64,000 nt of DNA from Schizochytrium sp. TIO01 (GCA_004764695.1 SMSO01000025.1:4442862-4506861); one strand, 5' to 3'; positions 1-64,000 are shown, counted from the stretch's first letter. The notes: generated by a model not told the origin, from the letters alone. Made by a program: numbers and translations.

Positions 1-1387
1 TTCTCAAAAGCTTTTGGTGTTCGCGAAGACTCGAACAAAGGAGCCTCACCTCGAGCAAAAACTTTGGGGGACGACAAGATATTGAAGGCCAGGACTACAG
101 GGTCTCGTAGGTGGAACGTGCACGTTTTTGATATCTGGGAAGGTTCTGCAAGGACACTCATATCCATATCAGTTTTGATTTGATATAGGAAAGCGTGGTT
201 CTGGGATGCAGCATTTCGCAGAATTTGACGTGCTTTAGGTAAAGAAGGACCGAACATCGCAGAGACAGTAACGTCAGCCGCCTCATGTACATTGCTACTG
301 ACTTTGTTTTGAATTTGCAATTGAATACAAACCTTCTGAAGCCTTGTCTTTTCAAGCCGTTGCAGTGCAACTACTTTTCCACTGTGTTTCCGTCTTGTGC
401 AGTGTCTTGCACAAGATTTGCAGATGCGGTATGTATAGATTGTTTCTTAGCAAGGTACTTTTCATGACCTAATGTGAGATCGACTATGCTACTTGAGATA
501 AAATCTGCAAAGTCAGCAACATTCTCAAGCCTTAATTGGGTCTTTTCACGATTGTTGGTATCTCTTAGGTTTTTCAATGACAAACGCACCGGGCAGCCTT
601 GAATAAAATCTTGAGTTAAACGTTCAAAAGATGAGTGAGCCGTTTGGTCGATGTGAGACCATTTCTGTGCAATCTCGTCTTCTTCCTCTTCATCAGCAAC
701 TTGAAGGGCTTTGGATATTTCAGCTTCGTCTTGGCTGGGATCATCCTTGATGTAGCTATCATTCGATCCTAATCTATCACAATAGCTTTGAAAACGTTTG
801 TCAGCAGCTTCCACTTTCGAAGGAAGAGTTTGATTTCCTTTGCGATTGGTATTGTTGCTAGTGGTCAGATCTGAGCCTGAAGATACACCACAATGCTGGC
901 CTGCATCATTCCTAGATGGCATTGATTTGCTAGATGGGATAGGCTTGCTAGTCTCCGGGAAGTCGCGAGGAAGAAGCCATTTATCCGAATTCGCAGGGGA
1001 ATTGACGAGCCAGACGTGGCTGGTCCGTACAACAAGCTCGCGAGAATCTTTACTCTCATTCCATAGTTCACCATACTTATTCGTATAGATATTTGGGCAA
1101 GGCACATCCTCTGTTGCATGAGCCAAAAGAAATCGGGGTTCAGGTGCCATGAAATGACATCCTTTACGTAGACATGCATATACTTCGCCATTGACTTCGC
1201 GAAGCTTTTTAGAGCGGCAATCCCAATGGGGAATCCATTCGTCGTTTACTACAATCTGCCCACACCACCTGCATTCACGTGGGCTTCGATCGGTTACAAA
1301 TCTAATCAGAGGAAGTCGTGGTCTCCCACGGCGGCGCTTCCGAGGCTGGTCGTTTGAAGAGCTACTTGAAGAGGGTGAAGAGAGCAT
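1..1387 (-). mobile_element. Frameshifted large ORF: AT-hook and Cys/His Zn-finger-like N-terminus joined by a -1 shift to a transposase-like region running off the left edge
   Basis: ORF 371..1387 has KRRRGRPR (AT-hook), CRWC...HWDC and CLRKGC...H. A second minus frame is open from 446 to base 1 (VVALQRLEKTRLQK...FHLRDPVVLAFNILSSPKVF...). It joins by -1 at G GAA AAG TAG (371-380). The RDP..IL.SP segment resembles Plavaka/CMC-type transposases (recalled similarity, not searched). Confidence 0.45.
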
Positions 1388-3273
1388 CGCCCCTAGCAGT
1401 AATTACGTGCGTTCTCGATCAACTTATTTTGGGTTTGATTGTCTCGAGCGGACTTCGAGTTCTTCGCTTTCCAGTCTAAGTGCTACGAAATCTAGCGCTC
1501 GTAATAGTGCAGATAGCTATTACTAATACTACTCGGTAGGACCCCAAGAATTGGTTGCGGTACCTTTTTATGCAGAACCCGCTGCAGAATAGAATTAGAA
1601 GGTTGGGCGGTGCAATTGTTGTTCATCATCACGGTTGAAGTTACCCAGCCAGCTTGGCACTTAGAGACCATCATGTTCAGTGCGATCGAGAGCAAGGACA
1701 GAACTCGCGCGGACCACTTGATTCATCAAACTGTGATTTGCTGCAAGTTTTATGAAAGGTCGAAGCGGCATCAGAATCGATAAGCTATATTGTTTCTAGG
1801 TTGCCAACCGACCAATTGAGTACAGGGAGTCATATTGATGGGAATAGTGAGAGTGGAAACTTGACGACGGTGAGGAGGTGACCGCCCCTCAGGCCAAGGA
1901 AGAATCAAATGGTTTGCAATCGTACGAGATGCAAGCATGATTTCGAAATCGTTACGATATTGGAAAGAAATCTGCTAATCCTATTGTCTCTAACAAATTA
2001 ATTTTGCATGCAATCATGCCAAAAGGTATGATCTTGCTACTTCAAACTCAAAGGAAGGTGGAATCTACCATAACTCCTCATCATCTGTATCTTCCTTTCT
2101 TCACTGATTTGCATACAAGATGCTTGTGCTTCGAACATAACATTTTCTTTCGAGGAGATACTTTTTGCAAAGCTTCACGAATAGTGTATGAAACACAGTA
2201 TCGCGCTTGCCAGATACTTCAATGCAAACACTGTACTGCAGCCAAAGATATCAACAAGGAGCACAGAGTATTGTATCAATGAAAAAAGAAAGAAGCAGAT
2301 TATCATTTCATGTAAACATTAGTCCAGGATTATCTAATGAACATAGAATCTTAGTCTAGGCATTGAGGTATTCGTTCTGTCGCAGCGTGGCGTGTTCGAA
2401 CAAAATCTTAGTATTTTTTCGAACCCGCAGACGTCTCTTCAGATCAAATGTGCGCACAGTGGTCTTTCTTCTTCAATTTTCTATATTTTGAAATGGATAT
2501 GTTATTCCAAAGACACTCTTGAAGTTAGAAAATAGACGAATGAAGGTTTTTCGATTGCAATCTCGTCACAAAATATACTGCAGATAAAAAAGGGTAGCGA
2601 GAGTGAATATATAGGCGAACTTTGAATGTTCAATTTCCATAAAATGAGAAAAGTGCAGAAGTAGGATTTTGCTTGCTCAGACTTGTGATTTACATCAACG
2701 AAGAAATCGGCACATGATATTTAGATTTGCCAGCGTGAAACAGCCGAATATGATGAAACATTCAATCCATTGTTTTTTTGAGCTGGATCACTGAAAAGGC
2801 AAAAGTCGAAATCTGCGTTGGTATTGAAAACAATAATACGCCATAGTTCATGCAGGTCCATTAATTGTGACTTGGCCCATCGCATATTTGCTTGATTGTA
2901 TTTGATGGAAGTAATTGAGCTGATTAAAGGCGATTCAAAGGATTCGTATATTAGCGAACAACAAAATTGTTGTTGTGTTCCCTAAGATTCAACCGAAAAT
3001 TCCTCCTAACTTGAATTTGAGATTTGTGACTTAAATGCGGGAAGTAGCCGTGGGAAGGGATACGAAGAAATGACTTATCACAATTACGCGTGAAGAGAAT
3101 ACATCTTTTAAAAGAAGGTACTGTCAAATTAACACAACGAGCACAGTCAGTTCTAGTAAGAAATTACTTGTGTATGATAATTTTAAAGATGGGTTGTTAT
3201 AAGATTTGCAAGAAGATCAGAGCATCAGGAACTCGCTCAAGTAAATGGTGTTCAACTTTTGGGTCTAGATCAT

Positions 3274-4242
3274 TTAAATCTGACTCAAGTCAATGGATTC
3301 AACGACGACAGCAGTTGGGACGGGCGGAAGCGGGGCGGATCGACGAGGGGCATTAGAGTCGCTTCGTGTGCGAGCCACTCCATAGTCATCGTCTTCATCA
3401 CCCGAGTCTAACGGTGTTGAACACGAGCGAGCAAGGGGGCTGCACGGCGATCCGAGCGCAGGAATGATATTTGGTGGAGAGCAGGGCGCGGGCATAGTGG
3501 GGCTCATCGGAGAATGCATTTCTACAGGGGAACGCGGACACCCAGGTGACCGCAGACCTCCTGGAGACCGAATTCCTCCTGGAGAGCGCATACCCGAGGT
3601 TGTGCCACTGGGGTATGTTGGACTTGTTGGCGAGCGGCCAGAAAGAGATGCACAAGATCTAGCGGTAAGGTTTGCAATGTCAATCATGGACTCGCTCGGG
3701 GGCAGGACATTCTGATTCCGCGACGAGGACTCTGCAGCCGCGGTGGATTCAGCACTGGACTTGGTCCTAGCACGCTTGCGCTTCTGATTAAGACGCTTGT
3801 TGAAGATACATTTGCCAATGAAAATACCAGGAAGACCAAGCAACAGAGAAAGGGTGAAAAGATAAGTAACCGTGTCTGGTGTGGGATCAATCGGTTCGTT
3901 GTTGGTCAGCTGCCGAAGAATGAGACATGTGCAAATGATGCAAGCAATAATAACATTGATCACCCAAAGCATCAGTCCAAGGGTTACAGAAGTCCTCCAT
4001 GGCATTTCACACGAGCAAGACACGTCACCTTCATCTTCAGAAATCATGCATGCGCTCTGGAGGTAGTTTTCCTGTTCACAGACGTAGCCACAATACTCCT
4101 CGCAGCAGGAGTTCGAGACAGCCAGGCCGGTGTCTGGCTCACATACTTCCGAAGCATGCGAGACTCCTGTGCAGAGTGCAAGCACAAGCAAAATCAGAGC
4201 TAATGCTCTCCAAGACGAGGTGGGCACTGAGTTGTGGTTCAT
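3274..4242 (-). CDS. Membrane protein: signal peptide, Cys-rich ectodomain, about 2 TM helices, Ser-Pro repeat cytoplasmic tail
   Basis: First ATG at 4242 (MNHNSV). Hydrophobic LALILLVLALCTG, 8-Cys segment, two hydrophobic stretches, repeated RSPGG/SP motifs. Confidence 0.75.
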   Translation of the reverse strand: MNHNSVPTSSWRALALILLVLALCTGVSHASEVCEPDTGLAVSNSCCEEYCGYVCEQENYLQSACMISEDEGDVSCSCEMPWRTSVTLGLMLWVINVIIACIICTCLILRQLTNNEPIDPTPDTVTYLFTLSLLLGLPGIFIGKCIFNKRLNQKRKRARTKSSAESTAAAESSSRNQNVLPPSESMIDIANLTARSCASLSGRSPTSPTYPSGTTSGMRSPGGIRSPGGLRSPGCPRSPVEMHSPMSPTMPAPCSPPNIIPALGSPCSPLARSCSTPLDSGDEDDDYGVARTRSDSNAPRRSAPLPPVPTAVVVESIDLSQI

Positions 4243-4781
4243 CGTCTCCAACAGATGCGGTTGCGTTATCAAGTCGCCAGCCTATCAGTCGAACGTTGGA
4301 GCAGTGCTGCAGCCAGAGGCTTGCAGGCTTAGGGTCTACAAGCCTTGTCAAGGCTCAAACTTAGTCAATCTAGTTAAGGATGGGAGACGTTGACTGGGGA
4401 GAGAGCTCAGTTTTAATGATCCTAGCACGCTGGTACCGTGCAGTCAGTCAATTCGCGCACGCGCCCAGGTACACACCTTATCAACGGACAGCAACCCAAG
4501 GTTACTATCGACCAAAAATGTGGATCTATCTATATATATATTTGGAAAATGGCACTTATTGGGCGATTCGGTGGGAAGTAGATGTTGTGGTGATAAAGAT
4601 AAGTTGTTTATGACTGTAACAACCAATGTTACTATGGCTTTGGTCCTATGCTCTTTAGGTTGTAAATAATGGTGGAAACAGAAGAGTAAATTTGGCGCCA
4701 GAGAAAAGATAGAAAAAAGGAAAGTGTAACAAGAGATTGCCCAGGAATCTCTACTAGTGGGAAATGCAGAGAGAATAGGTG

Positions 4782-4784
<3 letters not shown>

Positions 4785-4812
<28 letters not shown>
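4785..4812. repeat. (GA)n microsatellite
   Basis: Read directly. Confidence 0.95.
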
Positions 4813-4819
<7 letters not shown>

Positions 4820-5189
4820 AAGGTAGAGAGAGGTGATCAGAGACATCTTTAAAGAACTGGGATTGACTTGCCGAGACTCGTTCATAGCATTGAACAGATT
4901 AGTGCAGTAATATCAAATGAAAATAGAATCGAAATTTTAAAAATAAGCCCCAGGAAGCATGAAATGAATAGCTTGCTCTTGAATGAGTCAATTATAGAAT
5001 ATCTCCACCTTTAAAAAAAATCAAACTAGGTAATAACAAAAACAATAAAAGATACATGGCTGTCAAAGGCTAGTGTCTATGAATAGTACGAGAGCAAAGC
5101 GCATGGGGATGATGTGGTTTCTTTGTAAACCACGGCCTACCTGTCCTAGTGTCAGGTTTTGAGGATGGAAATAATTGATAATATTTCAT

Positions 5190-5876
5190 TCAGTGTTTGC
5201 GCTTTGAGATTGTTGATGAGGACGGCGCATTTCGAGTCTGCAACGTACCTCGAACTTGAGCAAGTCGCTTCGCGAAGGCTTCATTTTCGCGATCGATATT
5301 TTTCTGAATGCGACGGTTATTAATTTGTGCAGACCCAGCACGTGAACTTGATTTTGGCTTCGCGGCTGTTGCAGACACATGCCGCATTGAAGCAGGCACA
5401 ATACCTTGACGTCGGTTATTAATTGAAGCAAGCTTTTTCACGAGTTGCATATTTTCGCGCTCAATTCTTTTTCGTTCAATAATGTCAAAGGTAAAGTCAT
5501 GGGTCTCAGCGCGCTTGTTGGCAGGTCGAGACGCGTGCATGTTTGCCGTGGTTGGTTTACGAGCAGTCCCACTGCCAGCAGCGCAATCGGCTGCGTTAGG
5601 CCTTTGCTTTACACTAAGCCTTGACTTTGAAGACTGGAGTCTTCCCTCTGTGTTTTCTCGCCCATAGCTGCTGCGACCCTCAGCAGTTGAATGGCGAGTG
5701 TTTTCCGATGCTACGGCATTCAATCTCACTTGTCGCATCATTGCCTCTGCAAGTTGCGTCGTTTCCCGATCCTCTTCGTCATCATCCTGTACTTCTCCTC
5801 TTTGGGCCATTGCTTTAGACGACCTGCCACGAATGCTTTCCTGCGGCGCACCTGAGCTCATCATCATTGAGGCCAT
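5190..5876 (-). CDS. CFAP97/KIAA1430 (Hemingway) domain cilia/flagella-associated protein
   Basis: Two repeats, RIERENMQLVKKLASI and NNRRIQKNIDRENEAFAKRLAQVR, typical of the CFAP97 domain. First ATG at 5876 (MASMMM); the ORF-track start at 6017 is not ATG. Confidence 0.75.
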   Translation of the reverse strand: MASMMMSSGAPQESIRGRSSKAMAQRGEVQDDDEEDRETTQLAEAMMRQVRLNAVASENTRHSTAEGRSSYGRENTEGRLQSSKSRLSVKQRPNAADCAAGSGTARKPTTANMHASRPANKRAETHDFTFDIIERKRIERENMQLVKKLASINNRRQGIVPASMRHVSATAAKPKSSSRAGSAQINNRRIQKNIDRENEAFAKRLAQVRGTLQTRNAPSSSTISKRKH

Positions 5877-6341
5877 TCTTCTCGTCTTTCTCAGCCTCTT
5901 ACCTCTTTGGAGTTTGCCTGCTGCAACCGAGCTGGTGAGGAACACTTCAACTTGCACCTCTCTTACCAGCCAATCTAGAATTTGATCCTTCCCAGCACAA
6001 ACACGCGTTTTGTACAAAGTTCTCGCCGCCAGCTCTTAATCTTTTGCACAATTTTGTCTCGCCGTGGAAAATCGAACAACGTGAACGGTACTACATATAT
6101 TTTAAATTCGTGAATAAGGTGTGTACCTACTCTCGACTTTAAAAAAAGGGTAAAAAAACATACCTGACCATATTTGTGCATGATATATATGTTAACAAAA
6201 TAAAAAATGGCTCTGTGTAATATTCGCACGATACAACTCGATCGCAAATGATAATGATAGTAAGATAGAGTTGTCCTATTCTAAAAGGAAGGTGAAGGAA
6301 CTTTCAAAATTCGTGTTTTACTTTAAGTTGTCACATTTCCG

Positions 6342-7740
6342 GTGGGTTTTATAACTATCAAATTGCAACTGAAACCCGATTCTGAGTCCTTGGAAAAATC
6401 AAACCAAGTTTTCTGCGATCTGATCGTTACTGAAGTCATAGTTATCATTTGCTCTGAAGCACTAATTCACTTCCCTTTGAGAATAACAGAGAAGACAAGC
6501 AGAGGGGAAATTGATCCCAATAAAAGATTAAAGGATGTGGCTCAACTTACTAAATAAAAGCTTCAGCCCATAAGCGGAGCTTCTAATTTTGAATTCTGTT
6601 AGTGGTTGCAAGCTAAGGTATGGTGAATAACGAGGCCATACGCTGATATGTCGTTAGAAATGCACATTTTCTCGTTGGAATTGTTCTAGGGCATAGTCCA
6701 AACAATCCTGAACAGCATCAAGGGTGACCATATCATTATTTACCCTCGCTACCTTGAATTTCAGTATGAAGGCTTCACAAACAACACAAATCAACCTGAT
6801 ATTTCGATTGTAATAGCTAATCTTTATCCTCAAAAGTGGTGGGGAGATAGGTATGGGATGTTATTGTTAAGATTAAGGTATATAAGAGGCCGGAACTATT
6901 ACATTGCGGATAAGGTAATCGACAGTATACTGCAGGCCACTAATAGACTTCGCTACCAAGTGTGTGCTTCTAGCAAAGGTTGATCTATCTATACATTCGG
7001 CTTTTGTTTAATCAATTTGATTGAGGAGTCTGCACAAAGTTATGATTTAACAACTTCGTTGGGTCATGCCGACAGTGGGAGCATCAAGCTACTGTTCTCT
7101 TCACAAAAGATTGATAATCGATGGTGAATAGGAATGCAGCAAAACCTTCAATACTTCTTTATAAGTCCTTAAGGGTTTGGTTGCACAATTTAGAGAGTGT
7201 AATCATAAAAAAGGTAGTGTTTATCAAAGCTGGGGGAATAGTTGAGACATATCCATGAGAATCTAAGAAAGCCAATCAAAGTACTTTCTAGCCTAGAGAT
7301 TGACAACCTTCATGTAAACAAGATCTCTTGAGAAGCTTGTAAACCATTCCAGAGTCCTTCATTCTTCATGGACTAATTAGAAACACGACTCTCACTGAGA
7401 TTCGTTACATGATCAGCAGATCTCTATCTCAAAGGCCTATACTCTATTCATTATTAGGGTTTTGCTAGTACTTGATCGTCTAGACCCTTTTCATTTCAGG
7501 TCTCACAAGAGATGTTTTGTAACCTGCAATCTCGTTTACTTGGGTAGAAGCTACAGAAGGTAGAGCGACAGCTGTAGCCCCGTTTTCCCTAAGATAACCT
7601 CTTGCTCAACAAGTGCTGACTTTCATCACTAGCCGTATAAAAATTGCTAATTATAGCCCTCTGCTTCCTCAACGACCTCGGTCAGTGGCAACGAATACGT
7701 ACTTATACAGTGTAACAAATTTCTTTATTATTATCACTGG
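6342..7740 (+). pseudogene. Decayed restriction-endonuclease-fold plus protein-kinase-like gene (Crinkler/CR or FunK1-like)
   Basis: A long frame with scattered stops reads GIVQTILNSI...QPDISIV...ILQATNRLRYQ...IYTFGF, with WDVIVKIK in a shifted frame. Kinase-like remnants follow: KKVVFIK, LKGLYSIHY*GF, LVYLGRS, NDLGQW. Confidence 0.4.
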
Positions 7741-8033
7741 ACTGGCACACCTGTTGAAAAGATGATGGGGTTCATTGGGACACCTTTATTCTGTCCCATC
7801 GAACTAGGTGGTCATTTATGACCTGCGAAAGACAGTTTGGGTGGAGACGCCGATTCGCTTGTGCAGAGCGGTTTTGCAAGCGGAGTTTTGCTTTGGGCCC
7901 GCCGCGGTTTTGAAGGTTGCACGCACGGCCTGGGTGCATATTAGTTTTTCTGTCACACCTGGTGAGGGAGCACCAAGGTCAAGGAGGTTTCTGGACGCGA
8001 CTTAGAGCTTCTGACCCGCGGGACGCCTCAAAG

Positions 8034-8954
8034 ATGGGGGACCAGCAACAACAAAAACAGCAACTTCAAGAAATGGTGCAGGCTGGGAGCCCAAGCTCGA
8101 GACGGCGTGAGTTCCTGGCAAACCTGGATGCGCGGTCTAGTGTAAGGATTGTGGAGGGAATCATGTCCCAGGATGAGGCCTCACGCATTCTTGAGGCTGC
8201 ACGCCGCGCGGTAAAACGAAAGGGCGGCTGGTCGACGGAGAGGCATCGGGACTTTGCAACGACAGATTTACCTCTTTTTGAGCTATCTACAAGAGCTTTC
8301 GCCTTTGTCCGCAGAATTCTGCGCGATCGCCTTTTAGCGTGGTGTGCTAAGCAGTACAATCTTGATGTTGCCGATCTCTTCTTCAAGGACTTATTTATTG
8401 TCTCGTACAATGCGGATGAGCCAAATGGCCAGCGAGAGCTTGCAATGCACCACGATGGTTCATTGTTTTCATTTAACGTGAATTTGTCGCCTGAGGGTGC
8501 TTTTGAAGGTGGTGGAACCCACTTCCCACAGCTGGGCGCTGTGAAAATCAATCAAGGAGATGCAGTGGTACATGATGGCAAAGTACTGCATGCCGGTGCA
8601 CCGGTTACCAAGGGCGAGCGTGTGATTCTCGTGGCCTTCGTTGATACCGTACTCGACGAAACACCATCATTTGGAGATTCTGAACTTGCTCGTGAGCGCC
8701 GGGACGCTCAAGAGCTCCGCGCACTTCATGAGCGCGAGAGGAAATCTGCAGCGAAAGTTGATGACGCTGTGGAGGATGCCATGTTTTTACTTCATGCAAT
8801 CTCTGTAGACAGTGATGATGAGGATGCAGAAAACAAGAAAAATGACCTTTATGCAGCTGACGAACAAGGCTCTTTTGAAGACACCTGCAATCTTCCGAAA
8901 GATCTTCATGCTACCCACCTTTTGCGCGAAATTTACGCCTCAATTGATTCCTGA
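8034..8954 (+). CDS. 2-oxoglutarate/Fe(II)-dependent dioxygenase (prolyl/lysyl hydroxylase-like)
   Basis: HHD (HxD)...FSFNVNLS...FEGGGTHF...LHAGAPVTKGERVILVAFV gives the HxD...H triad and the 2OG-binding Arg. First ATG at 8034. Confidence 0.9.
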   Translation: MGDQQQQKQQLQEMVQAGSPSSRRREFLANLDARSSVRIVEGIMSQDEASRILEAARRAVKRKGGWSTERHRDFATTDLPLFELSTRAFAFVRRILRDRLLAWCAKQYNLDVADLFFKDLFIVSYNADEPNGQRELAMHHDGSLFSFNVNLSPEGAFEGGGTHFPQLGAVKINQGDAVVHDGKVLHAGAPVTKGERVILVAFVDTVLDETPSFGDSELARERRDAQELRALHERERKSAAKVDDAVEDAMFLLHAISVDSDDEDAENKKNDLYAADEQGSFEDTCNLPKDLHATHLLREIYASIDS

Positions 8955-10909
8955 ATGATTAGATTAAAATTAAACCAAATATAGCGGTAGTTCGGGCCCA
9001 TCCCCAGACATTATGGGTCAGATCTACTGCGATTTTCTGTTCCAACTCTTGGTGCTACGAGACCAGGCTTGTAAGGAAGTGTACCAATGTGAGGACTTCA
9101 GTCTAGGCTGGTATAGCTTTACTTTCTCAAACCTGCCTTCATCTAGCAATACATTGTATATTGATTCCGCTCTTGCTATAGTTTATGGCGAGTTTAATCT
9201 TTCTGTAATTAGTATTTATCTCTACTTTGTACCTTCAGATTGAAAACACATGCAATTTAATCTCATGCGATGTGTTTGCATGTAGTCGCGCCGACATGTC
9301 ATTGTGGATCACTCATCGCAGAAAAGTTTTATTCCGAGCTAATTTATCTGAAAAGTGATTTGCCCGTCTTATTATACTTTTCAAAATCAATACTATTCGA
9401 AGAATCAAGATATTTCCAGTCTCGTGAGTTCCGTAGGTTCGCTCTGAATAGCCATGGGTATTACAAATAGTGAAATATCATCGCCAATCGCAGCTTGTGT
9501 TTACGTTGACTTTTCTCGCAGCGGCTCTTTTTTCATTTTCCCACTATAAAAAGTAGAGTTCAAGTGTTTATCTCTCGTGGAAAACTCTAAGCCCAAGCCC
9601 CGTGAGTTATCATGATATTTTGGTACTAACCATCTTTCTTCAAAGATATGATGGATCTTGCTATATGGTACTTGTATTAAAAGATAGTCTCAGAAATCTC
9701 GTGTACTCCTGTTATGTTTCGAGTTAGAAAAATGAAGACTAAAAATAAATAAGATATAAAAACTTCAGGTTGAAAATGAGTAACTTTCGTAGTAATCAAA
9801 GTTATATTATTTTCTTTCCCATGTGTTGGTAGAGACTTAAAAATAAATAAAAAATAGTAATCATTATTGTTAAAACTATTTTTTACCTTTTAGGCTACGT
9901 ATTTTCATTTAAACTTTTAGAATGCTTTTATTTTATTTTATTTACTACCTAAATGAATGAAATATATAATAATAATAATAATCATCATCATCTTAACAGT
10001 ACTTATATTATCTATACAAGTAAAAAGCAGTTGAACACAATGTAAAATGGAAAGCAAGTGGACCAAAATAAACAAAACCATCATCGTGAAATAAAGGGCG
10101 ATGAGGCGGGAAATACTTGGTTTAGGTTCTCAATCGCACTTCAAGAACCATCTCCAACTCCGAATAGCAAGTTCGGCCGAAGCCTTCTCCACATTTCCTT
10201 TCATAATGCGTGCTCCTTTGCTAACTATAATTTTTTGCCCTTTCCAATCATTGATGATGATCACACTTCTTTCCTTTTCCTCAAACTCTCAGTCTGCGAG
10301 TCCAGCACTCCTACCCTTTTCACTATTTACGCCCATACCATCCACAAAAAAGGTAACCCATTTCAAGCGATAAAGATCTCGCTGCCAAACACTACATCTT
10401 GTCACTACAAGTTTATATATTTTACAATATTACATAGTATTATACTATGGAGCGCACAAAGTACTGCGCTGTGCTGTGAAATCTAAAGTAAATAAGTCTC
10501 AAAATGTAATGCGCCCCTTCTAGCAGCGGTCTACTGTATACGCTAGGACTGTCGGAAGGAGCAGAACACAGTTTGCGGCGCACGGCGCGAACAATCAGAG
10601 CGGAGGGAGCGGTTTCTTCGCTCGTGGGCGGTGGGACTCCGCTCCTCAGGGGGGGCAAGGGCCTCCATGGAGCGGTTCTTGGCCTCTGGCTGATCAGCCG
10701 CTCCTCGATGCCGTCCGTATCCTCGCCGTCGTCGTCGTCTTTGCTGATTTTGCTGCTGATTTATATATATGTGATACAGATATCGATATATATATGTGTG
10801 ATACATATATGTATATAAACATACATAGATAAATATAGATAATAGTTGATATAGGTAGTAGATATAGGTGATAGGTATAGGTAATAGATACAGATAGTTG
10901 ATCTAGGTT

Positions 10910-10943
10910 ATAGATAGATAGATAGAGAGATAGATAGAGAGAT

Positions 10944-10984
<41 letters not shown>

Positions 10985-10989
10985 AAGAT
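10910..10989. repeat. (AGAT)n/(GAGAGATA)n compound microsatellite
   Basis: Read directly. Confidence 0.9.
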
Positions 10990-11150
10990 AATTTGCGAAG
11001 AATGGTATCTTGGACTCCTTACTACGTATGGGTAATAAAGAGCTCGAGACATCGTAAGGAATACGTACCTGTAGTACTCATGGTAGGTTGAGGAAGCAAG
11101 CTGATGCACAATTTGTGTCAGCGCTTTGGATCTCCGTTGGTCAGCAGACA

Positions 11151-11201
11151 GTTTGTTTGTTTGTTTGTTTGTTTGTTTGTTTGTTTGTTTGTTTGTTTGT
11201 T
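11151..11201. repeat. (GTTT)n microsatellite
   Basis: Read directly. Confidence 0.95.
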
Positions 11202-11863
11202 GTTGCCAAGTTTGATGAGGGAGTAGAAGGTAAGCAAGTACATAGCTAGGGAGCTAGCAAGTGGGGCTGCTTTTTGTGATTTGCAGATTCGTGATGGAAG
11301 GGCATTCATGCCGACCTACGCACGCAGGAATGCCCATTTCTTTCGTTCTTTCTTTCAAGGGGGATCGTGGTTTGCCTAGGCGATAGATAGTGCTTATGCT
11401 AACGCACCTGGTATGAATGAGGTATCTTTTGCCGCTGTTTGGCGTTGAACTTGGACTTGGACTCGATCGAAACATGACAGAGGCGGGACTGTTGTTGTTA
11501 AGTCTTGTGTGCTGCAAGACGAGGTTGGACAAAGTGAGACAAGGCTGTAGTACTACTGGGAGCGCGGTGAAATAATGGTGCGTTAAGGGAGATCCTTTCG
11601 GTAGAGAGGATTTTGGAGGAGAGAAACGACAAGACCGGGATGGAAGAGATAGAATAGAGAAACTAAGAGAGAAGAAGAAGATATGGTGGATATCGTCAGA
11701 GACAAAATGCATGCATGATGCGATTAAAGCGTGTATTATTTTTGGGTCGGGTATGCAGGTAGTATGTGTTATCTATAGGGAAACCATGGATCAATCAACA
11801 AAATCGTCTTGTTTGGGAGTAGACGGAAAAGAGGGTGTTTGGGTGATGTCTTGTTAAGTTGAT

Positions 11864-12859
11864 TTAGAGCTTCTCGATCATCTCCGGCACGGCCTTGAAG
11901 AGGTCAGCCTCGAGACCGATGTCACTGACCTGGAAGATGGGGGCCTCCGGGTCCTTGTTGATGCAGACAATGGTCTTGGCGTCCTTCATGCCGGCCAAGT
12001 GCTGGATGGCGCCAGAGATACCCACGGCGATGTACAGGTTGGGGGCCACGATCTTACCGGTCTGGCCAATCTGGAGCTCGTTGGGCACGTAGCCGGCATC
12101 GACGGCAGCGCGGGAGGCACCAACGGCGCCACCACCGAGCTTGTCGGCGAGGGTGTAGAGCATGTCGAAGTTCTCACCGCTCTTCATACCGCGGCCACCA
12201 GAGACGATCTTCTCAGCGGTGCCGAGCTCAGGGCGGTCAGACTTGGAGACCTCATCGGAGACCCAGGCGGTCTTGCCGGTGTTGCCCGGGCCGGAAACCT
12301 CCTCGACCTTGGCGGAGCCACCCTCGGCAGCAGCCTTGTCGAAGTTGGTGATGCGGACGGAGGCAAGCTTCACGCCGTCAGAGGACTTGACGGTGGCGAT
12401 GGCGTTACCGGCGTACATGGGGCGCTTGAAGGTGTCCTCACCGAGCACCTCGAGGATGTCGGAGATGGGCTGGACATCGAGCTTGGCGCCGAGGCGGGGC
12501 ATGATGTTCTTGCCGTCGTTGCTGGCAGAGAAGAGGATGTGGGAGAACTTCTTCTCGCCCTGGACCTGCTCGAGGAGAGCGCTGATGTTCTCAGCAACAC
12601 CGTGGTCGTAGGCGGCATCGGCGGCGGCGAGGACGGAGCTCACGCCCTCCACCTTGGAGGCCTCATCGGCGACAGTCTTGGCGTCAGCGCCGGCCACGAG
12701 GACGGTCACGTCGCCGCCGACAGCCTTGGCGGCCTGGATCACGGAGAGGGTGCCCTCCGCGAGCTTGCCCTCAGCGTGCTCGGCCACAACGAGGGTCGAA
12801 GCGAAGCGCTGGCTGGCGAAGTTGCGCCGGGCGGCGGTCTTGAGTGCGGTCGCGAACAT
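11864..12859 (-). CDS. ETFA: Mitochondrial electron transfer flavoprotein alpha subunit
   Basis: Presequence [21 protein letters not shown]. Motifs [59 protein letters not shown]. Strong GC3 codon bias. Confidence 0.98.
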
Positions 12860-12879
12860 CTTGGCTTTGGATACAACAC

Positions 12880-12887
12880 CTAGTCAG
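12880..12887 (-). promoter_or_regulatory. Probable 3' splice site (branch point fused to acceptor, CTGACTAG) of a 5'-UTR intron of ETFA
   Basis: The minus strand reads GGCTGACTAG|GTGTTGTATCCAAAGCCAAG ATG. Candidate donors lie upstream, e.g. AAG|GTGAGG at 13261. Confidence 0.55.
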
Positions 12888-12974
12888 CCTCAACTACTCT
12901 GCTGGAAATTGACGACTTCGTTTCGGGTTTGCTATTCTGCTCGAACTGTTTTCTTTGCACTGCTCTTCTGCGCT

Positions 12975-12986
12975 TTCTTTCTCTTT

Positions 12987-13027
<41 letters not shown>

Positions 13028-13204
13028 TTTCTCCCCTTCTCCCTCTATCATGCCTCGACTACCTCCACCCCTACCATTTACCATAACCACACCCTACCAC
13101 TCTATCTTTTGCTTCTGATCTTGGCACCTACTCTGCTTACCTACAGTATAGTGTATCCTTTGATCGACCTCTTTCTTTCACCTGAAAATCTTTTTGAAGT
13201 TCAC

Positions 13205-13241
<37 letters not shown>

Positions 13242-13640
13242 TTAAATTAATCTTGCCTCACCTTATCCCTAAGTATCCATCTCTTTCTTCGCCTTCACTC
13301 GCTTCGTTCCAACTGTCTTTAGCGTAATCACCATATAAACGTCCCATGCATCATAGACAGAGCGCGCCCTTCCTTTTCTTTTTTCTTCTCCTTTCTTCCC
13401 TTTCCTTTTCTTTTCTTCCCTTTCCTCTCCTTTTCTTTTCCCTCCTTTCTTTTTTCAATTTCTTCCCCTCCTCCTTCTCCTTCTGCTTCTTCTCCTTCTG
13501 CTTTCTGCCTTTTCCTTTCCTTTCCTTTCCTTTGCTTTCCTTGGTTTCCTTTCAGACCTCTCCGCTGTCTCTGCTGTATTTGGGGCTTCTCAGCTTTTGC
13601 CTTCTTCTCCTCCTCCTTCTTCTCCTTAATCTTTTGCAGA
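12975..13640. repeat. Polypyrimidine/low-complexity tracts: (TTTC)n, poly-T at 13210-13235, CT-rich 13370-13630
   Basis: Read directly; explains the spurious F/S/L- and K/E/R-rich ORFs. Confidence 0.9.
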
Positions 13641-13828
13641 CGCCGTGGTAGTCTCAAAGATTTTGATTTCCTGTAAATAAAGGCGCTCTTTCTTCCCTTC
13701 AGTCAGCATCACAAACAAAACTCATAAGAAGAATGGAGCTTTCAAGATTATCATTTCCACCTGCAGCCTAACCAGCGACAACAGCAAAAATACCTCCGCC
13801 ATGTGAACAATCCCTCAGCGATCTTGAG

Positions 13829-13860
<32 letters not shown>

Positions 13861-13959
13861 CAGAATGTCTCGCGGCGGCCTTTCGTAGCGCGTACTGCGA
13901 TGAATTGTATTCTTCTTGCGCCACAGACAAAGGGCATAGAAAGGAGAAAGAAAGAAAAA

Positions 13960-13990
<31 letters not shown>
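13829..13990. repeat. (CAT)n tract at 13829-13862 and (AAAG)n tract at 13945-13990
   Basis: Read directly. Confidence 0.9.
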
Positions 13991-13991
<1 letters not shown>

Positions 13992-15287
13992 CCAGCAAAC
14001 AGACGGAGAGAGAGACAGTAACAATTGCAATGCAAACCAATTACCTGTCCATTATGGGCACATCCCTCACTCTCTTAGCCAATGCTGTAGTGCTCCTTTG
14101 TTTCCTCACACCCCTCCTTACTCATTGACCATCTTATCTCCTTTCAATTAGCACAGTCCATGATATTAATTCACCGCATTCATTGAATTGAGTCAAAGTT
14201 TTCAATTCAAAACTACGAAGTACACTGATTATTGCTGTACTCTCGCGCATAGTAATAGCCTGGGACACGCTGCGGGGGTCTTACGCCGCGGATATACAGG
14301 TGGTAGAGGCGATGGTATCGCCGTAATAAGCTTTCAGAAAGAAATCGATCGATGTAGTTTTCTTTCTTTTCAGCGGGTCTCCGCTCGCTAGGGGGTCTTA
14401 GTAAATGGGATAGGAGGGCGCCATGTAAATCTCTGACGAGACTTTCGGAGTGATACTACTGAGTACTTACTTCCCTACCTACCTACCTACCTATCGAGCT
14501 AAGAGTAGCGTAATGTAGTGCGATGCAGTGAGTGTAATGCGTGCGGTGCAATGTAATGTAATGGATTGTAATGCGGTGCCAAGTGGAGCGATCCTGCTTC
14601 AATCCCTCCGTTTCCTCGCGGCGACTCTCTCGTGCGCAGGTAAAATCCTTCGTTTAAGCCCGACTTCCTTCGGCGGGGCCCGCCGCGATCCCTTCTTGAG
14701 CGCAGACCCGATCGCCGCCGCACTTGCGAATGCAGACAGACTTGAAGTTGATTGGTATCTCTCGAAAGAAAGTTGAAATTGACGCAACCACCTTTTTTAC
14801 TTTCAATCTTCTAACTACATCACAACAAAGCAATCAGTCCACAAACCATGCAAAGCCTACCGCACTGCTACCATTTTGCCTATCTGTCTGCTCATTTTGT
14901 TTGTTTATCCCACAAAGTTTCTTTCTCTTTTTCTTTTTCAATAAATTTTAAAAATTATTTTTAATTAATAACAAAAGCAAATAGAACTACTGTAGAGGAA
15001 AACCTCAGATTGTTTCCTTTTCTTTTTCTCGCGGCGTCTCCCGGTTTTCAGATCCTTTGCTCGTGCTATCTCTCTCTGCCTTGACACAGGTGGATAGGTA
15101 GATAGATAGATACGTCTGCCTCTCTATCCATGCACTGTTGAGGCCTTTGTTTGTTTGCGCCTGTTGGACCCTTTTCGATGATTCAATTGGTCTTCCTCAA
15201 TCCTTGAAGACGAGTGCTCAAATGTAGAAAGGTACGTTTGCGAACGTGTCTGTCATATTATTCACTCCCTCTCTCACTCATTCATTG

Positions 15288-15293
<6 letters not shown>

Positions 15294-15323
<30 letters not shown>
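15294..15323. repeat. (TA)n microsatellite
   Basis: Read directly. Confidence 0.95.
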
Positions 15324-15326
<3 letters not shown>

Positions 15327-17496
15327 ATAGATTACATGTTCATAGAAATGAATGAATCAATTGCAATCGAAACCAAGAAAAGAGAGAAAGAAAAGAAAAG
15401 AAGAAGAGCGCTGCGAGGCTAGCAGCCCCGCTAGCGCAAAGCCTAGCGCACCGTTGGCTGCGGAGGTGGTAGTGGTTCTTCTTAGTGTTCTCGCGCAGTC
15501 TGCGATTTCTAAATTTCATGAGATTGCAAATTTGGGTTTGATTGTGAGAACATTGAAAGATGATGCTGAGGAGCCGTGAAGGGAAAGAAGGACCATCGTG
15601 GGTCTGCGAAGAGCAGCGGAGCGAGGATGATCGTAAATCGTGGATCTCGAATTGCGAATATCTTGCGGAATTGAGTTGATCAAAGCGGCGAGTGCATTTG
15701 GTTTCCATTTCGAGTTGTTGTTGCCTCTTTCTGTTGGTCACCACATACATACATTGCAAGACACAACTCATTTTCAGAAAAGAAAACGTGGAGACCATAC
15801 ATACTATACATACATACTGTTTGGTGGTTCTTCATCCATCGATATCTATCTATTCATGAGCAGAGAGATGAGGAATTTATCTATCTATAAATGTGAATGA
15901 CTCATGAACAAGGGGATGAATGCATGAATGAATGCTGTATCTGCGTCGATGAAATTTAGATGGACCAAGGCAAGTCTGGTGTGCTTACTTCTTGCTTCTT
16001 TGAGCTGCCTATTTGCTGCTTTTACGTGCAGCTGATCAGCCGCTGAAAAGGCAAGTGATTCCTGCGTATTGCGCGACAAAGAGGCACCGCATATTCAGAT
16101 GTCGTCGCACAATAGGCAGACTCTATCTATCTTCTGATGATCCATATGGCATCAGCAAAGAAAGCTGTTAGCAAAGAAAGCTGTTGCTTCAATGTAACAA
16201 ACACATGAACTAAAGAAACATATGAAGAGGTAATTTGATCATGGTTAGTTAGCACGGCACCACATCTACCAAAAAGATAGAACGGATACTATGTTTAAAG
16301 GTAGGAGTAGATGTAAAGCCCGGAGCCCTTGCTTTATTAGTAATCCCAAGAATGCCATCAAACCATACTAACTAAGTAGGTATTGCGAGGCAATGCATTC
16401 ATGGAAAGAATGCTGATCAAAACTATCTTTGCTTTGGTATCGTTGCTGTTTTATTCAACCTCGAGTGTGTGTATATTCTGAAAGTTAAACGTTTGCGCAC
16501 CGGAATAGATACAGCGGGCACCGCCAAAACACAGATTACTGTAGATGTTGTTTTATTATTTCTTTATTTCTTTATTTCTCTTATGTGAAAAGCGCTTCTT
16601 CAATTTTGGATTATATGTGTGCAAGGTTTACGCACAATCTGTATCCCGCCTCGAAATAAATAGACAGTGCGCTCTGGTGAAACCAATGTATGCCATGCAA
16701 GGTCCTAGGGACCCAAAGCAGTGCGAAATGAAGTCAGCTGTTTTGATGATGTCATGATATCTTGAGATCAAATTTGCTCACTCTGGTATAAAAGTATGTG
16801 TTTATGTATGCGCGCTTTGCTTGTGGTACCTAGCTAGTTAGCAGCAACATTCCAATGGCTTTAATGTTCCAAAGTGTTGCTTGCTTTGGGAGTTTTTCAT
16901 CAATTCTCGATTCTCGATTCTCGATTCCATCGTCAATTTCATTCAAGCATGAGCCGCATTCGTTCGTTCATACATTCAATTCTTTAGTTTTTAATTCATT
17001 CATTCATTCATTCATTCATCTTGATCAGTTGATCAAGCAGCGAAGATGTCCTGGGTTTTTAGCAAAGGGACAAACAAACGCAATGAAGAAACACACGATG
17101 CTATTGCTGTGGTGATGCATCGATGACTCGCTTTTATATCTTTATTTCTTTATTTATGTATAAAATAAAGCTAGCAGTGCGGGACACCGATGTGTCCTGA
17201 GTGGTCAGACATTATCACTGCCCTTTTCAATATCCCAAGGCCCCTTTCCGAAGCTTTTGGTATTGAGGCGTCAGATAATTTCATAAAAACTAGTCTTGCT
17301 GTTGGAATCACAAAAGCAACTGACTTTCGTATTTACGATGATAAGCCGTCAAAATCTTCGCCAATCTAAGCGTGGACGTCATGATCATAGTTGCAATCAT
17401 CATCACCATCGGCGTCGCTGTCGTCGTCTTTTGGTGCCTCGTCTTTTCTGCCCGCATTGTCTTTTTTCGCTTTCTTTCTACCTGGTACAGACCTCA

Positions 17497-17775
17497 CTTT
17501 TCTTTTTCTTCTTTTCTTTTCTTTTCTTTTCTTTTCTTTGCCTCTTTTCTTTTCTTTGCCTCTTTGCCTCTTTTCTTTTCTTTGCCTCTTTTCTTTTCTT
17601 TTCTTTGCCTCTTTTCTTTTCTTTGCCTCTTTGCCTCTTTTCTTTTCTTTGCCTCTTTGCCTCTTTTCTTTTCTTTGCCTTTTTTCTTTTCTTTTCTTTT
17701 CTTTGCCTTTTTTCTTTTCTTTTCTTTTCTTTGCCTCTTTTCTTTTCTTTTCTTTGACTCTTTTCTTTTCTTCCT
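17497..17775. repeat. Pyrimidine-rich minisatellite of CTTTT and CTTTGCCT modules
   Basis: About 280 bp of alternating (CTTTT)n and TTTGCCT units. Confidence 0.9.
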
Positions 17776-18326
17776 TGAAAAGAGCAATTTCAGGCTCCTG
17801 GTCTTTTCGTCTCCACCTTAAATGCAGATTTCTTCTCTCTTGGCGGCCTCAATTCGATACTGTTTATATTAAGGCTACACTCATACATGACGTTTTTAAT
17901 ACCCCTCAAGCGCTGTGGGAGAAAGAAAAGGAGTATAGTAACGAGGTGATGGTCAGTGAAGCTATCTTTCATGTACCTTAAATGATAGGGGTATAGAGAG
18001 ATTGTAGAAACTAAGCTATCCGTTGATCATAGGTCGCACAGAACTAGTGTTGAGACAAAGGTTATGATGCGTGTCTGCTGGCACGAGTGTCGAGGAAGCA
18101 CCGATGTTATGGTTGAGGACGAGGAGGCTTTGGAGAAGTACAAATCCATGCATTGTGCCAGAAATAGCAGCTAGTCTGTAGAAATTTTGGACTGTCTCCT
18201 GGCACCTTCAGCGGTCCATCTCAACTCAATCTACTCTGCTACGAGAGTGAACTGGTAGCCTGCATGGACTCTCGCAGGTCAAAGCTAGCTTATTAAACTT
18301 TTCGAGTCTCATCGACCCTCGCACAG

Positions 18327-21300
18327 ATGATGGAGGGCGCCGAGAGTCTCAGTGATACGCCAGCAGGTTATCGCAGGCTCCAGGAGAGCGAGGAGTACTT
18401 TGGCCTGGCTGCATGGACGCATGAGGTCACTGGAGGCCTCGTGTACGAAGAGGACGTCTCCTCCGCACTCATTGCACCCGGAGTGCTGCGCCTTGTGGAT
18501 CCGGCCTCTGGTGCCTACTTTTACTTTGATGAGGTAGCCCACGTGTCCTCCTGGGCGCCTCTAGCAGCCGCAAACACAGCCAGAGAAAACGCACCAGCGC
18601 ACTCGGAAGCCGCCTCGCACGAGCAACTTCACCAGCTTGACGCTGCCAGAAGCTCCTCATTGCAGAGTGTGTACCATACATCCGTCACTACAGCTACCGC
18701 CATTCCCTTGGATCCTATTAAAGGCTTGCCTAGTGGTGGGGACCAGCTTGGAGGCCAATCACAGCGTTCTAAAGAACATCTCGATAACAACCAGCAAAGA
18801 GATTTCAAGAATTGGCATGATCTCACGGATCTAGACAAATCTGGAGATCGGCAGAATCAAGAACCTGAGATTTTTCAAGCAGCAACGCAAGACATCGATG
18901 CAGAGGAGTTGCTTGAAGTACTGCCTTGTCGAGAGGATTGCGTGGCTCCTAATAACAGTGACAACGTGCTGCTACATAACTGTGAGCCGGACGACCGACA
19001 ACTAGTCTGTGCAGACGCAGAGACAGTGCCAGCAGAGACAGCAACTGTCCATAGAGCTATAGCAGGGACTGAAGATTTGAACAGGAGGGCCTCTGGTACC
19101 AAAATGGCAGCCCAAGGAGCAAGCCCAAATGAAACGGAAAACATAGGCGGCGAGAGTGATGGAAGTGTCGTCAGGAGTAATTCTGAAGAAGATGGCTATC
19201 AGGTTGTAGGTGGTGATAAAGCTGAGGTTCCGAATGATTCTGGGACACTCATGCTACACTCCAAGAGGAGTTTTCACAGTACCAATAGTAGTATTAGCAG
19301 CAGTCATTTTTCAACGAGTAATAGTATACGAGTAGGTGGTAGTGAAGAAGAGGCAAAACACGAGGAAGATGGGAAAAGTGCGAAAGAGGGAGAAGAAGGG
19401 CGACGAGACTTTTCATCTCATAAAGGCGAACCACCCCAGCTCATTGAGCATGTTGACAGAGAGCAGCAGGATCAAGAGGCAAAATATCACTGTGAAGATC
19501 AATTTGAGATGCCACGGCAGCGCCTAGAAGATATTACAACGAGTCCCAATGACTCTCCCGAAATAGATCGAAACAACCTCAGACTGGGCGAGGAGGCAAA
19601 AGATGGTGACCCGGAAAGTGGAAGTAGTAGTGGTCGCAAAATAGCTGTCTTTACCACCACCACAGCAACTACCCAAGCAGAAGAAGCCATAGCAGTAAAT
19701 GCAGTGAAAAAAGTCAACCCAGATGACCCACATTCAGAATGGTTTGACCATCAAGATGAAAACACAGCCACTTCTTTATTTTGGCTTGACGAAGATGACG
19801 AGCTTGAAGAAGTAATAGAAAAAGATGAAGAGGATGAAGAAGATGGTGATGCTGATAATAATGATAATGATGATGATGATGATGAAGGAGGATGGACTGA
19901 TGCTGAGCAGGACAATAATGGCGTAGAAAATGAAAATAAGCGCGTTTCTGATGACTGCAAATCAGTAGGCACGCCAAAGTCGATTCATGGGAGCGAATCA
20001 TCAGTCAAAACAGGCTCAAAGAACGGTTATAACAATCACGATAGTGCTAAAATTAAAATTAATCCAGGAGTAAAGAGTCATGGCGGAGCTCTCTTGGACA
20101 ATCAAAACGAAGAGAAACCGCGATTTGAACGAGGAAATTCTAAAAAGGAGGGCGGGAGTTCAACCCATCACAGTTTGACACATCGAGAACAAAAAGCTCT
20201 TCATAAAGATCATTCACAACGACTTAAGCATCGACAGCTTCAAGAAGACAATCATAACCTGTTAAATTCAAGTCCCCATAATCATGATGTGAGCCCAATG
20301 TCTGGGCGAAGTGTACAATCTGGCTCCACCAATCTGCACTACCACACTGCTCCATCTGATTATCAATCGCGCCTGGACCGAAAATCATACTTTGCTCTCG
20401 AACGGATGCAGACGCAAATGAATCGTCGGAGACTACAGATTAAAGCAGCGGAAGATGTATATCTAAAACGAGAAGCGGAAGACTTCGATAGTCGCGGGGG
20501 GCGAACTCGTGCTATCAAATTGACTCCAGCACAGCTAGCTCGTAGGAAGCGGATCCTAGCGGAAGAAAGGCACCGTGTCGCTCAAGAGCGTGAGCTTGCC
20601 CTAATGAAAAAGCGCCGCGAGTACCTTTCAAGCTTTTATGATCGGCAACCAAAGTCAAAACATACAGATTCTGCTAGTAGGGATCTATGGGCTTCCAAAA
20701 TTCACCTACATCCAAATGCATCTCTCAATGAGTGCCCTCGTCATTGTGTACAAGGACACATTCATAGGTTTGATCTCAAAATTTTGCGAGAAGATTCTCA
20801 GGAGTCTCCAAAACGATCCTCATCACGAACGCCCAAACCTCATGGGATGCGAAAGGCAAGCATTTCATCACGCCCTCGTACCGCACCAGGCCGCGTCCGT
20901 GCTGCTTATACCAAAACCAAGTCACGGCCAAGTACTGCTCAGGGTTCACTCTCTCCGTCACCAATGCTTGATTTGTTACGTCAAGAGTTAAGCGATCGTC
21001 TACTTCAAGAAACCGGAGAATCAATGGATGATGTCCACACAGCAATGCTTTTAAGGCTTGAGAAGCCATCAAGTCGAAGGGATCGCCTTGCTAAACTTGC
21101 AGTCATTAAACCTCCTAAAATGCCAACAGTAGATATTGCCTACCTGGAAAGACGCAAAACCCAAATCGCGAAACAGAAGTCGTCGCGCAACGTTCAGACT
21201 GTTGATGCATCTGCTGTCACGGCCAGGAATAATTTTGATAACGGTATCCGTGATACACCCTATAATCAAGATGTCGCGAAGCCGCGACAACAACAAAAGA

Positions 21301-22106
21301 AAAGCTCGCGAACAGTGGTCTTCCACGATACTTCTGTCCAGCATGGCACTTCAAAGAGAGAGCTCCTAAGTAAAATAAGTGGTACAGAAGATAGTTTGCT
21401 TAGTGATGTTCAGGATAGCGAGCTAGATGACGAGCTGATGAGTATGCCAGGTGTTCATGATAGCTATGAAGGGAATTCATTCCAGTCAAGTTCAACACTA
21501 ACAGAGGCAAGGTTAGAACTTACCAAAACATCTCCAACCCGACACAGAGTGGCGCTTGTCTCAGATGATGTGTTAAGTCAGGTCTTTCGCGCGATTGACA
21601 CATCTGGAGACGGTTTCGTGGATCTAAAAGAGCTGCGATCTGCATTGCGGGAGAAGGATTTTGTGCGGGCCCTCGCTCAGAATGCACCTGGTTTAAATAT
21701 GCTTTTGCGCCCAGAGTTTTGCCAGGCGGTCTTCGAATGTATTGATGTTGATGAATCTGGTGATGTAAGCCTTGAAGAGTTTATTCGCGTATTTGGTCTC
21801 TTCCTAAATGAGTCTGAGGAGGAGCGTCAACGTCGTGTAGATTTTCGAAGGCTTTTTGATACCATGGACAGAGATGGAGATGGTAGCATTGATATGTTTG
21901 AATTGCGAAATGCTCTACGAAACGACAACAATATACGAGAAATGCTCAAGTGCAGTCCCGTTTTGCGTGTTCTTCTTCGTGGTTCTGCATACCATCGAAT
22001 CAGCTCTATTTATCTTCAATTTGACGAAGATAATTCAGGAACTCTTGAGTGGCCAGAGTTCCTCAAAGTCTGTCAAATGACATTTTACAACGACGCAGAT
22101 ACATGA
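18327..22106 (+). CDS. 1259-aa protein with a WW-like N-terminal motif, long disordered/acidic middle and 4 C-terminal EF-hands
   Basis: VDPASGAYFYFDEVAHVSSWAP is WW-like. EF loops: DTSGDGFVDLKE, DVDESGDVSLEE, DRDGDGSIDMFE, DEDNSGTLEWPE. Confidence 0.9.
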   Translation: MMEGAESLSDTPAGYRRLQESEEYFGLAAWTHEVTGGLVYEEDVSSALIAPGVLRLVDPASGAYFYFDEVAHVSSWAPLAAANTARENAPAHSEAASHEQLHQLDAARSSSLQSVYHTSVTTATAIPLDPIKGLPSGGDQLGGQSQRSKEHLDNNQQRDFKNWHDLTDLDKSGDRQNQEPEIFQAATQDIDAEELLEVLPCREDCVAPNNSDNVLLHNCEPDDRQLVCADAETVPAETATVHRAIAGTEDLNRRASGTKMAAQGASPNETENIGGESDGSVVRSNSEEDGYQVVGGDKAEVPNDSGTLMLHSKRSFHSTNSSISSSHFSTSNSIRVGGSEEEAKHEEDGKSAKEGEEGRRDFSSHKGEPPQLIEHVDREQQDQEAKYHCEDQFEMPRQRLEDITTSPNDSPEIDRNNLRLGEEAKDGDPESGSSSGRKIAVFTTTTATTQAEEAIAVNAVKKVNPDDPHSEWFDHQDENTATSLFWLDEDDELEEVIEKDEEDEEDGDADNNDNDDDDDEGGWTDAEQDNNGVENENKRVSDDCKSVGTPKSIHGSESSVKTGSKNGYNNHDSAKIKINPGVKSHGGALLDNQNEEKPRFERGNSKKEGGSSTHHSLTHREQKALHKDHSQRLKHRQLQEDNHNLLNSSPHNHDVSPMSGRSVQSGSTNLHYHTAPSDYQSRLDRKSYFALERMQTQMNRRRLQIKAAEDVYLKREAEDFDSRGGRTRAIKLTPAQLARRKRILAEERHRVAQERELALMKKRREYLSSFYDRQPKSKHTDSASRDLWASKIHLHPNASLNECPRHCVQGHIHRFDLKILREDSQESPKRSSSRTPKPHGMRKASISSRPRTAPGRVRAAYTKTKSRPSTAQGSLSPSPMLDLLRQELSDRLLQETGESMDDVHTAMLLRLEKPSSRRDRLAKLAVIKPPKMPTVDIAYLERRKTQIAKQKSSRNVQTVDASAVTARNNFDNGIRDTPYNQDVAKPRQQQKKSSRTVVFHDTSVQHGTSKRELLSKISGTEDSLLSDVQDSELDDELMSMPGVHDSYEGNSFQSSSTLTEARLELTKTSPTRHRVALVSDDVLSQVFRAIDTSGDGFVDLKELRSALREKDFVRALAQNAPGLNMLLRPEFCQAVFECIDVDESGDVSLEEFIRVFGLFLNESEEERQRRVDFRRLFDTMDRDGDGSIDMFELRNALRNDNNIREMLKCSPVLRVLLRGSAYHRISSIYLQFDEDNSGTLEWPEFLKVCQMTFYNDADT

Positions 22107-22414
22107 ACTAAATGCAATTTTGGTCACGCGAACATGGGAAAAGTATTTCATTTAGGTTTTGCTCTGTTGTTGAATTAAATGTCATTAATGACCTAAGTGA
22201 GCGTCTTATCTTCTTTAAAACAATTAGACCTTTTGTAACACCTGAATGCTGCTCCTCCAACGAATCTGTAATAGATCAAATTGGAAATCGATACACATTT
22301 ATTCGTAATTTAATAATGATTTTTAATAAACTCACATATATATACTTAAGCTAGCCTCCCTGTTTCAACAGCGGTGATCACAACCGTTCATGGGAATTCA
22401 CATTGGATGACCAG

Positions 22415-22486
22415 TTCCAGATAGTATAGTGGCTAGTATCCCCGCCTGTCACGCGGGAGACCCGGGTTCAATTCCCGGTCTGGAAA
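22415..22486 (+). tRNA. trnD-GUC: tRNA-Asp (GTC)
   Basis: Acceptor TTCCAGA/TCTGGAA, D arm GTATAGTGGCTAGTAT, anticodon arm CCCGC-CTGTCAC-GCGGG, T arm CCGGG-TTCAATT-CCCGG. No encoded CCA. Confidence 0.95.
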
Positions 22487-22493
22487 GCGATTA

Positions 22494-22502
22494 TTTTTTT
22501 TT
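22494..22502 (+). terminator. RNA polymerase III oligo-T terminator
   Basis: A T9 run starts a few nt after the tRNA 3' end. Confidence 0.8.
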
Positions 22503-23176
22503 ACCCTGAAATATATATATTTAATGTAAAAGAAAGTAAATAATTTTTTAAAGAAAGAATCTTCAAGGGAATGTTATTCGAAGAAATATGGTTTTTAGTT
22601 CTGTTGAGTGGAAACTTGCCATGATGACCACAGGGTACATCGGTGTTCAATGGTATACAATTTTTCACACTTGTTTGACTGTAAATGTAAAGAATCAGTC
22701 TAAATATTTTGAAAATAGTAGTAAATGGTTTGATTTTGAGATTATGTCTTGATATTATCTTTATAAACAGAAGAAAAAGAAAATAACATATTTGGGTTCA
22801 GTCAACTTGAGTGGGCATCATACCATGCAAGTTCTCAGTGGCAAAGAACTGCCATTATGACAGAGCTTATTCATTTGTGTATGTACCTTTCGAATTTTAT
22901 AGCAAAATTTGACAACAAGGCGTCTTTTATGTAAATTTCCTTAAATTCTTGATATTCTCATTTTTTGATGTGTTGACGCGGATTCAGCAGAGTTTCCAGC
23001 TTGTTTAGAGCCCTAGTGAACGTTGCATTTAACCCCCCTCTACAAATACTGGACCTTGTTTGAGCCGAAACCAAAAGTGATAAACGATAGGCGAGAAAAA
23101 AAAGAAGAAAAAGTTGCTATTAACTCAGAGAATAGAGATTTAGAGAATTATTTAGGCATTATCAAAGGAACATCAT

Positions 23177-24940
23177 TTACATAACCTGCAGTTCAACGGC
23201 TGACGAAGGCACTCGGGTAGAAGAGTGGCGCGAAAGCTCCCGGGTGCGGTCATTCTCATCGCTGTGGGAAGACATGACCTTGTCTTCAGCAATGATTTCG
23301 CCAGAGTTAGATTTTTCAATCAGGGAAGGCTGAAACTTGAGTGCACGCAATGTCTCCTGCTCAAGTTTGAAAGCGCGCTTCAAGTAAATTCCAAGCGCAA
23401 CAGAACAGGCCGTACTAAAGAGCGTTGCACACAGGAAGTAAATATAAGTACCCTTGCTCTTGATCTCATCGACGTTAAAGTCCGTAAGAGAGGACTTCTC
23501 GTAGATGGCAGTCTCAATGAGGCCAAGCAAAAACGGGCCAGGGCTGGTCACAGTAAAAGCAATGGAAAGGTTCACACTGCCATCGGCAACGCCACCGGGG
23601 AAGTTTGCTGTGGAAATGACGGCCATACAACTGACAATTCCTCCGAAACCAAAACCTACAAAGCAGCATGCTAGGTAAGCACCAGGGAGAGTGGGCCAAG
23701 CGACATAAATGACGATACCTGCAAACAACAGGGCATTCCAAAGAGTGTTGACATGGGGCCAGTTGAAGTGGGCATAAATGATGGTTGAAACGAGACGCGA
23801 CAGAATAATGAGGGCCAGGAAGGTCATAGTCAGATCGAACGTGACAGCATCGGCCATGTCATCATCGACAAGATCGCCAGCAAGGTTTCCAAGAGAGTTC
23901 AAAAAGATTGAGCCAATACCATATGCAAAAAATGCAGACACGGAAGTCAGCCAAACAACCGGGCTAGTCCAGTACTCCTTGCGTGTGGGCCTGCGCTCCG
24001 TAGCATACGCAGGTGGTGGGGTGCTCGAGCGAGAGGGAATTTCGGGGGCGATGCTAGATCCAACACGAGCATGAGATTCCGATGAAAAATCTTCAAGGGT
24101 GCCACCGAGTGAGTTTTGGTGAAGATCGATCGATGTGCTTCCCGCGGCGCCAGCTTGAGTGTCGTGCAAAAGGTTGCTGCCCAAGTCCTCCTGGTACTGA
24201 TTCTGTTGTTGCGAAGTAGACTTGATGCCTTCGCTCGGGAGGACGATGGATCCAGGGACCATGGAAGGCACCGGGATGTCAGGCACCGGGAGTTCCAGAG
24301 ACGGAATTTCCTCGAATCGGTCGCGCACCATGTACTTGATACGAAAAGCAGCACATGCAATGTAGATTCCAAGAATAACAATGTAGTTGTTTGTAAGGGT
24401 GAGAGGAGTCATGCCATAGTAGAAGAGAACCACAAAAAGACAACTGCCAATACCAAGAGAGAAGGACTGAAAAGCCGTAGCCTTGCGGCGCTTGGCCTTA
24501 TCACTCGCGAAGAGGTAGTTGGTGATGGTCATACTCTGATAGAATGAGATACCCAAGCCGGCACTCCAAAGTAAGAAACCAATACACACGAGGGGCATCG
24601 ATACAGTTTCATCAGCGTTGTCAGCATGGACCACGGTACCAATCAAAAGTCCCAAACCAGCGCATACAATAATGGCACTGATAACACTCACAAGACGGTC
24701 CATCTCGCTCGGACTGAGGTTTCTGAAGTTGCTCATGTAGAACTTAGCAAAAGGATACGAGATCAGACCATAGCCAAGTTGAAGCATAACACCAGCAATC
24801 ACGACATCCGAGCTCTCGAGACCTGCAGCCTGGAGCTTAGGCGTGAGCATTGGAAACGCATAAACGATACCATTAAAGGTGCATGTGAGCGTGCATGCGA
24901 GGAAGCACGCCCATGACTCAAACCACCCCTTGCCTGTCAT
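23177..24940 (-). CDS. MFS transporter, Nodulin-like/Mch1 family, array copy 1
   Basis: About 12 hydrophobic segments in a 6+6 layout. Motifs GIVYAFPMLTPKL, SPVVWLTSVSAFFAYGIGSIFLNSLGNL, GFGFGG. Confidence 0.88.
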   Translation of the reverse strand: MTGKGWFESWACFLACTLTCTFNGIVYAFPMLTPKLQAAGLESSDVVIAGVMLQLGYGLISYPFAKFYMSNFRNLSPSEMDRLVSVISAIIVCAGLGLLIGTVVHADNADETVSMPLVCIGFLLWSAGLGISFYQSMTITNYLFASDKAKRRKATAFQSFSLGIGSCLFVVLFYYGMTPLTLTNNYIVILGIYIACAAFRIKYMVRDRFEEIPSLELPVPDIPVPSMVPGSIVLPSEGIKSTSQQQNQYQEDLGSNLLHDTQAGAAGSTSIDLHQNSLGGTLEDFSSESHARVGSSIAPEIPSRSSTPPPAYATERRPTRKEYWTSPVVWLTSVSAFFAYGIGSIFLNSLGNLAGDLVDDDMADAVTFDLTMTFLALIILSRLVSTIIYAHFNWPHVNTLWNALLFAGIVIYVAWPTLPGAYLACCFVGFGFGGIVSCMAVISTANFPGGVADGSVNLSIAFTVTSPGPFLLGLIETAIYEKSSLTDFNVDEIKSKGTYIYFLCATLFSTACSVALGIYLKRAFKLEQETLRALKFQPSLIEKSNSGEIIAEDKVMSSHSDENDRTRELSRHSSTRVPSSAVELQVM

Positions 24941-24951
24941 TTGGCGCCCAC

Positions 24952-24983
<32 letters not shown>
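24952..24983. repeat. (GCA)10 / (CTG)n triplet repeat in the putative 5' UTR of MFS copy 1
   Basis: Read directly; 11 nt upstream of the ATG at 24940. Confidence 0.95.
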
Positions 24984-24984
<1 letters not shown>

Positions 24985-27068
24985 TTTACGTTTGCACGCG
25001 AAGGGTTTCGTTCGGTTTAAAGATGCTGCGTTTGGCGGACGTGCTCAGCAGCGGCGTCTTTTACTTGCAAGCAAGTGCGGCCTCAAAGCGAAAAGCAGCC
25101 CGCTCGGGAGGAAGTGAGCCGATCTCGTGGACGGGCTTTCTTTTTTCTTGATCACCTCGCCAGGGCCTCCTTGCTTGCCCTCCTAGCCCAGAAGCAGCTC
25201 AACTTCTCAGCTCGTCACTGCCCGCTCTTATCCATGAATTGGTCGTTTGGTCGCCCAATCAGCGTGTTGATGTTGATTTGTCGCAGTTCTTCCTTTCCTT
25301 TCCTCGCAATTCTGGCACGCTCATCATTTACACGTTCCACCCCTTGTCTTGTATCATATCTCCCCCTCCATATTCCCTTTCCATTCTCGATCATATTCTC
25401 TTGTTTGTAGAAGTGCCTCACTTCGACCTTCTCCAATGAAGAAGCTCGTCTCCTAAGGCTCTGATTGGGTGTGCAAGTGATGCAGCCGTGAAAGAGTGCA
25501 GGCGGTCGCAGCTGTTCCGATCACCTCACCTGCCTGGTTACCTGCCTACCTGCCATCGCTATCGAAGGATGAACCGAGGGCAGAAGCACCGGCGGCTCCC
25601 TGTTGGCAGTCTCATCGATTCCTGCCCTCCGTTCGAGTCTTGTAATGTGCGCACGGGACAGAAAGTCTTTCTTTCTTCATTCATTCTTTCTTTCTTTCTT
25701 TTCAATTCAATGCAACAATGCAACTCAATGCCATTCGATGCCATTCGATACAATCCGATGCCATTCGATGCAATTCAATCCTTCAAAGTCCTCAATGTGC
25801 TTCTCTGTGCCGCTCTGCTGTTGAATGAGCCGCGCTCTCCCCATTGGCCAAGGCCCGCGCGTGCGTTTGCCTGAGAGGCCTCTGCCTTTAAGACGTCGCA
25901 TGAGAAGTCGAGAGCCGCTGTTTCCACGAACAGCGCAAGCCCTCAGAGAGAGGGGGCATCGTGGGAGTCATGGCAGAGCTGGCGAATGGTTCTCGGCAAC
26001 TTGGGTCAGGAGTTACCGGAAGTTGCAGCGTTAGCAGTACCTATCGGTATTGTTAGGAGTGCCGGTGATGGTAAGTTTATCTCGAGTTATGGATCATGCC
26101 GGGCTAGCTTTCTTTCAGGTTCAAGGTCCAGGGCAAGCACAATTTAGAGCTCGCAGTCTGACATTGAAGGAATCTTGCTCGCTGGCTTAGTTGTGGCGTG
26201 CTGGGTAGGTTAGTTAGGCTGGGGTCGTGTGAGGATGGAAGAGCTTGGATTAGGTGGGAAGCTGTGAAGGTGCTAGAAACGTCAAGTCAGTGAACGGGAG
26301 TTGGAGAGAAGGATAGCCGGGTGTGCGGCTCTAGGGAATACACTACTGCTAGACACTGTTTCCATATCTTTAAGTACACTCTGTGACAGTGGTACGTAGT
26401 AGGTTAGTAACTATGTATAGGTGCAACTGCGCGAACAGGACGAGCAGAAATCTGGTCGCCACACTTAGTTCTTTTGGGGAATGGCCGCAATATCGTGGAA
26501 GCGGCTCCATGAAAAGTTGCAAGACGCCAGACATAATCACTGAAACCCTCTCTGTATTCAAGCGTGATGAGTCATCAAGCTGAAGATGATCTTGAGTGAA
26601 GTTGCAATTTTGGACACATACTGGAATCTCTGTATGGAGCTTCTGTGAAACACATAAGCACAACATATAATCAGTAGTCCTCTCAAAATGATAGGCAACC
26701 CGAACAGATTTGCAATATGCGGCTGCTGTGGCAGGCACATTGCAACTGCTGCTGCAGCTGAGCTATTGGGCGAAAGCAGTTTCTCGAAACGGTGCGCGCC
26801 GGATAAATACCTGCAACCTTCTAGTTCAAGTCATGGTGTCAGTAGGAGTAAACAAATCACACGGTGTGTGCGAGCATTCAGTTTATAATACCCTACGTCA
26901 ATTCCACCTGGTTCGGTGGGCAAAGAAATATCGAAAGTATTTGCAAGATAAAACGAATCTAAAACGCGATAAAATTTAAGATGTTGGAAATATATTTCTG
27001 ATTCACTGACCGGCACTGCAATGGAAAACTGAAGCGAGTACTTAAACTTTCAAGCTCCCGTGAATTGT

Positions 27069-28901
27069 TTACATAAATAAAAGCTCTAAAGCGGATGGCC
27101 CTGAGTCTGCAGAAGACCTACTCAATGCCCGCGATACGCGCGATGTTCCTTGGTGAGTTATGCGAGACAGTTCAATCTCCTGCTGGTCACGTGCACCATG
27201 GACAGCATGAGCTTCGTGACGAAAGTGGTCGCTCTGATGTTCTGCAAGCGCACGCAAAATATGACCTGGCTGGCTGTGTCGGCTAGAAGTCTCCCGTTCT
27301 AGTTTAAAAGATTTGTTCAGATAAACTCCAAGTGCTGCGGAGCAGGCGGTACTGAAAAAAGTGACACTTAGAAAATAAATGTAGGTGCTTATGCTTTTGA
27401 TCTCCGCCTCATTGAAATTCGTTAATGGAGATTTGGCATAGATTACCGTCATGAGAAGCAAAAGAACAAAGGGACCAAGGTTCATGAGTGAGAATGCGAC
27501 AGCCAGATTAATGGCGCTGTCCGCCACACCTCCAGGGAAACTGGTCGTAGAAATTACAGAGGTGCAGGTCATTATGCCACCGAAGCCAAAGCCGACCAAC
27601 CCTGTTGCTACATACGCCCCGGTGAGTGTTGGATAAGCAACGTATATGATGAGGCCTGCGAAGAGAAACACGTTCCAAATGGTGTTGATGTGTGCCCATT
27701 TAAAATGAGCGTAAATTATGAACACAAGAACGCGAGCAAATAGGACTAGCCCTAAAAAGGTCATAGTGAGAGAAAATGTAGTCTGGCTTACTGAGGACGC
27801 GTCTACTATTTCCTCAGCAAGGTTCCCCAGAGAGTAAAGGTAGATTGCCCCAATACCAAATGCAAAGAAACCTGACACGGTTGTTAGCCATACCACAGGA
27901 TCTTTCAAGTAGTCTAGTCGCGTTGGGCGTCGTGAAATCGTACGAATAAGCTGGTCGAGAGCCTGTGCTGTGCCACTCAATGACGTCTCATCCTCGTCAT
28001 CGTTGGTTTCACGCTCTAGCTCGATTGGTCTACTTTGCCGTGGTGAATAATCCAATGTGTTTCCTTCGAGGTCGTTGTTGACAATAACACCGCTACTTAC
28101 ATCTTCTGCATCATCAGTAAGCCGGCCCCTCTCTTCTAGTTCTGAATTATCCATAACCACAGCAGCCGAAGAAGAAGATGCAGAAGTTGCAAGTGCAAGT
28201 GAGTCACTCACAATGGATTCACCAGGAATATGTAAAGTAGGAATCTCGTCGAAACGATCTCGTACCATGTAACGAATGCGAACAGTTGAGATAAGAATAT
28301 ATATTGCAAAAAGCACCACATAAACATTGACCAAGGAAAAACTCGGAAGAGTGCAATAAAGCATCGCTGCAAAAAGACAGCTTGCAATTGCCTTCCCCAC
28401 TGACATAATTGAGACTGCCTTGCGCCGCAAACCCTTGTCCCTTGCAAAAAGAAAATTCACAATCGTTGTACTCTGAAAGAAAGAAACACCCATCCCAATA
28501 CTCCATAAAAAATGCCCCGTGCATGTGAGCGTCAGTGATAGTGGTACATGATGCTGATCGCTGTATATTAAACCCGAGATCAAGACACAAAATGCAATGC
28601 AAACTAGAAGAGTGCATGCCGCACTGACAAATCTATCGAGCGCAAAAGGGCTGAGATTTAGAACATTGCCATTGTAAAACTTTGCAAATGGATAAGAAAT
28701 CACCGCATACCCTAACTGCAGCATAACACCAACCATGACTATATCTGTGCCTTGTAATCCTGCTTCTTGAAGTTTGGGCGTGAAAATAGGAAATGCATAG
28801 ATAATGCCATTAAATGCACAAGTCAGGATACAAGCCAGATAACAGGCATGGGACTCAAATGCACCTCGCACGATGACTGAGGGATCCTCGGTGTCGAGCA
28901 T
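27069..28901 (-). CDS. MFS transporter, array copy 2
   Basis: Paralogous motifs; first ATG at 28901 (MLDTEDPS). Confidence 0.87.
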   Translation of the reverse strand: MLDTEDPSVIVRGAFESHACYLACILTCAFNGIIYAFPIFTPKLQEAGLQGTDIVMVGVMLQLGYAVISYPFAKFYNGNVLNLSPFALDRFVSAACTLLVCIAFCVLISGLIYSDQHHVPLSLTLTCTGHFLWSIGMGVSFFQSTTIVNFLFARDKGLRRKAVSIMSVGKAIASCLFAAMLYCTLPSFSLVNVYVVLFAIYILISTVRIRYMVRDRFDEIPTLHIPGESIVSDSLALATSASSSSAAVVMDNSELEERGRLTDDAEDVSSGVIVNNDLEGNTLDYSPRQSRPIELERETNDDEDETSLSGTAQALDQLIRTISRRPTRLDYLKDPVVWLTTVSGFFAFGIGAIYLYSLGNLAEEIVDASSVSQTTFSLTMTFLGLVLFARVLVFIIYAHFKWAHINTIWNVFLFAGLIIYVAYPTLTGAYVATGLVGFGFGGIMTCTSVISTTSFPGGVADSAINLAVAFSLMNLGPFVLLLLMTVIYAKSPLTNFNEAEIKSISTYIYFLSVTFFSTACSAALGVYLNKSFKLERETSSRHSQPGHILRALAEHQSDHFRHEAHAVHGARDQQEIELSRITHQGTSRVSRALSRSSADSGPSALELLFM

Positions 28902-30542
28902 GTTGATAACTGCAAGCGCTTCTCTCCAAAAACCAACGCCAGCTGGTCGCGTTATCAACCTGTTGAGGTTCTGCCTGGGCGTCCCTTGACCTCGGTGCCT
29001 AGTAGGGTCCACTTCTTTGATCGCCTAACTTTTAGGTGTCTCTTATATCGAGTTCTTCAAAACATAATATTCTAAGTAGCTACCTAAGCAGTAGTAGCTA
29101 CCTTGTTAATCTCGAGAAACAGAGCAGAAAGTCTCGGGTTTCATGAGGGATTTGGCAGTCAGTCACGCCACTCTTGGAGCTCTTAGAGTGCCCATATGAA
29201 TTGAATTGAATACCTCTCGAGCCTCAAGCCGAAGTCAATTGTAGCTGAAAGGCATGCGCGCATACTACTTTTACTTCACATATACGCACATTCTTGGAAC
29301 GCTGCTTGCTACTACTTACTAGATTATAGGCCATTGTAACACCATTCTGCCCATGCATGTTTGAGTTTCGATTCTTATTTTCTTTCTATAAAAAGGAATA
29401 GGCAATACCCACCCAGGTCTGTGCTGGCACAATTGGGAAACGTGGCACACGAATATAAGGATAACCAATCACATCTCTCTCGTAAAAACCCAGGAAACAA
29501 CATATTTATTTACAGGAGGTGGTGAAAGGCGCTTCGCGGTTTTATTTCTTCTTCGAGAAAAATGAGCAAAGAAAAGTAAAAACATTTCTATGGGATTCTC
29601 ATATATAGTATCCATAGAGCATATCTAATTACCCTTACTACCTGGTTGGCGCATGGCGAAATTATTCTCATCGAAAATTGTTGTCCAAACTTATTGATAA
29701 AAGGAGTCGTACTTAAGAGTGCTCGAAGCTTGGGATTTCGTCATTTACGAGGGCTTGTTAACATTTAATCGCGCAATGTAAAGAAACCCATCGTTATTGA
29801 TTAGAACAATAAGAAAGTATGATAGGAAAGAGGTTGTACGAAAACACAGTGCGAGTTCTCTGGAACAGACACCCTGCTATTCTTGTAGTGCTGGTTTATA
29901 CATGATGATGTGTAGAACCTACTCCTACTTATAGTGAAGCCTACCCGTGCGAAAGACAATTTTGATCTCAGAATAGATGATAAATGGATTATAACCTGTT
30001 TTTTGCTCACAAGCTTTTTGCTTCCAAGGCGAGAGGGGAAGGGGGGTTACGAAAGTAGCGCATCATTACTTCTTCACTCCACTAGTCAGAGGTAATCAGC
30101 TTAAATCCTTCAACTTAGGTAAAAACCCAGGCCAAGGCCAAAACAATCACTGATTACTTCCCAAAATCCCAAGATCTTAGTACTCGAATCAAGGACTGCA
30201 TAACTTAAATTCTCTATGACTACAAGCCCCAATCAATATTTTTAAACAATGGAGGGAGAATAATTCTCAGAAGAAGGGGCCGACAACAGAAGAATGAAAT
30301 TACGAGCCAACTATTCCAGGGTTCAATTTAGATCAATTCAGATATTCAGGAAATGAAATTTCCGCAAAGTCGCTGCTGGGCATTACGCTAAGTTAAACCT
30401 CAAGAATCCCTCCAAAATTTCATGTTAAAAAATTTAGATCGAACTTTATCAGAGAGAGGAGGGTGGAGAGACACAGAGAAAACAACAACAAAATTTTAAC
30501 AAATAGTTCCAAGCGTCGAGCAAGCGCTTCTAAGAAGTCTAC

Positions 30543-32264
30543 TTACATGAACAGAAGCTCGAGCTCGGATGGACCTGAATCAACAGATAAAGCACGCTGC
30601 GCTTGATTACGACGGGCAGACAGCTCCGCCTCTGCACGTTCAAGCTCGTCTGCTGAAAATTCCTCATCCGGAGGGGAAAGTATCAGGGATGATGTTGTGT
30701 TTCGAAGAACTCGCATGGTTTCTTGCTCGAGCTTGAACGCTTTCTTAAGATGGATGCCAAGCGCTACAGAGCTAGCAATACCTAAAAGAGTAACCCCGAA
30801 AAGGTAAATAAAAGTGCTACTGCGTGTAACATCCGAAATTCTCCAATCTGTGAGAGGGAACTTCTTGTACACGCTTGTCTGCACAAGAGCAAGAAGAAAA
30901 GGCGCCATACTGACCAATGTGAACGCAAAAGCCAGATTGATACTGCCGTCAGCAACACCCCCGGGAAAGTTGGCAGTTGATATTATTGCAGTGCAACTCA
31001 CAATGCCTCCAAAGCCGAAGCCTACGAGCGCACTGGCCCCATATGCCCCTGCTAGCGAAGGATAACACACGTAGAATATTAATCCTCCAAAAAGCATCAT
31101 GTTCCAGAGCGTGTTGATGTGCGGCCAATTATAGTGTGCATATATTACAATAACCGCAATGCGAGCGGTGATGATGAAAGCTAGGAAGGTTAAGACAAGA
31201 TAAAATGTTGTCTGATCTACTTGATCCGCTTCCACGAGCTCCTTCGCAAGGTCCCCAAGAGAATACAAAAACACGCCACCAGTGCCATAGGCAAAGAACA
31301 CGGAGACTGAAGTCAGCCATACCAATGGACTTGTAAGATAGTCCCGATGTGTAGGTCTTCTAGAAGTCATGTGGACTGGAGGTGGAGTGAATGCGCGTAA
31401 ATTCGTATTCGATGGATCTAGATCGAGAGACACGTTCGACGAAGTTTCGCTTTCTTGGTCTCTAACTAGTTCGGAGCTTGATAGCTGAGGCCAGCGTCCT
31501 GGGGTGCTCTCCTCTATGCTGGCGCCGACCTCAGCCGGTGCATCCGCACTAGACCTCCGAGGTGGTGAGATGGACGGAAGTACTGAGGACCCTGAGACAA
31601 CAAATTGTTGCGGAATTTGGAGCGTCGGAATTTCATCGAAACGGTCCCGAACCATGTAGCGAATACGAAATGTCGAGTTGAGGATTGAAATTGCAAAAAC
31701 CACAACGTAATCGTCTGCTAAAGTGAAGTATGGGAGGGTGTAGTAGAACAGGGCTGTGAAAAGACAGCTGCCGACGCCCAAACCGATTGACATAATAGAA
31801 ATGGCTTTGCGTCGCAACGCTTTGTCCTTTGCAAATAAGTAGCTCGCAATTGTTGTGCTCTGGTAGAACGAAACTCCCAATCCTAAACTAAACCAAAAAT
31901 ATCCTAGACATGTCAAAGGCAGTGAGAGGGATTCATTGTGATATTCTGCATAGCGAACGAGTCCCATAAGGAAACAAAGTGACAGGCTCACAACTAAAGT
32001 GCTCACAACGCTGACGAGGCGGTCGAGCGTAAAAGGACTGAGGTTCATGAAATTACCCATATAAAATCTCGCAAAGGGGTATGAAATGATGCCGTAACCT
32101 AGAAGCAACATAACACCGACCATAACAACCCCTGAGCTATCGAATCCTGCCTTGAGAAATTTGGGTGTGAGAATCGGAAATGCATACACAAATCCATTAA
32201 ACATACAAGTTAGAGTACATGCTAAATAGCATGCGTGTGACTCCCAGGACCCCTTGCCAATCAT
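30543..32264 (-). CDS. MFS transporter, array copy 3
   Basis: 573 aa, paralogous motifs, ATG start. Confidence 0.88.
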   Translation of the reverse strand: MIGKGSWESHACYLACTLTCMFNGFVYAFPILTPKFLKAGFDSSGVVMVGVMLLLGYGIISYPFARFYMGNFMNLSPFTLDRLVSVVSTLVVSLSLCFLMGLVRYAEYHNESLSLPLTCLGYFWFSLGLGVSFYQSTTIASYLFAKDKALRRKAISIMSIGLGVGSCLFTALFYYTLPYFTLADDYVVVFAISILNSTFRIRYMVRDRFDEIPTLQIPQQFVVSGSSVLPSISPPRRSSADAPAEVGASIEESTPGRWPQLSSSELVRDQESETSSNVSLDLDPSNTNLRAFTPPPVHMTSRRPTHRDYLTSPLVWLTSVSVFFAYGTGGVFLYSLGDLAKELVEADQVDQTTFYLVLTFLAFIITARIAVIVIYAHYNWPHINTLWNMMLFGGLIFYVCYPSLAGAYGASALVGFGFGGIVSCTAIISTANFPGGVADGSINLAFAFTLVSMAPFLLALVQTSVYKKFPLTDWRISDVTRSSTFIYLFGVTLLGIASSVALGIHLKKAFKLEQETMRVLRNTTSSLILSPPDEEFSADELERAEAELSARRNQAQRALSVDSGPSELELLFM

Positions 32265-33305
32265 TCTATAGTATCAAACAGTTCCTAGGTAGTGAGCAGG
32301 TATTGTGAAGTCAGAAAGCTTTCAGCCGATTCCCAGCCTTTATCAAATCAGCCGGTGTCACTCACGCACACAAGCCCCAACCAGCTGCGAAGCAAACCAG
32401 TCGGGGCTACCTGCGGCATACGAAGGCGTTCAAGAATAAGCCTCGCTAACTGCGTGGCAAGTGAGCTCAGGTCAAGTCTTTCGGCACGGTTCACGGAACG
32501 ATGTCTATATTGCTGGTTTGCCGAAAGTGGTCCAATGTTTTGCACAAGTTGATTCAAGCACCTTTCCAGGTTTTAAACATTATTAGGTTCAAGTTAAAAT
32601 CAAAATAGAAAATTGAATGAAAAAGACAGAAAAAGAAGTATTAACCTTATATAGCATCAATAAAATGAAAAGTTTTGTTGTGTCATTTTTAACTTACTAA
32701 AAACCTTGTCACGAAAGTAATACGCCTTTAATAAAGTTATGTATATATTACTTATTTAGGGCATAATAAGGTGGTGTTGGTAGGTTTCTAGTCGTGAGTG
32801 ACAGTAGGAAACTGCGCAAGATTGCGTGTTAGAATTGGATACAATGTTCATGATTTCAATACGGATAGCCTATTTCAGAAACGAGGCCTTGAAATCCACC
32901 AACACATGCCCGAATCTGAAAACTCAGGAACGCTGTCCTAATCAGTACGACAAACTAAAGGCTTCATCATAATGAAGTCTGGGTGTACTACTTAAAAAAT
33001 AAATAAAAAATCTTTCTTTTTCAAACATTATATAAAGTACATTAGCTAAGGTGCTACAAGGCAACCGGAGAGCTAAGTGGTAAGACAAGCTTAGTTCTTT
33101 GCAACTTCAGAGAATTCTTGGAATGTGCTAAAAGACAAATGCATCTGACTAGTCCTTGTGGGAATGTCAATGTCTTACCATAAGATCGAGTGGATTTCTT
33201 CAAAGAAACTTTATACATGAAATGTGTGCCACTTCATAAAGCGAAGTAGTAACAGAACTACTGGAAAACAGATAAAACAAAAGCTAACTATGAGATCGAT
33301 TTGTT

Positions 33306-35090
33306 TTACATAAACATCTTTTCTAGCGCAGATGGCTCAAGATCCGTAGTCGGTGAATTCCTTTCTCGGGAGTAGTAAGTAGAATTCATTTCTATTATCT
33401 GTTCTTGACATGATGCATCAGAAGCGGGGACTAGCTCAGGGACTGCAGGCTCGCTACGAAGCATCGATAAGCTTTCAAGTTCTAGCTTGGCAAGATGCTT
33501 CAGTTGAATGCCCAACGCAATAGAGCAGATCGTACTAAACAATGTAGCACTTAGAAAGTAAATATACGTGCTGGTACTTTTGATCTCAACCACATCGAAA
33601 CTTGAGAGAGAGGATTTTTCATAAATAACTGTCTGTATAAGACCAAGTATGAATGGGCCTGGACTGGTCACAGTGTATGCAATGGCGAGATTCATGCTCC
33701 CATCAAGAACTCCTCCTGGAAAACTGACTGTCGAAATCACAGCCATACAACTCACTATGCCTCCAAATCCGAACCCAATAAATGCAGAAGAAAGGTACGC
33801 TCCTGCTAAGCTGGGATATGCTACATAAATAACAAGACCTCCGAATAACATAGCGTTCCACATGGTATTAACATGTGGCCAATTCCAGTGCGCGTAGATA
33901 ATGGTGCCGACCAAGCGAGCAAGGATGATCATGGCCAGGAATGTCATTGTCAAATTGAAGGTTAATTTGTCAGCTTCTTCATCAGCGTTCACCAGAGCTT
34001 GTGCAAGGTTTCCTAGTGAATTCAAAAAAATTGAACCAATACCAAATGCGAAGAAGGCAGAGATTGCCGTGAGCCACACAACTGGGCTTTCCAGATACTC
34101 CTTCCGGGTTGGCCTGTGCTCGACAAATACTGGAGATTGTTGATCGCTTGTCGCGGGAGCAATAATGCCTGAGCTAATTCGAAGATGTGAATCATCGTTG
34201 TGAACAAGTCTCAGCTGATTTCCCTCAGCATTTGGCATAGGGGAGTGGATATCTCTCAGAGCAAGTTCGTTGGTCCCGTCAGACCCCGGTATTTCGAGAT
34301 CCTGGTGCCTCGAAGTCGCAAGAGAAGAAGAAGATGCAGAGGGTTCTTCTGATTCTCGTAATGTTGTATCAAGAGATGGCAAAACCAATGACCCAGGGAT
34401 CATTGAAGGCCCTGGGATCCGCAATGTTGGGATCTCTTCAAATCGATCGCGAACCATATACTTGACTCTGAGAACAGAGAACAACAAAAAGATGCAAAGA
34501 ATTGTAACGTAGTTGTTGACCAAAGACAGCGGTGTCATAGCATAGTAGAATAGGATTACAAAGGAACAACTTCCGATCCCCACAGCAAATGTCATGAAAG
34601 CAACTGCCTTACGACGGAGTGCTTTATCGCTAGCAAACAGAAAGTTGACAATTGTCATGCTTTGGTAGAATGAAAAACCTAACCCTGCGCTCCATAGGAA
34701 AAAACCAACGCAAACTAATGGCAATGAAAGAGGTGTTTGCTTATTCTCTGCGTGTACGACTGCCGCAATGAGCAAACATAGAGCTCCGCATACAATAATT
34801 GTAGTTATAATACTCACCAAACGATCCATGCCGAAAGGACTTAGATTCATGAAGTTGCTCGTATAAAATTTCGCGAATGGGTATGAGATGCTACCAAATC
34901 CGAGTTGCAACATCACACCAGCAATCACAACATCCGAGCTGTCAAGACCAGCGTCTTGCAACTTTGGAGTGAGCATTGGAAAGGCATAAATAATTCCATT
35001 AAAGGCACATGTTAATGCGCATGCCCAGAAGCATGCTTGCGATTCGAACCAGCCCTTAGCAGCATGTTCCGTATTGCTCCTACTAAACAT
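33306..35090 (-). CDS. MFS transporter, array copy 4
   Basis: 594 aa, paralogous motifs, ATG start. Confidence 0.88.
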   Translation of the reverse strand: MFSRSNTEHAAKGWFESQACFWACALTCAFNGIIYAFPMLTPKLQDAGLDSSDVVIAGVMLQLGFGSISYPFAKFYTSNFMNLSPFGMDRLVSIITTIIVCGALCLLIAAVVHAENKQTPLSLPLVCVGFFLWSAGLGFSFYQSMTIVNFLFASDKALRRKAVAFMTFAVGIGSCSFVILFYYAMTPLSLVNNYVTILCIFLLFSVLRVKYMVRDRFEEIPTLRIPGPSMIPGSLVLPSLDTTLRESEEPSASSSSLATSRHQDLEIPGSDGTNELALRDIHSPMPNAEGNQLRLVHNDDSHLRISSGIIAPATSDQQSPVFVEHRPTRKEYLESPVVWLTAISAFFAFGIGSIFLNSLGNLAQALVNADEEADKLTFNLTMTFLAMIILARLVGTIIYAHWNWPHVNTMWNAMLFGGLVIYVAYPSLAGAYLSSAFIGFGFGGIVSCMAVISTVSFPGGVLDGSMNLAIAYTVTSPGPFILGLIQTVIYEKSSLSSFDVVEIKSTSTYIYFLSATLFSTICSIALGIQLKHLAKLELESLSMLRSEPAVPELVPASDASCQEQIIEMNSTYYSRERNSPTTDLEPSALEKMFM

Positions 35091-36704
35091 TGTCTCCCGT
35101 TCCCGAAACCAACTTGGGCCTCTGACTTTTCTGAAACCTCAGCTGGACGTGTGCCGACTCGGCAACAGTAGATATTTGGTATTTGCTGCCATTGCGAGCA
35201 CGATGATCTTACGCTGGGACCAGGTTAGACTATCCCATATAGAGCTCCTAGGAACTATCTAGCGAGTATCTCAAAAAGAAGCCCGGACTAGGTCAGATGC
35301 TTATTAATATTGTCGCAGGAAGGGAGTGATAGGCTCTCAAATAAACATCCCTCCAGCAGGGACCTGGACGGAATGTTACAGCACCAGTTCGCCTGAAGTT
35401 TTATCTTTTGAAGATCAGTGCTGAGAATTCGATTGCACCGCCCACCCTCTACGGACGCTCGTACCTCTATTTAGACTTCCCATTAGCTACCACAACAACT
35501 CATTATTGGCCCTCAAGCCCAATTCTGGCAAACGACTTGATTTCTTCAAGCTTTGTACCCAGGTAGGTACCCAATAGCAGCAGTCAATCCTAGCCTTCCT
35601 GCTCAACTGCTTTCACACAAGGTATATTCCCAGAACGCGGCCTCTCAAGTACTCGGCCAAACCACAAGTTTTGCTCGAGCTTCTTCTCAAACAGTTCAAC
35701 ACTTTCCAGCTTTCATAACCGAGGAGTTAAAAAGAGCCCTCAACGGTGACTTGTGCCAAGCTATATCTATACGCGCAGGGCTGTTCGCCTCATCTTCCTC
35801 CACAATGTCAACCATCACAAAGCACCCATCGCTTAAGGCTTGAGAGGGTTCTCATCAGAAGGGCCAAATAACGCGAAGAAAGGATGAAAATAGTTTGAAG
35901 CCAACTGCGATCTGCAATTGTGCGAAAGTCATGATTGACGGGGGCAGTGAAGAACTCCCCCATATTGACACTATTTGCTATCATAAATATAAAACATAAA
36001 AATAGTCATTCACGCTGACCAATGCGACCATTAGATACGTATTCAGGTTGTACCTAGGTAGGCAGTAAATATTCTGCCGTTTGCGAAAACTAATTTTAGT
36101 GACATTGTGGGACAATTTCGTGAATCCCAAACATTAATCCGAGCTATGCGAACTTCAATTTTGAGAAGTTTTATTTTAACTTTATCTACAGCAAGATGAG
36201 AAAGCGTTAATACCTGGCTAGCCCTCGATAAAGTCTTTCACTTTCGTAATTATTTATTTTGTGACAGCACTAATAAAATAAAAGCATCTTCAAGATTTGC
36301 CAAAGCAAGTTAGAGTTAAGATTCAAATTGCTAGTTCGATTTTGTTTGGTACCTTTACGTTTCGCAATAATTCAAACCGCTCTGTTCTTATGGGAATTTC
36401 CTTTTAAACCCAAGTTTACTATTTCATCTATCCTTAGTTACAGTTTAGCCTGTCAGGAGTATCTCGAATCCTGCTATTTAGTTGATGATTTCCGCAAAAA
36501 AAGCAATAGACCATCAATTTTTGCTCTGCGGTAACGATCCCTTTGAATAATGTGAATTGAGATAGAAGCATCACCTACGTTTATTTAGACCTACTTTCCT
36601 TAATTGCAAGAGTACAAGTGTTCTCTACTTCTCTGATAGTTTTTGAAAGAATGCGGCGCGCTTGGTGAAGATCTCAACATATCTAAAAGTCCCAGTAAAA
36701 TCAC

Positions 36705-38297
36705 TTATGGAAAAAGGTTTTGTAATTCTAGTCGATTGTGCTTTTTAAGTTGCAGTCCTAGTGCAACCGAGCATGCTAAACTAAAGAAAGTCACACTAAG
36801 AAAGAAAATGTATGTGCTAATGCTCTTGATTTCGGTGCTGTCAAAGTTGGTGAGAGGCGATTTCTCGTAGATTGCAGTCTGTATAAGACCTAACAAGAAA
36901 GGCCCGGGGCTAGTGACTGAATAAGCAATTGCAAGGTTGACACTATTGTCTGCAACACCTCCAGGAAAGCTTGCAGTGGCAATGACAGCCATGCAGCTGA
37001 CGATACCTCCAAAACCAAAGCCAACAAAAGCACTTGAGAGGTAAGCCCCGGCTAAAGTAGGGTAAGCTACGTAAATAATCAATCCAAAGAATAGCATCAC
37101 GTTCCAGATTGTATTGATATGCGGCCAATTAAAGTGAGCATAGAGTACAGTCACAACAATACGAGCCACAATTACCATAGTCAGGAAGGTCATAGTCAAA
37201 TTAAATGTGACTTTGTCTGCTGCTAGTTCGCTCTCTACCAAATCTGTTGCCAGATTTCCCAGGGAGTTGAGAAATATCGAACCAATTCCGTAGGCAAAGA
37301 ATGCAGACACAGTTGTGAGCCAAACAACAGGACTCTTTATGTAGTCCTGTCGTGTTGGGCGTCGTTCTGCAAGTACAGGGGCTTGCTGTACCTGGGATGG
37401 GGCCGTCGCATACTCGGTTTCTGAATCTACAGTTTCAAGGTCTTCGTGTGCAATCGTAGAATTTGCCTCTGCACCCCCCACAGGGTTGTCTACAAGAGCA
37501 AGGTCTCCAAGCTCGCTACTCGCTTGTCGTTGGCTCTTATAGTCGTCGACTAGGTCTGTGAGGTTCGCTTGAGCCGCCCCTGATCTTCCAGGTGAAGGTA
37601 ATACCACAGGTCCTGCTGTAACTGATGGCATGTTGATCTCAGGAAGTTCGAGAGTTGGTATATCATCATAGCGATCACGGCGCATGTACTTAATGCGAAG
37701 AACTGCAGTCGGTACATAGATTCCTAAGATGGCCACATAGTTGTTTAACAAGCTCAGTTTTGACAAACCGTAATAGAATATAATAACAAAGATGCCACTG
37801 CCGAGACCCGTCGCGAATGTCATAATGGCTACAGCTTTACGTCGAAGAGCCTTATCACTAGCAAACATGTAGTTCAAGATAGATAGGCATTGATAGTAAG
37901 TGACTGCCAACGAAGAACTCCAGATGAGATAGCAAATACAAATCACTGCAGTTGGAACCACTACACCTGTTTTCTCTGTGTAATTTGCAGCAAAAATCAG
38001 CATACCTAACGCAAGGATAACTGCAGCCGTAGTGATGATATTCACAAAACGATCTTTTGCAGAAGGTCTCATATTCCTGAAGTTACTCATGTAGAATCTT
38101 GCAAATGGATAGGAAATTATTCCATACCCAAGTTGCATCATAACACCAACAAAAACGACGTCTGAGCTCCCAAGGCCTGAGTCGTACAGCTTTGGGGTAA
38201 GCATAGGGAAAGCATATGTTACTCCATTAAAAGCACATGCGATCGCACTTGCTGTAAAGCATGCATATGCATCGAAAGAGCTCCTTGTTTGTGACAT
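36705..38297 (-). CDS. MFS transporter, array copy 5 (C-terminal tail truncated by a small insertion)
   Basis: 530 aa; the TM core is intact and the stop codon lies inside a 22-bp insertion. Confidence 0.85.
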   Translation of the reverse strand: MSQTRSSFDAYACFTASAIACAFNGVTYAFPMLTPKLYDSGLGSSDVVFVGVMMQLGYGIISYPFARFYMSNFRNMRPSAKDRFVNIITTAAVILALGMLIFAANYTEKTGVVVPTAVICICYLIWSSSLAVTYYQCLSILNYMFASDKALRRKAVAIMTFATGLGSGIFVIIFYYGLSKLSLLNNYVAILGIYVPTAVLRIKYMRRDRYDDIPTLELPEINMPSVTAGPVVLPSPGRSGAAQANLTDLVDDYKSQRQASSELGDLALVDNPVGGAEANSTIAHEDLETVDSETEYATAPSQVQQAPVLAERRPTRQDYIKSPVVWLTTVSAFFAYGIGSIFLNSLGNLATDLVESELAADKVTFNLTMTFLTMVIVARIVVTVLYAHFNWPHINTIWNVMLFFGLIIYVAYPTLAGAYLSSAFVGFGFGGIVSCMAVIATASFPGGVADNSVNLAIAYSVTSPGPFLLGLIQTAIYEKSPLTNFDSTEIKSISTYIFFLSVTFFSLACSVALGLQLKKHNRLELQNLFP

Positions 38298-39905
38298 GCT
38301 CTTTGGAATGCTATCAAGTCCTTCACAGTTAACAGCAAACCTTTGTAAAAGAATTGCAGGGCAGCCCTGGCCCCCTGAGACGTCTGCTCACGTTCGGATG
38401 CTATCAAACGATATTTTCAAAATGTACGACTCAAGTGTAGAAGCCCCTGACCTCGATCAGGTTTTGCGTGCAGTTTTTGACAAAATCATAGTACTATCAG
38501 CAACTAATAGGTAACAAATTTTCAAGCTCCCCAGTTCGGCTAATTACTATCCCCACTAAACCATTGAACTAAGAGAATATCTTAGAATACGTGGATATTT
38601 CTTTTAGCCTCTTCGTGCAAGTTGACGTCATTGCTTCTATGCAATCCCGAGGCTGCAGGAAAAGGTTCACTCAAAGATTGCAATTCAATTAAATCATCCT
38701 TCTAGACTACAGACTAGTTTCTACAAACACATTATGCGATTAAAGTGAGTTCCTACGATTCCACTCAGATACGAAAATTCTTTCTTGTGGCGATGAAAAC
38801 TCTTTTTAAAAAAAGGGGACAACAACTCCAATGCTGCAGGATACGGAATGCAAACTATTCTGGAAAACTGATTGTTGTCCACTGAGTGCTTGAAGCCAAA
38901 GACGATGAACTTCCTTCAATATGTCAACTCCAACCACAGCGAGTAATTGTTTTGGCTTGAGTTTTTACTCAAGCTGAGAGGTCTCTACTTGATACCTCAG
39001 ACGTGTGCAATAGTGGTAGTAGGCGCCCTACCTATCCATATTAGATACCGCTGGTCTTGTAATAAATAATCAGAACCAAAGTCGTTTGGCGAAGCTTCCA
39101 AATGATGGAGGTCAGAAACTAAGTTGTTGTACGCCCATATTGTATAGTAAACAACTAGAGGCACCTAGTACCCTGAAGGAATCTGAATGTTTGAGTAAAT
39201 CCTCTGCGCAAACATGAGTTTGTGCCCTTTATTAACTTAACAAACAATAACGACGCGGCTCTGATCAATGAGAGCGTCCTATTAAGCACCTATAGAGTTA
39301 GTTATTTCTCTGTTAGTGCTTAGCTAGAAAGTACCTACTACCAGTTAGAGGTCTCGAACATTGTCGTGGCGGCGGGAAAGAAGGTTTCCGAAATGTGCGG
39401 ATCTTGACTGTTCGCCTCGCGTGTGAAACTTCCAAAGGTATGAAACCGAAGATCTTACTCATTCCGGCAAGATTACGTGCTGCAGGGACTACACGCTGAC
39501 CTGACGCTAGATTAAAGCTTGGGCGAATCATTTGGATGTACCTAGTTGAACATTTCTTGACTTTCTTTTCCAAATCATAGCAAGGCCAGTTGTATTCAAG
39601 AATGACTCCAACAAAAAAATGACATCTTCCTTGTTTAAATGCGCTTTTGACCTGGTCCTGCAGAATGTTGCTGTTAAGCGATACAGAGAATGAGGGACTA
39701 CACCTCAGGCTTAAACAAGATAGTCGTTCAGGATCGCGCTCTGTACTCGATAGACAGTAGGTCTTCTGAAAATAATTGAAGTCAAATTAACAAAGGTTAA
39801 TAATTATGCAAGGGGAGGTTTTCATTTCGTTTTCTATGTTGCTGTGACGGTAAAATTGATAATAACTTAATCTTCAATATCTTCACCTTTCGATTTTTCT
39901 GTCTC

Positions 39906-41486
39906 TCAATGAGTGGATCGTTTGAGAATGAATCCCAGAGCAACCGAGCACACAAACGCAAAAGCCACAAGACTAAGGAAGTATATGTATGTGCTTGGGC
40001 TCTTGATTTCAACGACATCTTCATCGTTAAGAGGCGAATGTTTATAAATTGCTATTGCAATGAGACTGAGCAGAATTGGCCCAAGACTAGAAACAGAAAA
40101 GCCAATCGCCAAGTTCATGCTACCATCAATCACGCCACCAGGAAAACTCGTTGTAGCTAAAACGGCCAAACAGCTAAGTACTCCACCGAAGCCAAGCCCA
40201 ATTAGGGCAGTACCTATAAAGGCGCCAGCGACAACAGGATAGGCAATGTAAATGATGAGACCAGTCAGTAGAATAAAATTCCACATGGAATTTAAATGTG
40301 ACCAATTCACGTAAGTGTAAATGACAGTAGTAGAAAATCGCGATAGGATAATTGCACACAACAGTGTAACTGTAAATTGAAAAGTTAATTTGTCGATTTG
40401 ATCCTCATCCTCTTCAAAGTAGCCTGCAAGAGTTCCCAGGGAATTGAGGAATATTGCCCCAACACCGTATGAAAGAAATGCACTGACTGAGAGGAGCCAA
40501 ACGATTGGGCTCGTAAAGTACTCGTAAAAAGTTACGCGCCTTTGTGTATTGCCCGAGTCTGTATCGGACGTGTCATCATCCCCAACTTCTCCATCAACTA
40601 CATTGCTATATCTGGGATCAGCTTCTTTGGCTTCAGCCTTGCTTTTAACAAGCTTCGGATCGGCATCTGCTTGGTCTTCATCATGCGTGGAAGAGCCAAT
40701 ATCATTATTCTCAAAGATTCTCTTGCCAACTTCGGTGTCTGGCAACGATGGTGCGACAACTTTAAGAGCTGGCTCGGGTGCGCGTCTTCGTACCGTATAT
40801 ATCATCCTATAAAAAGCACAAAATGCAAATATGCCCCAGATGACCCCAAAGTTGTCAAGTAAGGAAAGAGGGTTGATTGCATAGTAGAAAAGAACCACAA
40901 AAAATAAGCTTCCAAGGCCGACTGAGAACGATAGAAAAGCCACAGCTTGTCGCCTTGTCGCCGCTCTGTCGGCAAAGATCTCGTTGGCAATCGTAAGACT
41001 TTGATAAAAGGAAATACCTAGGCCTGAACTCCAAAGCAAGCAACCAATGCAAACTAGTGCAACAGAAATGGGTTCACCGTTCTTTTCTGCTTGAGCGGAT
41101 GCTCGAGTAAGCATACCAAGCCCAATGCATACAATTATAGTGCTTGCAACATTAACCAAGCGATCCATCGCGAGAGGTCCAAGGTTCATAAATCCACTCG
41201 TGTAGAATGCTGCAAACGGGTACGAGATTAGACCAAAGCCAAGTTGAATGAGAACGCCAGGTACAACAACATTGGAGTTTGACAGACCTAAATCTTGAAA
41301 CTTGGTTGTAAGCATGGGGAACGCATACGCAATGCCATTGTAGGTGCAAGTTATTACACATCCAAAGTATGTAGCACCCCGGTCAAAGCGTTTGCCATGA
41401 TTGCGAAGCGTTTTCAGGGGCATGGTTGTTAAACCTTTGTACAAAGGAAAGTATATTGCAATTTTGGTATTGGTTCCCGTGAACAT
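39906..41486 (-). CDS. MFS transporter, array copy 6 (premature stop after the last TM)
   Basis: 526 aa, alternative start at 41423. Ends KRSTH* where paralogues continue KLE. Confidence 0.85.
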   Translation of the reverse strand: MFTGTNTKIAIYFPLYKGLTTMPLKTLRNHGKRFDRGATYFGCVITCTYNGIAYAFPMLTTKFQDLGLSNSNVVVPGVLIQLGFGLISYPFAAFYTSGFMNLGPLAMDRLVNVASTIIVCIGLGMLTRASAQAEKNGEPISVALVCIGCLLWSSGLGISFYQSLTIANEIFADRAATRRQAVAFLSFSVGLGSLFFVVLFYYAINPLSLLDNFGVIWGIFAFCAFYRMIYTVRRRAPEPALKVVAPSLPDTEVGKRIFENNDIGSSTHDEDQADADPKLVKSKAEAKEADPRYSNVVDGEVGDDDTSDTDSGNTQRRVTFYEYFTSPIVWLLSVSAFLSYGVGAIFLNSLGTLAGYFEEDEDQIDKLTFQFTVTLLCAIILSRFSTTVIYTYVNWSHLNSMWNFILLTGLIIYIAYPVVAGAFIGTALIGLGFGGVLSCLAVLATTSFPGGVIDGSMNLAIGFSVSSLGPILLSLIAIAIYKHSPLNDEDVVEIKSPSTYIYFLSLVAFAFVCSVALGFILKRSTH

Positions 41487-42244
41487 TGCTTTGAGGTATG
41501 CAGCGTCACTTCTAAGCTAGTTTGTCATTACGAAGTGAAGTTTTGTAGCAAGTGAGAATATATTCTGATACTAGTTCTTTTCTACCAGTATAAGTGTGTC
41601 TCAGTGGAGGATTGTCTTACGGAAAAGTAATAGTTAAAGCAAACAGATCCCCACTAGGCTAGATTTATTTAGCAAAGCCACTCGGAAACCGGGCTAGAAA
41701 ATGACCCGCTTGAGTTTTCAGCCACCCGCATTCACCAATTTACTTTTGTGTCAATCTCAAAACTCAATACTTCAAGTCAAGATCATAGTATATTTATCTG
41801 CAATGGGTAACGAGTCACAGCCACCACTTCAATACACCTTCTTCAAACCATCAAAGTGCGACTCTCTCTGTCTACATACAGCAAAGACGCACATCTCTTC
41901 CCACCTGAAGTGATGGTGCACCTACACTAGTAGTAGGTACGTAGGTACCTTGAAAATGGATGCAGAAGAAACCTCGACATATGTCTATGCTCTCGGGCTA
42001 ACCTTGAAGAGTCCCCAATGCAAGCGGATATTATTCTCCATACAGCCGAGAAAGGAATGGTCAGCTACCTATGAGCCAGAAAGTGTGGAATATTCTGATG
42101 TTCAAAGTTATGCCAACTTCAAAGAGGACTTTTGTCTCATACCATTAATAACTATCGTTAATGCTAGCACTGCTAGCACGGCAAGCTAACTCGAAAGGAC
42201 TTCCAAGTCTATTGATAGTCACATGGGTAAATACTACCTCAATA

Positions 42245-43188
42245 TGGGGTTTAAGAAGCGAATAGCTGATTTAGTCCTGAGTGTTTTATTCTTTAGAAGG
42301 AGTGGTTGATTAAGCAATGTGTAGCAAAATGTTCACTGTGTAGTTTCAAAGGCAAATAATAAAGTAGCATTGATTAATACATTAATGTCTAGTGTAAACA
42401 GCTGAACAGCTCTGAATTATGTTATTTGTCTCCATGTTGGGAAACATTCCCTTACTTCTAGCTGTTATAGCGCCTCTCTTATTTAATTTGCTTTGATCGC
42501 CATATACATGTAAGGGCGGATATGCCGGTGTTCAATAAGTAAATAGCTGGTTCCTGAAGCTTTAAATAGCTGATAATTAGATCCAACTGGGGTTTACCCC
42601 ACAGTGTATTCCACAGCTGATGGATGGTTAACTTGCCATTAGTATGGAAACTTATCAGGTGACTTACCAGTTACCTTTTTGAAAGTAAATCTGGCAACTT
42701 ACCAGGGCACTCTATACCCGAGAGTGACAAAACCCTTCGGACATGTGCTAAAAGTCTCTAGTAAGTCTCTAGTGGTAAGTTGCTCTTGTATATCATATAA
42801 GGTTGAATTTACATAATATTATTTTTGGAAGAATCATGCGGCAATGTGTGCGATACTGTGGGATAAACCCCAGGTGAACTAATAATCAGCTATTTGCTTC
42901 TTAAACCCCATTCAGAATTAATGACCAGCTAGTTTAAAGTCTTAAACCCCAGTGGGAACTAATAATCAGCTATTTTAGACTCTTAAACCCCACACGGAAC
43001 CAATTATCAGCTAACCCATTCTTAAACCCCATTCAGAATTAAATAGCATTTTAGACTCTTAAACCCCACACGGAACCAATTATCAGCTAACCCATTCTTA
43101 AACCCCATTCAGAATTAAATAGCATTTTAAAGTCTTAAACCCTAGGGGAACTAATCCATTCTTAAACCCCAGTGGGAACCTTAGTCCC
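42245..43188. mobile_element. Foldback/MITE-like element with modular inverted repeats
   Basis: 42564-42607 is an inverted repeat of 42853-42895, and 42245-42277 of 42876-42910. Inner IR GCAACTTACCA/TGGTAAGTTGC (about 42694-42704 and 42773-42783). The right arm is expanded into 9 tandem units. Confidence 0.55.
42864..43180 (+). repeat. Degenerate ~27-41 bp minisatellite, 9 units with core CTTAAACCCC
   Basis: TAAACCC cores at 42864, 42902, 42943, 42984, 43023, 43060, 43099, 43136 and 43163. Units 4-5 and 6-7 form a near-identical 76-bp dimer. Confidence 0.92.
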
Positions 43189-44101
43189 TGACTTTAGCGA
43201 TATCACTTATTCTATGATTGGATACCCAGAATCACCAGATAATACTATCAGTGATGATGACTATTGGGCTTATTTCGTGAATAAAAAAGCACTGTGGTCA
43301 AACTACACATATTCCATCAAAAATAACGGTGATTATGGGTTCAAGAGATATTCATTGGGCAAAAAGAGCTCATTCGGAGGCAAATGTATCTCAGTCCGCA
43401 AGAAACTACTCGCACTTGCGAAGAAGGATAGCACGAGTTTTGTATCTAACAAAAGCACTCAGCATTATTTTGCAGCAATTTGTTACATTGGTGCAGGCAA
43501 TGGAGCTGTTATTCAATTAGCCAATGCAAGTTTACCCAGTTATTTCAGATGTTGGTTGTGTGGTACCTTATATACATAGCTTGAAGGAGTGACCTTCTCG
43601 CCGAGTTATTAATATCTCTTTGAATTCAGCAGAACATCGCCGTGCTGTGGGGAGAATTAAAACTGTGTCGCATGCGTGGCCCTCCTGAATGCTGGTTTAC
43701 TCAATGTATCGAGCTCGGCCGTTGTGAGCAGAATCGTCGATTAGTAAGCAAACAGTGTTGAATGGATACTCTTATCCTCTGAGAACACTTCGCTTGCTTG
43801 AGTGCAAGAGTTGAAGCTGATCGGTTTGCGTTAGAACGGAGGAAATATTGATGTCTAAGATAGTAAACCTTTTCTAGACTTTAGCTACGTTACAATTTTA
43901 TTTTTTAAAAAATATTCATTTGATCTAACATACTCATTCGCGATTTCGTGGGAGAACTATTCATAAATCAATCCTTGGAGAGTAAATACCTCGACACCAA
44001 ATGACAATCGCAAAAGCTTGCGAGAAGTCTAAATAATCGAGTACTACTATCATGAATCCCAACATGACATAGATTGAAAAGAGGGGCCAGGTGCTAGGCA
44101 T

Positions 44102-45727
44102 CTAAACCTGCTGCAACGCAGACTTATCTTGGGAACTATCATCTTGCATGCTAGGCTCAGCATCGTAGCTTTGAGCAACATGAATGACTTGTTCGTCTCC
44201 TTGTGTAGCCTTCTCAGAGAGATTGTCAGCTTGAGTATCCTTAAGAACCTTTTCGTTCTCTAATATCGCTGTCTCCAGCTTCAAAGCACGATTTAAGTAA
44301 CACCCCAAAAGAACCGCACAGAACGTGCCAAAGGAAAGCACGCATAGGTAGTAAATATAGGTGCTTACACTTTTGATTTCTACAACACCTGCTTCATTCA
44401 AAGATGATGCATTGTAGATTGCGGTTCCAATCAATCCTAAGAGAATCGGCCCCGGGCTTGTTACTGAGAATGCAATTGCCAAGTTCATACTACCATCAGC
44501 CACGCCTCCTGGGAAACTAACGCTGGAAACAACAGCCATACAGCTAACAATGCCACCAAAACCAAATCCAATCAGGGCCGCTGCAAGAAATGCTCCGGCA
44601 AGGCTTTGAAAGGCTACATAAATAACCATGCCTGCCAAGACGGTGCAGTTCCACAGTGTGCTTACATGGGGCCAGTTCACGTATGAATAAATGAGAGTCG
44701 TCAAAAAGCGGGCAAGAATAATCATAGCGAGGAATGTCATGCTCAGCTGGAAAGTCAACTTGTCCATCATGTCTTCATCGTCTACAAAATAACCAGCCAA
44801 GTTTCCTAACGAATTAAGAAAGATGGATCCAATTCCATATGCAAGGACAGCACTTACAGACAAGAGCCAGACAATAGGGCTCGTGAAATAATCCTTGCGA
44901 GTTGCTCGGCGTTCTTCAGGAGGAATCTCTTGGGGCACTATAACTTCAGGTGCGATGCTGGATCCAGCACGAGCTTCAGTATCTGAAATATTAGTATTCT
45001 CCGGATCCTTTTTGTCTGATAAGCCCACCTTTGGAACAGATCCATGAACTGGTTCGGAGTCTTTAACGGCCTGGCTCGCTGGAATCGCTTGCGGTACCTC
45101 TTTTCGTACCATGAAAATTATACGAAAGACTGCACAACCGGCATAAATCGCCCAGATAACCACGACATTGTCCAACAAGGTCAGGGGGGTCATCGCATAA
45201 TAAAATAGCGCCACGAAGAAGCAACTCCCGATTCCAATTGAAAAGGAGAGAAATGCAACAGCTTTACGACGCAAAGCTTTGTTTTTGGCAAAAGTAATGT
45301 TCGCTATTGTCATGCCTTGATAGAATGAGATGCCCATACCCGAACTCCAGCAAAGACAACCAATACAGACCAAAGCCATAGATATCGGTTCATTTGTGGA
45401 TGCAGAAACAGACGCCGCACCTAACAGCATCGCAAGCCCGATGCAGACAATAATTGCGCTTACTATGCTTATCAAGCGATCAGTAGCCGCGAGACCCAGA
45501 TTAAAGAACCGCCTTGTGTAGAATTTTGCGAACGGATATGAGATCAAACCATAGCCTAACTGCAGCATCACGCCAGCAATCACAACATTGGAGCTTGATA
45601 AACCTGCACCTTGCAGCTTAGTAGTGAGCATCGGGAAAGCATAAACAATGCCATTATATGCGCAAGTCAACGCGCATGCAATATAAGACGCATGCTGATC
45701 GAACTTTCTCTTCACCTCAAACGGCAT
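44102..45727 (-). CDS. MFS transporter, array copy 7
   Basis: 541 aa, paralogous motifs, ATG start. Confidence 0.88.
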   Translation of the reverse strand: MPFEVKRKFDQHASYIACALTCAYNGIVYAFPMLTTKLQGAGLSSSNVVIAGVMLQLGYGLISYPFAKFYTRRFFNLGLAATDRLISIVSAIIVCIGLAMLLGAASVSASTNEPISMALVCIGCLCWSSGMGISFYQGMTIANITFAKNKALRRKAVAFLSFSIGIGSCFFVALFYYAMTPLTLLDNVVVIWAIYAGCAVFRIIFMVRKEVPQAIPASQAVKDSEPVHGSVPKVGLSDKKDPENTNISDTEARAGSSIAPEVIVPQEIPPEERRATRKDYFTSPIVWLLSVSAVLAYGIGSIFLNSLGNLAGYFVDDEDMMDKLTFQLSMTFLAMIILARFLTTLIYSYVNWPHVSTLWNCTVLAGMVIYVAFQSLAGAFLAAALIGFGFGGIVSCMAVVSSVSFPGGVADGSMNLAIAFSVTSPGPILLGLIGTAIYNASSLNEAGVVEIKSVSTYIYYLCVLSFGTFCAVLLGCYLNRALKLETAILENEKVLKDTQADNLSEKATQGDEQVIHVAQSYDAEPSMQDDSSQDKSALQQV

Positions 45728-47448
45728 TTTCTCTCAACGCCCAGTCCTGGTCGGCCTATTAAGTATAAGAATCTCAACAACTCCGTCTTTACAACCTCTT
45801 CGACCTGGTGCAACCAACGACACCAACGGTGTCTCCCGTTGCTACAGACAGCCCGCCTCTTTCATAAACTGGTTTTGCTGGCTTTAGAACCAATCTCTGC
45901 TGCTGCCACAATCTACGACTGGGGACTCTTCCCAATCATATCACTCCCATCGGCTTATTACAGATAAGCTAACAACTAGTCGCTCGTCACTCAGCATGCA
46001 TCGTGGGTGCAGGTGCAGACTGCCTGGCTAGCCAGGTACTAGTTACCTAGACAGCATGCCATGACGAAAGGTCCAGTCGCAAAACGTAAAGCTGAGGTCC
46101 ACCAACCGAAGAGAGCGGTGAGCTCCAAGGCCACAAGCAGAAGACCCTGTCCAAGCAGGTACTGTCTCCTCCAAAGTGATGATTCTTACTTCTAACCCAC
46201 ACATACCCAGGTCTTACGCGCCCCAAAAGTGAGGAGGGGGGTATACTGCGAAGCGAGACCACACATTCTCGACACTCTGCGAACGGTTCAGGTGTCGTCG
46301 GCACCTCCAAGGAAAGCTGAAAAGCTCCCGTGCAAAGTTCAACTTCTACAGGTGCTGGTAAGAGCCTCCAGCTAGCTAGCTGGCCACAACAGTGAGTGAG
46401 CGTAGTTTGTTTGTGCTGTCCAGCGAACGGACCAATCGAAAGACGCCGCAACGCACCTACTTCAAGAGGCGGGCTGCTTGCTTTGGGGCCATTTGCAGGT
46501 AAAAGTAGTAAGTCAAGGCAACGAACATGGAGGAGGCTTGACTCTGGAGAGAAAGGGATGGTCGGTTCTCCGCGAGTTTGCAGTATTTGATGGAGACAAG
46601 AGTCGTCGGCTGAATTCCGTGAGCCTGTGCCTAGAACGGTCGCGTCAGCAAAGGGTTTCGTAACTGTTCGGGGAATGAAACAACGGCAACCATAATGCGG
46701 AAGAGGTGTGGCTGCCACAGATGCAATCTCGATCCAACCTGGACAGCGAGGCAGGAAAACTCAAGACGGCGCGTTTGATGTTAACTCTCCTTATGACCCG
46801 TTGAAACTCATGCTTATGCAGAATGTCTCTGTAATTATTTTGTGCTCCTGTGCTTTATTTACTATGATTATTCTATGCCAACAACAGAATCGAACTATCA
46901 GAAACCCTTTATTTGACCACGCAAGTTTTCTTTTCTAAAGTTGCTGGGATGCTAGAACAGTGCGCTCGAGAAACATGCGATTGGAGTCAAAATATCTTCT
47001 CATCCCTTGAGGCTATTTCCTAGAACGTAGCCTTTCGAAGTAGGTACTATAAGAAATACTTCTAAATTAAAATTAAATTATTTTGATTGAAAAATGGATT
47101 ACTATGAACCAGATTTGAGCAAAATTGCTGCTACGATTCGAAAAACATCTGAATGAGGTGTTCTCTGGCCGAATGCAAGGTGGCGTTGTCACGAAAACAG
47201 AGGACGGAATATCGAGAAACGCATAAAGATACGAAGGGTAACAAGTTGAAAGAAGTTTTGCAAGGTTTCTAATAGTCTATTCTAATAAATGTGCTTCAAG
47301 GGATCAGAGAATGCTCAGGTCAGATTTAGCCTTTTCCATAAAAGCTGGTTTAACGTAGAAGCGGTCTCGAAACAATCTTAGCAGAAATACTTAAATATAC
47401 CCATGTTTCTTTAGGCAGAACACTAGAACTCCTCGCGTCCAAAGGGTT

Positions 47449-49011
47449 TTAAATATCAATAGATCGTGGACGTGCACTTTCCTTTTCGCAGTTTGTCTCT
47501 GAAATCATTTGTGGCAACTCAGCTTGAAGAGTTTGCAAAGAAGCTATTTCGAGCTTGTAATCCTTTCGAATCTGCAATCCTAGAAACACAGAAGCAGCTG
47601 TGCTAACAAAAGATGCACATAAAAAGTAGATAAAAGAAGCTAAATATTCAAAATCATCGTCATTGAAGCCTGCCAACGAAGATTTCTCGTATACAACAGT
47701 TTCAATGGAGCCAATCAAAGTTGGCCCAAAACTCATTACAGTCACTGCCACTGACAGGTTGATGCTGTAGTACGCGACGCTCCCCGGAAAGTTCGTCGAG
47801 GCGATTACCGAAGGAGCGCTACTAACTCCACCAAATCCAAGACCAACAAGTGCAGCTGAGCAGTAAGCACCAACTAAGGTCGGTGCGCTCAAATAAACAA
47901 TAATGCCTAAGAAAAGCGTAGCATTCCACAACGTCATCACGTGTGGCCAATTCAAGTAGGCGTAGATAATTGTGGTGGTCAATCGTGCAAGAATCACGAG
48001 ACACAAGAATGACAATGTCAGATTGTATGTCACGTCATCAATCGCATCTGCTCCATCTACCAGGGAAGTGGCAAGGTTGCCTAAGGAGCTCAGATACGCT
48101 GAGCCAACACCAAAGCCAAAAAACGTAGAAATAGACGTAAGCCAAACAACCTTACTCTTGAGATAATCCATGAGCTTCGGGGCGAGGGATGTTGCTGTAG
48201 GTGCAGTTACAGATGCTGGGGTAGAGCTGCTATCAGGAGAAGAAGTCACCGCAGGATCAGGGCTCTCTTCACGTGGAAGCACAACGGAGCCAGCTTGAAC
48301 TTCTGATTGAGAAGATGCGTTTGAAGGGGATGAAAGCATAGGCGCTTCTTTGTCGTCATCAGAAAGAGGATCAAAGCGACCCCTTTCCATGTACATTAGA
48401 CGAAGTGCAGTCAGAACTGCGTAAGCACCAATCAAAATCACAAAATTGTAAGTAAGTGACAACCGTGTGAACACATAGTGAAACAGCAATGTATATCCTA
48501 CGCTACCAACACCAATCGCGAAGGCCATCGAAGCAACAGCCATACGACGGCGGCTCTTGTTAGTAGCAAAGATATAGCTGACAAGACTCAAACTATGAAA
48601 GGATGAGATGCCGAGTCCAGCGCCCCAAAGGAAGAATGCAAAGCTGAGCGCACCTCCATTCACTGTAACATCCTCGTGTAGATCTGTAGGAGCCACCACG
48701 CCAATCATGATCGCAATTGACGTCAAGACGAGAAAACACGCGAATGCATTCACAACGCGGTCCATCCATGCAGGGCTCAAGTTGAGTGCCGTGCTCGAAT
48801 AAAACCGGCCAAATGGGTATGAGATGAGTCCATAGCCCAGCTGAATTAATACACCCGTAATAACAACTTGAGCGCTATTGAACCCTGCTAGTTGCAACTT
48901 TGGTGTGAGCATTGGGAAAGCATATTGAATACCGTTCATAAGGTTCGTCAGAGTGCAGACCACTAAGCATGCGGTTGCATCCCCCAACCATTTTGACGAG
49001 CTTGCTTGCAT
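47449..49011 (-). CDS. MFS transporter, array copy 8 (subfamily B)
   Basis: First ATG at 49011 (MQASSS). Motifs FHSLSLV, RRMAVASM, YYSINLS. Confidence 0.87.
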   Translation of the reverse strand: MQASSSKWLGDATACLVVCTLTNLMNGIQYAFPMLTPKLQLAGFNSAQVVITGVLIQLGYGLISYPFGRFYSSTALNLSPAWMDRVVNAFACFLVLTSIAIMIGVVAPTDLHEDVTVNGGALSFAFFLWGAGLGISSFHSLSLVSYIFATNKSRRRMAVASMAFAIGVGSVGYTLLFHYVFTRLSLTYNFVILIGAYAVLTALRLMYMERGRFDPLSDDDKEAPMLSSPSNASSQSEVQAGSVVLPREESPDPAVTSSPDSSSTPASVTAPTATSLAPKLMDYLKSKVVWLTSISTFFGFGVGSAYLSSLGNLATSLVDGADAIDDVTYNLTLSFLCLVILARLTTTIIYAYLNWPHVMTLWNATLFLGIIVYLSAPTLVGAYCSAALVGLGFGGVSSAPSVIASTNFPGSVAYYSINLSVAVTVMSFGPTLIGSIETVVYEKSSLAGFNDDDFEYLASFIYFLCASFVSTAASVFLGLQIRKDYKLEIASLQTLQAELPQMISETNCEKESARPRSIDI

Positions 49012-50006
49012 TGTATTACCTCTGTCACGTTCGCTGCTCTTTGCACGTTCGCTGCCGTCTTTCAATTATGTTCTGCAATCTGCAGCGCCCACCTTTGCGA
49101 AGCAAGTTTCACCTTCGCTGGACCAAAAGAAGTTTACGATCGTGCTACCTTGCGCACACGCTGCTCCAAAAGTGGCGGTCCCAAGGGTGAGGACCGCGAG
49201 CGGGGGGTCACTTCTTTGTATGCAGGCAGACTTTCCAGTTCTAAGGTTTGCGCACTGCGGGCCCGATTCCCAGCTGTCAACGAAGGGACCGCTGTGCAGG
49301 CTGCGCCCGAGCAGTTCGCGGACTGCATCTCAGGCCACTTTTGTGGCACTACCTTGACGACTTCCCACCTTTGTTACCAACTGCTATTAATTGGAAAACA
49401 CGTGCTGCCAAAACGAGAAAACGAAGTTTATGATCTTTCTTTCTTCAATGAGGTGATCAAGGTATTATTACATTTATCCTCCGAGGTAGCAGAAGACCAG
49501 GTCTCACATGATGCTGAAGAAGAGTGCTCTCTTTAAATATTGAGACTTCGACTTGCTGCAGCTTGAACCTTGCATAATTTGACATCGAATTCTTAAACTT
49601 CTTATTATTTGATTCACTTTAAAATGAAAATGAAATTAAAAATTTACCATGGTTCTTTAATGTTGTTTGCGTTGCTTGCTACCTACGTGACATTGGTGAA
49701 ATCGAATTTTGCTGCGAATAGTTGGGGTTCTCTTTTTAAAGAGCTTCCTGAGCTTCTCAAGCAAATCTAGACACTCAAATTCCGTCTTGACTGGTTCGTC
49801 CACATCAGTCACAATATTATTTAGTTTGAAAATGAAGGGAAGATTGGAAAATGGATCCACAAGGCTAGATTTATTTATCTAAAACAACCATGACCGCGTC
49901 GCGAATGCTGAGAGCGCTGTGATCAATTTGAATGGAAGAAAATATGCAGCATTAAAAAATGATCATTTAGGATTAGAGAAACAAGCATCGTAACGTGTGG
50001 CAACAT

Positions 50007-51806
50007 TCATCGAATTTGAAGCTCCAGCGAATGGGCATGGGTCACAGAGGCGGGGTGATCAGGAGAAGCAGTTAGTGGCGCATCTCGATCAGTTTTGTTA
50101 TCACTACTAGCACCATTGTCAGCAGAGTTAGGAGCACCGTGGCCATCTAGCATGATGGAAGTCTCGTCGGGCAGAATAACTTCTTGATGCAAAGTGGCCT
50201 GAGTCTGCATCTCAGCGGCTCGCATGGTGGACATTTCGAGTTTGTAGTCCTTGTGAATTTCATATCCCAGGAGAACTGAGCAAGCTGTGCTTACAAATGA
50301 TCCACAGAGAAAGTAAACAAAGGAACTCATATAATCAAAGTCCCGGTCGCGGAAACCTGCAAGAGATGATTTCTCGTGAATAATAGTTTCCATGTACCCA
50401 ATGAGGAATGGACCAATTGCCATGACTGACGCAGCAACAGACAGGTTTAAGCCGTAGTATGCGATGCTGCCGGGGAAATTAGTAGTCGCAATGACAGCAG
50501 GCACACTACTTACACCGCCAAAGCCAAAGCCCACAACAGCAGCTGAGAAGTACGCTCCAAGTAAGTTGGGCGTTGTCATGTAGACCAGAACTCCCACGAA
50601 GACCAAGAGGTTCCAGAGTGCCATGACGTATGGCCAATTCATATGAGCGTAGATAATTGTTGTGATGAGACGCGCCAAAATAACAAAGCACAAAAAGCAC
50701 AACGTAAGGTTGTAGGTCACAGTGTCTGCAGCTTCATCTGTACTGACCAAGGTTGCAGCAAGGTTTCCAAGAGAACTTAGATAGGTTGAGCCAACCCCAA
50801 AGCCAAAAAAGGTAGAAACGACGGTGTACCAGACGATGGGGCTGGTCACATAGTCCTTAAACTTTGGCGGCGTCGAGGAGATGTTGGCATTGGGAGGTGG
50901 CGTCGTTGGTAGAGGCTGGACGGGAGTCTGCATCGCAGTGGTCGTGACAGGCATAGCTACATCCATAATTGAGGATGATCTTCGCTCAGCTAACTCAATG
51001 GATGTGATGCCCCCCTCATTCTGGGTAAGCCGCTGCTCTTGTTCCTGCCGTTGCTGCTGCGGAGTCGTGGATACATCGTTCGGAAGAACGACCGCCCCTG
51101 AGCCGGTGGTTGGGATAACTGAGGATAGTTCAGGAAGCTCAACTGGCAGCTCTAAAACAGGCACAGACTCGAAGCGACCGCGCGCCATATACTTAAAGCG
51201 AAAGCCACCAAGAATTGCGTAGAGACCCAGAAGAATGACAAAGTTATATGTAAGGGTGGTAAGAGAGAACACGTAATGGTACATCAGTGTGTAAACAACA
51301 GCACCAATTCCGAGCGAGAAGGTCATCGAGGCAACACCCATGCGTCTCTGCCTTTTGTCTGCCGCAAAAATAAAATTAATCAAACTCAGGCTGTGAAAGG
51401 AAGAAAGGCCGAGTCCGCTTCCCCAGAGAAGGAATGCAAAGCACAATACCTTTCCGTTGATGTCCGTATTGTGCACTTCTGCTTCATGTGCCAGGCCGAC
51501 CATAAGTAGCGTGGAAATGATGACAAGGCTGAGTGCAAACGCATTACAAGCGCGATCCATGCCTAAAGGGCTTAAATTACATAAGTTACTCGGGTAGATC
51601 AGTCCGAATGGATAGCATACACTGTTGTAGCCGAGCTGGATCATAACACCCGCAAGGACAATCTGCGAGCTTGAAACGCCTTCTGCCAACAACTTGGGCG
51701 TCAACATAGGAAAGGCATACATAATTCCATTCACAAACATGGTCATGCCGCACACTGCAAAACATGCTCGTGATTCAAGCCATCCTGTCGTCGAAGCTTC
51801 CGTCAT
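50007..51806 (-). CDS. MFS transporter, array copy 9 (subfamily B)
   Basis: First ATG at 51806 (MTEAST); paralogous motifs. Confidence 0.87.
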   Translation of the reverse strand: MTEASTTGWLESRACFAVCGMTMFVNGIMYAFPMLTPKLLAEGVSSSQIVLAGVMIQLGYNSVCYPFGLIYPSNLCNLSPLGMDRACNAFALSLVIISTLLMVGLAHEAEVHNTDINGKVLCFAFLLWGSGLGLSSFHSLSLINFIFAADKRQRRMGVASMTFSLGIGAVVYTLMYHYVFSLTTLTYNFVILLGLYAILGGFRFKYMARGRFESVPVLELPVELPELSSVIPTTGSGAVVLPNDVSTTPQQQRQEQEQRLTQNEGGITSIELAERRSSSIMDVAMPVTTTAMQTPVQPLPTTPPPNANISSTPPKFKDYVTSPIVWYTVVSTFFGFGVGSTYLSSLGNLAATLVSTDEAADTVTYNLTLCFLCFVILARLITTIIYAHMNWPYVMALWNLLVFVGVLVYMTTPNLLGAYFSAAVVGFGFGGVSSVPAVIATTNFPGSIAYYGLNLSVAASVMAIGPFLIGYMETIIHEKSSLAGFRDRDFDYMSSFVYFLCGSFVSTACSVLLGYEIHKDYKLEMSTMRAAEMQTQATLHQEVILPDETSIMLDGHGAPNSADNGASSDNKTDRDAPLTASPDHPASVTHAHSLELQIR

Positions 51807-52886
51807 GGGCTCAGAAGCCACCAAAGATGAAGCCAATTCGTCGAGTCTCTAGTCGGCTGGCGACTTTTCTTGCCTTCACCTTATATGCCTCTCGGCACAC
51901 GGCTTTTCTGCAATCGATAGTACCTCTCTTCTCCCTGCGTCCTCTTTGCTCGCCGGTGATATTGCCAACCGAGTCCACGTTACAGTTCTGCTGCTGCACT
52001 CCTTCACCAAGGTCTGCTCACCAACCTCAACTCCAAGAATGTACTTACAAGGGATAAGCAACCAAGGCAGGTTCTCACCTAAAAGCCCTAAGTGAGATAC
52101 TTCCCACCGTAGCTAGTTAGGTAATCATTCGTACAACCCGCGCACATAGCTGTAAAATCTACTCTCTGTAAACCTTGGGCTGCTGGGGCTCCTACGTACT
52201 TCCTGCCGCCCATTTTGTGGTCATGATTCCTCGCAATCTCAACGCCGCATTCCCTCCTCCTCAAGTCTTCGCTACTGGTTGGCCTCCTTCAAGTTGTCGA
52301 GGAGGGCATTGTGGACTCCCTCCGCCAAGTGGCGCTCACTTACATGACCACACGTGTGTCCTTGTAACTCCTCCTGGGTCCCATGTACCCGTTGAGTGAC
52401 CCCTCGTATTGCAAGACCAGGCTCACGCGCATTACACCGCGCTCGTAATTCTGCCCCCTCCCGGTCTCCAACCTTTGTGAGCTCGAGCACAGTCTTCTAC
52501 ATCGCCTGGGCACATTCGCAGAACCTTCCCGGGCGCCTCTCGGAGCGATTCTTGCCGACCCTTCTCGCATTTGCAGAGCGATCCTCAACCTCAATCTCGA
52601 CTTCGTTCTGAGCTCGACCTCCTTTTGTGATCGATCTTGCGCGTGTGCCTTTCTCTACCTACATATGCATGCAATCAGAGATCACTTGCATTCATAAAAA
52701 CATACATAAGAGCGCTCTGCAAAGGGGTCAATCGAGCCAACGCGAGGCCGCCTGCGTACACGGAGGCGATGATCGCCGGCCGTCATCAGTTCCCGTCGAC
52801 TCTCTGCAAGTGGAGTCATTCGAGGCGTGCAGCTAAGCGGGCCACGAGTGCGAATGTCTGTAAGTTGAAGCACCTGGTTTAGACCA

Positions 52887-53926
52887 ATGCGACGTCGAGC
52901 GGAAGCGCAAAGACTGCTAGACGCACTCTTAGCGCAGCTACGCCAAACAGCACTCGACGAGGACTTCGACTACTTCGAAGACATCTTCGTGGAGCGCCGA
53001 GCTTATTGCTCAGATAGATCAGGAGCAGACAAAGTCTCGGGCAGGGTCTGCGTACGCTGGAGAGGGAGGGGATCATCGAGAGGGTCGACGGAGATGGCGA
53101 CGGCGAGCGAGGCATTCATGTCATGCGGCCCGTTGTTGGTTCATCCCATTCCGGGCCATTCCAAGCCACATCGAAAACCTCACATCAGCGCCCGTGCAAT
53201 CAATCAACGGTCACGACCGACGGCGCTGGTCTGCAAAGGAGGAAGGTGAACGCCGTCGTGCCGCGCCCCAACTCGCCTTCACGCCGAGAAGTTGAGAAGG
53301 CTTCGTTCGAGGGATTTTGTGGGTGGGTGCGGGCTTAGACTTTCTTGCCTAGCTCAAAACTTGAACTTGAACTTGAACTTGAACTTGAACTTGAACTTGA
53401 GCTTGAACTTGAGCTTGAATCACGCTGACCTCCGCAGGATCTTTTGCGGGCCTGGGGGTTGGCTTCGAGGCAGCCAAACCTTCGATAAACCGGCCAATGG
53501 AAAGGATCTTTGCTGGGCTTTGGCCGCGAACATTTTGCGCTAAGGCTTGAAAGTTTTGGCCCACGAAATTCTTCTCATGGGTGCACACCCACACTCTGTA
53601 CGAGCAAGTGCGGGCAGCCGTGGTCACAAGAGACGGGGGCAGAGGATGAATTGCGTGCGATTGGCGATGGTACTCTTGGGCCAGTGTGTGGAATGTAGGG
53701 CCTGTGCAGGGCAGGCGAGCTTGCTGCGAGTCCTGTCAAGGTGAGAGCGAGGACCATGAACCCGCCTGTATGCCATGGTCAGGGATTGGAAGCTGTGAAC
53801 GATGCGCATCTGCGACTCGATACGGATGAAAACTTCAAGATTAGAGTCCTCATCTATCAAGTCCTGGCGGTAAGCGATGGTTGGGTCGAGAGAGGAGGCA
53901 GAACTGGAAGCGATGTCTTTGTATGA
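52887..53926 (+). pseudogene. GC-rich frameshifted coding remnant with a winged-helix-like segment
   Basis: MRRRAEAQRLLDALLAQLRQ... is followed in a shifted frame by SLGQGLRTLEREGIIERVDG (wHTH-like). Multiple stops and frameshifts. Confidence 0.3.
53358..53419. repeat. (GAACTT)n hexanucleotide repeat
   Basis: About 10 units, two of them GAGCTT variants. Confidence 0.95.
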
Positions 53927-54230
53927 GTATTCTCACAGGTAACTAACTTTCTTTTTACCTACTCAGTGCTACAACGGCAAATGCGAGGAAGGTTGGAATG
54001 CAACATGTTTATCTGAAGAGATTAATTGTTACTTGGAATAATAAGTTATTTTTACTTCTTTCTTTTTCTTTTCGTTTTTAAAATAACATGAACGAAGGTG
54101 CTTCCTATTTGCGTTAATTGGGATAAACCTTTTCGTGGGACAAACAATGCTTTAATTTAAAATGTTTCAGATTGAAGCACACGCCCAGCCTGGGAAGTCT
54201 AAAACGCAATTGCCCAAAGGAGTGCGTTGC

Positions 54231-55964
54231 TTACCGGATCTGAATTTCAAGGCTGGAGCTGGGCTGCGTATTATTCTGTATTGTGCCCCGAAGTGAGCTC
54301 GTCGCATTTGCTGACGTGGAGATTGCAGTTAAAGGCGGTTGCTCATCTGCGGCAAGCAGTGCTGCTTGCTCGAGCTTATACTCCTTGTTGATTTCGCGGC
54401 CTAAAAAATAGGAGCTTATTGTGCTTACACAGGAAGCACACAAGAAGTAGATAAAGGAACCAAAGTTTTCTGCCCCATCTGCATGAAATCCAGCCAAAGA
54501 AGACTTTGCATAAATCACTGTTTCTGTGTATCCAATGAGAAACGGGCCAAGACTCATAACCATTGCAACCACAGAGAGGTTAATGCTGTAGTATGCACTT
54601 GCGCCAGGAAAATTGGTCGTGGCAATTACAGCTGGGACACTGCTGATGCCACCATACCCTAGACCCACCAAAGCAGAAGAGAGGTACGCCCCAAGTAATG
54701 TCGGTTTGCTCAGGTAGACCACAACGCCAGCAAAAAGGGTGATATTCCATAAAGTAAGTACATGTGGCCAATTCATGTGAGCATAGATGACCGTGGTGAT
54801 TAATCGAGACAGGATAATTAGGCACAGAAATGCTAGAGTCAAATAGTATGTTACTGTTTCCGCCTCCTCCTCGTTCAAGTCTGATGCTAGGTTCCCCAGT
54901 GAGCTCAAATACGCAGAACCTACACCATACCCAAAAAAGATTGAGACAGACGTAAGCCAAACAACACGGCTGTATAAGTAGTCATACAAAGTTGGAGCTT
55001 GAGACGCCACTGCTCGAGCCTCCCCTTGTCCCTGGGAAATAGTCGAAGCAGATGAACCCGATGGTACTGTAGCCTGTTCTTGAGCAGTCATAGCAGATGG
55101 GTGTGATGGAGGTGTGGCAGTTAAATCTAGCGCCTCCTTTGATTGAAACGAATCTTTTGTAGATACTCTCAACGGGTGCATCCTCGCACCGACCTCACCT
55201 TCTTCCCTGACGTGGGGCCGAACAACTGCGTTTGAGCTCATCGTGCGCATGAGGGTAGGCACTTCAGGCATTTCGATCATTGGAACAGCCTCGAAGCGAC
55301 CTCGAACCATGTATACAAGTCGAGTCGCCGTGAGGATTGCATAAGCTGCAAACAGGGCAACAAAATTGTACATAAGCGACAACTTTGTCAATAAGTAGTG
55401 GTAAAGCAGTGTGTACAAGACACTGCCTATACCAAGTGCAAAGGTCATGGATGCAACTCCCATACGCCTTTGGCTTTTATCTGCAGCAAAAATAAAGTTG
55501 ACAAGGCTTAGACTGTGGAATGTTGATAAACCGAGGCCACTACCCCATACAAGAAATGCAAAGCTCAGAACTGGCCCGTTCACCTTGCGTTCGCTAGACG
55601 CCTCCGTCGGCGCAACAGTGCCGATCATTATAATGAAGGAGACGAGTACAAGTGAGCATGCAAATGCACTGACCACTCGGTCCTTCGCCGCTGAGCTCAA
55701 TTGTAAGCGTGAGCTAGAATAGAAGCGGCCAAATGGATAAGACACCAAGCCATAACCAAGTTGAATGAGTACACCGGCGATGACGACTTGTGAGCTGTCA
55801 AACCCAGCGTCTTGCAGCTTTGAGGTGAGCATTGGGAACGCGTACATTATGCCGTTCATCATCATAGTTATAGCACAAGCCACATAACAAGCTCGCAGGT
55901 CTTGCCAGCCCTGTGCGACGCCCCCATCATCTTTGTTTGAAAATCTCTCTGTAGACGACGCCAT
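54231..55964 (-). CDS. MFS transporter, array copy 10 (subfamily B)
   Basis: ATG at 55964 (MASSTERF), 7 nt after a CTAACCAG acceptor; paralogous motifs. Confidence 0.87.
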   Translation of the reverse strand: MASSTERFSNKDDGGVAQGWQDLRACYVACAITMMMNGIMYAFPMLTSKLQDAGFDSSQVVIAGVLIQLGYGLVSYPFGRFYSSSRLQLSSAAKDRVVSAFACSLVLVSFIIMIGTVAPTEASSERKVNGPVLSFAFLVWGSGLGLSTFHSLSLVNFIFAADKSQRRMGVASMTFALGIGSVLYTLLYHYLLTKLSLMYNFVALFAAYAILTATRLVYMVRGRFEAVPMIEMPEVPTLMRTMSSNAVVRPHVREEGEVGARMHPLRVSTKDSFQSKEALDLTATPPSHPSAMTAQEQATVPSGSSASTISQGQGEARAVASQAPTLYDYLYSRVVWLTSVSIFFGYGVGSAYLSSLGNLASDLNEEEAETVTYYLTLAFLCLIILSRLITTVIYAHMNWPHVLTLWNITLFAGVVVYLSKPTLLGAYLSSALVGLGYGGISSVPAVIATTNFPGASAYYSINLSVVAMVMSLGPFLIGYTETVIYAKSSLAGFHADGAENFGSFIYFLCASCVSTISSYFLGREINKEYKLEQAALLAADEQPPLTAISTSANATSSLRGTIQNNTQPSSSLEIQIR

Positions 55965-56772
55965 TGCTCTTCTGGTTAGCAAGCACTGCAAATCTCCAAC
56001 GAACGAATGCAGACTCGATTGCTGTGTTTCGTGTTTGCAGAACAGCAAACTGGTTTAGGTTTTGTACGCAGCAGATGTAGAACAACTGCTCTCCACTTAT
56101 ACCTGGCATTTCACTCCAACCCACCATGTGGTTAAAGGATATTAGCGTGTAAAATAACCTAAACTCCTCAGAAACATAGCCTATATAGGTTATCATAAGC
56201 TCGCTGCGGAAATGTATTGTGGCAGTCGGGGACGCACGGTGGTGCAGTATCTCCATCTTCGCATGAGTCATTTCATGTGTGCGCGCTGAAGTGCCAAAAG
56301 TGTAGTTTCACTTTGTGACCAATCTTCAATAGTAATCAGCTATGAAAAACTTAAAGACTAAAAAATTGATAATACATTCCACGTTGACTGTAAGTTATTT
56401 AATTTTAGGAGAGAGATAGTAACCGTAGGTGGGGTTCATAGCTATTGAACAAGGTGCTCGGAGCTGGGGATTTGGAAGAGGAGCTCAGTCTCTAGCAAAG
56501 CAAGCATGAGAACCTGGAATTGTAAATTTATACAAAACTGCAAGCAGAGGACCAAGCATGAGAGCAAGTTCAAGATGGAAGTAATCTCGAAAAGTCAGCC
56601 ACCACGCTGTTCTGCAACTATCAAATTTAGCGCAGCACTTGTATGTAGTAGGTAGGCAGGCGCCAGTAGTAATAGCAAAACCAAAACCCATACTATTTTC
56701 TGTAAATGCGAGCACAAGCAAACTAACTTCCCATTGGTTATTGCTGGGAAACAGATAAACTCTTTTCATATT

Positions 56773-58524
56773 TCATGCAACGTGCATAGGTAATGGGGTC
56801 GAACTATGTGGGATTTGCTGCAAAGAAGTTCGTGTCTGCTGCAGCTCGACCGTTTGGCGCTGCTGGAGCCTTTCCGAGGCAGTCTCTTTGGCAATTTCTC
56901 GACCAAGGAGCAAGGACGAAACCGTACTAATCATGGAACCACATGCAAAATAAAAGAATGAGCTCATGTCAGCATCGTTGAGCTCTGAAAGTACAGAGGT
57001 CTCGTAAATTATCGTCTCAAGGTATCCCACAAGAAATGGGCCAACACGCATCACTGTTGCAGTAAGTGCGAGATTCATACTGTATGAAGAAACGTGTCCA
57101 GGGAAATTACTCGTCACAAGAACTGTCGGACTACTGCAAAGTCCTCCATATCCGAAGCCAACGAGAGATGCTGAAAGATATGCATTTCCTAGAGATGGTT
57201 TGGCAACATACATGATTACCCCTGTAAAGAGGAAGACATTCCAAATTGCAATAACGTACGCCCAGTTCAGCTGAGCGTACACAAATGTTACAACTAGGCG
57301 AGAAAAGACTACCATACTTAGAAAAGCGAGCGTGCAGCGGAATATCACTGTGTCCACTTCAGCGTCATCTTTGTCCTCAACCAAAGTATAAGCAAGGGTC
57401 CCTATGGAATTTAAAAAGGTCACACCCACACCAAAACCAAACATTGTAGAAATGAAGGTCAGCCAAACAATACGATTGAAAATATAATCCTGAATCGTTG
57501 GACCAGGTGGATGGGTCGATATTCCAGAATATACCGACGTATCAAGGCCAGAGGCATCCTGCGATCCATTGAGGTGGTTCCGAGAAGACAAATCAGGGTT
57601 TGCACTCGATAAACTTGGCGCAGAATCTGGTCCTTGCTCCTCGGACACATCTGTGCTACTGTGAACCCCGTCACTACCCGTCGCCATGTCACGAAGGCGA
57701 CCATCGGTATCTGACATTTCAGGTGCAGCAATGGTAGGTGGTTCACTCTGGTCTAAATACTCTCCCTGCGGATACGTTGAGGACCTTGAGGAGTCTGATG
57801 GCAGGATAGATGGAAGGTCAAGAACTGGAACTGCTTCGAAGCGGCCCCGCACCATATATTTGAAGCGAAATGCTGCCAACACAATGTAAGCAGCAAGTAG
57901 CAAGCCGATGTTTGCTGTGAGCGAGAACTCGTCGAAGAAGTTATGATACAACAAGGTGTAGAAAACAGCTCCCAATGCAGCGGAAAACCCCATCGATGCT
58001 ACGCCCATCCGCCTTTGACTTCGGTCTGATGCAAAAATAAAGTTCACAATACTCAAGCTATGGTATTGCGAAAGACCCAGACCACTGCCCCAAACGGTGA
58101 AAGCAAATGTCAAGGCATCACCTCCACTGATGCCTGGACCGCTCCAATTCGATGATGAACCTGTCGATGTCGACCCAGATTCATCTTGCATGCTGGACAA
58201 TATCACAATCATGAGAAGCAGACCGCCCGCAATAATTGAAGATGAAAGCGCCGTTATTGCACGGTCCATGCCTACGGTACTTAAATTAAGAAACGAGCTA
58301 GAGTAGAAATGACCAAATGGAAAGGACACCAGTCCAAATCCCAGTTGAATGCAGACGCCAGCCAAAATGATCTGTGAGCGGTCGAAACCAGCATCTTGAA
58401 ACTTTGACGTGAACATGGGGAAGGCATACATGAGCCCTACCATTCCACTCGTTAGTGCGCACGCAAGGTAACACGCTCGAGACTCAAGCCAGCCCTGCGC
58501 TACAGCGCCATCCTCCCCGCTCAT
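56773..58524 (-). CDS. MFS transporter, array copy 11 (subfamily B)
   Basis: 583 aa, ATG start, paralogous motifs. Confidence 0.87.
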   Translation of the reverse strand: MSGEDGAVAQGWLESRACYLACALTSGMVGLMYAFPMFTSKFQDAGFDRSQIILAGVCIQLGFGLVSFPFGHFYSSSFLNLSTVGMDRAITALSSSIIAGGLLLMIVILSSMQDESGSTSTGSSSNWSGPGISGGDALTFAFTVWGSGLGLSQYHSLSIVNFIFASDRSQRRMGVASMGFSAALGAVFYTLLYHNFFDEFSLTANIGLLLAAYIVLAAFRFKYMVRGRFEAVPVLDLPSILPSDSSRSSTYPQGEYLDQSEPPTIAAPEMSDTDGRLRDMATGSDGVHSSTDVSEEQGPDSAPSLSSANPDLSSRNHLNGSQDASGLDTSVYSGISTHPPGPTIQDYIFNRIVWLTFISTMFGFGVGVTFLNSIGTLAYTLVEDKDDAEVDTVIFRCTLAFLSMVVFSRLVVTFVYAQLNWAYVIAIWNVFLFTGVIMYVAKPSLGNAYLSASLVGFGYGGLCSSPTVLVTSNFPGHVSSYSMNLALTATVMRVGPFLVGYLETIIYETSVLSELNDADMSSFFYFACGSMISTVSSLLLGREIAKETASERLQQRQTVELQQTRTSLQQIPHSSTPLPMHVA

Positions 58525-59219
58525 GGCAAGGCCGTGAGCTCTTGGCAGGTTTCGTCTGGGATTAAAAACTCTCTACACCCAAGTTCAGTTTAAGGTCTTG
58601 TGCAAGGTATCGAGCCCAGCGTCGTGTATCATTCTTGATTTGCGTCGATGGATTACTTGAGGCTTGGTTGTCTCGACTTGATAGTGACACACCCTGAATC
58701 CATCGCGATAGGAAAAAGCAAGGAACGTACGCATGGTACTCCTAAAGTAAACCGTAGACGAAAGGATAAGGACGAATGTACCAGGTCAAGTATCAATTGG
58801 CCATCGTGCATGATTAAACGTTTTCTGCCTGCATGAAACAAGCAAAAACGTAGATACATATTTGCAAAAATGAAATCTTAATAGGGGTGTCAGAAGTGTG
58901 TGAGAAGTTGGAGAAGTTATTCCCTAGTTTCACTTTCTGCTTGTTTTAATAAATCTCAGCAAAGTGTTCCAAAGACAGAGGATATTTTAGAGCAATTTGT
59001 TAAGGAAGCACAGCATATTTTAGCGAGTAATTAAAGACATACTATAGATACATAGAAACATAAACTAAAGATGTAGAAGTCTCGTAGTTGAAAAGGACTT
59101 ATGATACGAACGAAGCACCGAAAGATATTAATAATAAAAAGAAGAATAACGATAGCCTAGTACAATAAACACGGAACTGCTTGCTTAGATCACCTTCAAA
59201 AAGAAAAAAGCCCAGCTTC

Positions 59220-61085
59220 TCAGGTAATTTGGAGGACTCGCCTAGGCAAGGATGGTGGAGACGAAGAGGAGCCGTGGGACCGACTTTCATCGTTTCGAGA
59301 AGCCTCTCCAAAGATACTATCTTCTGGTTGTGAGTGAGTATCACCCTCCGAAACTTCGACGAGATCAGTTAGGTGGTCTTTTTGGATCTCTCTCCCAAGT
59401 AAAAACGAGCATGCTGTGCTTACGAAAGATCCACATAGAAAATAGATAAATGTACTAAAGTTCTCAAAGTCCTCGTCATTAAAGCCTGCCAAAGATGACT
59501 TTTCGTAAATGACAGTTTCGAGATATCCAATAAGAAAAGGTCCAACACGCATGACAGTCGTTGTGACTGCAAGGTTCATTCCATAGTAGGCAATACTTCC
59601 AGGGAAGTTGCTTGTGCAAATAACAGCCGGACTGCTGCTAAGACCTCCAAAGCCAAGCCCAACTAGGGATGCTGACATATATGCACCGATCAAGGTCGGC
59701 TTAGCCGTATATACTAAAATTCCTACAAAGAGAAGCACATTCCATACTGTCATTACGTACGGCCAATTTAAGTGCGCATAGATGATTGTTGTAATGAGAC
59801 GCGAAAGAATAATGAAGCATAGAAAGGCCAAGGTTAAGTAGTATGTGACAAGCTCGACCTGGACTTCACCCTCTACCAATGTACCTGCAAGATTACCCAA
59901 TGAACTAAGGTAGGTGGAACCGACGCCGAAACCAAAAAAGGTAGATACGGATGTGAGCCATACAATGCGACTTGAAACATAGTCATGAAATGTTGGAGCC
60001 CTCTGTGCACTAGCAACAATCGGGCGGGAGCGTGTGGAGGAGTTGACATTATATCCTTCAGTGGTGTGCTCCTCGCGTCCACTTGAATCCCCTGAATTTG
60101 ACTCGTCATACGCAAAACTTGTTGAGCTACTTTCTGCTGGAGAATGCGCCGATGCGGTTGCCGCGGCTGCTGACACGGTATGGGCTTGGTGCGACTGATT
60201 CGCAAGGGAATCTCCTGGAAACACGCTGGAGAGTCGTGAGGTCGTACTGGATGCGCTTGAGGTGCTTCCTGAACGAAGAATAGAAGGTAATTGTGGGAGT
60301 TCAAGGGAGGGGGGCTCCTCAAAGCGGCCTCTTACCATATACTTAATTCTAAAGCCCGTAAGGACAAGATATCCACCAAGCAGAACAACAAAGTTATACA
60401 TGAGCGAGAGGTAAATAAGGGCATAGTGGTAGATGAGCGTGTAGATCACGGCACCAATTCCAAGAGCAAACGCCATAGAGGCAACTGCCATTCTTCGCTG
60501 AGCCTTGTCTGCAGCAAAGATGAAGTTGACGAGGCTAAGACTATGGAACTGCGAAAGCCCAAGCGCACAACCCATCATCATGAATGCAAAGCTGAGAAGT
60601 TGAGCGTTAACCGCATCACCTGTCTCTTCTGCACGTGCAGTTGCTGCAATCATAATCAGGAGACACACAATCATAAGTGAGCAAGCAAGAATATTCATTG
60701 CGCGGTCCATAGCGGCCGGCCCAAGGCTGAAAACTGAGTTTGAGTATACGTGTCCAAATGGAAATGCCACAAGTCCAAAACCGAGCTGGATCAAGACGCC
60801 TGCAATGACGACCTCTGAGCTGCTCAGGCCTGCGTTGAGCAACTTGGGCGTTAGCATGGGAAACGCATACATGATCCCATTTGTCGCACTCGTCGTCGCA
60901 CAAGTTACATAGCACGCTCTAGATTTGGCCCATCCCTGATTTTCTCGCCCTGCTGCCAAGCCTTCGACTTCCTCTGCCTCTCGGCCTTCTCCGAAGTCTC
61001 TTCTGTCATTATTGGCGCTCTCCAAGGTGGCATCTGCACTTGCATCTGCGGAAGCATTTCTCGCCATCCTCGCCATCCCCGCCAT
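59220..61085 (-). CDS. MFS transporter, array copy 12 (subfamily B)
   Basis: First ATG at 61085 (alternatives 61076, 61067); paralogous motifs. Confidence 0.87.
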   Translation of the reverse strand: MAGMARMARNASADASADATLESANNDRRDFGEGREAEEVEGLAAGRENQGWAKSRACYVTCATTSATNGIMYAFPMLTPKLLNAGLSSSEVVIAGVLIQLGFGLVAFPFGHVYSNSVFSLGPAAMDRAMNILACSLMIVCLLIMIAATARAEETGDAVNAQLLSFAFMMMGCALGLSQFHSLSLVNFIFAADKAQRRMAVASMAFALGIGAVIYTLIYHYALIYLSLMYNFVVLLGGYLVLTGFRIKYMVRGRFEEPPSLELPQLPSILRSGSTSSASSTTSRLSSVFPGDSLANQSHQAHTVSAAAATASAHSPAESSSTSFAYDESNSGDSSGREEHTTEGYNVNSSTRSRPIVASAQRAPTFHDYVSSRIVWLTSVSTFFGFGVGSTYLSSLGNLAGTLVEGEVQVELVTYYLTLAFLCFIILSRLITTIIYAHLNWPYVMTVWNVLLFVGILVYTAKPTLIGAYMSASLVGLGFGGLSSSPAVICTSNFPGSIAYYGMNLAVTTTVMRVGPFLIGYLETVIYEKSSLAGFNDEDFENFSTFIYFLCGSFVSTACSFLLGREIQKDHLTDLVEVSEGDTHSQPEDSIFGEASRNDESRSHGSSSSPPSLPRRVLQIT

Positions 61086-64000
61086 CGTGCAACGCGCCAA
61101 GCGCTGCGTGCGCTTCGTTACCGCTCGACAAAGAACCTCGCGCTACCCCTTGGATTTGCTATCCCTGGCGCCAAAAGCTCTGGTTCAGACCCAGCTCCCA
61201 ATTCTGATTCTGGTTTCACTCCAGTTCTGCTCATTCTACATTATTTTCTATTTTCAAGATGTCTCCTATGAGCCTGGTTAGCAGTATATAGTACTATGTA
61301 TACAGGCCTCTAGCTAGCTATAGTAGTTCCAGGGTTTTCGAAATCATAAGATAGTGGTATAATTAACGCAAGCAAGATAAGCAGATCCATCCTTCGGACC
61401 AGGACCGTCGAAGAACTCCTGCTTCCCATCCCGCCTCTGCGACTTTAGGTCCACTACACCTTCGCCTTTCCCGCCCTCGCGTCCTCTTCGTCCTCTTCCT
61501 TCACGCCGTCTCCTGCCTCGGTGTCTCTCGCCATGTCGTACTCATGCTTAGCAGGGCAGGCATCGTGATGCCATCAACATGAATGAGCCAAGCCATCCTC
61601 GCATCGCAGCGCATCACCCGCGTGGCCTCCGGCGCTCCAAGTGACCAACCGTGACCCGGTCCACGCGGGTCTGCCCTGCGCTGGCCTGCCTCGTCGAACT
61701 GCTTCCCGGCACCACGCGCCGCGGGCTCTTGGGCTCTGCTTTGCGCGTCTTTCGCAGCGGCACTTGCCTACGAGGTCCTAGCGGCGCACTGTTGGCGCAC
61801 CTGGGTCGCCCCGGTTTGCGCAGGTTTCTGTAAGGCCAGCAAGGACCATCGTGGCGTCTCCGCGCTGTTCTGCGGGACCACGCGCTCCAAAACGAAGTGC
61901 CAACGAACTGGGCGCTGCTCGCTGGCCCGCCCCGGTTTCGCAGGCCCCGCGCGGCGACCTGGGAGCGCCGCAGGGGGCCCTCGCAAGGCTGGTTCGCGAT
62001 TGACCTGCTCGTATGGGTTTGAGAGCGCTCTGCTTGGCGCAAATGAGGTGATGGGTGTGCACCCGCTGCTATGCTAGCTGGACCGTAGGAGGCGCTGCGA
62101 TGTAGCTGGGACTAGGGAGGAGCTAGGGGCGCGAAGGAGGCCGAGACGGCGCGCGAAGACATGGAGCTGTACTGTGCTGTACTGCGGAGTGAGTTGACGC
62201 GGCGATGACGATCGCCATGGACGCGTTGGGACGTCAAGGGTGTGCGCTCGAAGGGCGGGTACTTGAAGATGGGATCGCGACGATCAGCGAAATCAGCAGG
62301 CTACACTTAGACAAGTTACTGGAAAGCGTGTACGCCTGGTCGGCCCGCAAGCAAGCTTGCAGCGACGCGGCACTGGGCGCGTGAATTTTCATCGGTACGG
62401 TGCGCGTGGAGGTCGTGGTCGTCGCTAGTGCTCGGGTTCGGGAGTGAGGAGGAAGCGTGTAAGCGAGGGCACCGTTTAGTCGCGATCTCATTTCTTTGCA
62501 GGTGAGAAAACCACTGGTTTTCCAGTAATCCTTTAATCTAGAAGACTGCATTTCATTTCACTGCGACATCGCCGCGTTTCCGATGCGACTGCTTTCTTCA
62601 TATTCACTTCGCTTCGGCGGCGAGGTCTTTGATTCATTGTTACCCTTTCATCCGCCTCCACGTGGCAGCCCTCCCCATCAATTACTTCCCGAAGCCATCT
62701 TTCCCGAAGCATTCGCAGAGGTCCTTCAGTTGCCCAAGATCTTGAAATGTCAGGCCCTGCATTCCAAAATGTAATCAGAATGGCCCCCATATTGCATTGA
62801 TTCGTGCATAATAAGCTCCACTTCTCAAGACTCGTCACGATTGGCTTCTCCGGACCCTCGTATCCACACGATTTGTGCATTACATTATCTTCAATGTGGA
62901 CAATAGGGTGTTGTTTTCCGTTTGTGACTCTGAGGAAGGTACCTAGGTAGGCTACATCTTAAGCGTCGCCAAGCTTTTGCGTTTCCCGGAGTCAATGCCA
63001 AGGGGTTTGTTTGTGTGGACAGGGCGCTGGTTTTAGATTATCCGGAATGCTGGTGCTCTATGATGATTTGGTTCAACAAATGAGTGATTGTCCAAGGCCA
63101 ATGTAATTCGGAAAAGAGAATTTTTATTTTTTGAATTTAAAGAAAAAAAAAATCGCTGAGGAAGGTTTCTCAAAAGTGTCGAATCGGAAAACGATTGAGT
63201 GCCTACTTCTAACGTTATTATTATGTAGATACTACCGCGGTTTTCAAGCTAAAACAATTTTTAAAACGATCTTCTTTTGAAAAAAGAAAAGAAAGACAAA
63301 ACTTTCATTTTAGAAACAATAAATGAATTCGATGAGCCTAATACCCTATGGATGGCTATATGATTAGTAGAGGGGAAGTTTGAAAAAACTAAAATAAAAC
63401 TCTATGTAGGAAGAGAAAGAACTTTGAAGAGAGGGTTTTGGAAGGACAGAGAAAGGAAAGAGAGAAAAAGAGGAAAAAGATTTTGGGATCGTGATTATTT
63501 ACTCTTTCTCTTTTTCTTTTTTAAAATTAATTATGCAAAGGAACAGATAAGTACTTTAGAAATGACAATCAAAATCGATCCATTGATCATTTCACTCGAT
63601 CAAGCAATCAGTCAATCACTTAAAGGCACGACTCAAGATTAGCGGGCTTGGAAAGAACTTCGGCAACAAATCAGCAAATCGCTTACTCAAGTTTGCGGAG
63701 CCCTGCCTATATCAGGTGCAGAAGAGAGAGTTCGTTGTTCGACCTGATCGACGTGGCGGCAGACTCGGATCGACCTGAACGCTCGAAGTATATCTTCGCC
63801 GTGAAGGCTAGTAGTAACAGGAAGGAAATTCAGAAGGAAGCTTCGGCGACGAGAGAGAAGAGGAGCTGCAAAACACCTATCTCGAGGGAACAGACCGTTA
63901 ATAGATTGTCAAGCGATTGAGTGATCGCCTCCAGAGATTCATCTCGAGAGATTGAGATTCTAGCATAATTGCAACTACTGCAAAATCTATATTCTTGGCG

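What the first reader, a model, noticed from the sequence alone, without database searches (positions are those of the whole stretch)
23177..61085. Twelve-member head-to-tail array of divergent Nodulin-like MFS transporters
Seen: 12 intronless, co-oriented paralogues spaced about 2.5-4.3 kb apart, all keeping intact TM cores while spacers, central loops and tails are unalignable by eye. This suggests old duplications retained by selection. Known: the segment WLTSVSAFFAYGIGSIFLNSLGNL matches the Nodulin-like/NFD4/Mch1 MFS branch. That branch also includes the tandem Trypanosoma PAD carboxylate transporters that sense differentiation signals. The canonical motif A (GxxxDxxGRR) is replaced by a lineage-specific loop (YPFxxFYxxxxxNLxPxxxDR). 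Inference: a diversified nutrient-uptake or transceptor repertoire of an osmotrophic protist, possibly life-stage regulated. This is my best candidate for an undescribed system in this window.
Basis: partly seen in the sequence, partly recalled or inferred. Interest (0 to 1): 0.8.

Follow-up and report, generated by a model that had tools for sequence, protein, structure and literature searches.

The report
Twelve-gene tandem transporter array, two subfamilies
A marine decomposer protist carries twelve intact, side-by-side genes for membrane carriers that are predicted to move small acids or amino acids; they grew from an old pair of two different carriers, a common way of widening what a cell can take up or release, here in a carrier subfamily that has no name yet.

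Summary
The array is real: 12 intact, single-exon, minus-strand ORFs (g1-g12), 36-75% identical in the core, with saturated synonymous sites and unrelated spacers. The host is an Aurantiochytrium-type thraustochytrid. The proteins have the 12-helix MFS fold and lie on the MCT/OxlT/Nodulin-like branch, but do not pass the Nodulin-like Pfam test (0 of 12; NFD4_C 1 of 12), so they are an unnamed sister subfamily, also found in Hondaea, a diatom cluster and a foraminiferan. The array is two old subfamilies side by side: A (g1-g7) and B (g8-g12). Hondaea has the same A-then-B set under consecutive locus tags (1A+3B), its B copies amplified independently. Strain polymorphism shows strong purifying selection (core 22 synonymous, 2 non-synonymous). 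The one invariant residue is the TM8 arginine that binds the carboxylate in SfMCT/MCT; SfMCT's proton-binding His and Arg-orienting Asn are absent, and pocket residues differ between A and B. Likely function: carriers of carboxylate-bearing solutes with diversified pockets. The PAD-like signalling idea has no support from these tests. An ordinary kind of expansion in an uncharacterised subfamily.

The parts
23177..24940 (-). g1, subfamily A MFS carrier, 587 aa; reference numbering (R382 = TM8 Arg)
   Evidence: ORF; MFS_1 39.7 bits, above cut-off; AF2 model and fold searches; exact protein listed under transcriptome sources
27069..28901 (-). g2, subfamily A, 610 aa; Lys at the SfMCT L145-equivalent pocket position
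   Evidence: whole-ORF RNA? contigs in X1, X3, X10
30543..32264 (-). g3, subfamily A, 573 aa; sister of g2
   Evidence: mmetsp member identical to it; RNA? contigs
33306..35090 (-). g4, subfamily A, 594 aa
   Evidence: partial transcriptome protein P0005
36705..38297 (-). g5, subfamily A, 530 aa, short tail
   Evidence: MFS_1 39.4 bits, above cut-off; RNA? contigs
39906..41486 (-). g6, subfamily A, 526 aa, no C-terminal tail; possibly under relaxed selection
   Evidence: 7 amino-acid differences (5 in the core) to its copy in another isolate, P0003
44102..45727 (-). g7, subfamily A, 541 aa; sister of g6
   Evidence: RNA? contigs in 3 of 3 runs, which were found with this stretch
47449..49011 (-). 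g8, subfamily B, 520 aa
   Evidence: mmetsp member; RNA? contigs
50007..51806 (-). g9, subfamily B, 599 aa
   Evidence: mmetsp member; RNA? contigs
54231..55964 (-). g10, subfamily B, 577 aa; the only copy above the NFD4_C cut-off
   Evidence: NFD4_C 29.3 bits vs cut-off 27
56773..58524 (-). g11, subfamily B, 583 aa; extra Arg in TM11, insert before TM4
   Evidence: mmetsp member; RNA? contigs
59220..61085 (-). g12, subfamily B, 621 aa; extra Arg in TM11; sister of g11
   Evidence: mmetsp members; RNA? contigs in 3 of 3 runs, one with 8 loose T letters at 59107 that may be a poly(A) tail

Best explanation
The array is a tandem expansion, seven plus five copies, of an old pair of MFS carriers (subfamilies A and B) that are predicted to move carboxylate-bearing solutes such as small organic acids or amino acids by alternating access, each copy likely tuned to a different substrate range or condition. 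Shown: the 12 genes, the two clades, their presence in the same order in Hondaea, purifying selection, the MFS fold of the g1 model, and the invariant TM8 Arg aligning with SfMCT R280. Inferred: the Arg binds the substrate's carboxylate as in SfMCT, MCTs and OxlT; since SfMCT's proton site (H250) and Arg-orienting Asn (N276) are missing and no acidic residue is conserved mid-helix, transport is likely facilitated diffusion or exchange, as in MCT8/MCT10; subfamily A keeps a narrow hydrophobic pocket (Gln at Y119, Val/Met/Leu at F335, Phe/Tyr at F359), while B has a wider, polar one (His, Ser/Cys, small residues), which would admit bulkier substrates and could take a proton on the His. Copies likely arose by local unequal crossing-over long ago; direction of transport and cell location are unknown.
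For: Fold: AF2 model of g1 has 12 long helices in two bundles, pLDDT 68 overall, mostly 80-95 in helices; Foldseek's ten best rows are SfMCT (L-lactate carrier; best E 6e-8) and OxlT, then MCT1. R382 is the only invariant column among 26 family sequences and aligns with SfMCT R280 (directly; via P0047) and with MCT2's TM8 Arg; R280A abolishes lactate binding and transport, and F335A shifts specificity to a bulkier substrate (PMC6573034, passages); OxlT R272 is the matching TM8 Arg (PMC10070484, passages). NCBIfam's SfMCT model hits 5 of 32 family members, best E 1.8e-16. Pocket positions split cleanly by clade, Hondaea genes included. Tree: A 99/99 and B 96/98; one clade of all 12 window genes rejected, p-AU 2.8e-11; Hondaea FCC1311_071892 (A), 071902, 071912, 071922 (B) carry consecutive locus tags and share a longest contig of 158086 bases; its three B copies form their own clade 100/100. 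Selection: of 50 coding differences among the 80 rows displayed, core 22 synonymous to 2 non-synonymous (pN/pS 0.028, p 3e-12), loops and tails 13 to 13; 0 of 22 displayed indels fall in ORFs that make up 52% of the laid DNA. Transcript-derived proteins exist for 7 of the 11 copies looked up; runs guessed to be RNA give whole-ORF contigs for 9 of 12.
Against: No substrate was tested. Identity to all solved structures is 8-16%, and VIA-align does not single out the carboxylate carriers: SLC37A4, SotB, OxlT tie at Z 35-36, and FLVCR2 (choline), MCT10 and LAT4 follow within 2. The family profile's best sequence hit in the PDB is the glucose carrier GlcP (E 1e-5); SfMCT scores only E 0.17, so pocket mapping rests on low-identity alignments and may be a residue off. 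Y119, essential in SfMCT, is Gln or His here. The NCBIfam SfMCT model does not hit g1. Different pockets are also compatible with drift at tolerant sites. SNP tables were cut to 40 of 116 and 40 of 133 rows, and showed none in g6 or g12. Whether the Aurantiochytrium B copies postdate the split from Hondaea is unresolved (p-AU 0.30).
Confidence: 0.6

Rival explanations
1. The copies carry much the same substrate; the array was kept for dosage or for division of labour by condition, life stage or compartment, using unrelated promoters and variable tails.
For: Spacers share no similarity and no shared upstream or downstream word beyond shuffles; tail length after the last helix runs from 1 to 78 residues, and a C-terminal motif (S/A-L-E-x type) is present in 8 of 12, absent in g5, g6, g11, g12 (pattern drawn after seeing the tails). 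Core pocket Arg is the same in all.
Against: Pocket positions differ systematically between A and B in two genera, and g2 (Lys at L145 site) and g11/g12 (Arg in TM11) add charges; core identity is as low as 36%, far more than dosage copies show.
Confidence: 0.2
2. They carry inorganic anions (nitrate, nitrite, chloride) like the legume symbiosome Nodulin-like N70 proteins (function recalled, from no call).
For: Closest named eukaryotic family is Nodulin-like/NFD4: hhalign of the family profile to a Nodulin-like protein gives 98% probability over 444 columns; the three weak HMM hits that I scanned at the tail are Nodulin-like or NFD4_C proteins. A lone Arg suits any anion.
Against: 0 of 12 hit PF06813; B's small pocket residues suggest room for larger solutes; nothing here points to nitrate use.
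Confidence: 0.08
3. One reading: some copies act like Trypanosoma PAD proteins, importing a carboxylate that triggers a life-stage switch (zoospore release or settlement).
For: PAD1/PAD2 are surface carboxylate transporters needed to perceive citrate/cis-aconitate (PMC3827541, passages); same broad branch and tandem layout (layout recalled); long disordered loops and tails could take regulation.
Confidence: 0.07
4. Neutral birth-and-death: surplus copies with no separate role, on their way to loss.
For: g6 differs from its copy in another isolate at 7 residues, 5 in the core, against 0-1 core differences for most other copies (one g3 copy 3); g6 has lost its tail.
Against: All 12 frames intact despite saturated synonymous sites; core pN/pS 0.028; no indel in ORFs among 22 shown.
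Confidence: 0.05

Closest known systems
SfMCT / SLC16 monocarboxylate transporters (PDB 6g9x, 6hcl, 6zgs; human MCT1, MCT2, MCT10)
   Same: 12-helix MFS fold; best Foldseek rows; TM8 Arg in register with R280; Y29, Y331 (as Phe/Tyr) and, in subfamily A, F359 kept; TM1 reads YAFP as in MCT2's YAFPK (seen by eye output, not aligned there by the program).
   Different: About 15% identity; H250 is Ser, N276 is Ile/Val, Y119 is Gln (A) or His (B); no Lys after YAFP and no Asp four residues before the Arg (the MCT1 K38/D309 proton pair, recalled); motif A absent in both halves.
Nodulin-like / NFD4 / Mch1 family (PF06813, PF23262)
   Same: Nearest named eukaryotic family: hhalign 98%, TM7 start and TM8 Arg align, NFD4_C above cut-off in g10, long central loop.
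   Different: No PF06813 hit in any of 12; P0047 (Nodulin-like) sits on a very long branch outside the family; Nodulin-like keeps N-x-x-G-R and both motif-A aspartates, these do not.
OxlT, oxalate:formate antiporter (OFA family; PDB 8hpk)
   Same: Fold match Z 35.6, rmsd 3.4 over 382 residues; TM8 Arg.
   Different: No Lys in TM11 in any of 12, whereas K355 is conserved and essential in OFA (PMC10070484, passages); only g11 and g12 have a TM11 Arg; Asn268 equivalent missing.
Trypanosoma brucei PAD proteins
   Same: Carboxylate carriers of a protist (PMC3827541, passages); tandem array and Nodulin-like affinity are recalled, from no call.
   Different: No sequence comparison was made; no evidence of signalling or stage control here.
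Tandem nutrient-transporter expansions in osmotrophs (e.g. Kluyveromyces MFS sugar carriers PMC6335341, rust oligopeptide transporters 10.1101/2022.04.20.488971, oomycete carboxylic acid transporters PMC6063262)
   Same: Local amplification and divergence of a carrier gene under purifying selection (search listings and abstract openings only).
   Different: Different families; here two old subfamilies were amplified side by side and independently in two genera.

Membership tests
Major facilitator superfamily | 12 transmembrane helices in two six-helix bundles | tested here: met
   g1 model; Foldseek E 6e-8, probability 1.0; VIA Z 35.9, rmsd 3.0, 372 aligned. Only g1 gave a usable model; the others align to it.
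Major facilitator superfamily | Pfam MFS_1 match | tested here: met
   6 of 12 hit, 2 of 12 above the curated cut-off; Atlas neighbours of the Hondaea A protein are MFS_1 clusters at score 0.99.
Major facilitator superfamily | Motif A (G-x3-D-R/K-x-G) in the TM2-TM3 or TM8-TM9 loop (consensus recalled; common, not universal) | tested here: not met
   0 of 12 match anywhere; an Asp at the start of TM3 (D81) is conserved instead.
Nodulin-like / NFD4 | PF06813 Nodulin-like domain in the N-terminal half | tested here: not met
   0 of 12 at E<=1; among 24 other hits scanned only one family member (P0028) has a sub-threshold hit, while the outsiders P0047 and P0049 pass.
Nodulin-like / NFD4 | PF23262 NFD4_C domain in the C-terminal half | tested here: inconclusive
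   1 of 12 (g10) above cut-off, 29.3 vs 27 bits; none in the other 11.
Nodulin-like / NFD4 | Full-length homology to a Nodulin-like protein | tested here: met
   hhalign A3 vs P0047: probability 98.05, E 1.5e-13, 444 columns, 18% identity. Shows kinship, not membership.
SLC16 / SfMCT monocarboxylate carriers | Carboxylate-binding Arg in TM8 | tested here: met
   R382 invariant in 26 of 26, aligned to SfMCT R280 and MCT2.
SLC16 / SfMCT monocarboxylate carriers | Proton site H250 and Arg-orienting N276; Y119 | tested here: not met
   Ser in 12 of 12, Ile/Val in 12 of 12, Gln/His in 12 of 12 by sequence alignment; mapping is through low-identity alignments.
SLC16 / SfMCT monocarboxylate carriers | NCBIfam SfMCT model | tested here: inconclusive
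   5 of 32 family members hit at E<=0.01, best 1.8e-16; g1 does not; which members hit, and whether above cut-off, was not shown.
OFA (OxlT) | Second basic residue, Lys in TM11 | tested here: not met
   No Lys in g1 positions 452-481 in any of 12; Arg at 466 in g11 and g12 only.
Trypanosoma PAD proteins | Orthology to PAD1-8 and stage-specific surface expression | not tested
   No PAD sequence was obtained; no stage-resolved expression data were available.
Any carrier family | Measured transport of a substrate | not testable with these tools
   Needs uptake or efflux assays.

The most novel reading that the evidence does not exclude
An unnamed marine-protist branch of the MCT/OxlT/Nodulin-like carriers, without motif A, exists in thraustochytrids as a linked two-gear pair: A, uncoupled carriers with a narrow pocket, and B, carriers that couple to protons through a TM4 histidine facing the TM8 arginine, a coupling site not seen in SfMCT or OxlT. 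Both were amplified in place, independently in two genera, into a graded panel that takes up the organic acids and amino acids released by the ectoplasmic net, with some copies (g2, g11, g12) gaining a second positive charge for dicarboxylates.
Probability: 0.15. Interest if true: 0.6.

Novelty: new variant of a known kind. Interest (0 to 1): 0.35.

Why it matters
Thraustochytrids are important decomposers in coastal water and industrial DHA producers, often fed on organic acids or amino acids, yet my searches found no paper naming their carboxylate carriers. A ready-made series of twelve natural variants with one fixed Arg and two pocket types is a compact test bed for how MFS carriers change substrate and coupling, and a candidate locus for feedstock engineering. 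As a genomic pattern, a tandem transporter array is common and would not surprise a specialist.

Tried and rejected
No whole genome was held, so copies elsewhere in the genome and synteny of flanking genes could not be checked. Paralogue dN/dS could not be computed: synonymous sites are saturated in 65 of 66 pairs; strain polymorphism was used instead. Assembly artefact and recent gene conversion rejected. A 13th copy or relics in the spacers, including the 237-codon stop-to-stop frame at 46047-46760: none found. Shared promoter or 3' words: none above shuffles. PDB sequence search with the 12-gene profile gave only a low-complexity match to ASF1. Single-sequence fold of g8 failed (pLDDT 41.5) and was not used. 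No listed run is on record as RNA; runs guessed as RNA gave no contig over g6 and only short pieces over g4 and g10 in 3 of 3 runs: lack of cover is no evidence of silence, and contig depth cannot rank genes. The Atlas could not read the window protein; the Hondaea homologue was used. Monophyly of g8-g12 without Hondaea was neither shown nor rejected. The word-based homologue searches are incomplete (each missed proteins that another found), so the Hondaea count of four is a minimum. Three look-ups of earlier findings returned nothing. One paper id was not held, so the primary PAD paper was not read. No complex prediction was run: no binding claim is made.
Full report
Observation. The window holds twelve minus-strand ORFs of 520-621 aa between 23177 and 61085, here g1 (lowest coordinate) to g12. 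Starts are 2560-4241 bases apart; no further copy or fragment lies in the window, and spacers share only simple repeats. The proteins align over two hydrophobic halves joined by a 64-113-residue loop. Core identity is 36-75%, synonymous sites are saturated in 65 of 66 pairs and the longest shared DNA run is 19 bases. A public DNA run has depth in all 30 bins of both stretches laid. The array is real and old.

Host. Near-identical proteins carry a transcriptome label whose organism name begins 'Auranti'; that these sets are Aurantiochytrium limacinum is recalled, and its lineage is Labyrinthulomycetes, Thraustochytrida. The nearest other named species is Hondaea fermentalgiana.

What the proteins are. 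Pfam MFS_1 hits 6 of 12 (2 above cut-off), NFD4_C 1 of 12, Nodulin-like 0 of 12. The AF2 model of g1, built on the 12-sequence alignment, has twelve long helices with a disordered loop and tail. Foldseek ranks SfMCT, OxlT and MCT1 first; VIA-align gives Z near 35 to several MFS families without singling one out. A profile search of 1.84 billion representatives found 36 proteins at E<=0.001: the array's own copies, Hondaea, a set of mostly unnamed divergent proteins including two from the foraminiferan Bolivina and one whose cluster holds a Fragilariopsis protein, and at the weak end three proteins that scan as Nodulin-like or NFD4_C (I scanned 24 proteins, leaving out the window's own copies and most short fragments). 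The family profile matches a Nodulin-like protein at 98% probability, but that protein lies on a very long branch outside the family. So this is an unnamed subfamily next to Nodulin-like/NFD4 on the MCT/OxlT branch, not a Nodulin-like member by Pfam's test.

History of the array. Trees split the twelve into A (g1-g7) and B (g8-g12), each a contiguous block and each joined by Hondaea genes (99/99 and 96/98). A single clade of all twelve is rejected (p-AU 2.8e-11). The simplest reading: an A-B tandem pair predates the two genera and was amplified locally and separately, 7+5 here and at least 1+3 in Hondaea. Whether some of the B duplications here predate the split is open (p-AU 0.30). Neighbouring sisters (g2-g3, g6-g7, g11-g12, all starred) fit unequal crossing-over (inference).

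Selection and expression. Laying four runs on 22700-42500 and 43300-63000 displayed 40 of 116 and 40 of 133 differences; 50 of these 80 lie in ORFs. In the core 22 are synonymous and 2 not (pN/pS 0.028, p 3e-12); in loops and tails 13 and 13 (0.32) (two changes in one g7 codon were counted apart; none of the displayed rows fell in g6 or g12). None of the 22 displayed indels lies in an ORF, though ORFs are 52% of the laid DNA. Transcriptome-derived proteins exist for g1, g3, g4, g8, g9, g11 and g12, 7 of the 11 copies looked up; g5 was not looked up. Three runs guessed to be RNA give whole-ORF contigs for g1, g2, g3, g5, g7, g8, g9, g11 and g12, ending in spacers where the DNA run goes on; these runs were found with the g6-g9 stretch and are not on record as RNA. 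Against uniform constraint: g6 differs from its copy in another isolate at 7 residues, 5 in the core.

How it likely works. R382 in TM8 is the only invariant column among 26 sequences. It aligns with SfMCT R280 and the TM8 Arg of MCT2. In SfMCT R280 binds the carboxylate and R280A kills binding and transport; N276 orients it; H250 is the proton site; F335A widens specificity; MCT8 and MCT10 are facilitated carriers (PMC6573034, passages). In OxlT R272 and K355 bind the two carboxylates (PMC10070484, passages). By alignment the array proteins have Ser at H250, Ile/Val at N276 and no TM11 Lys; the acidic residues listed lie near helix ends. Pocket positions split by clade in both genera: A has Gln at Y119, Val/Met/Leu at F335, Phe/Tyr at F359; B has His, Ser/Cys and small residues, with Pro at F338. 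g2 has a Lys at the L145 site and g11/g12 an Arg in TM11. I therefore take them to be alternating-access carriers of carboxylate-bearing solutes, probably uncoupled or exchanging, with B able to hold larger substrates and possibly a proton on its His. Because an inside-negative membrane opposes uncoupled anion uptake (general knowledge), neutral amino acids, exchange or acid export are as plausible as organic-acid uptake. All of this is inference from alignments at about 15% identity; the best PDB sequence hit of the family profile is a glucose carrier.

Rivals. Same substrate with different regulation or location (0.2); inorganic anions as in N70 nodulins (0.08; function recalled); PAD-like signalling (0.07; PAD function from PMC3827541 passages; no PAD sequence compared); neutral surplus (0.05).

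Is it in print? Searches for thraustochytrid + nodulin-like, Aurantiochytrium + MFS + transporter + zoospore, Aurantiochytrium + monocarboxylate transporter and Aurantiochytrium + gene family expansion + labyrinthulomycetes + transporters + genome returned 0 papers; some searches returned listings with nothing on this array (seen as listings and abstract openings only). The library lacks most subscription papers, and I read no supplements; omics tables could list these genes by ID. Tandem expansions of transporter genes are widely reported (listing).

Verdict. Observation confirmed; interpretation partly supported. A well-kept two-subfamily array of an uncharacterised MFS branch with a testable substrate clue: a new variant of a known kind, interest 0.35.

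Noticed in passing
window 18327-22106 (+): 1259-aa largely low-complexity protein with a weak WW match near the start and four EF-hands at the end, convergent with g1.
   Followed up: partly
window 11864-12859 (-): Electron transfer flavoprotein alpha subunit; GC3 0.86 against 0.40-0.55 for the array genes, suggesting that the array genes are not codon-optimised like highly expressed genes.
   Followed up: partly
window 8034-8954 (+): 306-aa protein with an HxD...H pattern and a weak PhyH match (E 0.008), likely a 2-oxoglutarate/Fe(II) oxygenase.
   Followed up: no
window 5190-5876 (-): 228-aa protein with a Hemingway/CFAP97 domain, a flagellar-type protein.
   Followed up: no
window 3274-4242 (-): 322-aa predicted membrane protein: signal-like start, Cys-rich stretch, two hydrophobic segments and a Ser-Pro repeat tail; no confident Pfam family.
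   Followed up: no
C-termini of g1-g4, g7-g10; Hondaea 071902, 071912: After unalignable tails, a short S/A-L-E-x-type motif recurs at the very end in 8 of 12 copies (shuffled mean 0.13; pattern drawn after seeing the tails), a possible sorting signal.
   Followed up: partly
window 23188-28828 and 56413-61794: Single contigs of runs guessed as RNA span g1-g2 (X3) and g11-g12 (X1), and cover 0.6-1.5 kb of GC-rich DNA upstream of g1, g9 and g12: long leaders, overlapping UTRs or read-through. A contig across two genes shows no single transcript.
   Followed up: no
window 39906-41486 (g6): g6 lacks the tail and differs from another isolate's copy at 7 residues, 5 in the core, one at an otherwise conserved Met; may be under relaxed selection.
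   Followed up: partly
window 42876-43142: 76-base tandem repeat (2.6 copies, 92% matches) in the g6-g7 spacer, with short related pieces nearby in inverted orientation.
   Followed up: no
window 53358-53419: (AACTTG)n microsatellite in the g9-g10 spacer that recurs elsewhere in the genome (depth 741 against about 50 in the DNA run).
   Followed up: no
P0028, P0032, P0037 cluster, P0031, P0045: The same unnamed subfamily occurs in the foraminiferan Bolivina, in a cluster with a Fragilariopsis protein and in records named 'MFS family permease'; most of these keep Gln four residues before the TM8 Arg and His in TM4, so A's Gln and the loss of the Arg-orienting residue look derived in thraustochytrids.
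   Followed up: partly
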